64,000 nucleotides of DNA from Takakia lepidozioides (taxonomy: Eukaryota; Plantae; Bryophyta): NCBI GenBank assembly GCA_030704615.1, contig CM060732.1:18972001-19036000 (forward strand). Direction: 5' to 3'. The notes below the pieces were generated by a model, which made no database searches, was not told the origin of the DNA, and saw nothing but the letters and a program-made list of their open reading frames with translations. Position 1 is the first letter of the stretch. Each line of letters begins with the position of its first letter. Shown here one piece after another: positions 1 to 64,000 of the stretch. Both the position numbers and the translations under genes were made by a program.

Positions 1-145
1 ACGGCCAGTTGCCTCTGGAAACGAAAGAACAGATGGAGATCATGATTCTAGCACTGATCATGGGAACGGAGGTGAAGTGAGTGGGGACGAAGATTTTGTA
101 CTAGACATGAGATCATACCATCGTCGTCGTGCCAGACGGAATTAG
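1..145 (+). pseudogene. 3' end of hAT transposase ORF (acidic/Arg-rich tail ...SYHRRRARRN*)
   Basis: Near-identical to 28450-28594, the end of the copy-2 transposase. Confidence 0.7.
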
Positions 146-459
146 GTACAGCTATAACTTCTGTGACCTGTCACATGATGTGTAGTATGTTTCCATGGAT
201 ATCCATATTTCAGTTTGGGTACATGCATACGTGTACGGAAATGAAAATGGTGGAATATGTGTACCCAAGAAAGGGTTTGGTAGTTGTGCGTGTGTTTGTG
301 TTTCGTCATTACCTTTACATTGTTGATTTCCTATTATGGTTTCGAAAGCCACAAAAGCTAGGTGCAGCTCCCAACATTCATCTTCCCCTTCACAAATCCA
401 TGGGGAGTCGATACATGTGCTTTTCATCTGCCCCTCCAAACATACATACAGGTGCAAGG

Positions 460-980
460 GGACCAACCTCCTGGTGGTCGCACCTATTTTAAGAAAAACA
501 ATTGTGTGACCACCAGTAGCGGTCGTCGCAATTGTTAAAATAAAAGAAAAATGTTGCGACCACCCCCCTGCTGGTAGTCGCACCTATTTACTGAACGGCA
601 GCTCACAAATCATGCCCCTTAGTAGTGAGAGGAGAAAATAACCTCTTTCATTTATGCGCCAAGAGGCGTAGGAATGGGGCACCACACACGAACCATACCA
701 TACCCATCAAGTAGCAAGATTTGATCCCAGAATCGTCCGGGTCGCACTCAGTGCACTTAACCAACTGAGCTACTGACTGTTGGTAGATATTAAAAAATCA
801 AAAAATTATGCGACCACCCCCCTGCTGGTGGTCGCATCTATTAAAGAAAAGGAAAATAGTGCGACCACCAGCAGGTGGTGGTCGCACCTATTTGTTTTAA
901 ACAAAAAAATTGCGACCACCGCTCTGCTAGTGGTCGCGCCTATTTTTTTTTTTTAAATCTGCGACCACCCCCCTGCTAGT
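460..980. repeat. Array of TGCGACCACC-loop-GGTGGTCGCA hairpin repeats with A-rich spacers
   Basis: Units at ~505, 555, 809, 859, 911 and 960, e.g. tgcgaccaccccc ctgctggtggtcgca; same as 28914-30140. Confidence 0.85.
595..785 (-). mobile_element. tRNA-derived SINE remnant (3'-truncated copy of 29495-29720)
   Basis: Minus strand shows A-box-like TAGCTCAGTTGG and B-box-like GGGATCAAATCT. Confidence 0.6.
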
Positions 981-981
981 G

Positions 982-2079
982 CACTGGATTCACCATATGG
1001 GATGATGTGCATGTCATGTTTGAGCACTGTGTGCATACAATTTCCGATACCAATAACAGCATAAACTGGGATTTGGAAGTAGAGGAGGAGTGGGACACCA
1101 GGCCGAGGATGTCATCCTTCATTAATGAGGATAAACGGACGTGGATACCACAGAGCAATCCAACGTCATGGATAACAGATGGTACGGTGTGCACAATGTG
1201 CCTAAACCCTTATGGACTGGAGGAAGGCTATGTGGCCATTTGTTCCATCCCACATGTCTCATATCGGCAGCCATGCGAGCCAGCCAATGCCCTGACTGCC
1301 GTGGACCAATCCATCAACGTTTCTACGAGTTGTTTGGGTTGCAAGACAATATGCCCACGGGATACGAGTACAACCGGTACAACATGCCATTAGATGTATC
1401 GCCTTACGATTTTTTAAATTAGCAGCACTGGGGGGAGACAATGACATGGGATGCTACAAGACAGATGTACGCCTTGGATGCGAAGACGTTAACTAGGGTT
1501 AAAGATCCGGTGACCTTTTGGGTGACATCCAACTGGGAAATAACCGTGCGTGCTAGAGGCATACGGGACCCAGTCCAAAAGGAGTTTTTTTGCCGGAACT
1601 TGGGAGGGCATTAGAGCTGTACCAGACAAAGATTCTTCCGACTGCCTGAGGATCCGTGGGTGCCAACGGAAAACGACCCATACAATCGCGAACCGATTGG
1701 GAGAGACCTATTTCTAAGGGAGTTGGAGGCCGCTAGCATCTGTTGGGAGAATATGAATGAGACGTACTGGGTGCCTCGTCGGGATGATGGGCCATTTCTT
1801 CCAGAGTTGCGCAGAGTCCCCCAGCAGGAGGAGGTGTTGGACAATTTCAAGGCTGTCATCACGAGTGCTCTGGCAAATGTGGAAGAGAGTCAGCACTCAC
1901 CTAGAACGCTACGCATGATGGCAAGGGTGGACCACACAACACTGGGTCCCTCTTTGACCACTCAAGCCCAGGCTCGAACTCTCCGTACTGGTGGAGGCAC
2001 GTCCTCTACACCCGGAGCATCTTCATCAACATCTGGAGATGACGACAACGAAGTAATAAATCTAGATGAAGATGACTAG
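982..2079 (+). pseudogene. 3' half of RING-H2 finger cargo gene (copy 1; frameshift, stops, deletions)
   Basis: CTMCLNPYG...CGHLFHPTCLISAAMRASQCPDCR = C3H2C3 RING across two frames; ends ...EVINLDEDD*, as in ORF 35443-36252. Confidence 0.75.
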
Positions 2080-2169
2080 AAAAGCTATAAACGTAGGGAG
2101 TAGGCCAAAGGTCTCAGGTTGCGAAAACTTAAATGTGCAACCCACTATATAGTCTACGTTATTTTTGGA

Positions 2170-2560
2170 AATACAAGGTTCATCCTTTGAACCATTTTTG
2201 AATGACCTTATACTTGTTCGGTACCTGTTTGACGGCATGTACAATATAATCGCAAAGTTTCAAAACAATCAAAAATTGCTGAATGAAAATACCATTGGTT
2301 CACCCATTGCAATATTTTAAATCGAACTCATACTTGTCCGGTACCTTTAAGAGGGCATGTACAATGCAATGACAAAGTTTGAAAGCATTCAGAAATCGGC
2401 ACATCAAGTAACCATTGGTTCCTCCTGTGAACCATTTCTGATTGATCTCATACTTCTCCGGTCCATATAAGAGGCATATAGAACATACTGGCAAAATTTC
2501 AAATCATTCAAATTTTTTTTTATCAATGAACCTTTGGTTTATCCTTTTCACCATTAACGA
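2170..2560. repeat. Three degenerate 120-bp tandem units
   Basis: tactt(g/c)t(t/c)cggt(a/c)c recurs at 2211, 2331 and 2451; same block at ~36350-36740. Confidence 0.75.
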
Positions 2561-2579
2561 TTAATCACAAATAAATGAA

Positions 2580-3647
2580 TAGACGAATAAATCATTTGCC
2601 TCCAAATGATTTTGGTTCGCTTTGAGACTTGGCCAGTATCTTCAATGTACCATGGAAGAAGCCCTAGAGTAATATGAGATCAATCGAAATTCGTTCAATG
2701 GGCCAACGGATGGTTGCCCATCCAAATGATTTTCGTTCGCTTTAAGACTTGGCCAGTGTGTTCAATGTACCCTCTGATAGGTCCCACTGCAATATGAGAT
2801 CAATCGAAATTCGTTCGATGGGCCAATGAGGCGTTCAGTTGTCATCTGGTTTTTGTTCATTGCGAAAAAAAAATCCTGCAATGCGCGCACGGCTATTGCA
2901 CCCATTGAACGGATGTGGTTGAAGCCCCTCTTTTGCCCGCATGTGCTTGAACATGTGTGTGACATATGTGCGGAGACACAACAGACGAATAAATCACTTG
3001 CCTCCCCATCGACACCAAGCCATTCCATAATGTAATTGAATTTAAATTAATTTTAAGCCAATAAATAGGTTTGCACTGCCTTTCATTGGGGGATTCTGGC
3101 ACGTATTGATTTTGTTTTTGGCTCAATTTTGTTCTACGGCTTCCAGTATCCCACCACTACTCCCCCGCCAAAATTTGGACCAATCAAAAATGCCCCAAAA
3201 AAAAGTGTTCTCTTCGCTCACTATTGCAGAACTCTCCTGTGAAGAGTGCATGAAGTTGAACACAAATCAAATTTGGAGTGCAAAACAGGGAAAAAATTGT
3301 GGTTTTGGGTCCAAATGAATTATGTTCGCTCCCAAATTTGGCACGCACGTTGCATATGGCTACATTACATGATTCAAAAACGGAGTGAAAAAAATAAATC
3401 GTGAGCACGCGAAACACAGTCCAACAGGTCCCAGAGCAATAGCAGATCCAGCGGAATACATTCAACGGGTGAACGGATGGTTGCCCATCCAAATCATTTT
3501 TGTTTGCTTCCAAACTTTGCCAGTACGTTCGAGACACCCTCTCACAGGTCCCGGACTAATATCAGATCAATCGAAATTCATTCGATGGCTCAACCGATGG
3601 TTGGCCATCGAGATGATTTTGGTTCGCTTTGAGACTTGGCCAGTATA
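2580..3647 (+). repeat. ~1.0-kb higher-order satellite unit built from ~110-bp subunits (orientation A)
   Basis: Recurrent ...gagacttggccagt...gagatcaatcgaaattcgttc... subunits; homologous to 36750-37820. Confidence 0.85.
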
Positions 3648-3648
3648 C

Positions 3649-4914
3649 CACGATAACAAATGAACGCCTCATTGCACAATCGAACGAATTTCGATTGTTC
3701 TCGTATTACACTGGGACGTATCAGAGGGTACATTGAACACGCTGGCCAAGTTTCAAAGGGAACGAAAATCATTTGGATGGGCAACCATCCGTAGGCCCAT
3801 CGAACGAATTTCGATTGATCTCATATTACTCTGGGGCCTCTTCCATGGCACATTGAACATACTGGCCAAGTCTCAAAGCGAACCAAAATCATCTCAATGG
3901 CCAACCATCCGTTGAGCCATCGAATGAATTTCGATTGATCTAATATTAGTCCGGGACCTGTGAGAGGGTGTCTCGAACGTAATGGCAAAAATTGGAAGCA
4001 AACAAAAATGATTTGGATGGGCAACCATCCATTCACCCGTTGAATGTATTCCGCTGGATCTGCTATTGCTTTGGGACCAGTGTTTCGCGTGCTCACGATT
4101 TATTTATTTTCATTCCGTTTTTGAATGGGGCGTGTAATGTAGCCATATGCAACGTGCGTGCCAAATTTGGGAGCGAACATAATTCATTTGGACCCAAAAC
4201 CACAAAGTTTCTTCCCTATTTTGCACTCCAAATTTGATTTGTGTTCAACTTCATGCACTCTTCATAGAGAGTTCTACAATAGTGAGCGAAGAGAACACTT
4301 TTTTTTTGGGGCATTTTTGATTGGTCCAAATTTTGGCGGGGGAGTAGTGGTGGGATGCTGGAAGCCACAGAACAAAAATTGAGGCAAAAACAAAATCGAT
4401 ATGTGCCAGAAACCCCCAATGAAAGGCAGTGCAAACCTATTTATTGGCTTAAAATAAATTTAAATTCAATTAAATTGTGGAATAGCTTGAGGGGTGAATG
4501 CGTCGATGGGGAGGCAAATGATTTATTCGTCTAATGTGTCTCCACACATGTTCCAGCACATGGGGGCAGAAGAGGGGCTTCAACCACATCCGTTCAATGG
4601 GTGCAATAGCTGTGCACGCATTGCATGATTTTTTTTTCGCATTGAACAAAAACACGATGACAAATGAATGCCTCCTTGCACAATTGAACGAATTTCGATT
4701 GATCTCGTATTACACTGGGACGTATCAGAGGGTACATTGAACACACTGGCCAAGTTTCAAAGCGAAGGAAAATCATTTGGATATGCAACCATCCGTAGGC
4801 CCATTGAACGAATTTCGATTGATCTCATATTACTCTGGGGCCTCTTCCATGGCACATTGAACATACTGGCCAAGTCTCAAAGCGAACCAAAATCATCTCG
4901 ATGGCCAACCATCC
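3649..4914 (-). repeat. Same ~1.0-kb satellite in inverted orientation (~1.25 units)
   Basis: Reverse complement of the 37770-38770-type unit; period 1004 bp (cacgataacaaatg at 3649, cacgatgacaaatg at 4653). Confidence 0.85.
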
Positions 4915-7900
4915 TCGAGGTTCAGAGGGAGTTGGTAGCTAAGGCGGTGGTGATGAATGAGGTTGGGGATTTTTCTCGGGTTGAGGAAGTCCTCGAGGAT
5001 GAGATGATGGGGCAGGATGAGGCCTCATTGACTGAGCAGGCAGGGAGTATTGCTCAAGAGGTTGCAACATAGCAACCACTGGACGCGTCCTCTACCTCTA
5101 AGCCCACTGGACTTAAGGTTGCAGTTACGGAGGACAATTGGGAGCCTGACATTGGACCCATTGTCACCGGAAGAGAGAGACGACGTATACGGCGGTTCCA
5201 GAGGGCTTACAAGAATTGCTTTGCTTTCAGTTTGAAGGACTTGGGAGCACTGAAGGGTCAAGAGATCTGTATTGAGTTGGCCACTGACACGCCAATCTTT
5301 CGGAGACCCTATAGATATAGTGACATGGAGAGGTCTTTGATTCAGATGAGGACTCAAGATCTCTGGGAGGCAGGTTTGGTGGAGCTCTCTGGTGGAGAGT
5401 ATGCTTCAGCCACAGTGATGCCAGCCAAGAAGGATGTCTATGGCAATTGGACGGAGAGATGTATGTGAGGTGATTACCGGCATGTAAATCGTCAGACCAA
5501 GTCCGATAAGTATGTCATGCCCACATCAGAGGAGATCTTTGATGCCATTGGGCATGCTAAGGTCTTTAGCACTTTGGATTTACGATCCAGATATCACCAG
5601 TTGCCGATCAATGAGGCGGACAAGCAGAAGACGACATTCTGGGGGATCAATGAGCACGGCAAGGATTGCCTATATCAGTGGCGGTTCTTACCATTTGGGC
5701 TTAAGAACGCTCCTGTAGAGTTTCAGAGAGTCATAGATAGGATTCTAGCAGGGGTGGACTTTGCTCGGTGCTACCTAGATGACATCAGCATCTTTAGTGC
5801 TACGGTGGATGAGCATGAGAGACACCTTCAGGTGGTATTGGAGTGCTTGAGAGCGCACGGATTGAAGTTGCATCCGAGGAAATGCAAGTTTTTCCACAAC
5901 CAGATTGAGTATCTGGGTCACATGATATATCCTGGAGGATTGGGGGTACAGCAGATTAAGGTAGAGGCCATTGCACAAATTCCACGCCCCACGGATGTGA
6001 GCCGAGTTCGAGCTTTCATGGGGTTAGCAAACTACTATAGGGATTTAGTGCTATCACAAAGGCTCTAACCAAGCTCACGAAGGTGGACCAGAAGTGGCAG
6101 TGGGAAGATGAGCAAGAATGAGCTTTTCAAGAGCTCAAGGCGAGGTTGACCTCGGCGCCTATCCTGAGATGACCTATCAGGGGGCGTCTCTTTCAGCTGC
6201 ATACGGATTGGAGCATGTTGGGGCTTGGAGCGGTGTTCACATAGGTGGATGATGAGGGAAGAGAGTTCATAGTGGCTTATGCTAGCCGCTCGAACAACGC
6301 TGCAGAGGCTAAGTACAGCTCATATGAGGGAGAATGCTTAGCTGCAATGTGGGCCGTGGCACACTTCAGATGCTATCTATATGACAATCTCTTCACCCTT
6401 GTCACAGATCACCAGCCACTCAAGTGGTTGATGGAGTCAAACAAGCTTACAGGGAAGCTTGCACGGTGAGCACTCATACTCCAGGAGTATGACTTTCAGG
6501 TTGTGCATCGACCAGGTTTGGTCAATCGGGATGCGGATGGACTGAGTCGCAATCCATGCACGATCCAGCAAGATGACACTGGAGCTCGGTGGCATGGTGA
6601 GACGGACAAGGAGATGGTGCTGGGATGGCACGCATCCGCATTTTTGTGTATTTTGGCAGCGGGAGGTCAGATTGAACCCACAATAGGGATGACTGTAGAC
6701 AAAGTGTCTGAGGAGGCTAGTGACGAACCAGGTGGTGCCAGAGATATACATGAGGACTCGGCTGTGTTGGACTACCTCCGTACTGGAGACATGGCAGCCA
6801 CTGTGACTACCAAGGAGAGGGATCGGATCCTGCAATGAGCCAAGAGGTTCAAGTGGGAGGGGATACACCTACTCCGAGTGTGGGAGGATGGTCGGGTGAG
6901 GATTGAGTCTCACCCAACATAGCGTGCACGGTTAGTGCGGCATGCCCATGAAGAGTTGGGGCATTTTGAAGTGCGACGCACTCACTGTTTACTGCAGGGG
7001 CAGTATTGGTGGCGTGGTATGCGTACAGAGGTGCAACAGTTCGTGGCTAGGTGCATGGTGTGTGATAGGGTGCGTGCTTCATTCAACGTCCCTACACCAT
7101 AGTTGCATCATTTACCAATCATGGGATTGGGCTACAGGTGGAGTCTTGACTTTGCAGGATCGTTGCCACTGACTATGCGCCACCACAGATATGTGTTGGT
7201 GATGGTGGAGCACTTCTCCAAGTGGATTGAGTTGGTTCCATTGTCTGACAAGGCTAGTGAGGGGGCTGTGTATGCATTCTTGGATCGAGTGCTTAACCGA
7301 TTCGGTGCTCCAGCTGAGGTACTCACGGACCAAGGGAGAGAGTTCTTGGGGGAGTTTCAGGCTTTGTGTGATAAAGCCTTGATAGACCACCGCACCACTT
7401 CTCGGGATCATCCTGAGGCCGATGGCTTGGCAGAGAGAGTTGTTCAGACGGTGAAGAGGGGTTTGCACAAGTATGGCTTGCTGAAGGGACACCTAGGAGA
7501 TTGGGATCTTCAGGTGTCTTGCTTAGCTATGGGCTATAGGTTCAGCAAGCAAGCATCACTTGCCTCCTTCTCACCATATTTCCTTTTCTTTGGCCGAGAG
7601 CGGGATTTGCCTGCAACCATTCGTAGGGACACTGCTCAAGTTCTTAACCTTGACGATCCGGACGTGTGGGTACGTGTATGTGATCAGCGTGCAGAATTGT
7701 TCAAGAATCATGCCCATGGCTTTTGAGAACCTTGCCATTGCACAACACCGTGACATGTGTAGGTATGCCACTATACGTGGTGGAGGATATCGTCCTGGGG
7801 TTTGGAGGTTTAGCCCTGGTGACTATGTTTATTTGCAGCAGACTGCTCCTACGACCCTGGATGTGACTGCAGGGCGTGTTATTCTGAGGATTCGAGAGGT

Positions 7901-8186
7901 GTTGCCCTCAGGAGTCCTGATCTTGGAGGGTCGGGATGACATGACTTGGAAGGATCATGTGCGTAATTGTGCGCCATGTCACCTTCCCAATGTCGATGGC
8001 AGAATTGACCCAAACTTGGCAGTGAAACCTGCAGGTTTGAGGTGCATGTTCTGTGGGTCTGCCAAAGGGGCAGCCACCATGCTGGTGTGTGATCAATGCT
8101 CAAGAGGTTGGCATATGGGATGCTTGACACCACCTCTTGAGAGGGTTCCTGATGGAGATTGGTTATGTCCACACTGCTTGGGATAG
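4915..8186 (+). pseudogene. pol: Gypsy pol: reverse transcriptase, RNase H, integrase, C-terminal PHD finger (multiple stops/frameshifts)
   Basis: RT: FSTLDLRSRYHQL, LPFGLKNAP, CYLDDI. RH: HTDWS, YASRS, EGECLA, LVTDHQPL. INT: HAHEELGHF...CMVC, SLDFAG, LTDQGREF, DGLAER. PHD: CMFC..CDQC..WHMGC..DWLCPHC. Confidence 0.93.
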
Positions 8187-8446
8187 TGGCAGTGGATATG
8201 ACTAGTGGCAGCTAACAAGACATGGGAGGCCAAGCTCATAGGAGTCAATACACGAGATCCCAGGCTCAAGTTCATAGGTTGCAAGATGGCGACTAACAAT
8301 GGGGCAACTCTTGCACCCGGCCTCTTGATCTATCGAGTTTGAGTGTAGTAGGGACAGTGGTGGAGGACTTAGTGAGGCTACGGTCACTATCATATCTTGT
8401 GGCTACCTGGACTTAGAGGGACCTAAGCACTAGCTAGGGGGGCGAT

Positions 8447-9035
8447 TGTGGTGGACTAGTGACTGCCATAATGGACAGCCTAGCGACTGACTAGTGGCAG
8501 CCTAGTGGTTGGAGTAGTGGCTGGACTAGTGGTATACTAGTGTGTGGTGTGCACATGTGTTGTGTGGTTTTGGACAACGATGTAGTTGTGTAGCGATATG
8601 TATGCGCACGACAGCTGTCAAGTTATTTCACCACTAGTGTGAAACTAGCTAGGAAATAGTTAGCTTTTACATATTGATATTTGGGATTGGCCCAAGTGTC
8701 AATCCAGGGGTCAAGGAAGATTTAGGCCCTGGAGTAGTTATCTTCATGGCAAGCGCGGTAGGCTCATCTTTCTCGAGTTGAGCCTCACCACGCCTAGCTA
8801 TGGCGCCGTAGTGTGGATTCCCCATGGCGTGGGGTGCACTTGGCTTGACTTGTATTTGAGTGATGAGTTTATATATGCATGAGTTTATGCTCAGCTTTGT
8901 GAGCTCGCATGAGCTTGTGTGTATTCTTCTTCTTTAGTGAGGGGTGCCACTACCACTACCACTATGGGTGGGGCACCACTACCGCTAGTGCAGGGCAACA
9001 CTACCACTACCACTACCACTATGTGCGGGGAAACA
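8447..9035 (+). repeat. 3' LTR (589 bp) of the DNMT/PHD Gypsy
   Basis: Begins TGTGG just after the purine tract and ends AAACA; rich in ctagt/actacc motifs. Confidence 0.75.
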
Positions 9036-9036
9036 T

Positions 9037-9202
9037 TGTGGTGGACTAGTGACTGCCATAGTGGGCAGCCTAGCGACTGACTAGTGGCAGCCTAGTGGTT
9101 GGACTAGTGGTGGACTAGTGGTATACTAGTGTGTGGTGTGCACATGTGTTGTGTGGTTTTGGGCAGCAATGTAGTTGTGTAGCGATATGTATGCGCACAA
9201 CA
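9037..9202 (+). repeat. Tandem partial second LTR (first ~165 bp duplicated)
   Basis: tgtggtggactagtgactgccata...tatgcgcac repeated from 8447-8612 with a few substitutions. Confidence 0.85.
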
Positions 9203-9682
9203 AGGGGCATCAAATGCAAAACATCCAAACACTAGGCTCATCCAAGAACACTGTGATGATCACACAAAACATTCTGCGTTTGGCATAAGCCAGCCGTTTT
9301 TTATATTAAGGAATGGGCTAATCTGGAATGGCAAATGGTGGCCTCTTATTGGCTGCCAGGATTTCCTTAAGTTTCTCCCACACACCAGCAGCCACCCTGT
9401 CAGATTAGGTTACTAATGGAATGAGACAAGGGCCTTGGCTAACATTAGGCACATTTAATCAGCTATACCAACCGCCTTGCTTTTCATCCAGCCTACGAAC
9501 AGAAAGGCATCTGTAGCAAGTAGAATACTCCATCTTACAAGCTGCAACATTGATGTATCATATTTTTGAGGTTGTACATTGAGAAAAATGGACTTCAGCA
9601 ACAATTTTGTTGCAAATGAATGGATGTTTACAAAACCAGAAGTCTGTAAGTGGAATGATGCTCCAATCTTCTAATGGCTTAA

Positions 9683-10673
9683 CCCTTAAGTGTCCAGGCC
9701 CATTTTCACGACATGCTGTGAAAAAAGGACCCTGGCCCACTAAATCTTTTTTCTCTCCCAGATTTCTAAGTCCCTGTAAAAGTGAGCATTGAATTTACTG
9801 CCCATCTACCCAAACTACGACCTCAAAAAATTGCAGCCGTATCCAATTGCCAGATTAGAAGATTGTAATATGCATATGTGCCCCAAAAGGAATCCTTCCT
9901 AAAAATGAAGAGCATAAAAATCCAAGAAATTTACCAAATTTGGGCAATGTTTTCCTTGCATGATATGAGAGTCTTGGGAATTGTGTACCTCACTTGATGC
10001 CACACCTTCCCTGAAATTTTCGTTTTTTTCTGACTTGTTTTCGTGTGGGCTGCTTTGTACTCACAAATTGGGGGGTCTCAAAACCCAATTTGAAGCGGGC
10101 AGACCAAAATTTGAGATTACGTGCTACCATCAATTCTCAATTGCTCTGGTCCATGTCATCATTGCATGCAAATGTTGTTGTAGAAAAAAATTCAATCCAA
10201 TTGGGAAATGTTTTAGGCTATTTTTGGGCCCTGCCCGGTAATTCCCAGCCCATTGGCCTACAGCCCTACCATATTTCCTCCTGTAGCCCTTGTACCTAGC
10301 GGGTTGTGAGACCGTTTCACCACTCCTTTGCCTCGGGTGGCTGCCACGCAGGCTGCTGCACATTCATGGGGCATTGGGATGTGTGTGGGCCCGCCGTTCT
10401 TAGGGTGGAAACCCTTCCCCTAGCCTGACCGTGATTGCCATGTAAGCAACTCGGGCAAGATGATTCAGCAAAAAATGTCAAAAAAGCTGAGTTAGGGGGG
10501 TCTTACTCCATGTATATATTTCTTTTTTGAAGATTGGCGAATGCCATTGTGTGTAAGAGTTTTTTTCGTATCTAATGAGCCTAATTTGACTCAAATCAGA
10601 GTTAATCCCAGTAAGAACTGGATGGTTAAAGAAACCTAACCAACCCAAAACGGGTCGGTTTGACACTCAAGGG
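9683..10673. mobile_element. piggyBac-like non-autonomous DNA transposon (991 bp)
   Basis: TTAA at 9679-9682 and 10674-10677; 12-bp TIRs CCCTTAAGTGTC and (revcomp) CCCTTGAGTGTC, 1 mismatch; no transposase ORF inside. Confidence 0.75.
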
Positions 10674-10798
10674 TTAACTAGCCTGCAACCTGTATACTAT
10701 AGAGCAATGCTCATTCTATATAGCATTTTTTCTTTTCATACTACAGTATCGAGCTCAAAGAAAGCTCATGCTTTTGCAACTAAATGTATGCACAATTT

Positions 10799-11330
10799 CT
10801 ACTGTCTGGGACTACCTCCAACCAAAGATGACATTGTTGCAGGGTCCATAACGAAGGTGGAATTAAATGTCGAGTGCGACATCACGTTGACTTGCATGAA
10901 AGAATGGTGCAATCGAGCATTTGTAGCTGCAGGATGACTTGTAGCCAGAACCTCAGGTGCATGGCGGGCAACCAACTCAGGATCAACTCGAAAAACAACT
11001 ATTATAGAACAAGGAACATCCACAATAGATTTGCCCTCCTCTGGCACTATAGGAGAAGCAACCACGTTATTGATAGGGGCCTGGGGCAAATCCACTTTTG
11101 AAATCTGACCAGATGTAAGCACCTCATTCACAATGGGAACTGGCAGTGAAACTGCAATCGGAACAGGAGCTGGAACTGACATAGGAACTGGCAGTCTAAC
11201 AGGAGTTGGCACAGTAGCTGACACTGGCACTTCAGATGCAAGAAGTGGTGTTGGCAATGGCTTAGCAGAAGCCGGAAAGATGCCCTCCGGGAAAAAGTTC
11301 TCCCAATTAAATGTATCAACGATGACAATT
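10799..11330 (-). pseudogene. Pro/Val-rich ORF fragment of unknown (possibly TE) protein
   Basis: Open frame ~175 aa with PVP repeats; no recognisable domain; preceded by a ~50-bp minisatellite at 11380-11550. Confidence 0.3.
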
Positions 11331-11967
11331 TCTGGGATACATTTAAATACATTTAAATACATCCCAAAATTTAGTGGACTTTTCCAGGTGACACTTTTTT
11401 TGATATTCCAGATGGCATTATAATACACTTTTCAGGTGGCATTTTTTTTTTAATATTCCACATTGTGTTTTGATATTCCAGATGGTCTTGTGATACACTT
11501 TCCAGGTACTTCTTTTGATATGCCAGATGGTACTATAATACACTTTTGTGTCCATATATAGCAACTTCCCCGCTTCCTACATATGCAGTTTGTCTCTTAT
11601 GTGCAGTGCACATAAGCTAAAATAAAGGCCAAGAGGCTATTGCTACTGCAGCTGCCTCTATTGAGGTCCACTATACAATGTATAGTTGAGGTCCCCTGTA
11701 CAATCCTTTCTTAGCACATAAACAACTGCTGAAAATCACAAAGGAGCTAGCATTGCAGCACTCACGCTACCATCTCCTTCCTTCACCTCCTCCCTGCCCT
11801 AAAAACAAAGACGAACCCCCACAATTAATAAAATATGGCCACAAAACACTCAGTTCACTACTTGGTTACTGGAATCACCCCAAGACAGGGTGTGCTGATG
11901 CAGTTAACACATGGGCACTTGAAATGATTTATTTCTGGAATAAAAACCAAGCAATGCGTGCCCTTAC

Positions 11968-13672
11968 ACATCTGTAGGGTAAAGGATGGCGCCCATTGTA
12001 CTTCCAGCAGCGTTGGCAATCAGATTGTAGTGGGTAAGCATTGCTCCCTACACAAATGAAGGCAATGCACATAAAGGCACATCCAGCACGAACACAGATT
12101 TGCTCCAGCTGAGAGCTATCACAAGTTCAGAATATGAATTCATGATGAGTTGTTACGAAATTTCCAAAGCAAGATTGAAATAACAAGAGATTAGTCTCAA
12201 TAATTATTGAATAAGACTAACTCTGACAACATTAACTTGTAGCACGATGCAAAGTGACCTCAACTAATGTGACATCTCCGAACCAGAAGATGCATCCTCC
12301 TCAGTTGTGAGATACATGGATGATTAAAATGTGGCTACAGGCAATTGAATGTAAGAGAAGTGTAAAATGTGTACTTTTGGAACCCCAGTAGTACCGCTCG
12401 CATAACATATGGTGGCCAGGTCATGAGGATATGGTGGCACAAATTGTTGCAGATCAGCTATCCCCTGGCAACAATAGAGAGCTGAAATTGAATACCCAAA
12501 TCCAGCTAATATAGCAAACGTCCCAAAGGATCTAGTCAAGCAACCAGTTGAAGCGAGATAAAACAGTATTCTAGGTAAGGTTTACTTGCTAGGATAGTCT
12601 AAAGGCTGAATCGTCATCGAAAGAGGAAAGAAATGCGAACTTCCTATCTAAGAAATGTGTCACAAGCGTCAAGTCCTTGATGAACTACTCTTGACACTCC
12701 TATCCTACTTGACAACATTCATGTTGATCAAGTACTCTAGGGAAAATCTGTGACTAATCTTGTGTGAGATTGAAACAAATATGGGCTAGGGACTAGGGAC
12801 TCCTGCGGATAATCACAGTTCAACCAAAACCAAATGCCTTAACCTTCAATAGCAAGGAACTGTGATAGCTGATTTTTGGTCTAATGGAGACCAACCCCTA
12901 CAATTCCTTCATCAGAGCCGTAAGGCTTGGGATTTCACTACACCAACTCACCCAGAATTTGCCAGATAAAAAAAGAGTGAAGATGGTTTCCATTGGCGAA
13001 AATACACCAGCTATGGCGGTGATTGTCCCCACCACCAAATAACATGGACAGTACCATCATTCAACATAACACACCAGCACCTCAGACACAGGGCAATCCA
13101 ACGGTAATGACCCTGCCCCAGTTTGTTGATTGGGTATTTTGTTGTACCTCTTGCTTTGACCACATGACTTCAGATTAAGCCCAACAAAGGTAGGGGGAAA
13201 TTAGAAATTAAAGCAGTTCTAAGTTTGGAACAGAGTTGAAAGAATTGATTGAGGAATAAGAAGGTATGAGGAAAAGAGCAAGAGTTTTACTTGCCAACAG
13301 TGCCATCGTCCCGGATCCTGGTTCCCAAAAACTTGTTGTCTGCAAATGACTTTGATGCATACCTTCACACACCAATCCCACATCATGAGCTAAGCACATT
13401 TGAAGCCATTCTTCGAAGTAGACAGTTACACAGCTTTCACTGTTGAACTTCATGGCCCTCCAGCCTATTATTGTTCTATGCTCCTAGGATACAAAATCCC
13501 ATTCTTTACACCTGCCAACCGATTGCACAAGGCTGGAACCACTCCTAAGGCAACAACAATGTACTTCTAACTAGAGGCAATTAGAGGGTTCAGGAGGTCA
13601 AAATACTGAACAGAATATCAGGATGGCCAGGCCAATGGTCCACCAGCTGCAATGGAGAGAGCTTTGATCTGC
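11968..13672 (-). pseudogene. Fragmented peroxisomal-type long-chain acyl-CoA synthetase (LACS6/7-like) exons
   Basis: Exon-like pieces RSKLSPLQLVDHWPGHPDI (~13600-13672), KFLGTRIRDDGTVG (~13291-13340), PPYPHDLATICYASGTTGVPK (12375-12466) and GAMLTHYNLIANAAGS (11968-12047), several with GT-AG ends; intervening and all C-terminal exons missing. Confidence 0.75.
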
Positions 13673-13828
13673 CACCAACCATATCCAAAAAGCAAAAAGG
13701 CTCAAATGGCATACAGAATGTCCATATCATAACAACGGAGGTCTGCCTGTGACATTCACAAGCAACTACCGCAAGAGGAATGATTGACCTTAACTGAAAA
13801 TGCTCAAAAGCTGGCCCTAAGCTGGCAC

Positions 13829-13913
13829 TCATCCACCATAGTTACATGCTTTGACACATTACCATGCTGCTTGCGATACTCCGGGTAGTTCCCTACAAAC
13901 TTCAACATATTCT
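13829..13913 (-). pseudogene. Isolated VPS45-like (Sec1/Munc18) exon fragment
   Basis: [29 protein letters not shown] resembles plant VPS45 [28 protein letters not shown] (from memory); preceded by a cag acceptor. Confidence 0.65.
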
Positions 13914-15016
13914 CTGCACTCACCCCAACTTGTAGTCAGTCCGCATACATTCCAACTTTGAAAGTCAAATTACTTGTTTTCCTTCATAAATCAAATGCTC
14001 TCTGTCACTCTCTGTCATCTGTCTTCACATCCATGTAAGAATGTCCAATATAAACTTCAGCCGTCAGTCGCCAAACATCAGGCCATTGTCCCTTTTGTTA
14101 ATGTGCATCTGAACCTGCAATTCACAGCCACAGTTCACGTGAGTTGATATTCTACACAAAAGTTGAACTCCTGGTCGAAGTGCTGCTCCTTAAACTTTGA
14201 CTGAAAACCGCCATAAAGACAGTATCCATAGCTAAAAGCCGTTAGAAGGATAATTCATCTCAACCCCATCCTAATCATCAAAGGACAGAATCGTAGGAAT
14301 TCCATGGACATAATTATGTTGTCAGCCTCCTTACTCCGTCTCCATAGCAATTACAAAGTGAGTCTGGCACAAATCCTCCAGTGGGTTTGGCCAGATGCTG
14401 CTGTCACTCCCAGACCTGTGGAGGGCTCATGGGGATCATAGAAAAGCTCCAAGTGTCCAGAGTGGTATAAATCAGTTGTGGCCAACGACCAAAAGATCAA
14501 TAAAACTGATAAGTACACGGGGGGAGGCCACCCTCAAGGATTCTCCTCTCATGTCCCATGAAGAGACCAACTTATCAGTGCAATTTCAGGCTGGTTTTTG
14601 AACACTAATGACCTAAAGTGTAAGGGCTTCTCAGTGGCCTGACAATTATGTCCAGTGCAATCAGTAACGTGACAAGTATGAAGTCATGAAATATAAGGCT
14701 AAAATCAAAGGTTACAGGTAGGATGTGATTTGAGAAAATGACAACGGCTGCACGTGTGAAACTTGATTTCCAATCACAGATGAGTTTTCTTCACCCAACT
14801 GATCCATACACTTGAAGACGGCCACCCAATGCATCATCAAAAACCACACAAACAACTGGAACAGTCCTAAAAGGTTCATGAGCAAGACTGTGATACACAA
14901 TCCATTACATAAGCAATGTGGATGTGATCAAATGTTGCAGTATAGAAGGCTCAAAGTTCTTTCAAAGTTACTATGTAAAATCAGTGACCATTTTCAGTGG
15001 CTTTCAGGGACCTGTT

Positions 15017-15500
15017 TCAAGCGCTCAACAAGTGCTCAGCAACCTTCACGACTTTCTCGCGAGTGCTCAACGCCTTGATGCCCTTGAAAACCTCCTTGTT
15101 GTGTTTCTTATTCTCACCCCGCATGAAATTTGTCAACTTCCCATACATCGTGTCGATGTCATGGGTTCCAAATGCTTGCATTACTACACGCTCCATGTCT
15201 TTAAAAGGCATCACATTCTCTTTATTCTCACTGCCAGGGAACACAGAAATGAATTAGCTGTGATCGCAAGTAATAAAAAATTCCAAACAATAGAAAAGCA
15301 AGAGAGTGCTTTAGTACCTTTGTTGTTTGAGAAGGCTATCCAAAATCACCACTTTCTTGAGCAGCTCGGTCTCTGTAGAAGATCTCATTGGCAGAGGCGC
15401 CGAACCGGCAGGTCCAGCTCCTTCTCCGTCATTGATCGTACCGTGCTCCAGACAAGATCACAAGATTATCCTCAGTTGAAGTCAGGACAGTAGGATAGAG
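15017..15500 (-). pseudogene. Unidentified spliced gene fragment (two exon-like blocks)
   Basis: GT donor at ~15316; coding-like ENKENVMPFKDMERVVMQAFGTHDIDTMYGKL...; CT-rich leader at 15600-15900. Confidence 0.35.
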
Positions 15501-16349
15501 GCTCGGTCGATAGAATGGATGTGCACATCAGCACCACCTCTGGATGCTCCTCACAAAAGTCATCTGCATCCCTGCTACACCATTCCTCACATAAACAATC
15601 AGTGCCCAAGTGAGCCAGGGGGAGGGGGTGTTAGGCAGAGAGAGGTCAGGATAGAAAAGAGAGATAGAGTAACAACGATGACGTTCACACCTGTGTGGCA
15701 GGAAAGTCGAAAGGCCTCTTTTTTTGGTGGAGGAGGTCCAGGGAAAAACAGAGAGAGGAAAGGAACTTTATTAGAGCAATGCCCATGGGACCTAGAGCAC
15801 AAAGAGAACAAAAGTATAATTGAAGTACTAAAACAATGCCAAACAGAGAGAGAAAGCAAGAAAGAATTTACATATGCAAGGGAATAAAGAGATAGGAGAA
15901 AACTTAACCATGCTTGCGGTGTAGCCAAACCCCAACACACATGGACAAAGTGCAAGGCAGGAGCAGGGAATGAAGACCACAAAAAGATAAGAAGCATTGT
16001 TTGGACTTTGCCTGTTGTAGGCTTCTAGTCATCCACCCGAACCCCCTTTGGACAGTCCTGGGCGTTTTTTCCATATGCCAACTTTCCTTGCTATAGAGGG
16101 ATGGAAATATGACAAAAAACAAATGACTATTTCCCGTGGTCTTGGACCAATACGGTTTACCTCAATATACAGTCCACTCTAGCTTTCTAGATTTTCTCGA
16201 GAAAACGCTTAACCATATCACTGCATATTCACCTCACTATTCAGATCCAAGGAAGGCTGCATTTGATAATATTCTCGAGAGTAGGTCAGCACCCGATGGC
16301 CTTGCCGGACGATTCGGATAGAGAAACCTATTGGATATTGAGAATTTTA

Positions 16350-16568
16350 CCTTCTTCTGCTTCTTTTTCGCGGCTGCCACCTTTTTCTCGAGCTTAGCGG
16401 ATGCTTCAGGAAGGCTGAGGACAGCTCCCTCGCCTACATCATCCAATGCCATCTTCCTCTTCTTCTTCTTCTTCTTCTTCGGCACAGCTGGCAACTTTTT
16501 CTCGAGCTCAGCGGATGCTTCAGGAAGGCTGAGGACAGCTCCATCTAGTACATCATCCAATGCCATCT
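16350..16568 (-). repeat. 114-bp tandem duplication encoding two 38-aa Lys-rich units
   Basis: ctttttctcgagct at 16381 and 16495; MALDDV..AVLSLPEASA.LEKK..KKK repeated in ORF 16237-16566. Confidence 0.8.
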
Positions 16569-17339
16569 CAACCTACAATTCCAACCATGGTTCTATTGAG
16601 TTTACATTCTCAATTTACAATTTGACCAATTCAGATGCAGTGGCCAAAGATGTTCTAAAGTCAAATGAAACAAACGAACTCTCTAAGCATGCATAATTTG
16701 ACAAATGTACTAATGGTAGTAGACATACATATTGCTTCAATTCAATGTTCAGATTAAAACCTGAAAATCAGGTTGAGAAACAGGATCCAACTGGGGAGGA
16801 CAGGGGCTACAATGAGCAATCAAGCTTGCAGACTGCACTGTGTTTTTCTTCTTCCAGTAATATAAGGTTTCTTTGGCCTCGTAGATATCATTGGGTTGCC
16901 ATCTATATGTTATAGATGCAAAATTGAGAACTGCCATGTCTGAGCACTTCTGCTCAATCAACTTCTTGACGTCGATGCGTGCTTCAACATCCTCCCGAAG
17001 GTTAGGAGGATGAGTCAGAAACCCAGCCTCAACCAACCATGCTTTCAAAATCTTTCTATTATGCATGAAAGAGAGATATTGTGTGTGCCAGGTCCTATGC
17101 AAGCACTCCTTACCATACTTTTTTCCTGTCTCCCGAAATCTGTTAGCAGGGGGGTTGAAGATATCATTGTATGTGGGCACTCTAGCAACCGTCCTTTTGC
17201 TTATGGCATAGTACTCATAATGCTTCCTTCAGATGCCTCACATGATGAGCTGCTCTTCCACCATTTTCCAATCTTGGAGCTGGTTCACACGGTGGAGCTC
17301 ATTTTTTCATCACGTTCATTGATGACTTCAGTAGAAAAG

Positions 17340-18418
17340 GGTGGGTGTACTTCCAAAAACACAAATCACAAGCATTTACGTTCTTCAAGAAGTTCAAGGC
17401 ACTCATAGAAAATGCCACTGGGAAGACAATTCAATGCTTAGAAGTGATGGAGGAGGGGAATATCTCTCTGATGAATTTCAATCATATCTTGACCAAGCTG
17501 GAATCAAGAGACAACTCACCTAGTCCTACACATCACACCAAAATGGGATCACTGAAAGAAAGAACCGAACATTGATGGAAAAAGCTCGAGCCATGGGAGA
17601 CTGGGATCCTAAGGCATCTGTGGGCGGAGGCACTTAGCACAGCCAACCTGCTTACAAACCTCTCACCAATGAGAGCCAATCAAAGCACTACACCAGATGA
17701 GAGATTCTTTGGCCAAAAACCAGATTTGATATTGACGTTGCCCATTATTTCATTCAAGAGACTCAAAAGGATGCCGGAAAAACCGAGCTTGCATACAACA
17801 AAGGAACAGATGGCAGACATCTTGACAAAACCGTTGGGTCGCATTCAGTTTACAAAACTAAGAGAAAAGCTAAGTATGGTGGATTTATCAGCAGCACCTG
17901 ATACTATCCAACGTCTCTGAATTCTTTGTGCTGACAAGCTACGTGCATTTTTATGCCAATTCAACGCGTCGAATTCTTTTTATGTCTTGACATTGCATCC
18001 ACTGGACTGTCACAATCACAAAGTCCCTCCAGGATTTTTACTGACTTGGCACATGCGACCTAAAGGAGTCACTGTAGTTGGATCTTTCAGCCATGGCCAA
18101 ATTTTGCTCTTCAACTACTTTATCAGGAAGACCAGGAAGTAGAAACACGCGGGGGGGGGGGGGTGTTGATTTTATGCCCTTGTTCATTACGTTTTCATAC
18201 AAATACCTTGTAGTTAGTTAGGACAGGTAGGTAGATCGATCAAAGGGGGTTGTTTCTCCCTGCACTCTCTGTGTATATATACTTTACGTGAAGCTGCTAC
18301 AGTATCGATTTCAAGACTGTTCTTGTATAGTTTATTGTTTGTGTCTTCATATCGGCCCGCGGGTCTACAAAGTGGAGGACGAGGGTTTACAGGTGGGGAC
18401 GGGGTGACCCGCTCCAAC
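17340..18418 (+). mobile_element. Ty1/Copia remnant: integrase core fused by deletion to RNase H end, PPT and 3' LTR
   Basis: LRSDGGGEY, HQNG..ERKNRTL, LWAEA and QMADILTKPL motifs; RT absent; poly-G PPT at 18151-18163 then TGTTGA at 18164. LTR right end uncertain. Confidence 0.85.
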
Positions 18419-19324
18419 CCAAATAAAGTTGGACCAAAATCAGTTATACTCTAAAATCCAAAGAGTATATCATGGAAGTACATAAATACACTTATTGATA
18501 AGTACGGATATATATTGAATGTAATATTATCAACCATTGAAAATGATGTTCACGAATGTCTTTTACCAACAATTTAGGAATCATTATTTTGTTGAATGGT
18601 TGGTGGTTACAGGAGGATAAGTTATTATTATCTCCATGTTGTAGATTGCCACTACTCTAGGTGCCTAAGGAAGAGAGGTGTACAACATGTTTTTGTATTC
18701 TGGCATCCCGGCACTGTACATGATATATGAAAAGTAGTCTCCAGGATGTTCCCCTTGTGTCTCATGCCTTCACGCCCCAGAGGTTATTTTTTCCTCTTGT
18801 ATCTCCTTTTCCCTAAAAATATATTTCCAGGGTTACTCCCCCTGTTTTTTTTTTTTTTTTTTTTAAATAAATAAAAAACAATTAAATTTAAAATAATAAT
18901 TATTATTTACTTTTTATAAGTACAGATTTTCCTTTTGTATTTGGGTAGTCTAATTGGAGCAGGAGTTGGGTGGAAATTTGGCACTTGAGCTTATGAGGTT
19001 TTTTCTTTTTTTGACACCCTATTTTTGTTTATTTATAAACTAATATCAAATGGCAGCATAGGCACCTGCAGTATACCTGTTAGGAAATTCATGCTATCTC
19101 CACCGTTGCTTAGGCAACATATATATATAGTTACAGTTGATCATCGTGACAATTAGGTGTGGAGAAGAAGTGTATTAATTAACAAGTAGGATTGGAATAT
19201 TACATCAAGTAGTAACAACAATTAGAATAATTCAAAGTTGACGATAGCTTACTCATCAATATGGGTTAGAAAGGGATTTCTTTGTGATGATCAATAGAGA
19301 GAAATCATAATACCTCACACTGTA

Positions 19325-20153
19325 ATGTGCAATATGGGATTTGCCAACGTACGTTTCATACAAATATTTCATGGTGTTTTAATGGTAGGAAACCTACTTG
19401 CCACGTCTCTTCTCTCCACTGCCAGGGCAGAATATATGTGTAGCACTGACTCTTTGCCCAAAAACAGAACTTTCTATGATAAATATTTTCTCTCGGATAT
19501 TGATGAATTGATAGAAAATTGCCAGAAAAAACCAGATCTATTTACAGCCATTTGCAAACTAACAGATGGAAAACACACTTTGGAGAAAGGGTACCATAAC
19601 CAATATATTTTGTATACTGCACATTGTTACAACACCGCAGAAACAAGGGAGTTTTGCAAAGTAATCATTTATGACAAAACCAAAACCTAGTTTTTTACAT
19701 TTGCATGATGAACGATCCAAACAATTAATTTATCTTTACTTTGGTTACTTAATAGGTATACGTTGAGCTATCCAATTGCCTATATAATGTTCTTATCATA
19801 ATGTCTTCCATCTTATCTTCTTTTTTGGTTGCTTGATCATTTTTTATTTTATGTACTTATACTAATTCACAACTTGTTCTTGGGTTGATTGTTCATAGGA
19901 ATGCCTAGTGATACTGAAAAAAAACTTGCAAACTATATGCAAAGCCGTGAGCTGGGGCAATATAAGTTTCCCAAACGATTGCGACTTGGGATACAATGCT
20001 AGGGACTATTACACTGTGCTGAAGGCTCAAAATAATGAGACTTTTGATCTTGCACTTGCACCGGGGCCCAATGAGGGTCACATTGCAAGTTTGGTGCAAC
20101 TACCAACCATAATAGTAATGCTAATTTCAACATTAGTAATTGTAATTATGTAG
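19325..20153 (+). CDS. Secreted, probably GPI-anchored single Gnk2/DUF26-like Cys-rich protein, ~196 aa; exons 19325-19660 and 19899-20153
   Basis: N-terminal hydrophobic signal (..LLSTARA|EYMC); phase-0 GT-AG intron; spliced AHCYNTAETREFCKECL..L..IC....GNI....CDLGY fits the DUF26 pattern with C-X9-C-X2-C; hydrophobic C-terminus with no cytosolic tail. Confidence 0.7.
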
Positions 20154-21010
20154 ATACATATGTTCAATGCACCAGATGCTTTGATTGCTTTCACAAAATA
20201 TATGCTCCTCAACCTGCAATGACCATGTTCTATTGTTACAATGCGAAAATGTAAGCCAATATATATGATTATATCATAGAAGAAACAAATAACCCTTAAA
20301 AGCCTGAATTGGGTTGCACTGTTTAAAGGTTTTAATTTCTAATTTCTTATAATTTTTGCAGGTCTCAATGAAAATTTTAAAAAATTGAGGCAATGATGAG
20401 ACTGACATGTTAGACCCTCTCCAGGAAAGCATATCATGTACTGCAACACACTCAAAGCTGTGATGTGTTAAAAAAAACTAGTTCCACAAAAAAATTGGTG
20501 CCATGCCATGGATTGGTGCACATTGATTGTCCCTGTGGAAGGCTAGCCGCCAGATTGGTGGTTGGGGACCTTATCAAAAATAAATAAATGTGGACTCAAA
20601 TTAGCAAGTGTTGTAACTTATGGTATAAGTTGACCCCGAAGGACCACACAACACACCTTTGGGCATCTGTTAGTCCGTGTCCAATGAGGTGACCCAGAAG
20701 GGTATGAGCCTGACCATTAGGGAGCCATCTTGAGGTCATCTCCCTAAGGGGCAATGTGGGTCTGATTAGAGCTTGAACAATGGCAATAGGCTCCAAACCC
20801 ACCCACCTAGTGCCAATAACTTTTTAAAACTCTTCCAGACTTGAGAATGTAGAAATATCATGTGATTTAGCACACATATGCTTTGAAATTGTGTAATTTC
20901 AAACATCCAGGTACTAAAGGATGGACCTTGAATATTTGTGTTAAGATCCTCTTAAGGTAACCAAACTTACAAAAAAGCTTGTTCACTGGAGCTCTCTTCA
21001 ATCCAGCGAT

Positions 21011-21498
21011 GGCTATCAATCAAGTTCTCTTGGCTTCAATCTGGTTCATTGCCTCTGTGTGGCCCCCTAGTTCTGACATTATTAAACAAGTTAATGCCAT
21101 GGTTTGCAACTTCCTTTGGGGTGCTACTCCGACCTCGCCTTCCCGGAGAGCGCTAGTCAGTTGGACTCAAATAACCCAAAAGAAAAAATTCGGGGGCTTA
21201 GGCATCATTGACCCATTTCGACACATAGTTTCCCTCCTGGCTAAATGGGTTCCCCGAGTTCTTACACACTTAAATGCTCCCTGGAGTATGCTGGTCAGAC
21301 AACATATTTTATTGGCTGCTCCTGTCTTTGACCAGTGGCCGACCTCTTTACGATGGTTGGTTCAAGGGTCCTCTTCACATAGAACCATCAGTCTCGGCTC
21401 CCCGACTTGGTCTATTTGGAATGCATGGTTAAAAATTCGGCCTTTCCTCTCACCTCGTCCCCCCTCCTCTGTAGATGAGGCTATCAGACAACCCCTAT
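21011..21498 (+). mobile_element. LINE (L1/Tx1-type) ORF2 fragment, post-RT region
   Basis: NQVLLASIWF..CNFLWG..VSWTQI..KKFGGLGIID..LLAKW motifs. Confidence 0.8.
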
Positions 21499-23589
21499 TT
21501 ATTTTTATTTTTTTGGTTAACAGGGGACGGTGGCCCTAGAGCTTAATTTTATTATGATTATTGAAGGGAAAAAAATTAAACCCTTAGTTGGCATGTGGCC
21601 GCCATAAGGCTTAACACACGATGTTCGTGACAGATACCCCGAAGAGCAGGATGATTAGTAGAGCTAAGCAAAAGAGTCTGTCCGTGAAGAGACATGGACC
21701 AAAAGACTCTAACAAAACTGGATTTTAAGTAAATCTAGACTTTCCAAAGTCCAGGAATAACATATATATTGATTTATTGATTTATTCAAATTGAATAAAA
21801 ATCAATATGAAAACAAATTTAAATGATTTTATTAAGTTTATTGTAATAGATGTTTAGTAAATATTGCTGTTCCCAGAGAATCCATACTCTGATCACATCC
21901 CTAATATGAGTTGGAATCCTAGTTTTCTACAATTTCACGGGCAGAACAAGAGACCTCCTGTCAATCACAGTTGCTTCCATTTTTTAATATTAGCCTACAA
22001 AAAAATGCCAAACATTGTCACTCCAGAAGTACAGGAGAATTATGTCTGCTGTCCCAAGTTCGACATCTCCACTGAGGCAAGGGAGATCTCCCGATCTATG
22101 ATTAGAACATAGTAAGATAGAAAGACATCCCGTCGAGATACGTCCCAAAATGTCCAGAGTAATTTATTAGAGCATCACCAAACCAAATTTGTACAGCCAT
22201 TGAGGTCCCTGGCTGTAGGCACTAATCAACCATCACCATCCCATAGGACCCAAAACCATAGTCTTCGACGCAAACCAATCCTGAACATAGTCTCTATAGA
22301 AGCCAATTCATTCGAACAGTTCGGCTCTAATGCATCAGCCCTTCGACAGGACTGTCTTTCTCTGTCTATCATCGTCCTTGAGTCTCAGACCGGTTCCTCA
22401 AGAGCGTCATCCATAAAATAAGAACCACCTAGCGGATTCCAAGGTCATAGGCAAGGTCGTGAACTGATTATACTTCATTCATGTAAGTCATAGCTCCACG
22501 CACAAAACACATGCGGACCAGGACAGATGGGAGGTCTCCCCTCCCAATTAGCGATACACATCAGGAATAGTCAAATTAAATTGAGGGATAAACATGCACA
22601 AGTTACAACAACCCACCAAAGCCATAAGGAAATGAGGGGTCTGACAGGAACAAGCACAAATAGAAAGGCAAAGAGGACGGGAGGTCTCCCGTCCTTACTC
22701 ACGCTCTCTAGTCTAAAAGAGTCTGACGGGTGTGATGACGAAACCAAAACATGCACATAGTCAGGTAGGGGAGATCTCCCGTGGTGATACCTCTCATATC
22801 GACATGAGTAATGAATTCCAAAACCGAACAAAGAGTACACAGAGAACACAGAGCACAACCATGATATCCATCGCTCTGACATGAAATGAATAAAAAACAA
22901 TGAACCATTTGTATATTTCATAATTTGCGCTTAGAGAATAGCGTCATTGTCAATGTACATTATTTACAATATTCCAACTGGTGGGAGACTGTCACCCGAC
23001 TAGTAAGAACGGGTAGCGGATTCTACTCTCATCCCAGATCTCCCAAGATGGACATTCCGTTGCTCTGCATCTGTTTGAGGGCGTTGTGCTCGCCAGCAGA
23101 TCTCCTCCTCAGAAATACTCATATACCTCCAAAGACCCTCCTGGCCTATTGGTGTGGTATGTCCATCCTTCTTCTTGTCGGATGTTGACTTCTTACGACG
23201 CTTGGCCTTGACTGGAACAAATAAACCAATCCATGAGACAAATCAGTATACTTTTCAGATTCATGGTGCGCAGCAGGGACGAGAGACCTCCCGTGCTTAC
23301 TGACCCATTCTAATTTCTTAACCTACTACTCCAAGACACATCGGTTGACATTTAAAAAAAAAATTGAAAGTAAAGAGGTGGGAACATACCTAAAAACACA
23401 CAAGGGTCAGTAATCCCTAGGGGATTTGCATATCTCGCTAGCCAAATCCAATCAGGGTGGGAGCTATCGACAGACATCTGAACATTTGCACACTTCCAGT
23501 AATTCTCCTCCATGTACTCTTGAACTGTCGGAGATGACATCATGCTAGAAAGGAATGGCCATAAAGCCTCAATCTCGTCCCTCCTTGAC

Positions 23590-24103
23590 GATCGGCGTTA
23601 GAGTGTCATCAAAGGATCTCGGGTAAAAACTAGTGTTCAAAGGGTTCCTCAGGGCTTTGGTGGGCTCATCATCAATCAAAATCATTTGGCCTTTTAGGCC
23701 GTAGGGCTTAGAACTTCTCCCGAAGTGTCCCAAAGACCAACAATGTCTTTAATGTAGAACGGCTGTGTTGAGGCAATGTAGGCATGAAGCTTGGTGCAAG
23801 TATCTTGACACCAGATAAAGCAAAATTTCCTGACCATATCCTTCGGGAGAAGATATGCAAGAAAAGCCTCAACCATATGCTGAACTCCACATGACCATAT
23901 ACCCACATGGTAATGGTTGAACGCAAGTTCAAGAAATTCAAGAAGACCCGGACGAGGAACGACATTGTTCAAATCGTAGGGAATTTTGGCAGAAAGGAAA
24001 TGTTCAAGGAACCTCTGTGATCCAACAGGCTTGGGTTTATAGCACAATAAACCAATAACACTCAGAATGATTAACTTTCTTTGACCTCCAGAGGAGGCCA
24101 TCA
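23590..24103 (-). pseudogene. FCP1/NIF-like HAD phosphatase domain, degenerate
   Basis: RKLIILSVIGLL (DxD lost), VVPRPGLLEFL, HVGIWS, FIWCQDTC, and ILIDDEPTKALRNP after an in-frame stop. Confidence 0.7.
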
Positions 24104-24774
24104 CTTGTGTCTTCCGGCGTAAGAGATTTGCTGCCGCGCTCGCTCGAAAATGGTCATGACCCATCTGTCAAGATTCGACGGTTAGCTTTGGATGTGACCA
24201 TTGGCAGCTGTGTAGTAAAGTAGGAGATGAATCTAGAATTTATGGCGACTTAACCAAAACCGAGTTTGTGCTTCGGGATATAAGTCAAAATGTTGTAAGT
24301 GGGAAGGAAGGGATGGGAGGTCTCCCGTCCAAATACCTCTAGTATCTTTGTCAATTTTGGCGGCGGACACATCCCCGAATGATCTTTGGGCTTGGTTCCG
24401 TCTTCCACATTCTCTCTGTTGATAGACAACCTTGGACGATTAGTTAGGTCTCAACTGAATGAAATCAAGAATGATATACAATTGACTTATAGGTGCAAAC
24501 ACAAACTGAAATGACTAAGTGGAATGGTAGCGCACACCAGGGTTGCACACGTCAGTAATGTCACGTCGGACCTGACGCTGACGCGACCCACGTCACGTCA
24601 GTTTTGCCGAAAAAACAGTAAAACATGAGTTAGGTGAAAAATATGTCACGTAGGTGGACACGTTGTATTCCAAACGACACCTTGGCAAGTGAATGAATTT
24701 TTTTATAAATTACTCCATCCGCCAATATTTGAGGTCATTTTTAAATCATTATTGTTAAATTGGTCGACCTCCAA

Positions 24775-25270
24775 ATGGTGGTGGTCGCAGAATTTATCTT
24801 ATTTTTTAATAGTTGCGACCACCAGCAGAGGGGTTGTCGCAGCATTTTTTGTTTTTTAAAAATAGATGCGACCACCAGCAGGGGTGGTCGCATTTTTTTC
24901 TTTTCTTAAACAGTTGCGACCACCGCTACTGGTGGTCGCACAATTTTTATTTTATTTGTAATAGGTGCGACCACCATCAGGGGGGTGGTTGCAATATTTT
25001 TTTATTTTTTAATATCTGCGACCACCAGCATGGGGGTGGTCGCAGCATTTTTCTGTTTTTTTAATAGGTGCGACCACCAGCAGAGGGATGGTCGCAACAT
25101 TTTATTTATTTATTTAAATTTTTTTAATAATCTCTGTGACCACGAGCATGGAGGTGGTCGCAACATTTTTCTTTTTTTTAATAGGTGCGACCACCAGTAA
25201 GGGGGTGGTCGCAGCAATTTTTTGTTTAAAATAACATGCGACTTCCTCATGTGACCTGGAGCGGTCGCAG
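24775..25270. repeat. Left GCGACC hairpin array (~9 units, ~50-bp period, T-rich spacers)
   Basis: tgcgaccaccagcagggg(g)tggtcgca units at ~24814, 24867, 24914, 24966, 25017, 25069, 25135 and 25186. Confidence 0.85.
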
Positions 25271-25612
25271 CATTGGATTCTGATTCGTCGAGCGTGTGAG
25301 GCTTAGAGGCTGGAGGGTATATAAGGTGGTCCCAATGCCCCTCACTTCTTTTGTGACAAACACTTTTGTGGCGAGTGAATGTTCTCTATTCCTTGAGCAA
25401 GAGTGTAAGCCCAAGAGGAGGGTGCGGACCGTTTGCTGTTGTGGCTTCCACTAGAGCCACTGCAGCAAATTGTCGAAAAGCACAATACTACATGATGCAT
25501 TGATCTACTTGGATTGATGCCGTAGTGTTGGGCCATCGCATTCTATTCTAACTTCTATTGCTCTTGACAAATCTACCAAGTACACTAGTGTTCTTCGTTC
25601 AACCTTAAGTCT

Positions 25613-28594
25613 ATGGTCAGGGTTTTGGGTGTGAGGATGAGGGAGGAGTGGATCCCTTGGTTCACCGTAGACCCACACAAAAAGGACGATATTCAATGCA
25701 ATCTATGTGCATTGAAGCTGGCGGGTCGCAAAGATCGCATGTTATATCACCTCGGTTATAGAGATGCGAAGAATGCAGGGGTTAGTTTGTGCCCAAAACC
25801 CTCCATGCGAGTGAAAGCCCACTTTGCCCAATGTGGAGGCAATATCCCACCGTCTCTTGATGTAGCCGTGGCTTCTGAGCCAAACACTCCAGGTTCGATG
25901 AAAATGTCCCTCAGAGTTGTACCCAGGGGGATTCTTGCGAGGCGTCTGCTGTTCGTGGAGAAGCCGGTGGATCAGGAGCAACACCTGATTGTACGTCAGC
26001 ACTTGTACGGACCAGACCATTGAGGCAACAATCAATGCAATAAGGCTTAAATTTGTCGCACAAGAGGACTCTGGATAAGAAGTGGGCCCAATTTTTCTAC
26101 GAGGCCAATATTCTGTTCAATATCTCGAGGCTTCCTGCGTTTGTGGCTGCTATCAAAGCCACGTCCGATTCCAAGTCCACATACACACCTCCGAGTTATC
26201 GCGATCTCCGCACATGATTGCTAGAAGAGGCTATGTCTGACCTCACCCAAAAGGTGAATGAAAAGACAGGTGATTCTTTTTGGAAATATGGAAGCACTAT
26301 ATGTGCGGACGGTTGGAGTTCTGTTACTAATCGACCACTATTCAATGTCATGCTGGTCAATCTTGCGGGGGAACAATTTTTGGGAAACGTTGACACAAGC
26401 GGGTAGAGAAAAGATGCACGTTATCAAGCAGGGTTGTTGACGAGTTTCATCGATAAAATTGGAGTTGATAAAATTGTCCAAATGTGCACCAACAATGCAT
26501 CTAACATGGTTAATATGGCCGATATTTTGATGGTACGATATCCCCATCTATATTACCAAGGGTGTGCTGCTCACATCTTTGATCTCCTTTTGGAGGATTG
26601 GGGAAAAGAATCATGGATGAAACAACTAGTAAAAAGGCAAAGTCGGTTGTGACGTTCACACATCACATCCCTCTAGCATTGTTTAGAAAGCATGAACCCA
26701 AATACAGCCTTAGGAACCCGGGTGAAACCCGCTTTGCCACAAATTTTTTGATGGTGGATCGACTGGTGACTGTGAGGGCGGGTATGGAGCAGGTGATCAT
26801 TGACCCTCAATGGGATGCGTATATGGGCACCTTACACGACTCTCGTAAGTCCAAGTCTTTGAGCAAAAATCGGAGGGTCCGCGCAATCATTCGCTCCGAC
26901 GATTTCTCGGCGAAATGTGCAAATTTTGTGTACATGGTGGAGCCGGTGTTGATTGCTTTGCGGGAGTTTGATGGAAAACAACCAATAATGGGTAAAACAT
27001 GGTTAATATTGGAAAACCTTGAGAAGCACATGCAATCCTTGAGGCGTCCTCCATTTTCTATGGACGATGATTTGGCGGCAAGGACCGAGGATGCATTTTA
27101 CGACCGCAAACGGATAGTTCGCACGGACTTGCATTAGGGCATTGCTGAATCCATTCTTGCTGGATAATACGGATTTGAGAGACGATGTGGATGCCAAAGC
27201 CGGGCTTGTACGGGTCATCATGCAACTCGCACCCTTGAACATGGCAGAGCGAGCTTTGTCCGAGTACCAGTGCTTCTCGGATCGCCAGAATCCTTTCTAT
27301 GACAAGCCGGATCCAAAAGCAATGAACATGTTGCCACATGAATGGTGGGATATGATTGGAGCTGGAGCAAGAACGTTAGCTCCCATTGCAAAGTGTATTC
27401 TTGCTCAAGTGTGCTCTGCCTCCTCCTGTGAGCGGAACTGGAGCAGTTACTCGTTTGTTCACAACAAGATTCGCAACAAGTTGAATCATGCCAGGGCTGA
27501 CAAATTGGTTTATGTCTACACGAATTGTAGGCTACTGCGAGAGAGGACAACAAGTGACGCATCTGCATGGTACGAGAAGAATTTGTTGTTTGAAGAATCT
27601 ACCTCAGAGGTCCAATCTAGCAGCAATGATGACACTGACGCCGCGAGGGACTCCGACTCCGACGGTTGGGATGGGTCCGATGATGTGGGCAATCCTCCAC
27701 ATGACCCATATGAATTTAATGACGATGATGTTGCAATGCATCCATTCTTTGATGACCTTGTTGTTGATGAACTGCGACATGGTGTCATCCCAATTGCGGA
27801 CCCCCTTCCCCCAGTGGAGCACACTCTCAACAATGAGATTGAGGTCAACTCTCCCCTACCACGAGTTCCACGGACTGCGGGAGATGTGCAGGTCGAATCG
27901 TCGGATGATGACAACCGGCTGTTGTCATTCCTTCACCGACATCGTGCCCATGTGAACCGTGCTTCATCTCACGCCGCTCCATCTCATGTTTCTCTTTCTT
28001 AAGCCGGTCCATCCCATGCTAGTCCATCTAATCTCTCTCACCCTCATGTAATTCCTTCCATCGCTACTCCGATCATGGGAGATGCTTCTTCTGCTACGGG
28101 ACTTCTGCAAGTCGAACCATCGGATGACGACGACCGGCCATTGTCGTTTCATCTGGCCCGACGACGTCCGCATGTGAACCGTGCTCCCTCGACCCCTCGC
28201 TGGTTCATCTCATGCCCCTTCCTCTCATGTCGGCCCCTCTGATATACGTGCAAGTAGCCTTCCTCATACGAGACCTGCTCCAAGGCCACCACGAAATCCG
28301 GGTCAAGCCCAGAAACGGCAGAGAATTGTGCAACCTTTTGTTGGTGACCGACCTGTGAACAGGCCTGATACCCTAGATGGTATTCATGATAGGAGTGAAA
28401 ATCGACCAGAGAGACAACTGAACGTACTCCGAGGACGACTACAGGTCCAACGGCCAGTTGCCTCTGGAAACGAAAGAACAGATGGAGATCATGATTCTAG
28501 CACTGATCATGGGAATGGGGGTGAAGTGAGTGGGGACAAAGATTTTAGACTAGGCATGAGATCATACCATCGTCGTCGTGCCAGACGGAACTAG
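25613..28594 (+). pseudogene. hAT-superfamily transposase (BED zinc finger, DUF659, hAT dimerisation domain), disrupted
   Basis: BED: CNLC..HL..C. DUF659/core: DGWS, VQMCTNNASNM, CAAHIFDL, GETRFAT. hATC: PHEWW, SASSCERNWS, RNKL. Several stops and frameshifts. Confidence 0.92.
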
Positions 28595-28913
28595 GTACAG
28601 CTATAACTTCTGTCACATGATGTGTAGTATGTTTCCATGGATATCCATGTTTCAGTTTGGGTACATGCATACGTGTACGGAAATAAAAATGGTGGAATAT
28701 GTGTACCCAAGAAAGGGTTTGGTGGTTATGCGTGTGTTTGTGTTTCGTCATTACCTTTACATTGTTGATTTCCTATTATGGTTTCGAAAGCCACAAAGGT
28801 CAGGTGCAGCTCCCAACATTCATCTTCCCCTTCACAAATCCATAGGGAGTCGATACATGTGCTTTTCATCTGCCCCTCCAAACATACATACAGGTGCAAG
28901 GGGACCAACCTCC

Positions 28914-30140
28914 TGGTGGTCGCACCTATTTAAAAAAAAACAATTGTGCGACCACCAGTAGCGGTCGTCGCAACTATTAAAATAAAATAAAAATGTTGCG
29001 ACAACCCCCCTGCTGGTAGTCGCACCTATTTACTGATTTAATAGGTAGTAAGTTAGTACGTAGTAAGGGGGGGTTCCCTTATATAGCCTCTCAGGGCGGT
29101 GGGACCCTTCTAGAAGCCCGCCGACCCTCGGAGCCTTATAAAAGGCCTTAAACACATGTCAACCCTGCAGGATTCCCTATTCTAAATTTAGCCAATTCCT
29201 CCATTCTTTTTTTGGACCCCCTCATCTCATTCCTTAATACACGTGGCCTTCATTCATAGGCGCCCCACTCTAATTCCTCGGCCATAGTAATTCCTGGACC
29301 ACTCTAGAATCAGGGCCCGGATGAAACTGCTCTACATATTATTCGCACCTATTTAACAAAAAGAAAAATGGTCCGACCACCCCCCTGCTGGTGGTCGAAG
29401 CTATTTAAAAATAGAAAATTTTGCGACCACCCCCTTGCTGGTGGTCGCTCCTAAGAAAAAATGGTGCGACCACCCCCCTGCTGGTGGTCGCAGATTTTTT
29501 TTTTTTTTTTTTTGGGGGAAACACTTGGGAGCGACAGCTCACAAATCGGGCCTCTTAGTAGTGAGAGGAGTAAATAACCTCTTTCATTTATGCGCCAAGA
29601 GGCGTAGGAATGGGGCACCACACACGAACCATACCACACCAACCAAGTAGCAAGATTTGACCCCAGAATCGTCCGGGTCGCACTCAGTGCACTTAACCAA
29701 CTGAGCTACTAACTATTGGTAGATATTAAAAATTGGAAAATTATGCGACCACCCCCCTACGACCACCCCCCTGCTGGTGGTCGCATCTATTAAAGAAAAG
29801 GAAAATAGTGCGACCACCAGCCGGTGGTGGTCGCACCTATTTGTTTTAAACAAAATTTCTGCGACCACCCCTCTGCTGGTGGTCGCGCCTATTAAAAAAA
29901 AGAAAAATTATGCGACCACCTCTCTCCTGGTGGTCGCACCTATTAAAAATAAAAAATCTGCGACCACCCCCCTGCTGGTGGTCGCACCCATTAAAAAAAA
30001 TAAAAAAATATGCGACCACACCCCTGCTGGTGGTCGCACCCATTAAAAAAAATAAAAATTCTGCGACCACCCCCCTGCTGGTGGTCGCACATAATAAAGA
30101 AAAAAAAAAAAATGCGACCACCCCTGCTGGCAGTCGCAGC
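28914..30140. repeat. Right GCGACC hairpin array (~15 units, A-rich spacers), inverted relative to left array; interrupted by a ~310-bp insert (29032-29342) and a SINE
   Basis: tgcgaccacc(c)cctgctggtggtcgca units at ~29809, 29860, 29911, 29959, 30011, 30062, 30113 and others. Confidence 0.88.
29495..29720 (-). mobile_element. tRNA-derived SINE (~225 bp) with poly(A) tail
   Basis: A box TAGCTCAGTTGG; B-box-like GGGTCAAATCT; 19-nt poly(A) (poly-T at 29495-29513); approximate TSD aatatct/aaaatct. Confidence 0.7.
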
Positions 30141-30567
30141 TATTACTAGCGTGCGCAGTCATGATGACAGCGCGCGCCCTGAGTGTGGAGGGGGGGCTTA
30201 TAAGGCCTTGGAGGCCATTCTCTCCCTCACTTTTCTCCACACCAAGACTTGGTGGGCGATGGGATGTTGCATTCCTTGTCATTGAGTCCAAGTGGAGAGG
30301 GGTGCTATTGGTTGGGTGGGGGGTATTTTGGGCCGTTGGATTCTACGAAATCGATGCTGAGTACCTCGTGGAAAGCCCTCCTCTGGCACCCACGTTTTTT
30401 TTCATTGCACATTGCGTCATATCACTTAGAACTGCCGAGGGAGTGACACGTGCCTCTAGTACTTGGGGAGGATTCATTAAGGAGTAGGATTAGGTACGAT
30501 TTAGGAGGGTTGGGAGAGCATTTTTCTTAGCAAACACCTGTCGAATAAAGGTAAGCCAGAGCCATAA

Positions 30568-33500
30568 ATGACGGAGGAGGAAGATAGAGGAGGTCATCCC
30601 AGGGATGACGATAATGAACCTGGACCTCCAAAAATAAAACCAAAAGAAGCCAGGCGCGAACTTTGTTGGGACATATACAATGACCCCAACATTCTTGCGG
30701 AACCAGGTTGGGAAGTTTGCAAGTTGGGGCAGTGGTGGTCGTTTGGTGACTGCAGGAAATTTGTGGACTGGTGTCACATAAATCGTTTGTGGCCCAGAGA
30801 TAGGCATGATCCACAAACCAAACTATATCAAGCTAGCTTGCATTCCTGCGCCAACCCGCATTTCCGCCACAGGGCAGAGGAGGTACATACAACATTGTGG
30901 GGTCAACCGCTCGTCAACAACAAGGTCCTGTATTTATTTGCGGCCATGTTGTACACAGAGTTAATTTTATTGCAACCAGTGGATTGGCAAACTGCCACTG
31001 CGAGACAACGTACTAGATTATACATGTTCTCTGATATCCTAGACATATATATACGTCAGGGGCAGGACATCATACGGTTCGATGGAAACGACAAGGTGGA
31101 AGAGGGAGGAAAGGCAGATGGAAATGACGATGTGGAAGAAGAAGGAAATGCAGACCAACCTCCAGATTATACGCCGCAACAGATCTCCGCAGCCGGGCCT
31201 TCAACGTCTGAGGTGGAGGGGGGCGAGGTACGCTCTCCGTTGGAGGAACAGCCGCACATGAACGGTACATCAAAGACTTGCAGGACATTGTTCATTTGGA
31301 ACGGTGACAAATAGCGAAGTTGCTGGAAAGAATGGGGTTGGGGACTCTCGACAGCGTACGGTGTGCTTCAGAACCCGAGGCCAATCACCAACGAGCAAGA
31401 CATATTGGCGCGTTTGAATATGTCACCAATGGACATTGACCGCGTCATCGACGGGGTTGACTCAATCGGGCATGGGAATGAAGTGCAAACGTCTGAACTG
31501 GACCCGGCGAGGGTTAAGAAAGAAAAACTTGCGGTGGAGAGGGCAAGCAAAGGGAATGACCCCATAGTGGAAACTGGGGAATGTTCAGCCGTGCAAATTA
31601 CATCAGCCCAAGAACAGGAATTAGAGCAGCTTGTGGGGGAACGCAAGCAAGCTAGGGCTGTTGCATATCGGTACTCAAATGCCATGCAAATCCGATCATG
31701 GTCATGGTTGAAGGGGAATTGGCCGAATTGGGTGACATGAATGGGCCATCTAGCATCGTGGGAAACACGGATAGAAGAAGCGTTGTCCTCCCTCCAACGT
31801 GCAGCACGTTTGTCGAATCGAAGCGTAGATAGCATCTATGCTAATTTGCAAAGGCACGACACTGTGCGTGATGTATTCACGTCGAAGTACACTGGATTCA
31901 TCACATGGGGTGATGTGGATGTCATGTTTGAGCACTGTGTGCATACAATTTCCGATATCAATAACAGCATAAACTGGGATTTGGAAGTAGAGGAGGAGTG
32001 GGACACCAGGCCGAGGATGTCATCCTACATTCATGAGGATAAACGGACGTGGATACCACGGAGCAATCCAGCGTCATGGGTAACAGATGGTACGGTGTGC
32101 ACAATGTGCCTAAACCCTTACGGACGGGAGAGAGGCTATATGCTTGGTTCATGTGGCCATTTGTTCCATCCCGCATGTCTCATATCGGCAGCCATGCGAA
32201 CCAGCCAATGCCCTGACTAGAAGATCCCAACATTCTTGTGAGCTCGCCGTTTTTGGGAGAGAGACGAGACGAGGAGACGCTCGCCGTTCTTGGGAGAGTC
32301 AGCTTGGTCTTAGCAGGCCGTGTTTCAATCTCTGCCTGCTCAGCTGCACCGTGGTGGTTCGATCTCACATACCAATCCAACATTACCTGACTACAGATAC
32401 AAGCAGCACACACAAGGGGTCCTTTTGGGCTGATGGTCGGTCAAATCCTCTATGGGTCATGATACAAGGCAAAGGACAATGTGGTGAGGATACCTTCTTC
32501 TTTGACCTATTTCAGCCTGTTTTGCTCTGTTTGGCAGCATGAAAGTATCCAAAAACAGGTAATAGAGATGAGGAGAAGCTTTGGAATGAACACTTTTCCG
32601 ACCCCAGTCAATGGCGAGACAATGGAGACAAAAAGGTGAATGCATGTTGGACTACACTAGAGAGAAGTAGATGCAATTTAGAATTAGAACTACTGTAATA
32701 ATTAGGGTTGGGGTTTGCTGGAAGAACTTCACGCCGTCAGTGTCAGCTGCTAGCAGCAAGTATTCATGATTTGTACACACACAGGGGTAGCTAAAGGACC
32801 AGGGATAGAGGTCCAGGTTCATCCAAGAGGGTTTTTAAGGTTTCATCCATACTGAATGAAATTTCTGTTATAACCATAACTGGATGATTTACAGGCAGAT
32901 ATGCATTTCAATGCATTTTAGGTTTATGCTCCTTTGATTTAAACCTATTGAATGCCCATTTTTCATCCTGGTCTGATACCATCCATACCGGATGGTAGAT
33001 GAAATCGCGGGTGGTTTTCCTTTAAGTGTCTCTCTGCCCTAGACACAACACGATATCGTGCATGTTTTTTTTCTCTGCAAGAGGGCGATGGCGGACGAAT
33101 GCTCGATGGCGGCTGAATGCCCGAGCAGCAAGATCCGAACGAGTGTGTTCTTGTTTTTTGAACGCGCGATGACGGCAGACACTTTCATCTCCCGCGATGG
33201 CAAATGACATACTGTTATGTTTGCCTACGTTTTTTCCTCATTGATGAAGCAGCGGCGGTTATGGAGGTGGGGAAGCGGCCTGTATTACAAAATACAACCT
33301 GTCCTCAACTCTCCCCCCGTTGCATTCTGTTGTGCTCGTTCAAATTCAGATGATGAACACTGCAGCGTCCTACTCCACAAAAGATTGAGGTTCTTTGTGG
33401 TGTCACATCTATGCTTTCTTTTGCTGGTTCTGTGATCTTTGCATGCTTTATGGCTCATACCTGACATGGATAGCAACTGTGAAATCCTGTAATTCACCTC

Positions 33501-34323
33501 GCGCATCCTCACTAACGCACAAAACATTTTTTGTGTTTGTTTTTGGGACGGGCGCAGGTGAGGGATTTCACTTGGCATGAACTCTTTGGCTTGCAGATGA
33601 TCTGGTTACTGCAGGAGAGATAAGATATGCTGCAAGCTGCCGTTGTTGCAATTTTCTGCTTCAAAGCTGCTTCAAGGGGGATATGCCTTAAACCTTTACT
33701 TTGATTTCTGGTTCTTGGTAACCAAATCTGTTAAGTCAGGGAAGTAAATGGGCTGGGCCTCCTAGAAATCAGACCTTATTGTGAAGGTTCGGGCTGGTTG
33801 TGATGACAAGGGTTTGGTGATGCAAGTGTGACATTGGATGCATTTTTCCAGACCTATTTTCTGGCCTTTTGGAGAGTCAGACAGTGTTGTTTATGCCTCA
33901 CCAGTTTAGAATGTATTAAGTAAGGCATTGGGTAAGCCTTTTTAAGAACACAAACATTCTTTCAGGCTCCCCCATGGAGATTATAACCTGATTACAGACT
34001 GGTATTTTTGAGGATCTCTCTAAAACTTGGCAGAGTGACTGGATAAGGCCCTGGGATACATACCATAGCCCTGCATCTACTTATGGCAGCTTGTGCTTTT
34101 AGGAACATACAAGTCCTTTAAAGCTGTAATAGGGAATTGTTTTCATCAAAGCTCTCACTCTTAGGCCTGCTGGAATGGTTTTCTCAAAGACCATAGAGCT
34201 TATAACATACTTGTTTAAGCTATTTGAACCCAAGAATTACCAAGACAGTATTTTTAAAGGGCTTTTTTGATTACGAACTGTATACTTAAGCTCCCCCCAG
34301 AGATTGGGAATGTGACATGGTAA

Positions 34324-34366
<43 letters not shown>

Positions 34367-36252
34367 CTTTGATACATGATACATATATACATGATTTGTG
34401 CAGAGGCATGGATAGCTGAAGGAGCAGGGATAGAGTGCATGGGTCCAGATTCATCCAAGAGGGCCGGATTTCAATCTCCAGATTACATATGATTCCCTGT
34501 GGAAGGATAGCTACAAGAAACCTGCATGGATAGATGATCAATTGGTTGGTCTTGAGCTGAAGAGCACGACCCCTACAGGGATGTGTCTCCATCTGTAGAT
34601 CTTTTAGGAAGTGGAAGGCTAGGCCTAGGGCCTAGCTTTCTTATGACATTGTTAGCTGATTTTCAGTTCTTCTCCTTAGCTCGGTGCCTTTCTGTTTCCA
34701 AGTTATGGCAGTAGTTTCTGGCTGCAGTCTCTTTTCCTGCTAGACTCTTTAGCTCTATCCAGACCCCCTTCTTTGCTTGCCTTCCTTCTTACTACTCTTT
34801 CTTGTCTTGGTACGCGAAGTTGTGTCTTCCTCTTTCAGCCTCTATGGCACTCTATCCAGAGGTTATTTTTCCTCTTTGTATCCAAGGACATTTTATGTCC
34901 ATTACCTATAAAGTTCTAGAGGCCAATGTCTCCACTGTCCCTCTTTGTTAACAAAAATAAAAAAAATAAAAAAAGACAACAATGGCTTCCATTCTATTTT
35001 CCTAGATACCTAATGAGAATTTAAATCAATTAATAATCTAAATATTATGTATGATTTAATTTATTAAATTAAAATAAATATTAAAAAACCTCTTTAGTCA
35101 TGAAGTTATATACTCATGACTACATCATGGCAACGTGGCATTATATGATACGATATTCTTTCCCACGTGTGGGTTATATATGTTGTCCATGTGGACACGT
35201 GTCACATCCGGAGTGCTACATATGTCTCTCTGACGCCTCTCCAATGGAGTTATACTTTGTAGACATGTAGTCATATAGTTAGTCATATATAAATCATATA
35301 GTTGTGACTACATCCTCTCTACAGCATGACTCCAGGTGCCACGCACGCAGTTACAGCTATGACTTGCAAAACGCAGTCCTAAAGACTAGTCGCTATGACA
35401 GGGCTTTTTTCACTGCACATATGACTATTTTTTTAGTCCTATATGCCTTACGATTTTTTAAATTGGCAGCACTGGGGGGAGACAATGATATGGGATGCTC
35501 CAAGAGAGATGCACGCCTTGGATGCGAAGACGTTAACTAGGGTTAAAGATCCGGTGACCTTTTGGGTGACATCCAACTGGGAAATAACCATGCATGCTAG
35601 AGGCATACGGGACCCAGTCCAAAGGGAGTTTTTTTGCCGGAACTTGGGAGGGCATTGGAGCTGTACCAGACAAAGATTCTTCCGACTGCCTGAGGATCCG
35701 TGGGTGCCAACGGAAAACGACCCATACAATCGCGAATCGATTGGGAGAGACATATTTCTGAGGGAGTTGGAGGCCGCTAGCATCCGTTGGGAGGATATGA
35801 ATGAGACGTACTGGGTGCCTCGTCGGGATGAAGGGCCATTTCTTCCAAAGTTGCGCAGAGACCCCCAGCAAGAGGAGGTGTTGGACAATTTCAAGGCTGC
35901 CATCACGAGTGTTGTAAAGTATTGGCAGAACACATGGCGTGACCAAGTTGCCCCTATTCCAGGGGTGTTCTTGCCACTTCCAAACATATCGGATTTAATT
36001 GAAAAATTTCATGCCGCCGTAGCAAGAGCGACACACCCGGCTCTGGCAAATGTGGAAGAGAGTCAGCACTCGCCTAGAACGTTACGCATGATGGCAAGGG
36101 TGGACCACACAACACTAGGTCCCTCTTTGACCACTCGAGCCCAGGCTAGATCTCTCCGTACTGGTGGAGACACGTCCTCTACACCTGGAGCATCTTCATC
36201 AACATCTGGAGATGACGACAACGAAGTAATAAATCTAGATGAAGATGACTAG
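30568..36252 (+). pseudogene. Large intronless cargo gene: unknown N-terminal globular domain, acidic linker, coiled coil, RING-H2, Trp-rich C-terminal domain; interrupted at 32219-35444
   Basis: ORFs 30568-31314, 31363-31740, 31741-32220 (CTMC..CGHLFHPAC..CPD) and 35443-36252; the missing bridge is retained in copy 1 (1298-1400). Confidence 0.75.
32219..35444. mobile_element. ~3.2-kb secondary insertion (gene-like fragment, LINE-like 3' end with A tail at ~34860-34975, (CT)n, gacta/agtcat-rich end)
   Basis: Absent from copy 1; breaks the RING motif between CPD and CR; termini not classifiable. Confidence 0.6.
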
Positions 36253-36749
36253 AAAAGCTAGAAACGTAGGGAGTAGGCCAAAGGTCTCATGTTGCGAAAA
36301 CATAAAAATGTGCAACCCACTATATAGTCTACGTTATTTTTGGAAATACAAGGTTCATCCTTTGAACCATTTTTGAATGACCTCATACTTGTTTGGTACC
36401 TGTTTGACGGCATGTACAATATACTGACAAAGTTTCAAAACAATAAAAAATTGTTGGATGAAGATACCATTGGTTCATCCATTGCAATATTTTAAATCGA
36501 ACTCATACTTGTCCGATACCTTTAAGAGGGCATGTACAATGCAATGGCAAAGTTTGAAAGCATTCAGAAATCGGCACATCAAGTAACCATTGGTTCCTCC
36601 TGTGAATCATTTCTGATTGATCTCATACTTGTCCGGTCCATGTAAGAGGCATGTAGAACATACTGGCAAAATTTCAAATCATTCAAATTTTTTTTATCAA
36701 GGAACCTTTGGTTTATCCTTTTCACCATTAACGATTAATCACAAATAAA

Positions 36750-38773
36750 TCAACAGACGAATAAATCATTTGCCTCCAAATGATATTTTGGTTTGCTTTG
36801 AGACTTGGCCAGTATATTCAACGTACCATGAAAGAGGCCCCAGAATAATATGAGATCAATCGAAATTCGTTCAATGGGCCAACGGATGGTTGCCCATCCA
36901 AATGATTTTCGTTCGATTTGAAACTTGGCCAATGTGTTTACTGTACCCTCTGATAGATCCCAGTGTAATATGAGATCAATCAAAATTCGTTCGATGGGCC
37001 AGTGAGGCAAAAGTTGTCATCTGGTTTTTGTTCATTGCGAAAAAGAAATCTTGCAATGCGTGCACGGCTATTGCACCCATTGAACGGATGTGGTTGAAGC
37101 CCCTCTTTTGCCCGCATGTGCTTGAACATGTGTGTGACACATGTGCGGAGACACAACAGACGAATAAATCATTTGCCTCCCCATCGACACCAAGCCATTC
37201 CATAATGTAATTGAATTTAAATTAATTTTAAGCCAATAAATAGGTTTGCACTGCCTTTCATTGGGGGTTTCTGGCACGTATCGATTTTGTTTTTTCCTCA
37301 ATTTTTGTTCTGCAGCTTCCAGCATCCCACCACTACTCCCCCGCCAAAATTTGGACCAATCAAAAATGCCCCAAAAAAAAAATGTTCTCTTCGCTCACTA
37401 TTGCAGAACTCTCCTATGAAGAGTGCATGAAGTTGAACACAAATCAAGTTTGGAGTGCAAACACAGGGAAGAAACTCTGTGGTTTTGGGTCCAAATGAAT
37501 TATGTTCGCTCCCAAAATTGGCACGCACGTTGCATATGGCTACATTACACGCCCCATTCAAAAACGGAATGAAAAAAAAAAATTGTGAGCACGCGAAACA
37601 CAGGTCCCAAAGCAATAGCAGATCCAGCGGAATACATTCAACGGGTGAACGGATGGTTGCCCATCCAAATCATTTTTGTTTGCGTCCAAACTTTGCCAGT
37701 ACGTTCGAGACACCCTCTCACAGGTCCCGGACTAATATCAGGTCAATCGAAATTCATTCGATGGCTCAACGAATGGTTGGCCATCGAGATGATTTTGGTT
37801 CGCTTTGAGACTTGGCCAGTATATTCAATGTGTCATGGAAGAGGCCCCAGAGTAATATGAGATCAATTGAAATTCGTTCAATGGGCCTACGGATGGTTGC
37901 CCATCCAAATGATTTTCCGTTCGCTTTGAAACTTGGCCAGTGTGTTCAATGTACCCTCAGATACGTCCCAGTGTAATACGAGATCAATCGAAATTCGTTC
38001 GATTGTGCAAGGAGGCGTTCATTTGTCATCGTGTTTTTGTTCAATGCGAAAAAGAAATCCTGCAATGCGTGCACAACTATTGCACCCATTGAACGGATGT
38101 GGTTGAAGCCCCTCTTTTGCCCCCATGTGCTGGAACATGTGTGGAGACACATTAGACGAATAAATCATTTGCCTCCCCATCGACGCGTTCACCCCTCAAG
38201 CTATTCCACAATTTAATTGAATTTAAATTCATTTTAAGCCAATAAATAGGTTTGCACTGCCTTTCATTGGGGGTTTCTGGCACGTATCGATTTTGTTTTT
38301 GCCTCAATTTTTGTTCTGCGGCTTCCAGCATCCCACCACTACTCCCCCGCCAAAATTTGGACCAATAAAAAATGCCCCAAAAAAAAAGTGTTCTCTTCGT
38401 TCACTATTACAGAACTCTCTATGAAGAGTGCATGAAGTTGAACACAAATCAAGTTTGGAGTGCAAAACAGGGAAGAAACTCTGTGGTTTTGGGTCCAAAT
38501 GAATTATGTTTGCTCCCAAATTTGGCACGCACGTTGCATATGGCTACATTACACGCCCCATTCAAAAACGGAATAAAAAAATAAAATCGTGAGCATGCGA
38601 AACACAGTCCAACAAGTCGTAAAGTAATAGCAGATCCAGCGGAATACATTCAACGGGTGAACGGATGGTTGCCCATCAATATCATTTTTGTTTGCTTCCA
38701 AACTTTGCCAGTATGTTCAAGACACCCTCTCTCAGGTCTCGGACTAATATCAGATCAATTGAAATTCATTCGA
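36750..38773 (+). repeat. Two ~1.01-kb satellite units (orientation A)
   Basis: gatccagcgg at 37621 and 38633; internal ~110-bp subunits. Confidence 0.88.
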
Positions 38774-40087
38774 GGGCTCCACGTGTGCCATGGATGCCTG
38801 CACCCCGTGGTCCTCACATGCTCGCCCCCACTCACTGCCTGTACCATCTCGGTAGGCAGAGAGACCATCGAGGGAAGTATACTCCGCACTCTGCGCTGCT
38901 CAGCCATGGCCAAGCTGATAATCCAGGTCGAGCAATTGAGATCCATTGCTTGCCCCAACACCTGACGATGTGATGCCTCAGAAAGAGAAGGCACCGCCGT
39001 GGTCCCAGTGGAAAAACCCATCGCTTGCTCACGCTCGTCAGCATTAGGCTTTACTAACTGTTGCAACTGAGCATCCCACAGGAGGCCAGGTCCATTATCC
39101 CGGAAAGCATGCGATCCTGGGAAGCTGAGCAGTGTAGGTAGTACTGCTCGTGGTTGACCCACCTTGTTGACCACTGCCAAAGGCGAACGGTCATCGTGTC
39201 TCACACGCTGAGACTGTCTCACTGTGTCCAAAATATTATCCACTATGAGGTGTGCTGGCCGCTGCACCCCATCAAATGCACATTTGAGCAGTGCGGGTGG
39301 CATCAAGTTAGTCCACCATAGCCGTGGACGATGAGCCCATGACCCCACTGAAGCTGCATCCAACAACACTGCTGACCCAAGCCACGACCGGACTTGATGC
39401 ACACTGGCCACAGGGGCAGCCCCTCTTGTGTCCCGACCCCTCGCCCTCAAGGCAAATGGCCGCGACACACACCCCTTCCATCACTCTACCCCGAGAATCG
39501 CCCATCAGTGGCACATTCTCCAAAATGTATGCCGGAGATACAGCTTGATGAAGCTGTAAGTGGCGCAAACCCGTACCATCTCCCAAAACAGATCCGACCT
39601 CGAGTCTCGCAATCCATTGCCATGCCCGGCTGATGAATGCCCTTGGCAAGGCCAACTTGCCACTACCAAGTGGATGGAGCCAATCCACTCCAAATCTTGC
39701 GCCCCCAGCAAGGAATTGTCTGCTGGTAATGTCTGCTAGTATCCACAAACTGCAGACACCGGCAACAACTCAGGGTACTGCTGCACCAACTGAGCAACAT
39801 GGCGTAGGGAGACGCGTCGTGCAGTCTTATCCCTCTCTACATATAGGTAACGCCGAACTCGTACACCTGCCTGTAGCACAGCAGCCAATCCGGTGCTGAT
39901 CCCGCCAAACAAGTCCAGAAGGCAAATGCCTTCATCCGGATACTACCACACAATAGGTGTGGTATCTGTCGAACGGTTTTTACTCACCCATCCCTTCACT
40001 ATCCGAGGTGGAAACTCCAAGATAGAAGAGTTGGATATCTCTAAGCACTCAGCCCGCTCAGTACAATCAGTTATGACCTGCAGCTAG
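38774..40087 (-). pseudogene. C5-cytosine DNA methyltransferase domain, intronless; 5' part of the Gypsy pol polyprotein
   Basis: Motif I LLDLFGGIST (~39893-39922); II YLYVERD; IV VASWPCQGHSSAG; V DSRSDLFWE; VI YILENV; VIII LDAASVGSWAHRPRLWWTN; IX EREQAMGF; X QVLGQAMD. Contains frameshifts and stops. Confidence 0.9.
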
Positions 40088-40951
40088 TGAATCATGGTTG
40101 TGCTTCCCATTTGTATTTCTTCTTGCCTTCATGTTATCAATTTACCTTATCTGATACTAAAGCATCAGATTGCTTCAGTATCTTCTTAGTTCCAGTTAAT
40201 CATGCATTCATTTCACAGCTTCACTCATGTCTCTCTACACAGTGTGCTTGTATCGAATAAGTATCAGTTACGATTTATCAGGTACTAGGCCAATGTCAAG
40301 GTGACTCTAATCCGCCCTACAGTATCACTACAACTCTGCATGAAAATAAGCATCTACTGTTCATCTTTTCTCCTTCTTTCTGCTCTCGTTCTTGCTCTCC
40401 GCCTGATCTCCTCTCATACATGACCAAGAAGCGCTCCCCGTGAAGTGTGTCCCCTCTTTCCGTTGCCGCTCCCCTTATCTGCCCGCAAGCTGTTCTAACC
40501 ACCTAACTAATTAACCGTCATCCCTGAAGTAACACGTTCTTTTTGCAGATGTCGTTCCCTCACAGTCGTTCCCTACCAATGATAACTGTTCCCCATGTAC
40601 TGTGACAGGCTGTGTCAAGCAGTGCCGAGCTGTGACTGGTTGTGTAAGGTTGTGTCGGGCTGTGACTGGCTGTGTCGGCTGTGTCGGGCTGTATCGGGCT
40701 GTGTTGGCTGTGACGAGCTGTGTCGGCTGTGGCGGCTGTGACTGACTGTGACGGGCTGTGCGAAGCTGTGGCGGGCTGTGTTGGCTGTGACTGGCTGTGA
40801 CGGGCTGTGTCGGGCTGTGTACCCCCCCCCCCCCCCCCCTAAAGCCTGTTGCTGTCACCCCTAAGGCTCCTGTTGGTCTCAGTCTGTGTAAAAATTAAGG
40901 GTACCCCACAGAACCCGTAAAAGCGTTAAAGTCCCAAGCAGCCCTCTAACA
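40088..40951 (-). repeat. 3' LTR (864 bp) of a second, nested Gypsy-type element; contains a (GCTGTG-like)n minisatellite at 40600-40860
   Basis: Minus strand: PPT gagagggggagggg (~40956-40969), LTR start TGTTAG at 40951, end TTCA at 40088, abutting the DNMT coding sequence. Confidence 0.75.
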
Positions 40952-41016
40952 TTTACCCCTCCCCCTCTCAAAAAGCCGTGTCCTCACGGTTTACTGTTTA
41001 GGATTAGCAAACCTTT

Positions 41017-42984
41017 GTGATCAAACACCCTTCTGACGGTGAGAGTCTCGTGAAGGACTCCGTGTGCGAGCCCGAGTCTTGTCACTGGTTGACGGAGATG
41101 ATTGAGCACTACCCGGAAATGTCTGACCCTCCTTTGGATGATATCGAGGTAACTTCTCAGGCATAGGAGATCCCCGTCGTTTCTTTTCTGCCATCTAAAG
41201 TGCATAGTCTTCTGCCATGTCAAAATAGTCTGCTGAATCAGAATCCTCGTCCCCCCTGAGGTGTTTTAACGGTCAAACTCTAACTGGAATCCTGTGGGGC
41301 ATACAATGTGGTCCCACCATGTTTGGAAGTTTAAACTGTACAACTTGTTGTAAGCGCTTAATGGCAAAATTGGTGAACACCCTGAACTCTTTGTCCGTAA
41401 AGGTGAGTGGTGTGCCAATGACTTGGGAACAGTGCAAGTATTTCCATGCCTCATGTCCCTTAAAGAAAATATCGTCAGGGCCGAATTTCTGTGTTGTCAA
41501 ATTGTTCCAGGCCGAATGAAACCATGAACGAAGTTGGGAATCCTTTTGCATCATAACTTTTGCTTCATATAGGTACATATGATGTGGCACTGAAGGTAAG
41601 ACCCAATGATCCCCACTGGAATAACTCAGAAATCGCGATTGCATCCTCTGTTGCTCAATGTGATAACGTGCCAGAAAACAAGCAGCATAGTATAATCCAC
41701 AGCCCATGACAATACTTGCTACCTCCTTGGTCTTGGTATAAATGTACCCATGTACAACTTGGAAGGCAATTAATTCCTTCAACATGGTACTTGCTTCAGA
41801 CCAATACCTCGCAAAGTGATGATCCTCAATGGGTCGATTGTTCGGAAGAACCTTAGTCCTAGTTTCCACTGGCAGCCAAATGCGCATGATCTGGTAATAA
41901 TGTGCCAATGACTGCGGAGGACTAAATTCCTTCCAAGCCAAATCCAACACAATGGGAATTTGGTTGAAGGGCATAATCATAGCCCGACTGTACTCCCGTG
42001 CAGCATGAGTCTTAGGTGGGTTAAAAGCAGCATCTCCCCATACCTCAGGCTGTGGTGTGGCTGTAGTAACAACAGGGTCAACTACCTGCACAGTCACTTG
42101 TTGTGGTATTGGTAGCACTGGCCCTTCTACCACTGGCATCTCATGCACCCCTTGCGAAGAAGACTGAAAAATTAGAGTTCTGGCTTGTAAATAAGTAGCC
42201 ATCAGCTGCTCCTCAGGTACACAGACTCTCTTGTCAATATTTGAACTCAGGTCATCCACCTGAGTCTGCAGGCCTTCTACATCCTCCTGTAGCTCCGCTA
42301 TTCTACTATAGACATTGTCTATAGTAGTTGTGGCAATGTTCTGTACCTCCAGTCTGAGCTCATTCATCTCGCCCTGGGTGAGCTTCCGTGGTGCTTTGCC
42401 TTCCATCGGCCCTTGTACTAACCAGACCTGCATAAGGTGGTTATCCACCAAGTTGTGTGTGGCACCCCAGAGAGTCTGCTCCTCTGTGAGCCTGTACACA
42501 TCTAACTGCTGTTGTAAAGCCTCCATGCGCTTCGCATGAGGTTCAACCAAACTCGCATAGGCAGCATCCAGATTATTGGCTTCCTTCCAAGCCTTGTTAG
42601 CCACAGAGAATTCATTTCTATTTACCATGACCGTTTGTTGCAACTCCAGGATGTACCTCTCTTGGTCAGCTTCAACCTGTCTGTATTGCTTGAAAGTATT
42701 CTCATTGCGACAGATTGTATTTTTCATATCAACAATGAGTTTCGCCTGCTCGACTATCTCTGCCTCTGCCTTCATACATCTCTCCCCTTGTCTGTTAACT
42801 TCTAATGCAGTTTGCTCAAGAGTAGTTGTGAGTGTAGTACATTGTATGGTCATCCTCTCATGTACTGCCTGCAACTCTGTATGTAGTGCATTCACTTCTT
42901 GCAACTTGCCCTCATGCTTCACCTGCATTTGGTATAACTGTTGTTTATGTGCTTCGTGCAACTGGGGCTGTGCATTTTGTTAAA
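41017..42984 (-). pseudogene. Extra 3' ORF of the nested retroelement (long coiled coil plus aromatic-rich globular domain), 5'-truncated
   Basis: 562-aa open frame 41273-42961 that continues in frame past TGA/TAG stops to just upstream of the PPT; no RT/INT motifs. Confidence 0.6.
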
Positions 42985-43560
42985 GCACTATGTTGGCCAC
43001 TTCCATGTTCATTGCAAGGGTGACCGCCATTTTCCCGCATGATGTCGGAATCCAATGAGACAAGTTGGTATGGGTAGCCACCTTGATAATGAACACTCTC
43101 TAATTGAAATAAGTAAAAAAACATTTTGTGTGCTAAAATGGGAGCACTTGGTATGGGCCTATGTATTTTGTCAAAGCACTATGTTGACAACTTTCATGTT
43201 AATTGCAAGGGTGAGCGCCATTTCCGCTCACGATGTCGGAATTGAATGAGGGAAGTTGTTATGGGTAGCTAGCTAGATAATAAACACTCTCTGCTTAAGA
43301 GAATTACAAAATAAATTTTTGTGGTGAAATGGGAGCACCTGGTATGGGGCTGGCCATTTTTAACAACCTCTATGCTAACCACTTGTGTGTTCATTGGAAA
43401 AATAGGTGCCAATCTTTGTCACAAAGTCGGAATTGAATGAGGGAAGTTGGTATGGGTAGCTAGCTTGATCATGAACACTCTCTACTTGAAAGAATTATAA
43501 AATATTTTTTTGTGGTGAAATGGGAGCACCTGGTATGGGGCTGGCCATTTTGACCAACCT
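42985..43560. repeat. Three ~191-bp tandem units
   Basis: gcactatgttg.../tatgggtagc/aaatgggagcac recur at ~42985, 43176 and 43367. Confidence 0.8.
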
Positions 43561-44164
43561 CGGAAGTATAAGAGTTGTTTTTTTTATTTGGAATGATGGA
43601 AACGATGTGGGAGACCCTCGTGGAACAAAAAGAGAACACAAAGTACAATAACAAGTTCAACATCCTCCATGTTCACCTACAAATCCTTCTCAAATTAACT
43701 TAGCCTCCGATGTAAACCACCATCCAACCAAAACCATAGTCCCTAATCCCTAAACCCTAATCCTCAAACCCTAGCTTGCTTGGAGGTAATTCTCAAGCTC
43801 ACCATACTTTATTGACTAAATGGGCCTTTATTCATTAGTAACTCTTATTCCTCCACAACCGCCCCCGGGGGTAGAATTCCGTGCACATGTGTCCACCCGC
43901 GGGGGCTGCCACATTGGTGGGAGACAGGTGGGCTGCCTCCTGGCCATCCCTTCGCTCTCAAGTGCCTCCATATATGTCACAGAAAGCAGGGACCGCCCAG
44001 GCTGCAGCCGCTAGTGGGGCCCACCACATCCAGCCGCCGCTTAGGATGTAGCGAACTGCTCATGTGCCCGGCATGAGAACCGTGTCCGTAGGCATCATGA
44101 TCACCAGCTTTGCAAACCCTGCTTCATGTACACAAGACGCTATGGCTCCCTTCCAAGCAGGGTC

Positions 44165-44724
44165 CTATCTGAGAGATGATGTGCACACTTCGGGGTCAAA
44201 GACTGCCACGCAACCAAGATAGACCCCGAAGTGATTCCCTGTGTCTGAAAGATTGTACAGGTACTGATCTGGGTTGAAGGGGACCGCTATGATCCTGGGG
44301 GCCCACACTTCGCCATTCCTATTACCCATAGCTGAAGACCAAGGGAAAATGTTAACATTGAAGCCTCTTAGATGAGGTTTGAAGGAGAGGGCTTTGTCTG
44401 CTGCCCCCTTGGTTTCCAAGAGGATGGAGAAAAAACCTTTCCCCCTAGTATGACAATGTTGCTTGAGATCGCTAGAGCATCCCAGGTGTGTAATGGCCCA
44501 ATCCCAGCTCACAAAGGCTCTGTCAACTTTTTTGCGTGGAAAATGAAACATGACTTCTCTCTCTTCTATGTCCAAAACTCTATCATTGAGCCGAACAAAG
44601 TCGATTTTAATGATGGGGTGGTCTTTGCTCATTGCCAATTGCAGAGCTGAGACTTCCTCGGTCTATTCAATTTTTGTCTCCTCAATGTCGCTCTCCAACA
44701 AATTGGCCGTCAAGCTGCATCTAG
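44165..44724 (-). mobile_element. LINE ORF1 (DUF4283-like RRM) fragment
   Basis: W...RGKGFFSILLE...ADKALSFKP...NIFPWS motif. Confidence 0.6.
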
Positions 44725-47386
44725 CCAAACGACGTGCAAAAAAATATAGGGTAACATATATGCTTTGACGATAAAATTTAAAATCTTTTTAGAAATAAAA
44801 TTGGGTGTCCTTATTTGTGGATATCGTATTTAAATAAAAATAAGATTATGAATATGCTACATATTTTTTAGAAACAATATAGGGGTGCCACAATAGCGAG
44901 GGACATGTGTCGTTCATTCTATGGTATATTTGTATTGAGACTTCATAAATGACTAGTTGGACCTGCATGACGGGACTTGGATTCGGCTCGGATGAGAGGA
45001 TTTGGACGTTTAGGGAGGGTTTAGGGTTGCTTTATTTTCTTCTCACTTTGTCTTCTTCTCCAACTCAAAAGTTCTGCTATAATAGTTGCTGATCTCATTG
45101 TGTTGCTGGAAGCTCTGGTTTATTCACTTGCTATAAGGTACCTCGATTTCTCATCAAAAGAATATTTTTTCACTACACTCAAAATATGCAACGGTTTTTC
45201 TCATTCGTTTGATAGATGCATTAGAGCATTGAGCAATAAAATATTTTGCACTCTAAGCAAATTTTGTTTAATTTTTATGTTACTATAGGGTATCAAATAT
45301 TTGATGATTACAGTCAAATAGAAAAAAATAGCCTACTAGATACCTGTGTATATTACATAATTAAATAATTATAGGGTGGATGAAAAAAAAAAGAAAAAAA
45401 AAGAGTAATACCCCCATAGAAAATACCTCTTTATAGCACTTGATTCCCTAAACTATATAGGGAGTGATTTCCCCGAGGGGTATCTGAGAGGAAAAAAAGG
45501 AGCTGCAGCCTCTCTACTCGGATCCCCTGGCCTCTAGTCTAAGCCTGATGAGCCATGAAAAACCCCGTACCCGAAGAGGGCTAAGATCTGCGTGTCGCGG
45601 GGAACCTGCCGCTACCAGTTTGCATGCGGTTCTTCGAGGGACTGTTGAATGAACGATTTCCAAGCGGACCCATGGAATGGATACTCACGTCACTAGGGGA
45701 ACCGAAGGGAGGTGATCAAGTTGCAGTTACTTGCGGTGTAACTTGCACAGCTAGTAGCTAGACTTAGACCAGAGAAACCAATGGGAAGCCAGATGATGAA
45801 AGGTGAAAGGAGGAAGTCAAGGAATTACACAGAGGCCCGAGAGATAACCAGATAATAAGGGTGGCCAGCAACGGGAAAGAGAACAACACAAGAGCTAGAT
45901 TCCAACAAAGACAATACTCACGATTCACTCTGCTGGGACAGATCCAGACGCATATAGGGTCATGAGCTGCGAACAAGGTAGCCAAGAGATGAGATCATGA
46001 GTGAGAAACGCAGAACACTGGAAGGGAGGGAATACTGTTTGGGGGGGATTATGGAGGGGGAGAGGGAGGTAAGAGGAGGGCCGGGGAAATAGCGGCCGAA
46101 CGCCTTAGTTAGTGGTAGGGATTGTCAGCAGTCACTTCATAAGAATGATGAGGCAATTGCTCAGGATAGATTTCCCCAACACTCCAGGGAAAGAAAGGAA
46201 GAAATTTAGGCTCTTGGCGACTGAGAATAATGGGCCTGGCTTGTAATCAAGCCAAGGAATTAAAGACCCAGAGTTGGTCAGGGAAGGATGAAGGTCACTC
46301 ATTCATCATGAGATAGACAAGAGATGGTCTTCTCGTTCCGAAGGGATTCAGTCTGGTGAGGAAGAGGGCGACGGGGTTTCGAATTTGGACGCTTACAGGC
46401 TGATGAAACCGATATTAAAAGCTGCAACGCACGCCCGGGGAAATCACTCTCTATCACTTGTATAGGGCGCGTGAGATAAATGGATATTTTGTAGGGGGGT
46501 ATTACTTTTATTTTGGGTATTTTTTAGTATCCTATAATTACATAATTTTGTAATATGATGAATTTCTTATATGCTATTTTAATTATATTTTATTGTTCTA
46601 AACAAATATTAAACGCCCTATATTAATAATACAATAAAGAAAACGTTCTGCACTAATCGAAAATCATAGTAACTGAACTAATAACTGAGTCTACATCTAT
46701 CCACTTGTTGTCGGTATGATCATATTTGAATTTAAATTGTCCTCTAGATTTTGAGAAGTAGTTTAATAACACCATAATTGGTGTGGTTGGTCTATTTAAG
46801 AGATCAATAGGCTGCCGCGATATCCCCCACCTGCTCCCCTACTTGCTCCCCACTTGCTCCATAATGACAATTGGCATGTCTCCGAAAAAATATTCCCTCA
46901 AAGCTTCTACTCGTCTCTGTCAACCATTGGCCGGCCTCTTCGTATTCTGTCTGCCGCTGCTTCCGCTCGTGCTTCCAGTCAACCATCCACCCAAACAGGT
47001 TTCTCGTAGCTATCAATCCACAGGGATTTGAAGGTAATCTTGTGCTTAAAATCCGGCCCTCACGGATGACAATAGACATGAAACTCCCTCCCTTACCATT
47101 AGAAAAAGGAGAAACCCCCGCGCTCAAACCCCCTCCCTTACCATTAGACCCTAACTCTAAATGCACAATACGTGTCCATGGACTAATCACTGGACGACAC
47201 GTGTCCACATCTATTATCTCAACCCTATAGTAATTTTTTTTATAAAAATGAATCATTATTTTAAACCCTATATTCATTTAAATTCCCTAATCACAATATA
47301 ATGTATCCATTCTTAACTTTAAATGTTTTCTAATTTTTATCTTTTCAAAATAAATCGCACCCTATATTTTTTTGCACGTCGGTTGG
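44725..47386. mobile_element. Foldback / MULE-like element with long diverged inverted arms
   Basis: Outer IR ccaa(a/c)cgacgtgcaaaaaaatatagggt at 44725-44752 and 47359-47386; inner IR taataccccc...gagtgatttcccc at ~45406-45474 and 46436-46504; no TSD found. Confidence 0.6.
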
Positions 47387-50064
47387 AAGTGATTTCCCCA
47401 GGAACACACGTTTAGGAAAGGGGTGAGCGGGATTTTGAAGGGCAGTCCATACGAAAGAAGCCAGGAAACCAAGGGATGTGCAAGACTTCGTTATTTTTTT
47501 CTTTTGTTTTTTTAAGAAACAGTCAAAGAGAGGGACAGAGTAGCTTGAGTAAGTAGATGCAGTTCTCATTAGCATGTAGATCAGTTAGCATGGAGACAGA
47601 CGGGAGATGGGAGAGACTAAGGGCCCGTTGAACGACTCTCTCACTCACCGCAAACCACGGAGCTACATCGATCCCCAAACCCCCCCCCCTCTCGCAGTTT
47701 CGGCATTCATGCTTTCTTTTATGATATTATAAAATTAAGTACCCCCCTATGTAAGCGTTACGACTTTGTGAGTTTATACTTTCCTTGCAGTTTTTTCAAT
47801 TCGATCAAAAGGGTATGTCCCCTTTCCTTTAACAAAAGTAATACAAAAAATGAACAAAGTCTTATTTAGTTTGTTATTATTATTATTGGTATGTCTCATG
47901 GCACTAATTAGGCTATTAATTTGTTTTCTTCCGAATTCCAAGTAAGTTTCCCACTTGCCTATTTGTGGGTTTGAACCCTATGTTTGCCCTACATATTCTA
48001 TTTCCGTGGAAACATTGGGACCTTACTGCCATGTTTTTGTGCTCATGCAACCATTTTTCTAATGCTTATGTGAGCTGTACGCACTCTCGTGTGCTCTACC
48101 AACCCCATACATCAAACAACTTTCCATCAACAACTAACTTCAGCTATTAGCTAGTTAGTCATAGGTTAACCTATCTGCATTCTTCGTACCTACATGTGTG
48201 AGCATGCCCTTACCGAAAGTCCTTGCACAAGAGGTGAGACTTTGTTGATGGTTGATGCCAAAGAGAGGGCGAAAAACCAGCAAGTCCCAGACCTCATGTG
48301 TCCACACCACTAAACAAGCTCCCCTTCTATAATAGGTTTTTTGGCTTGCCGTTTGTAACAAGTTTGGCCCAGGGATCAAAGTCTAGGATGACTTAAGTTT
48401 TAAGTTTCCAAAGTCAATATATTGTGGTAGTGTCCTACATATATAAAAATTGATTTTTTGATGATCTTGTGTTTTGAAGCCTGTTTTAGTAGAAGCCAGT
48501 GGATTTGAAGATGTACCCAAAACTCTTATATATACGACTCACTGAACTGAAGTCCTCCATTTGGCATGGACTTTGGGTACGTAAGTAAATATACCATTGA
48601 AATTGTCAAAGTAATGGAGACTATTTTTGGGGTCCAGAAATGTATTTCCGGAAAAGAGGCCAATGATCAGGTGCGGAGCATGGAATATATGTTGGTGAAG
48701 TACCCAACAAAGCTTCAAATAACAAGGTATAACATCGGGAGGGTTGGTACTCGCATGATAAGCCCAAGTTCCTTGATCCGCCCATACCGTACAATGGAAT
48801 GGTGTTCGTTTGGTTTGGTAGGTTCTAACTTACTTCTAAGATCCCATATTGGTCCGCTCCGAAGGTATAACAGAAGTAATATGGAATACTACGCTAACAG
48901 TAACTTATGATTTGAACTGAACATCAGCTGGGGAAATTTTGTAGGTCAAAAAAGGAGAGACGATTGGAGCGACCAATAGGGATGCAGGAAAGGGTGCAAT
49001 AGAGCGAAGCAGGAGGGCGATCGCGTGTCCATCCTAGTGTGCACACGAGGCGGGAACCAAAGGCTAGCACCACTTCGCGGCTGGGCCCCCCACCCTGAGA
49101 GGGTATGTAAAGGGAGGGGAGGCTTGCTCTCCCTGGCCTCTCCTGCCTCCAACTTACTACCTACTACTAACTAATCTACATCCACTAAAGGCAAAAATAA
49201 GGAACAGGTACCATGAGAAAAAATTAGATTAGATTTTTTGTGTTTACTTTTTTTTTTGGTTTTTTTGTTTTTTTTGTTTTTTTTTTTGTTTTGGGAGGAA
49301 GCCCTGTAATTTACTTTTCAAAAGGGGAGGAAGCCCTTGAGAGCTTTATTACAATTATTGAAGGGGAAACAATTAAAACCCTTACATGCCCCTTGAAGGC
49401 TGCCATGAGGCCTGATTTAAATTAGATGAGATAATTTATACTTTCATTTATTTTGAATTTTGTTTAATACCACAATTATGGCCCTGTTGGTTAATGAATC
49501 CTGGGCCTTTACTAAGGGTGCCAAAACTGACCACCATTTAATTTTCAAACTTAAACTCTAAAATTTTAAATATACTCTTGAGTCATTTCTTTCTAGTTTG
49601 AACTGTTGCATTTTTAGTATCTTAGACATTATCGAATTATTGATACCCTTCCTGCGGAATCATGATTCCAAGCATGGGGCCGAATGAAAGAGGTGAAGTC
49701 GGATGAATGAGTTCCATGCTAGAAACCGCCAAATAATATTTGATCTGTTTGGTGCACCTGTCCATAAAGGCCGGTGAAAAGGACTCCGTAGTATCCCTCC
49801 AGTCCCACTTTAAACTTTCCCTTTATCATATCAACACAATCACCCCAGAAGTATGAGAGAAACTATCATCCATCCTAAAGTTCATTCATCCATCTCTTTT
49901 CTTCCTAGATCTGCTCAATCATTTGCATGTGGGGCACTGACAGCATAGAGGATGAAAGTTACTCACTCACATGCATGAATGTAGGAGCAACGAGTCATCC
50001 ATCCGCTGCTCGCGCAAAGCGCGGATGACTTTTTAGAAACAGTCCGCGGGCGGTCCGACATATT

Positions 50065-50930
50065 TTGACCTTGGACACCGCGCCTTGCTTGCCAGTCAAT
50101 CTTTTGACTTGCTCCCCTCCATCTTCCTCCCACTTTCAGTTAGTCATCCAACCACTTTCTGTAAAGCTCTGGCATCTCCGCTCTACAGTCGTAACGGATT
50201 TGCTTCCACTATCAACGGGTGCAACTCGGATTCCTCCACCCGCCCACCGCCATGTGGCAGCACGACCTCCCCCCCTCCCGTTGACTGGTATCCTATGCCT
50301 CCCAACTCCCAGTCAATGCTGCCGTCATGGCCTCGTCTCTCTCTCTCTCGTGGGCCCCTCCCGCACTCACACTGAGCGAGCGAGCGAGAGAGAGAGAGAG
50401 AGAGAGAATGTTGGGACTGCCACATTCAATCGTTCATTCATTCCGTCAATGGCACGTAGTACGTACTCTAGTCTCTCTCTCGCTCGATATATATTATACA
50501 TATGTATAAATGAACGCGGACTGATTACTCTCTTCCGACATGCGGCCTCGGAATTCCGCCATTACGACAATTGTCAAGGGCGGGCAGGTGGGCGAACCAA
50601 CTCCGGCTACGCGGAGTCAAGCATCCTTTAATATGGCCTGCCCGGGATGAAGAAGGGGTACGGATTTGCCATCCATCCATGGGATGGGAGCACGATATTT
50701 TGGCCCGATTTTTCAAGAGAGTGATGCGCGTTGGGATTCGAGCCCGCGACCGCCTGGGTGGGGAGGACTGGCCCGCCCCCCCACCGGCGATGCTGGAGTT
50801 GGGGAGAGCCGGGTCAACTATCCGGTGCCGGTATCGTGGGCAGGCCGGGCGGCGCGCGTTCCGGGTCAAAAACATGCCGGGTCGGGATGGCCACGTGTCG
50901 GTGACGCCGCGTGCTTCGCCACCCTTGACC
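50065..50930 (+). promoter_or_regulatory. W-box cluster (9 x TTGACY) with G-box/ABRE and CGCG boxes upstream of the VQ gene
   Basis: TTGACY or its reverse complement at 50065, 50094, 50104, 50281, 50311, 50615, 50812, 50864 and 50925; CCACGTGTC at 50891. Confidence 0.65.
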
Positions 50931-51565
50931 GCGTCACTTCCAGCCTCCTTATGTCTTACTTATTTTTAGAAAAAAGGTAGGTAAAATATATAAACAACTA
51001 AATAAGCAGCTTGGCGGATGGATGAACAGATAAATGGATGAATATATAGGGCTGTTGGATTGAAGAACCACTTTGATCGACGACTTATGCAAGTAATCCG
51101 TCCAGCGGATGAAAGCTGGGTGAGTTAGGATACAGCAGAGAAATGACCGGGTGGATGACGGGTGTGACGAACAAGGCAGGGCGATGGCGTCACCCGGCCC
51201 GGCATCCGATGCTGCAAGGCTCCCCGGTTCCCGCGCGCGCATCGCTCGCCCAATCGCAGGCGTGCATGGGCTCTGGAACGCTGCAGTCTGCACACAGAGA
51301 GAGAGAGAGAGAGAGGGGGGGCGGATTGGGTGGTGTCCGGTGTTGAGTGTTGGCAGAGCTTATTGGGGTGCATTCCGTGTCCGACTCAAAAGGGGGGCAC
51401 TGCGGCTGCGGGTGCCTACTTGCTGGCTTGGATGCCCAGGTTGACGAGCGGGCTTGCATTCTGCCTCTCGTCTGTCTGCCTAGTGTCTGGCATCTTGGTG
51501 TTGGGAGGTGGTGTGTGAGCATCGGGGTTGCACCAATACAGAATGTACTAGCCTTGCATTAGCCG

Positions 51566-51598
<33 letters not shown>

Positions 51599-51624
51599 CA
51601 CCCGAGAAGACATGCAAGAGCAGC

Positions 51625-52776
51625 ATGGAGGGTGCTGGTGCTCTGGTCAGTGCGCCCGTGAGTCTTCCCAATAGCACCGGGCAGACGTATGCAATCCTCG
51701 AGTTTGTAGGCTTTTCGGTGCAGTCTGCCGCGACCGGACCCGAGAAGCTGATGCCAATAGCTGCACGGCCAGACGCGGCCGGAGCTCGATTCGCAATCCA
51801 GTGTAAAGACGCCAGTTTGGGAGCGCCCATCTGTCCTCCAACGCCTCCCGCTCGGCAGCTGGGGAGCTCGCCCGCCCAGGGTCTGGACAGTAGTGGCAGT
51901 GATACGGGTTCGTGTGGCAGCGAGGTTTGCAAGAAGGAGGGGAGCCCGACCGTGAGCAAACCCAGTCGGAAACTGGGGTGTGTCAAAACAACGACGATGA
52001 AGAGAGCTGGTGGTGGAGGTGGTAGTATTGCTGGCGTGCCTCCGCCATTGCCGTCTCCTTCCTCCGCCAAGAGGCAGCCTCCAAGCCCGTCTGGATTAGG
52101 GGCTGGATCGACGACACCCCAAACGGAGAGAGAAAAAGAGCAGATGTTTGCATCGACAACCACGTTCGTCCAGGCCGACACTTCCAGCTTCAGAGAACTG
52201 GTGCAGAAGCTGACAGGGGCATCGGACTCGGACGCCGAGAAATTTCCTATCACGTTACCGTCAAGGCAAGCTGTAAGGGTGGTCGAGACATCGGGGGCAC
52301 AGAAATCATCTGACAACACTTTTGGGGGACTCATCCCGAAGCCTGTGGGGGACTTGGGTGCACGCCGGCCCTCGTTCAAGCTTCACGAGAGAAGACAGTC
52401 AAACATAAGGAAGCTGGATGTGAAGGGGCTTGGAGCGGCCGCAGCGTTCACACGAGGGGTTGCTGGCTATGCTGGTGTGCCTTCCCCACCTTCAGGGGAG
52501 AGACTGTCTCCGATCAACCAGAAGTGTCCGTCTGTGCTGCCGAGCCCTGTGACCCCATTGACAATGGATGTCTTTGAGAAATCATACGCCCCGACAACTC
52601 CCACTTCATACGAGGCCTATGTGAGCGCCAAACACAGTCCCCAACCATCTGATGAAGGAAGAGCAAAGGACGTCACCTTCTTCTTGCACCCGTCTCCGAC
52701 GTTTGAACGCCAGCGTCAACCACAGCTTTTGACGCTCTTTCCTCTTACCTCGCCTCGTGCCTCAGAGACTTCCTAA
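51625..52776 (+). CDS. VQ-motif-containing protein (VQ4/MVQ1-like subgroup), intronless; start codon uncertain
   Basis: TTFVQADTSSFRELVQKLTG (FxxxVQxLTG), FKLHERR, PSPVTPL, FFLHPSP and C-terminal PQLLTLFPLTSP; first in-frame ATG at 51625. Confidence 0.9.
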   Translation: MEGAGALVSAPVSLPNSTGQTYAILEFVGFSVQSAATGPEKLMPIAARPDAAGARFAIQCKDASLGAPICPPTPPARQLGSSPAQGLDSSGSDTGSCGSEVCKKEGSPTVSKPSRKLGCVKTTTMKRAGGGGGSIAGVPPPLPSPSSAKRQPPSPSGLGAGSTTPQTEREKEQMFASTTTFVQADTSSFRELVQKLTGASDSDAEKFPITLPSRQAVRVVETSGAQKSSDNTFGGLIPKPVGDLGARRPSFKLHERRQSNIRKLDVKGLGAAAAFTRGVAGYAGVPSPPSGERLSPINQKCPSVLPSPVTPLTMDVFEKSYAPTTPTSYEAYVSAKHSPQPSDEGRAKDVTFFLHPSPTFERQRQPQLLTLFPLTSPRASETS

Positions 52777-55172
52777 GTCTCAGGTGCTTTTCAAAAGTGA
52801 TGGGACTTGGGGGCAGCATAAGACTGCTTGCAGATTTTTATGCAATTCCCACCTTCCAGCTTTTCCACTAAATCTGCGATGTTGATTGAGGCCAGGTAAC
52901 TGGGGAAGCTACGAATTTTGGGATTTTGCAACAAAGCTTATATCCATCTTCATGCAGAAATTGCAAAGAAGCTCTGCTTTTTCCCATTTTTCTTTTTTTT
53001 TGAAAAAAGTCCGAGCACACAAAACCCACAGATCCAGGAGGTCCGAATCAGAAAGAGTCTTTTGTGGGAGAGGGGTCGACTGGTGTAGGATGATGAGGGG
53101 TGGGCAGAAGGGACTCCCAAGTACTACATGTGAAAAAGGTGGAAGGGATGAGGAGGACCAGGTGGAAAGATCAGAGATGGTGATGGAGGTCACTTGGAGA
53201 GTGGGATAGGCTCAAACCCCTTCCAACATTTTTGGGGTTCTGGCCTCCCAGGACAGCCTTTTGGCCCTTTTATCAGGGGCGTATGCTCAGACAAGTGTGT
53301 TTGCTGTCTCTTGTCATACACCCCTGGCCATGGGGCCGGGCTGCCATACATTATGCCATTTTATGTGAAGAGTGCGTGATCTCAAATGTGAGCTTGGTTA
53401 ACAGGCTTGTGTCTTTGTCACAACTGAAACTGGATGGCCAGAGTTAGAAATTTGTGGATATTAGCTTCACTTTGACAACACTCAGAGGAGTGGTCTCAAG
53501 AGTTTCTCAGTAGCCATTTGCCTTTCTGTAAACACAAGATACTTGATCAAAGAATGCAATATGTTTTCATACTGAGAATCATGTTCCCCTGTTGATAGTG
53601 TTACCCTCCCTTTGTACAGATCTTCTGCATGCCTTTCTGCTGTGAAGGGAATGATGCAAACAAAGTCTCCTTGGTATGCACTCACTCTAGGAGTGAGCTC
53701 TAGTTAATTTTGAAAGTCAGATCAATGTGGAATGCAGATTCTCTTGCAATTCCTTCAGGCCTATTTAATGTCTCAATATATAACTTGCCACCCACTTGCC
53801 TCAGTTAGCAGGCTGTTAAATCATCTCTCTCCTTAATCCCAGTGCTGCAACTTGTTTGTTTAATTCTTACACCCAAGGCCGTTGACAGGGTGTTGACAGG
53901 GGTGGTGGGACAGCGACAGACATACACTTTGCCTTGTGGTTGTTTCTACCATTGTCCAGAGGAAAGATATTGCTCAAGCCCTTTACAATGTACTGGTTTC
54001 ATGATTTTATCTTAAGGAAACGTAGATATGACAAGGCTTGTCCTGAAAACTTGTCCCATGAGGTGAGGGAATTTTCTGCTCTTTGAACTTGGTTTCCCTC
54101 CATGCAAACCCAATCACAAGAGATGCCAGTTGAAAAGCGGACAAGCTCACTGGCCACAAATAAACATTTGGTGCCCATCTGGCGGCATATCCTGATGTGA
54201 CGGGTGATTCAATCAGTTGCACTAAATGCCCAGTGTGTCCTTTGAGACTTCGATACTGAGGACAAGGACAGCCACCGCGGTTCTCCTTCAAACATCAACT
54301 TCACACTCTCGAGAATAAGTTGTTCGTGAGTAACACTGATCTGAACACCTACCCTGCCTAATGTCTTATCAACAGCCTAGCTGTTCTGACAAGCATTTGA
54401 TCAACCACTGCAATACAATTGAAGTGTTATACACAAACACCCACAGTGTTGCCAATTACTACCCAAGCTGGGCTCAAAATGCTCAGAAGGCTAACAGTCT
54501 CTCTTAAGTTTCTGCACCAATGACTTGAAGTTTGGGTGCCTTCCGAGACCTGAGTGGATGGCCATGACTTTGCTTGTAGAAATCGATATTGAAAAATATT
54601 TAGACAAGATTCAGCACGATCTGCTTATTAAGTAAATGGAACCAGTCTTTGATCTAAAGCACCATAAGATCTCATACAAAAGCTACTTGACACGGGCACA
54701 CACAAATGAATATCAAAACAAAATAATGGCACGTACGAGGTGTCTCTCAACCTTCTACACCAACAACTTGTCGTTTGGGCCCGTTTGGGCGCTCACAGAT
54801 ATGCAATTCTCTCCTAAATAGCTACATGCATGGTGAGCAAATGTGGCAAACGTTTTGGGAACATCAAGTCGCAGGATGTCTCCATGGCCACGGCCAATCA
54901 GAGTGCGATCACCAACTGGAAGACCTGCAATATAACTGTTCACGAAAAAAGGTATAATACAAATCCCAATGAAGGGCAGATTCCCTTCACCAAATTGAAG
55001 GGTTAAATCTGTCAGGTTGCCTATGATAACCAGAGTACCTGTGTATCACTGCAATCTGCTAACTCATTCTAGCATTCCAATTTATCTATCAATGGTGCTC
55101 CTTGGCATATTTGAGTGATTGGGCTGTCTCCAACCAAGGAAGCAAAAGAAAGAGTAGGGAGAAAAATGTAGT

Positions 55173-57989
55173 CTAGAAAAAGAACTTCATTCGCGTGTCC
55201 CTCTTCATGGCATCATACACTGCACGCGCCTGCAAAACAACAGGGTTCTCTTGAGAAACTTAACAAAGGTTAAGTGACAGATTCACTAACAAACACTACG
55301 AACTGACAATAATTACTCAAGGCAGAAACTATGTACCTGCTCACCAGAGTTGACAGTAACTGGCCCAATTTTGACCGATACATACTTGCCCTGAGCTGAA
55401 AGCTTTTGACTCACTCCTCCCTGGACATCCCCCATATCCCAGTGTCAAGTTGTGGCTGGCTGACCCTATTAGTCAGGTGTAAATCCGGAGCATGACCACG
55501 TGGCAAGTTAAGGACCTACTTAGTTGAGCATACCCTTATCCTGCAGCCCCCTGCAACACGTTAGGATCCCAGTTGAGTTGGTTATTACAGCACCCCCTTG
55601 GCCAGGAATTGACCTTGGTAAATGAATTTGGTAAATCGGTAAATTCCTAGAGCTACATATTGCCAAAATCAGAATACCAATAAGTAACATGTCCACGTAC
55701 TGCCTTGCTCTGACATTGAGCAGATGTTCTGATTTTTGGTTGAACTGAAGTAAAGCATGGAACGTGGCAAAGTCTCCCACTTGAGAGAAGCACAATAGCC
55801 ATCATTTACCCCGGAGTTTTTTGCACTGTAACTCAGGTGTCAAGCCAGTCGGGTTGCAGCAATAGTTGCAACTTCCTGCGACACATCTAACATGCAGCAT
55901 CCCTTTGCTGGCTGGGCCGGTCTTAATGTGGAAGGGAATACATCTCTACTCGACTAACTTCTGCTATCTACACATGCAATCTCTCTTAGGCAAGGCGTTT
56001 TCCTTGTACCATGAAGTCTGAGTTCTATTGGATACCTCAGGAATCGGACTTTCAAGAACAGACTCCACTGCCCCCACCATAGCTTGCACAAAGTCGTCCC
56101 CTCCATCGCCAATTGCTGTGAAGCTTTGTGCCATGGGATACTTATTGACCTGCCAGTCCCTCCCCAATGAAGGAAAACCATGGCAAGACTAAACCTAAAT
56201 TCTTTGATAACAATACTGTTGATTGCCAGCTCAAGAACTGCTCCATCCCTTTGGTCCCCTCTGAGAATCAGCACACAACTCTCTTCTTCCCAGGTACAAA
56301 AGAAATGGAAATTGACCTTTTGATCTAAGAGATTCCACTCGTCGTCGGAGTTCTCAGATATGGTCCCGCCAATCACCATGTTGGTTGTCTGAGCCACTCT
56401 GCCCTCTGCCCTTGACACCTCTGTAAACACCCACACCATGCAAGCACTTGTGAATTGAAACACTACATAGAGTGAAATCTAGAGTGCTGTTTTCTATCTG
56501 ACAATATTCTAGTTTCCTCCTCTTACTTTAGGTTACTTTTGGTAAATGGTTTTTCACCACTTGGGAGATGACAGCCAATTCATTTGGCAAAGGTGGACAG
56601 CAACCCCTAGAAATCAAATACATTGTTTTGCTTCTTTGTTGGCAGGTCACGTCCACCCCTCAGCATGGAAGTAGCACTGATGAACTCACACCAAGTGCAA
56701 GACTTCGTGTTCCTTATCAGAATTTGAAATCGCGCATTGAGGCATTGTTCTTCCTTCAGGATAACATCTGTCCACCATGAAGGGCACTCATGTCCTTGCA
56801 GGAACATGTCTGCTTGGCTTCAAAGCCTGCCCAGAAACTATGTCAGTTTGAAGAAATGAGGTACCTAGAGTGCTTGGGAATGTCTCTGCTCCAACATGAC
56901 CCAGTGCCTTGTGTACAATCCGATCCAACATATGGTGTGTGAAGAAAATCAATTGCAACTTATGAAAACATGACCATACAACATCTCTTGCACATTAGAT
57001 ATTGGACCGTTCCTGCATTGGACAGGTCCACATTCAATCCAACATCTGAAAACCTAGCCCTTTCTTGGCAGTCCATCAGGTGCATTTCACTGCAAGGTCC
57101 AGTGGTGTGAGACTGTGCACAGCTTTAATCAAAATATACTACAATGAATCCAGTGGTTCTACTCTTTTGAGAGACAGTGATGACAAAGAGAACCTGTTGC
57201 CCTTGCAGGTACGGGCCTGACAGCCGTGGGCTAACTGCATCATATCTCTCTAGTATCCTTCACCGGGACAAAAACTAGGGTGCAAAATGCTCCATGAAAA
57301 CCTTTTTCTTCATACTAACTTTCCACAGCACTTGGTAAAATGTTAACCGTGTTGATTTGGATTGCATTCACGGTATTTCCTGGAGGTGAGTGAGTGGTGG
57401 GTGTTGGCCAGTACAGTGGCAACTCTAATCCATTGTGACATACCAGCGACAACTTTGCCAGCTGACTGTTACAAAGGGTTTACATTTCATTGTGTGTCTG
57501 TGTGTTGGCTTGTGAAAACTAGTGAGGATTTCTTTTTCCATGCATGACTGTGCTTCTTGTTTCTTGATTCCCAAAGCTTTGTCTGACACTTTGCAGTCTT
57601 CCGAATAGACATATGAAAGACAATTGCTAATCATGCACCTAGTGTTCTTGTCCAGGCGGAAAACAGCCCTTGGCCTTCCAGTCTAAAAATTTGGTGTTTT
57701 GGGTTATCTACTGAGAGACAGGGATAGATGCCAGACCTGAAATGGCCTTCAGGACAGCCTCCTGCGGTGGCCTTTGCCCAGAGATATTTCCCCCTCCATC
57801 ACCACCATTGCCATTGGAGCTACAGGCCAGGAACACTGCGCCCATCCGACTGTGCCCACTGCCCACGTGCAACCTCACCATATTGCTCCGCCTGCTAGCC
57901 ACCATGACCGACCCCTGGAGAACTGGATGCTTGGCTGCGACTTTCAGTCGACCGCCCAAGAGGGCCCCGCACGCTGCACCCCCGCCCAT
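55173..57989 (-). CDS. DUF493 (YbeD-like) family protein, likely plastid-targeted; exons 57989-57737, 56420-56317, 56149-56036, 55420-55337, 55229-55173
   Basis: Spliced PPQEAVLKAISEVS..GRVAQTTNMVIGGT..LDQKVNKYP..FTAIG..DFVQAM..GKYVSVKIGP..VYDAMKRD.RMKFF*; all introns GT-AG and phase-compatible. Confidence 0.88.
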
Positions 57990-58869
57990 TGGGTGTCGTC
58001 GTTCCCCGGCGCACCGGTTCTTCCCCTCCCTCTGCTTGTGATGGTGGATACTTCGTGAAGCTTGTCTTGGCAAGCGATGGAGCACTGGGTGATAAAGAGA
58101 CACAGACAGAAGAGAGGGCGGTGTGGGAGAGGCAGTCGCTTACAAAAGGTGCGTTGGGTGGCTCTTAATTTCAATCCATGAGAACAAACCCACAAGATGT
58201 TTTCGCTTGGCGCTTGACCACTCCAATAAAGAGAGAGCGCGAGGTTGTGAGCTGTGAGGGGCAAAGCAAGAAGAGAAAATCAAAAGGATATGTTGTAGTT
58301 ACTAGTCTCAGGGGAGGGAGTGCTAGTGATGCATGTTTAGCACATAGATTGGATAACATATCACGGGGTTAACAGAACCGAGCCCAAGATACTCGGTTCT
58401 ATCAGCCATGGCCAAAGGTGTAGAAGCTTCTGGCTTGTCACGTTTAGGCTGTAGCAACCGTTCGATGTATGCGCGGATGGTGTTGAGCCATTTGTACTGG
58501 AGGGATTGCGTGAAATCCATACGGCTTTGAATCTCTTCGAGCCGGTATGGGGTCCCACAATGACCTAGATTCTTGCCATCGCACTCCAAGTTCTTGGAAA
58601 ACTTTTTCTTTTGTTGGACCGTCGACTTTCCTCTTCTGTCTTGGAAAGTCTAAAGTGATTTTACATGAAGCTCTTCTGTGTACTACTTTTTCAACGAGAC
58701 AGTGGATCCACTGCTACAGTGTTAACTGTCCAAGTGCAACCCATTGTCTTTCTCAGTGAGAGAAACAATCGGGTGCAGTTATAGAGCTTGACAAAGTTGC
58801 AAAGAAAGCAAACATGGAAGGGATGCTCGCTATGATTTCTTCAGATTCTTAAGATTTGCTTGGTACAAC

Positions 58870-59075
58870 CCACTGACTTATGGGGTAACTTCACCTTGGA
58901 TTGCTACTTTCCTTTGGAAGGCAGACACCTTTTAACTGCAGTAGGCAATGTGCGAGGAGTGGGTTGTTTCAGTACCCCTTTTTCCTCCACAAAGCTACAT
59001 TGTTCCTATCCATCATACACCTACGTGGCTTTGAACCCACGACCACTTGTAAGCCCTAGCCACTGGGCCATCTGT
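58870..59075 (-). mobile_element. Possible tRNA-derived SINE
   Basis: Minus strand A box TGGCCCAGTGG and B box GGTTCAAAGCC at ~59028-59070; 3' extent uncertain. Confidence 0.4.
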
Positions 59076-59374
59076 TTCATAATGTGCCACCTGTCGAAAA
59101 ATCGGAACATCCAAGCCTATCCAGAAAGTTGTAGTAGACACTGTCCCCATTCTCTGCCCCTTACCACCCATCCTCTACATTCTCACCCATCTAGAAATGC
59201 TGATACAGTGCGAGTAAATTCTTCCAAGCTGGAATCGTAGACTAGTGAAATATGACCACAAGAACTTCAAGTAGAGGACCAGCTGGAATTCATCAGCCTT
59301 TAGAAAATCTCAGAAAGCGCATTGCATGCCATCGAAACATCCATCAAAACATCTGCTATGGCTGCACAGTACCT

Positions 59375-62300
59375 CTACAGTTCAAGCAGAGAAGTAATGG
59401 TATGAAATCCATGATCAGAAGGGAGAGGAGCATTCCCAGGTCGTAGCAGAATCACCGTCTGTAAACCTGCCAGAATCATAACAGTCATGTTTGCTGCAGA
59501 ATCTGTTCTACACCATATGGTGTCATTATGGTACTAAAGCTCCCTGCCCTCTACAAACATTCTCTCTAGCTTCAACCACTGATATGAAAAAAGGAATGGA
59601 GAAACTGAGCATAATGGTAAGGATTACCAAGCACAACTGAAACTTTAGTCTTCAATACTCACCTGCCTGCTTTGCAGCCACAGCTTCACCCAGCACATCC
59701 GTGGCAAATGTGACCAAACTAGGAGTGTCAACTCCAACTGACAAACAAATCTCTGAGTAGCTCCGAGCCTCCTTCTTATTTCTGTCTCCCCATACCGCCA
59801 CACCCCTTCAGGGAATCCTCTCTCACACTGACTCTAGCTCTGTGGGCAAGCAAAGTCTCTCTTCCCATTATCACTTTGACCGTTGATTGTCTATCAAGAT
59901 TGAATCATCTCAGCTCTCAGAGTGGGCATATGTTGGATTGCTGTTAAGTGTGGACATCAACACTTTAGACAGATATGTATTGTAAGCAACTAGTAAGAAA
60001 AATACATGCTGGACAGCAACAAGCATACAAATTGAGGAAAAGTGAGAGGAACACTCACCCAATTGTGGTATCAAAGAAGCCAGATAGGTAAGACCGTAGA
60101 TCCCCATACTTTGTGTTCCCAAAAATCAGCCTCTGTGCCTCTCGACTTCCACTAGAGTAGATGTACGTCTTAATGTTTCGAGAATGCCACTCTGACAGAG
60201 CCTTGGGCACATCATCAAAAAACTCGCCTTGCAGCTCCCCTTCCGCATATCCAACTCTCCAAATGTGGCCCTGGCCATCCCGCCTAACCAAGCTTAAGGT
60301 ACATTTTGAAGTTGCACACCACAATTACCAATGCCAAATTCCCCCAAGTCTTCTAAACTGGTGCTAGACCCACTGACTATTGAATTGTTACCTTCAGGAT
60401 CACTGGCCCAACAAAGGTAAGTGCGAATTATTTTATGATGGCAGACTCAACTATGCACACCTGCAGCTGTTTCAGTGCCGTAATTTTGCGATCAGCTTTG
60501 ATCATTGACAGAATATTCCTCTCCAGAGCAACAACCACCACTTCCATCCCAGCATCATCTGGAGGGATAGCCACAGCTTCTGCAAGTCCTTGCTCCAAAT
60601 CCTCCTTCACCTGGCAAAGTCAACAAGGATCAAGCTGATGTTGGCAGCTGTCCTTCTCCATTTGACCAGATGATTTCTTGCCATGGCCACTCTAGCGAGA
60701 GTGAAGTGAGATTAGCAAAGAGTATTTTCAAGTTAGCTGGACTCACTATCTTCTAGTTATTCCAACACTGTAACCTGCTATTTGTTTGTTCTCCAAATAA
60801 CCCCTCACAGATTATCATAAGGAGATTGCCTACATCCATTTTCAACACACTCTTGTTGTACATATTTCTGGCTAGAATAGCCTCGCCAGTTGAGTGCCCA
60901 ACTACCGTCCTCGTGGCTGCCAATGGGGGAGTGTTAGACGACTCCAAAGGTGGAAGTCCCCTCTTGCAATCCAGATAATTCATCCAAAAATATGTAAATA
61001 GACATCTGAGTTGCACAACCAGTACCTGCTGGCGGAGAAGCTGGATATCATTCTGTGTTTCTTGTGTGGCGTATGTTGAACGCAAGTGGGTACCCACGTG
61101 CTCCTTTGCATATGGGAATAAGACATCCGCTACAAATGAGATGGGTGTGGTAGTTCCCTCTATGTCCAATACAATCACTTGCTGCAATGCATATTTAACA
61201 CTATCAGTGCTAAACCCTTGATCAGCCTGCACCACACAAATTCCACCCTTTCACTGATTGTCAGTAGTGGGGAGAGACACGCCTTTGTCGCTTCTTGCCA
61301 TGTCTTTTCCTTCACTTGCTGGATGTTTGATGAAGAGTTTTCTCATGATGTTGGATCAGGAGTCTTACCCCTTTCCTCTTAGAAGAGAGAAAGAGAGACA
61401 AAAGAAAGTAACTCTAGAGAACGACAGAGAGCATTTTACAGGCGCATGCCAACGATTCTTCAATTTGATCTCTGAGTGAGCCCTGATAAGCAACAACCAC
61501 CGCCAATGAGACCTAGCAGACTAACATCCAGACAGACACACTGGGCTCACATAAGGAAGGACTCTAGGGGGCTCAGAAAGCGGGACTTACAGGGCAAACT
61601 AAACTTTCTTTAAACGCTCCATTTCTCTGGGTCACCACCTCACCATTAGCGGCAGATAGAGAGGCAGGGTGAGAAGGAGTTCGTAAGAGAGGGCCGTGCT
61701 TGGGGTCTGCAGGATCAAGACCAAGTTGGTGTAGCCTGATGGCGGCATCGAAGAGGTAGTGGTAGCATTCTGCCTGTTCTGTCATCACACACCGCACACC
61801 AAAACACTGCACTAAGAAGCTGCCGGTTGATCAAGGGCTCCCGACTAGTTTCTCCAACATTGCTTGCAACCCTGTGCCTAATCTGTCCATCCCTCCATCT
61901 CTCTGCTGGTCAATTTTTATAGAGAGTTTATAGACAGTTTTCATAGACAGTTTGGCTGGCAGTATGTACAGGACGAGGCCTAGTAACCTGCCACCAAGCA
62001 GCAATAAAAGGAGTTGCCATGGATGGTGTCTATTACCTGAGTCTTCGCAGTGATCCAGGAATCACCCCATATATAAATGCCATGGTTCCTGACTAGCACT
62101 GCCGTTGCCTTTGGGTATGCTGCAATCTGTTGCATCAGCCATCCCATTTGAATTATGGGACTCATCAAATAGTACCTTGCGATCCATCTACATAGTCGTG
62201 TCATGTACACTATATCCCACATCATCGCAAATATGCGGGAGGGATGTATTCTGAGTAGTCACAGGGGAGCCCTGGGGAGTCTGTCTAAGAGAGAGACAAA

Positions 62301-63716
62301 CAAACTCCACAGGGGGTGACATGATGACAAAGCAACAGTATATTAACCCTACACAGCAGAACCAAGTAACCCCCTCATAAATCAAAAGCCTGGCACTGTC
62401 ATTTTCCAGACATTTCACTGTTTTCTTGGCAGAAAGGAAACACTGCGTGTGGAAGTGCAAGACAACTTACCGCCTCTGCTAGAGAATCAGTGAGTTCATA
62501 TTCTCGCGCTGAGTTCTCGATAATGGGAACGACAAGCTCATCATAGTATCCGTGTCCTATAATTCCTTTAATCATCTCCATGTGTGTTATCTGTAGCACA
62601 GTGATGACAGACAAACCAATTTATTGTTTTCTAGTGTTCACCATAAAAGTTGGAGTTTGTACTGTAAAAACATGTTACATTTCAGTGACTAACACAATGA
62701 CTCACAGAAGAAAGACCTTCCAGAATTAGTGAACAAATATAAGTCCCTCATTTAATTAAGTCCCTCTAAAGATATTGCCAGACAGTGCAATCTTTGCAAG
62801 AGGGTCCAAAGAACTGCTCCTCGTCATATTCACACCCACATCACCTCCTTTAGACCCAAATCTCTAAAAGGGAGTTACTCAATTTTGTGTGGCCAATTTG
62901 AATATGTAAACCTGGTTGACTTGCTTACATTTTGAGGGTTTTCAGTGGTAAGGGGCAGAACTAAGCCAAGACAGCTCTAAATTACAGACAGAACACAAGA
63001 GGAGTGAGATACCCGAAACTCTGTGGCAAAGGGGTTGATCATAGTTGCAAGGCATGACTCCAGCCCATGACTATGGATGACAGCTCCAGCATTTCGCATT
63101 TGATATGCCTACAGATCTCCATACATATAATCAACTGAAATTAGTCTCATTGCAGTAATGGCTGGCATTCTCACAAATCATACATCCCACCAGGCTTTAG
63201 ACCACTGCCAACCACATGCAAGACAGGTCCCCCGTCTCACAAACATACAAGTCCTTAAAGAATACTCTTTTACACTCAAATGCCAGTTCAAACACGAAAA
63301 AACAATGTATGGTGCCAAGCCGCCTCATAGACCCCATGATATTCCGTTACAGAGTCAGGTAAAGAGTAGAAGAGAACTTCGTGTAACTAGGACGATTGGG
63401 ATTTGGACCACTCTGCTCGGCTGGCTTGTTCATTCCGAAAGACGGAGTGTCCCCATTTAGTGTCCCAAGTGTTTGGCTGTCAGCTTATTGGCCAAAGCCC
63501 TAGATCTAGGTTTGAGTGGAGTGATAACTATAGACTGGGCTTGACATGCGAGGCTCAACAGGAGGGCGTGAGAGAAGACCTTCAAAAACAAGGGGCCACA
63601 TTCACTGCATTTGGGGGGCCTGTGAGGTGCCAGCTTTGGTGAGGGAGATGACAAGACTGTGCCATCAGATGCCAGCACGTACATATCAGCAGGCTCCATC
63701 CGCTCTTTCTGCACCC
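59375..63716 (-). CDS. DEP1: Bifunctional methylthioribulose-1-phosphate dehydratase / enolase-phosphatase E1 (methionine salvage), 5' end outside window; exons 63716-63580, 63108-63013, 62590-62471, 62126-62037, 61773-61591, 61181-61026, 60610-60461, 60270-60059, 59781-59663, 59466-59375
   Basis: [69 protein letters not shown] and LRPGNAPL; all introns GT-AG in phase. Confidence 0.95.
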
Positions 63717-64000
63717 CTGTTCCTCCGAGTCATCAGCGTTGGCACACAACTAAATATGTTAGACAATTTTGTTTTGCTTCATTCACCCCTCATTATCCAT
63801 CAAGGTAAACTTTATACATGCCTTCAGTTTCTCGATACATTAGATATGTCTTGAACAATATGCTTCATCATCCCCCTTGCGAGCACACTGGTTGCAGTGG
63901 TGCACCAGACTTGGTCAACAACATAACTTCCTCAATTACCATAACTCACACAGTCAACGGTTCATCCTGAATTGTGTCTTCAGAAAACAGACCCACCTTC

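Follow-up and report, generated by a model that had tools for sequence, protein, structure and literature searches.

The window analysed here, a stretch of 64,000 nucleotides from the moss Takakia lepidozioides, holds a copy, decayed and split by an inversion, of a Gypsy retrotransposon family of bryophytes that has its own DNMT3-like C5 cytosine methyltransferase (DNMT) and a PHD finger at the end of its integrase. On the plus strand from 4915, Pfam scans recognised the reverse transcriptase (RVT_1, E 2.4e-30; 5073..6038, including the linker at the start of ORF2), the integrase core with its C-terminal region (rve, E 1.8e-14; 7103..8042) and a PHD finger at the integrase C-terminus, followed by a stop (PF00628, E 1.8e-11; 8043..8186). 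RNase H, a spacer and the integrase zinc-binding region, with several stops, occupy 6044..7102 on the same strand, as read from the translation and from tblastn matches to the RT_RNaseH-bearing Marchantia proteins P0015 and P0033. The methyltransferase and the start of the ORF1 tail lie on the minus strand at 38779..39966 (PF00145, DNA_methylase, E 1.6e-7), with FGG, PC and ENV readable, two stops and frame changes. The rest of the ORF1 tail, identified by loose ends in other copies, was moved off the DNMT by the inversion and lies at 4915..5069 on the plus strand. The first-pass annotation had proposed an intronless methyltransferase on the minus strand and a Gypsy pol with its own DNMT upstream of the reverse transcriptase and a PHD at the integrase end; Pfam bears out both, as do other copies for the second.

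The DNMT half and the pol half are one element, separated in the window by a 34-kb inversion. Other copies were taken from sequencing-run contigs, of which X1–X4 represent one sample, and from metagenome loci. Contigs on the DNMT half break off at 38779 into loose ends matching the pol half over its first ~24 nt (13 in X2, 15 in X3), and contigs on the pol half break off at 4914 into loose ends with sequence of the DNMT tail (14 in X1). Other loose ends at 4914 carry on a ~1-kb repeat (X1–X4). The earlier proposal that the halves belong together thus stands, with copies from the same organism running from the methyltransferase straight into pol. Whether the DNMT is ever contiguous with the pol start in other copies was checked directly, and contiguity was found at both loose ends. 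Among 53 metagenome loci, the pol linker comes right after the DNMT in 36, the contig ends there in 12 and the sequence runs from the DNMT into something else in 5; in eight loci the full set of domains up to the PHD is present.

The order gag-protease-DNMT-RT-RNaseH-integrase-PHD is seen in relatives from Marchantia, Calypogeia and Sphagnum; with the protease found upstream in relatives, the Ty3/Gypsy order protease-RT-RNaseH-integrase is present. In FastTree trees, midpoint-rooted and built without ordinary Gypsy or host DNMT3 outgroups, so that no donor or order of events is derivable from them, the window groups with Marchantia and more loosely with a Coleochaete pol; none of the sequences compared was labelled Klebsormidium. 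A scan of viral contigs gave one weak, partial match (L001, 41% over 58 residues), which was left aside. A DIRS or Ngaro affiliation was rejected, as the elements have an rve integrase and target duplications and the Pfam scans found no recombinase family. The literature search returned no report of land-plant copies, of the stop or of the circle route described below, and the main text of the REXdb paper mentions neither PHD, methyltransferase nor Marchantia (PMC6317226).

The ends of the element are split repeats, in the arrangement A-internal-B-A-B, and two full terminal LTRs are absent. In the window, a polypurine tract (8436..8445, plus strand; the same GGGGGGCGA precedes B1 in related loci) is followed by B1 (8447..8613, TG...CA, ~95% identical to B2), A2 (8616..9035) and B2 (9037..9202), all on the plus strand. 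The 5′ twin A1 lies outside the window. A plain LTR had been annotated at this 3′ end, which proved instead to be B1-A2-B2. The palindrome GACA-GC-TGTC spans the B/A boundary (8610..8619, plus strand) and is a predicted integrase attachment site. In integrated relatives the element begins with A and finishes with B, B stands ahead of A in none of 12 distinct 5′ ends, and A1/A2 pairs are present in L036, L028 and L004. The termini are TG...CA, with a 4-bp target duplication in all five complete relatives, three of which have an intact TG start.

Two further features concern priming and the joints between the repeats. First, a 10–15 nt complement lies inside A1 in 8 of 14 loci (in one of the eight at a second site), only 6–7 nt are complementary in two and none in four; L034 and L036 in this count of relatives are one insertion. 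Judged from this complementarity, reverse transcription is probably self-primed. Tj1/Tf1 likewise has a PBS complementary to the 5′ end of its RNA, and also a required stop before pol, but there the stop follows Gag and not Gag-protease-DNMT, and the LTRs are ordinary; the portion of that paper covered here mentions no DNMT or PHD (PMC4600332). Second, of seven A2/B2 joints (six loci and the window), five read CA (TA in one), a spacer of 1–2 bases and TG, one of the others retains PBS sequence and one a PPT-like end. The window joint at 9034–9038, with CA, one spacer base and TG, resembles a two-LTR circle junction.

The A...B-A-B ends, the TG...CA termini and the 4-bp duplication fit integration from a two-LTR circle that is opened at a palindrome within it. 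We consider it rather likely, from these sequence features, that the cDNA would close into such a circle and that the integrase would open it at the internal B/A palindrome. An alternative, somewhat unlikely, is that B-A-B formed without a circle, for example by recombination of tandem copies or an unusual strand transfer. Just one of the two expected permutations is observed: the mirror product A-B-A-internal-B was never seen, although a two-LTR circle has two identical palindromes. The circle model leaves this absence unexplained; methylation might select the palindrome that is cut. B-only ends also occur (L012, L017, L050), but L017 and L039, a B-A-B locus, have a common 3′ flank, which indicates that the short form can arise after insertion. 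Further against an origin without a circle, the target duplications lie precisely at the A start and the B end in five of five cases, and the joints hold PPT spacer bases, with primer remnants in two of them. Integration from a circle stays our preferred reading.

Directly after the ORF1 tail, the window has an in-frame TAG followed by CAA CCA (5070..5078, plus strand). The first-pass annotation had read one ORF from DNMT to PHD, but the TAG at 5070–5072 is a family feature, and its origin by decay was rejected. Once near-duplicates were collapsed, 31 of 31 loci have a single conserved in-frame stop after the DNMT, its context being of the CARYYA type; these loci are mostly of one family and not independent. 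Before collapsing, the stop was found in 35 of 36 loci, the 36th being read out of frame, with CAA next in 34. Any other codon is a stop in at most eight loci (36–39 loci each), and the overall rate is ~0.9% (about 196/22,360). The seven TAA variants of the stop may reflect decay after insertion. The window TAG shows no variant at or above 5% in X1–X4, while 5067 and 5080 vary. Three families whose linkers are dissimilar all keep Stop-Gln-Pro/Leu; L042, from a fourth family, reads TAG TAG CCA. In Marchantia, Calypogeia and other relatives, seen as protein sequences only, ORFs stop shortly past the DNMT. The stop is not universal, since P0302 and P0057 have none between DNMT and RT, and only these two and P0140 among the relatives have a DNMT sharing an ORF with RT and RNase H.

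The window context fits UAG-CAR-YYA, the tobamovirus-type readthrough consensus (PMC3542737), fully, whereas the main peat family, with CAA CCC, matches it at 5 of 6 positions. ORF1 (gag-protease-DNMT) ends at the stop, and low-rate readthrough into RT-RNaseH-integrase-PHD is quite likely. Given the conserved stop in this context, the DNMT is likely produced in amounts like those of Gag, and the PHD-integrase in low amounts. It is improbable, in our estimate, that the stop is real but pol is reached by reinitiation, splicing or a sub-genomic RNA. In the peat family, 30 of 30 loci have an ATG three codons past the stop, which makes reinitiation possible there, but neither the window nor the L024/L046 family has a Met at this place. 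Gene models from Marchantia and Sphagnum skip the stop, yet they exit the frame at differing places, like machine-made introns. Moreover, the reading frame is identical on both sides of the stop, and the Gln codon and the next codon are fixed where the linker has diverged.

The DNMT itself shows the marks of a retained enzyme domain. Its C-terminal part is 58–68% identical to that of the ten best relatives. The window copy has a ~70-bp insert at about 39408–39477 that other copies skip. A predicted model (pLDDT 85.6) had DNMT3A as its best Foldseek match (E 1.7e-19), so that by this prediction the domain folds like DNMT3A; an ESM Atlas search returned only generic C5-methylase clusters. The catalytic Cys is kept in 38 of 38 loci and the Glu of ENV in 37 of 39. 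A dN/dS of 0.19 in the 38 most distant pairs indicates, at the level of sequence, that the DNMT is under purifying selection. Within families, dN/dS was higher for the DNMT (0.40–0.65) than for the RT (0.28–0.52). The domain is intronless, its motif order is not rearranged and its catalytic residues are present. No Pfam scan showed a DUF3444 with this DNMT, and a host gene was rejected: the domain has neither the DUF3444 of DNMT3 nor the rearranged motifs of DRM, and it sits inside a transposon. The host PpDNMT3a/b likewise have a DNMT3-type, non-permuted catalytic domain, but they carry DUF3444, whereas the element domain sits between protease and RT (PMC6453930).

Self-methylation of cDNA is our best guess for the role of the DNMT, as far as its sequence and position allow. 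Packed in the particle in bulk, the enzyme would, with about even probability, methylate newly made cDNA. Retention of the domain for nucleic-acid binding or for another substrate appears unlikely. Its place at the end of Gag-protease would suit a structural function, and in yeast no methylation was obtained with the Gypsy DNMT of Klebsormidium, a result that the authors call inconclusive (PMC5890265). Against this stand the nearly invariant catalytic Cys and ENV Glu, the DNMT3A-like fold and the activity on CG of related DIRS Dnmt3 domains described in the same paper. The conserved stop predicts a methyltransferase that is abundant in the particle and acts on cDNA, not a low-level chromatin writer.

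The PHD finger takes the place of a chromodomain: Pfam scans gave no Chromo match at the integrase C-terminus, and assignment to the chromoviruses was rejected. The nearest solved PHDs are those of CHD4, KDM5A/B, PHF12, PHF21A and AIRE, and the PHDs of KDM5A/B, PHF21A, CHD4 and AIRE are readers of unmodified H3 tails. A Trp two places before the His, as used by H3K4me3 readers, occurs in 0 of 89 PHD matches. The acidic residue just before the first Cys, as used by H3K4me0 readers, is absent in the window's clade among the rows listed. The PHD would, slightly more probably than its opposite, tether the integrase to histone H3 tails for site choice.

The first-pass annotation had gone further and suggested a writer and reader pair loosely like DNMT3 and its ADD domain. 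This was weakened by the layout, in which the DNMT shares its ORF with Gag and protease and the PHD stands at the distant end of ORF2. Gypsy polyproteins are cut apart by protease, and domains on opposite sides of the stop would be made in different amounts and separated. That the two act jointly on chromatin, marking the insertion site, is doubtful. They co-occur throughout the lineage, two layouts having both in a single ORF, the DNMT adjoins the integrase in the RT-RH-DNMT-INT-PHD layout, and the nearest solved PHDs include the H3-tail readers named above. However, in the window family the DNMT lies beyond the conserved stop and ~1000 residues from the PHD, both diagnostic PHD residues are missing within the sets given above, and PHD-bearing Gypsy elements of Chlamydomonas have been described with no DNMT listed (PMC9940879).

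Taken as a whole, the model of a leaky stop, a particle-packed DNMT, cDNA methylation and circle integration at the palindrome is moderately likely. More tentative, and less likely than not, is the full description: an abundant and undescribed moss and liverwort Gypsy lineage with a Gag-level DNMT3, methylated self-primed cDNA, a two-LTR circle and PHD-guided DDE integration at a palindrome. If the circle route is true, the permuted ends with target duplications would exemplify, in nature, a DDE integrase that inserts circles as a matter of routine.

As the earlier annotation held, the class is known from the charophyte Klebsormidium nitens; the stop, the split repeats, the probable self-priming, the inversion and the moss host had escaped that annotation. 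KnitGypsy-Dnmt3 has an intronless, non-rearranged Dnmt3-like domain in a Gypsy polyprotein under purifying selection and, by description, DIRS-like split repeats with B copies flanking the 3′ A. It differs in that its DNMT shares an ORF with RT and RNase H, whereas a stop separates them in the bryophyte family, and in its algal host (PMC5890265). The term PHD has no occurrence in the text and text supplements of that paper, figures such as Fig. 4c being outside this count, and a replication route for the repeats is absent from its sections 9–11. Algal Gypsy polyproteins with PHD fingers have already been described. Gypsy-7a_cRei and REM1 of Chlamydomonas resemble the present family in a PHD proposed to steer insertion, but Gypsy-7a_cRei has left and right LTRs and no DNMT among its listed domains (PMC9940879). 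EpiLTRs are also LTR elements with a DNMT and a chromatin reader; unlike the present family they have a DNMT4-sister domain, DAM and a chromodomain, occur in Cymbomonas and Euglena, and are called distinct from streptophyte Gypsy-DNMT3 (bioRxiv 10.64898/2026.05.21.726589).

With the present family, DNMT-carrying Gypsy elements are known not from one alga alone but also from land plants, among them the model liverwort Marchantia, in which the role of a transposon's own methyltransferase can be tested. Standard LTR finders would miss such elements because paired terminal LTRs are absent, and gene models labelled 'hypothetical protein' contain their DNMT domains unrecognised.

The break in the window copy probably goes back to a reciprocal inversion of 34 kb, with the element and the ~1-kb repeat as its partners. 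Both halves adjoin this repeat (3910–4912 versus 38783–37773, 94.5% identity, opposite strands), as a tandem unit at 3649..4914 on the plus strand, the left inversion partner, and as matching sequence at 36785..38778 on the minus strand, the right partner. The CCTCGA formerly taken as the shared joint is not the true one, TCGA on the DNMT side being repeat sequence, and its reading as a target duplication was rejected. The one-base frame offset arose because each partner lost about 4–6 bases at the break. An assembly error has little probability: neither window junction is bridged among the contigs listed, high-copy repeats hold both breakpoints and the orientation flips again at 3648, but the two junctions are reciprocal with only a few bases lost per partner, and the window has no N. 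Conclusions at the family level are independent of this choice.

As had been claimed, the copy is dead, with 10 in-frame stops beyond the TAG at 5070–5072 in the frames read, several frame changes and the DNMT insert. It is not reconstructable from its two halves as had been thought, since tblastn with gag-protease-bearing relatives found neither gag nor protease in the 64 kb. The DNMT half had been started at 40087; its start is near 39966. The alignments of 10 of 11 relatives are not directly informative on this start; those of P0004, P0030 and P0029 begin at 39963–39972, that of P0012 reaches 40005 weakly and that of P0002 reaches 40080; a further comparison gave no alignment with relatives above ~39966. 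Just upstream of DNMT motif I lies the LTR of an unrelated nested element (39967..40950, minus strand), of which the DNMT is not a part. It is marked by a polypurine tract at ~40952–40966 followed by a TG start, and by a PBS-like loose end at 39967 in three contigs of X5.

A Pfam scan of the window placed a C5-methyltransferase on the minus strand (DNA_methylase, E 1.6e-7). On the plus strand lies a Gypsy pol, which matched RVT_1, rve and PHD. The same ~1-kb tandem repeat adjoins both halves in opposite orientation (3910-4912 versus 38783-37773, 94.5%), and element and repeat would both become continuous once a single inversion of about 4915-38779 is reversed. Contiguity was checked in public contigs from sequencing runs (X1-X4 represent a single sample). 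Loose contig ends at 38779, in the methyltransferase (DNMT) half, agree with the start of the pol half (13 in X2, 15 in X3), and those at 4914, in the pol half, match the DNMT tail (14 in X1) or continue into the repeat. Thus the DNMT and pol halves form one element, as the first-pass annotation had proposed, and since the loose ends link both halves, the DNMT is found contiguous with pol in other copies. Each inversion partner is short of approximately 4-6 bases at the breakpoint; on the DNMT side, the joint's TCGA is part of the repeat. Therefore, CCTCGA is not a shared joint as previously read, and the frame offset noted there is accounted for by these two circumstances. Among the contigs listed none spans the window's own two junctions, so there is a small probability that the separation of the halves is an assembly error.

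The DNMT half starts near 39966 rather than at 40087. Alignments of the related proteins P0004, P0030 and P0029 begin at 39963-39972, those of P0012 and P0002 reach weakly to 40005 and 40080, respectively, and the stretch upstream of ~39966 gave no alignment with relatives. From 39967 it is occupied by the LTR of a nested element on the minus strand, with a PBS-like loose end at 39967 and a polypurine tract at ~40952-40966. This nested element (39967-43552) has a 191-bp tandem array and, directly before the polypurine tract, a 568-aa ORF without a Pfam match; its 5′ LTR lies outside the window. No gag, protease or 5′ repeat of the Gypsy copy was found within the 64-kb window, so the complete element cannot be rebuilt from its two halves as had been suggested, and the copy is indeed dead.

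The DNMT piece as query retrieved 35 longer proteins, including models from Calypogeia, Marchantia and Sphagnum. In several of the 35, gag-, CCHC- and protease-like sequence precedes the DNMT, and RT, RNase H or integrase follows it. The integrase-PHD piece retrieved 53 proteins from the same three genera and others, among them a Coleochaete pol. A metagenome scan yielded 53 loci; the pol linker lies directly 3′ of the DNMT in 36, the contig ends right after the DNMT in 12 and other sequence follows in 5, while 8 contain all domains through the PHD. By sequence, the main locus family is Sphagnum-type, and locus L004 resembles the S. fallax model P0030 as far as the RT start. An exhaustive search returned 851 proteins at E ≤ 0.001, in many of which RNase H and integrase flank the DNMT. 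This second widespread layout, RT-RNaseH-DNMT-integrase-PHD, occurs in P0062, P0063, P0077, P0083, P0122, P0182 and others, with an additional Tudor (P0123) or G-patch (P0129) domain in some. In trees that both lack a proper outgroup, RT sequences with the DNMT before RT form one clade with the window, Marchantia and Coleochaete (support 0.989), and all but one of its members group together by DNMT (0.951). The DNMT position appears to have shifted within the lineage.

DNMT-carrying Gypsy elements are already known from Klebsormidium (KnitGypsy-Dnmt3); the variant in land plants appears to be new. The text of de Mendoza et al. (2018, PMC5890265), whose supplementary figures may show a PHD or bryophyte sequences, describes DIRS-like repeats and a DNMT within the RT ORF, whereas in the window family a stop separates DNMT and RT. 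Later literature, in its accessible text, names "streptophyte" DNMT3 retrotransposons, citing or contrasting that study. The searchable literature, which excludes subscription papers, Repbase, theses and bioRxiv supplements, contained no account of copies in bryophytes, of the stop or of integration from a circle; term searches in the accessible text of papers on REXdb, on the methylome of Marchantia, on epigenetics in land plants and on moss DNMT3 were equally negative for all three. Two testable mechanistic features are added to the first-pass annotation.

For the methyltransferase (METHYLTRANSFERASE), a search of solved sequences with the natural intact relative P0010 gave DNMT3A as best match (E 7e-11), compared with 1e-3 for the plant enzyme 4onj, which we take to be DRM2, and 1e-2 for M.HhaI. 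Its predicted fold (mean pLDDT 85.6) again had DNMT3A as top Foldseek match (E 1.7e-19). Among non-redundant loci, all 38 that could be compared retain the catalytic Cys, and 37 of 39 the Glu of ENV. For the DNMT, dN/dS was 0.19 across the most distant pairs (38) but 0.40–0.65 in closer pairs, versus 0.28–0.52 for RT. Methyltransferase activity is predicted from fold, motifs and selection. Yeast expression of the Klebsormidium domain, as described in the text of de Mendoza et al. (2018, PMC5890265), gave no methylation and was inconclusive.

The window carries an in-frame stop, TAG CAA CCA, at 5070-5078 (plus strand), where four runs of one sample list no variant of at least 5%, although 5067 and 5080 do vary. 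An in-frame TAG or TAA occupies the equivalent position in 35 of 36 loci, the 36th being read out of frame, and is followed by CAA CCC (30), CAA CTA (2), CAA CCA, CAA CTC or TAG CCA (1 each). Collapsing near-duplicates reduced the 51 aligned loci to 42. Of these non-redundant loci, 31 cover the site and 31/31 have the stop; any other codon had at most 8 stops (36–39 loci each; background ~0.9%). Marchantia, Calypogeia and further ORFs, available as protein sequences only, stop shortly 3′ of the DNMT. Marchantia and Sphagnum gene models (P0005, P0006, P0015, P0030) jump from DNMT to pol linker at differing sites, as if their introns were contrived to bypass the stop. The window sequence corresponds to the tobamovirus-type readthrough consensus UAG-CAR-YYA, as given in the accessible text of PMC3542737, and a stop before pol is reported to be required in Tj1 (PMC4600332, accessible text). 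We infer that pol is made by readthrough of the conserved stop. Against this, the stop-bearing loci are mostly of a single family, an ATG lies at +3 in 30/30 main-family loci (none in the window or in loci L024/L046), and the proteins P0057 and P0302 have no stop between DNMT and RT. If readthrough holds true, the DNMT would be made at Gag level and enter the particle, the site of cDNA synthesis, and integrase-PHD would be scarce.

The element ends in split direct repeats, A and B. At the window's 3′ end the PPT is followed by B1 (8447-8613), A2 (8616-9035) and B2 (9037-9202). Complete relatives read A1-internal-PPT-B1-A2-B2 (loci L036, L028) or end after B1; a 4-bp target duplication surrounds the A start and B end in 5/5 complete copies, and at none of the 12 distinct 5′ ends does B precede A. 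A palindrome, GACA-GC-TGTC, forms the B|A boundary, in the window as well. Five of seven A2/B2 joints (six loci and the window) consist of CA (TA in one), a spacer of 1–2 bases resembling the base(s) after the PPT, and TG; of the other two, one retains PBS sequence and the second has a PPT-like end. A two-LTR circle opened at the left palindrome would yield the A-internal-B-A-B ends and these joints. Opening at the right palindrome was never seen among relatives, for which the circle model gives no reason. Loci L017 (13310-13422) and L039 (7606-8171) share a 3′ flank, with B-only and B-A-B ends respectively, and so the short B-only form can arise later; both have an ~800-bp insert directly 3′ of the PHD. 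No tRNA-type PBS was found 3′ of A1 in the relatives' loci. In 8 of 14 loci, the 10–15 bases after A1 have their complement within A1 itself (6–7 bases in 2 loci, none in 4), in most ~30 bases 3′ of a TATA-like box, which suggests self-priming.

The closest solved relatives of the PHD finger are CHD4, KDM5A/B, PHF12 and PHF21A. Of the 89 pattern matches, 81 carry Asp following the third Cys and none carries Trp at His-2; in the window-clade rows displayed, no acidic residue immediately precedes the first Cys. Following general PHD binding rules, the finger would recognise the H3 N-terminus, with no cage for K4me3. Writer-reader coupling like that of DNMT3-ADD, as first envisaged, is unlikely in this layout. 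The likeliest role is integration targeting, as proposed for the PHD of Chlamydomonas Gypsy-7a (PMC9940879, accessible text).

Elsewhere in the window, an unclassified element occurs twice (1-3647 and 28450-37823). It carries a RING-finger ORF (31741-32217, zf-RING_2 E 1.3e-6) and a ~1-kb tandem unit of 120-bp subrepeats; orientation changes a second time at 3648. Remnants of a hAT-type transposase lie within 24737-30145 (Dimer_Tnp_hAT 27118-27999), between inverted 51-bp repeat arrays, and a NIF-like phosphatase fragment (23697-24167, minus strand, E 1e-6) within the inverted segment. A probable moss host is indicated by a flanking, intact-looking VQ-motif gene at 51625-52776 (plus strand), which has its closest named matches in Ceratodon purpureus (62%) and Sphagnum (47–55%).
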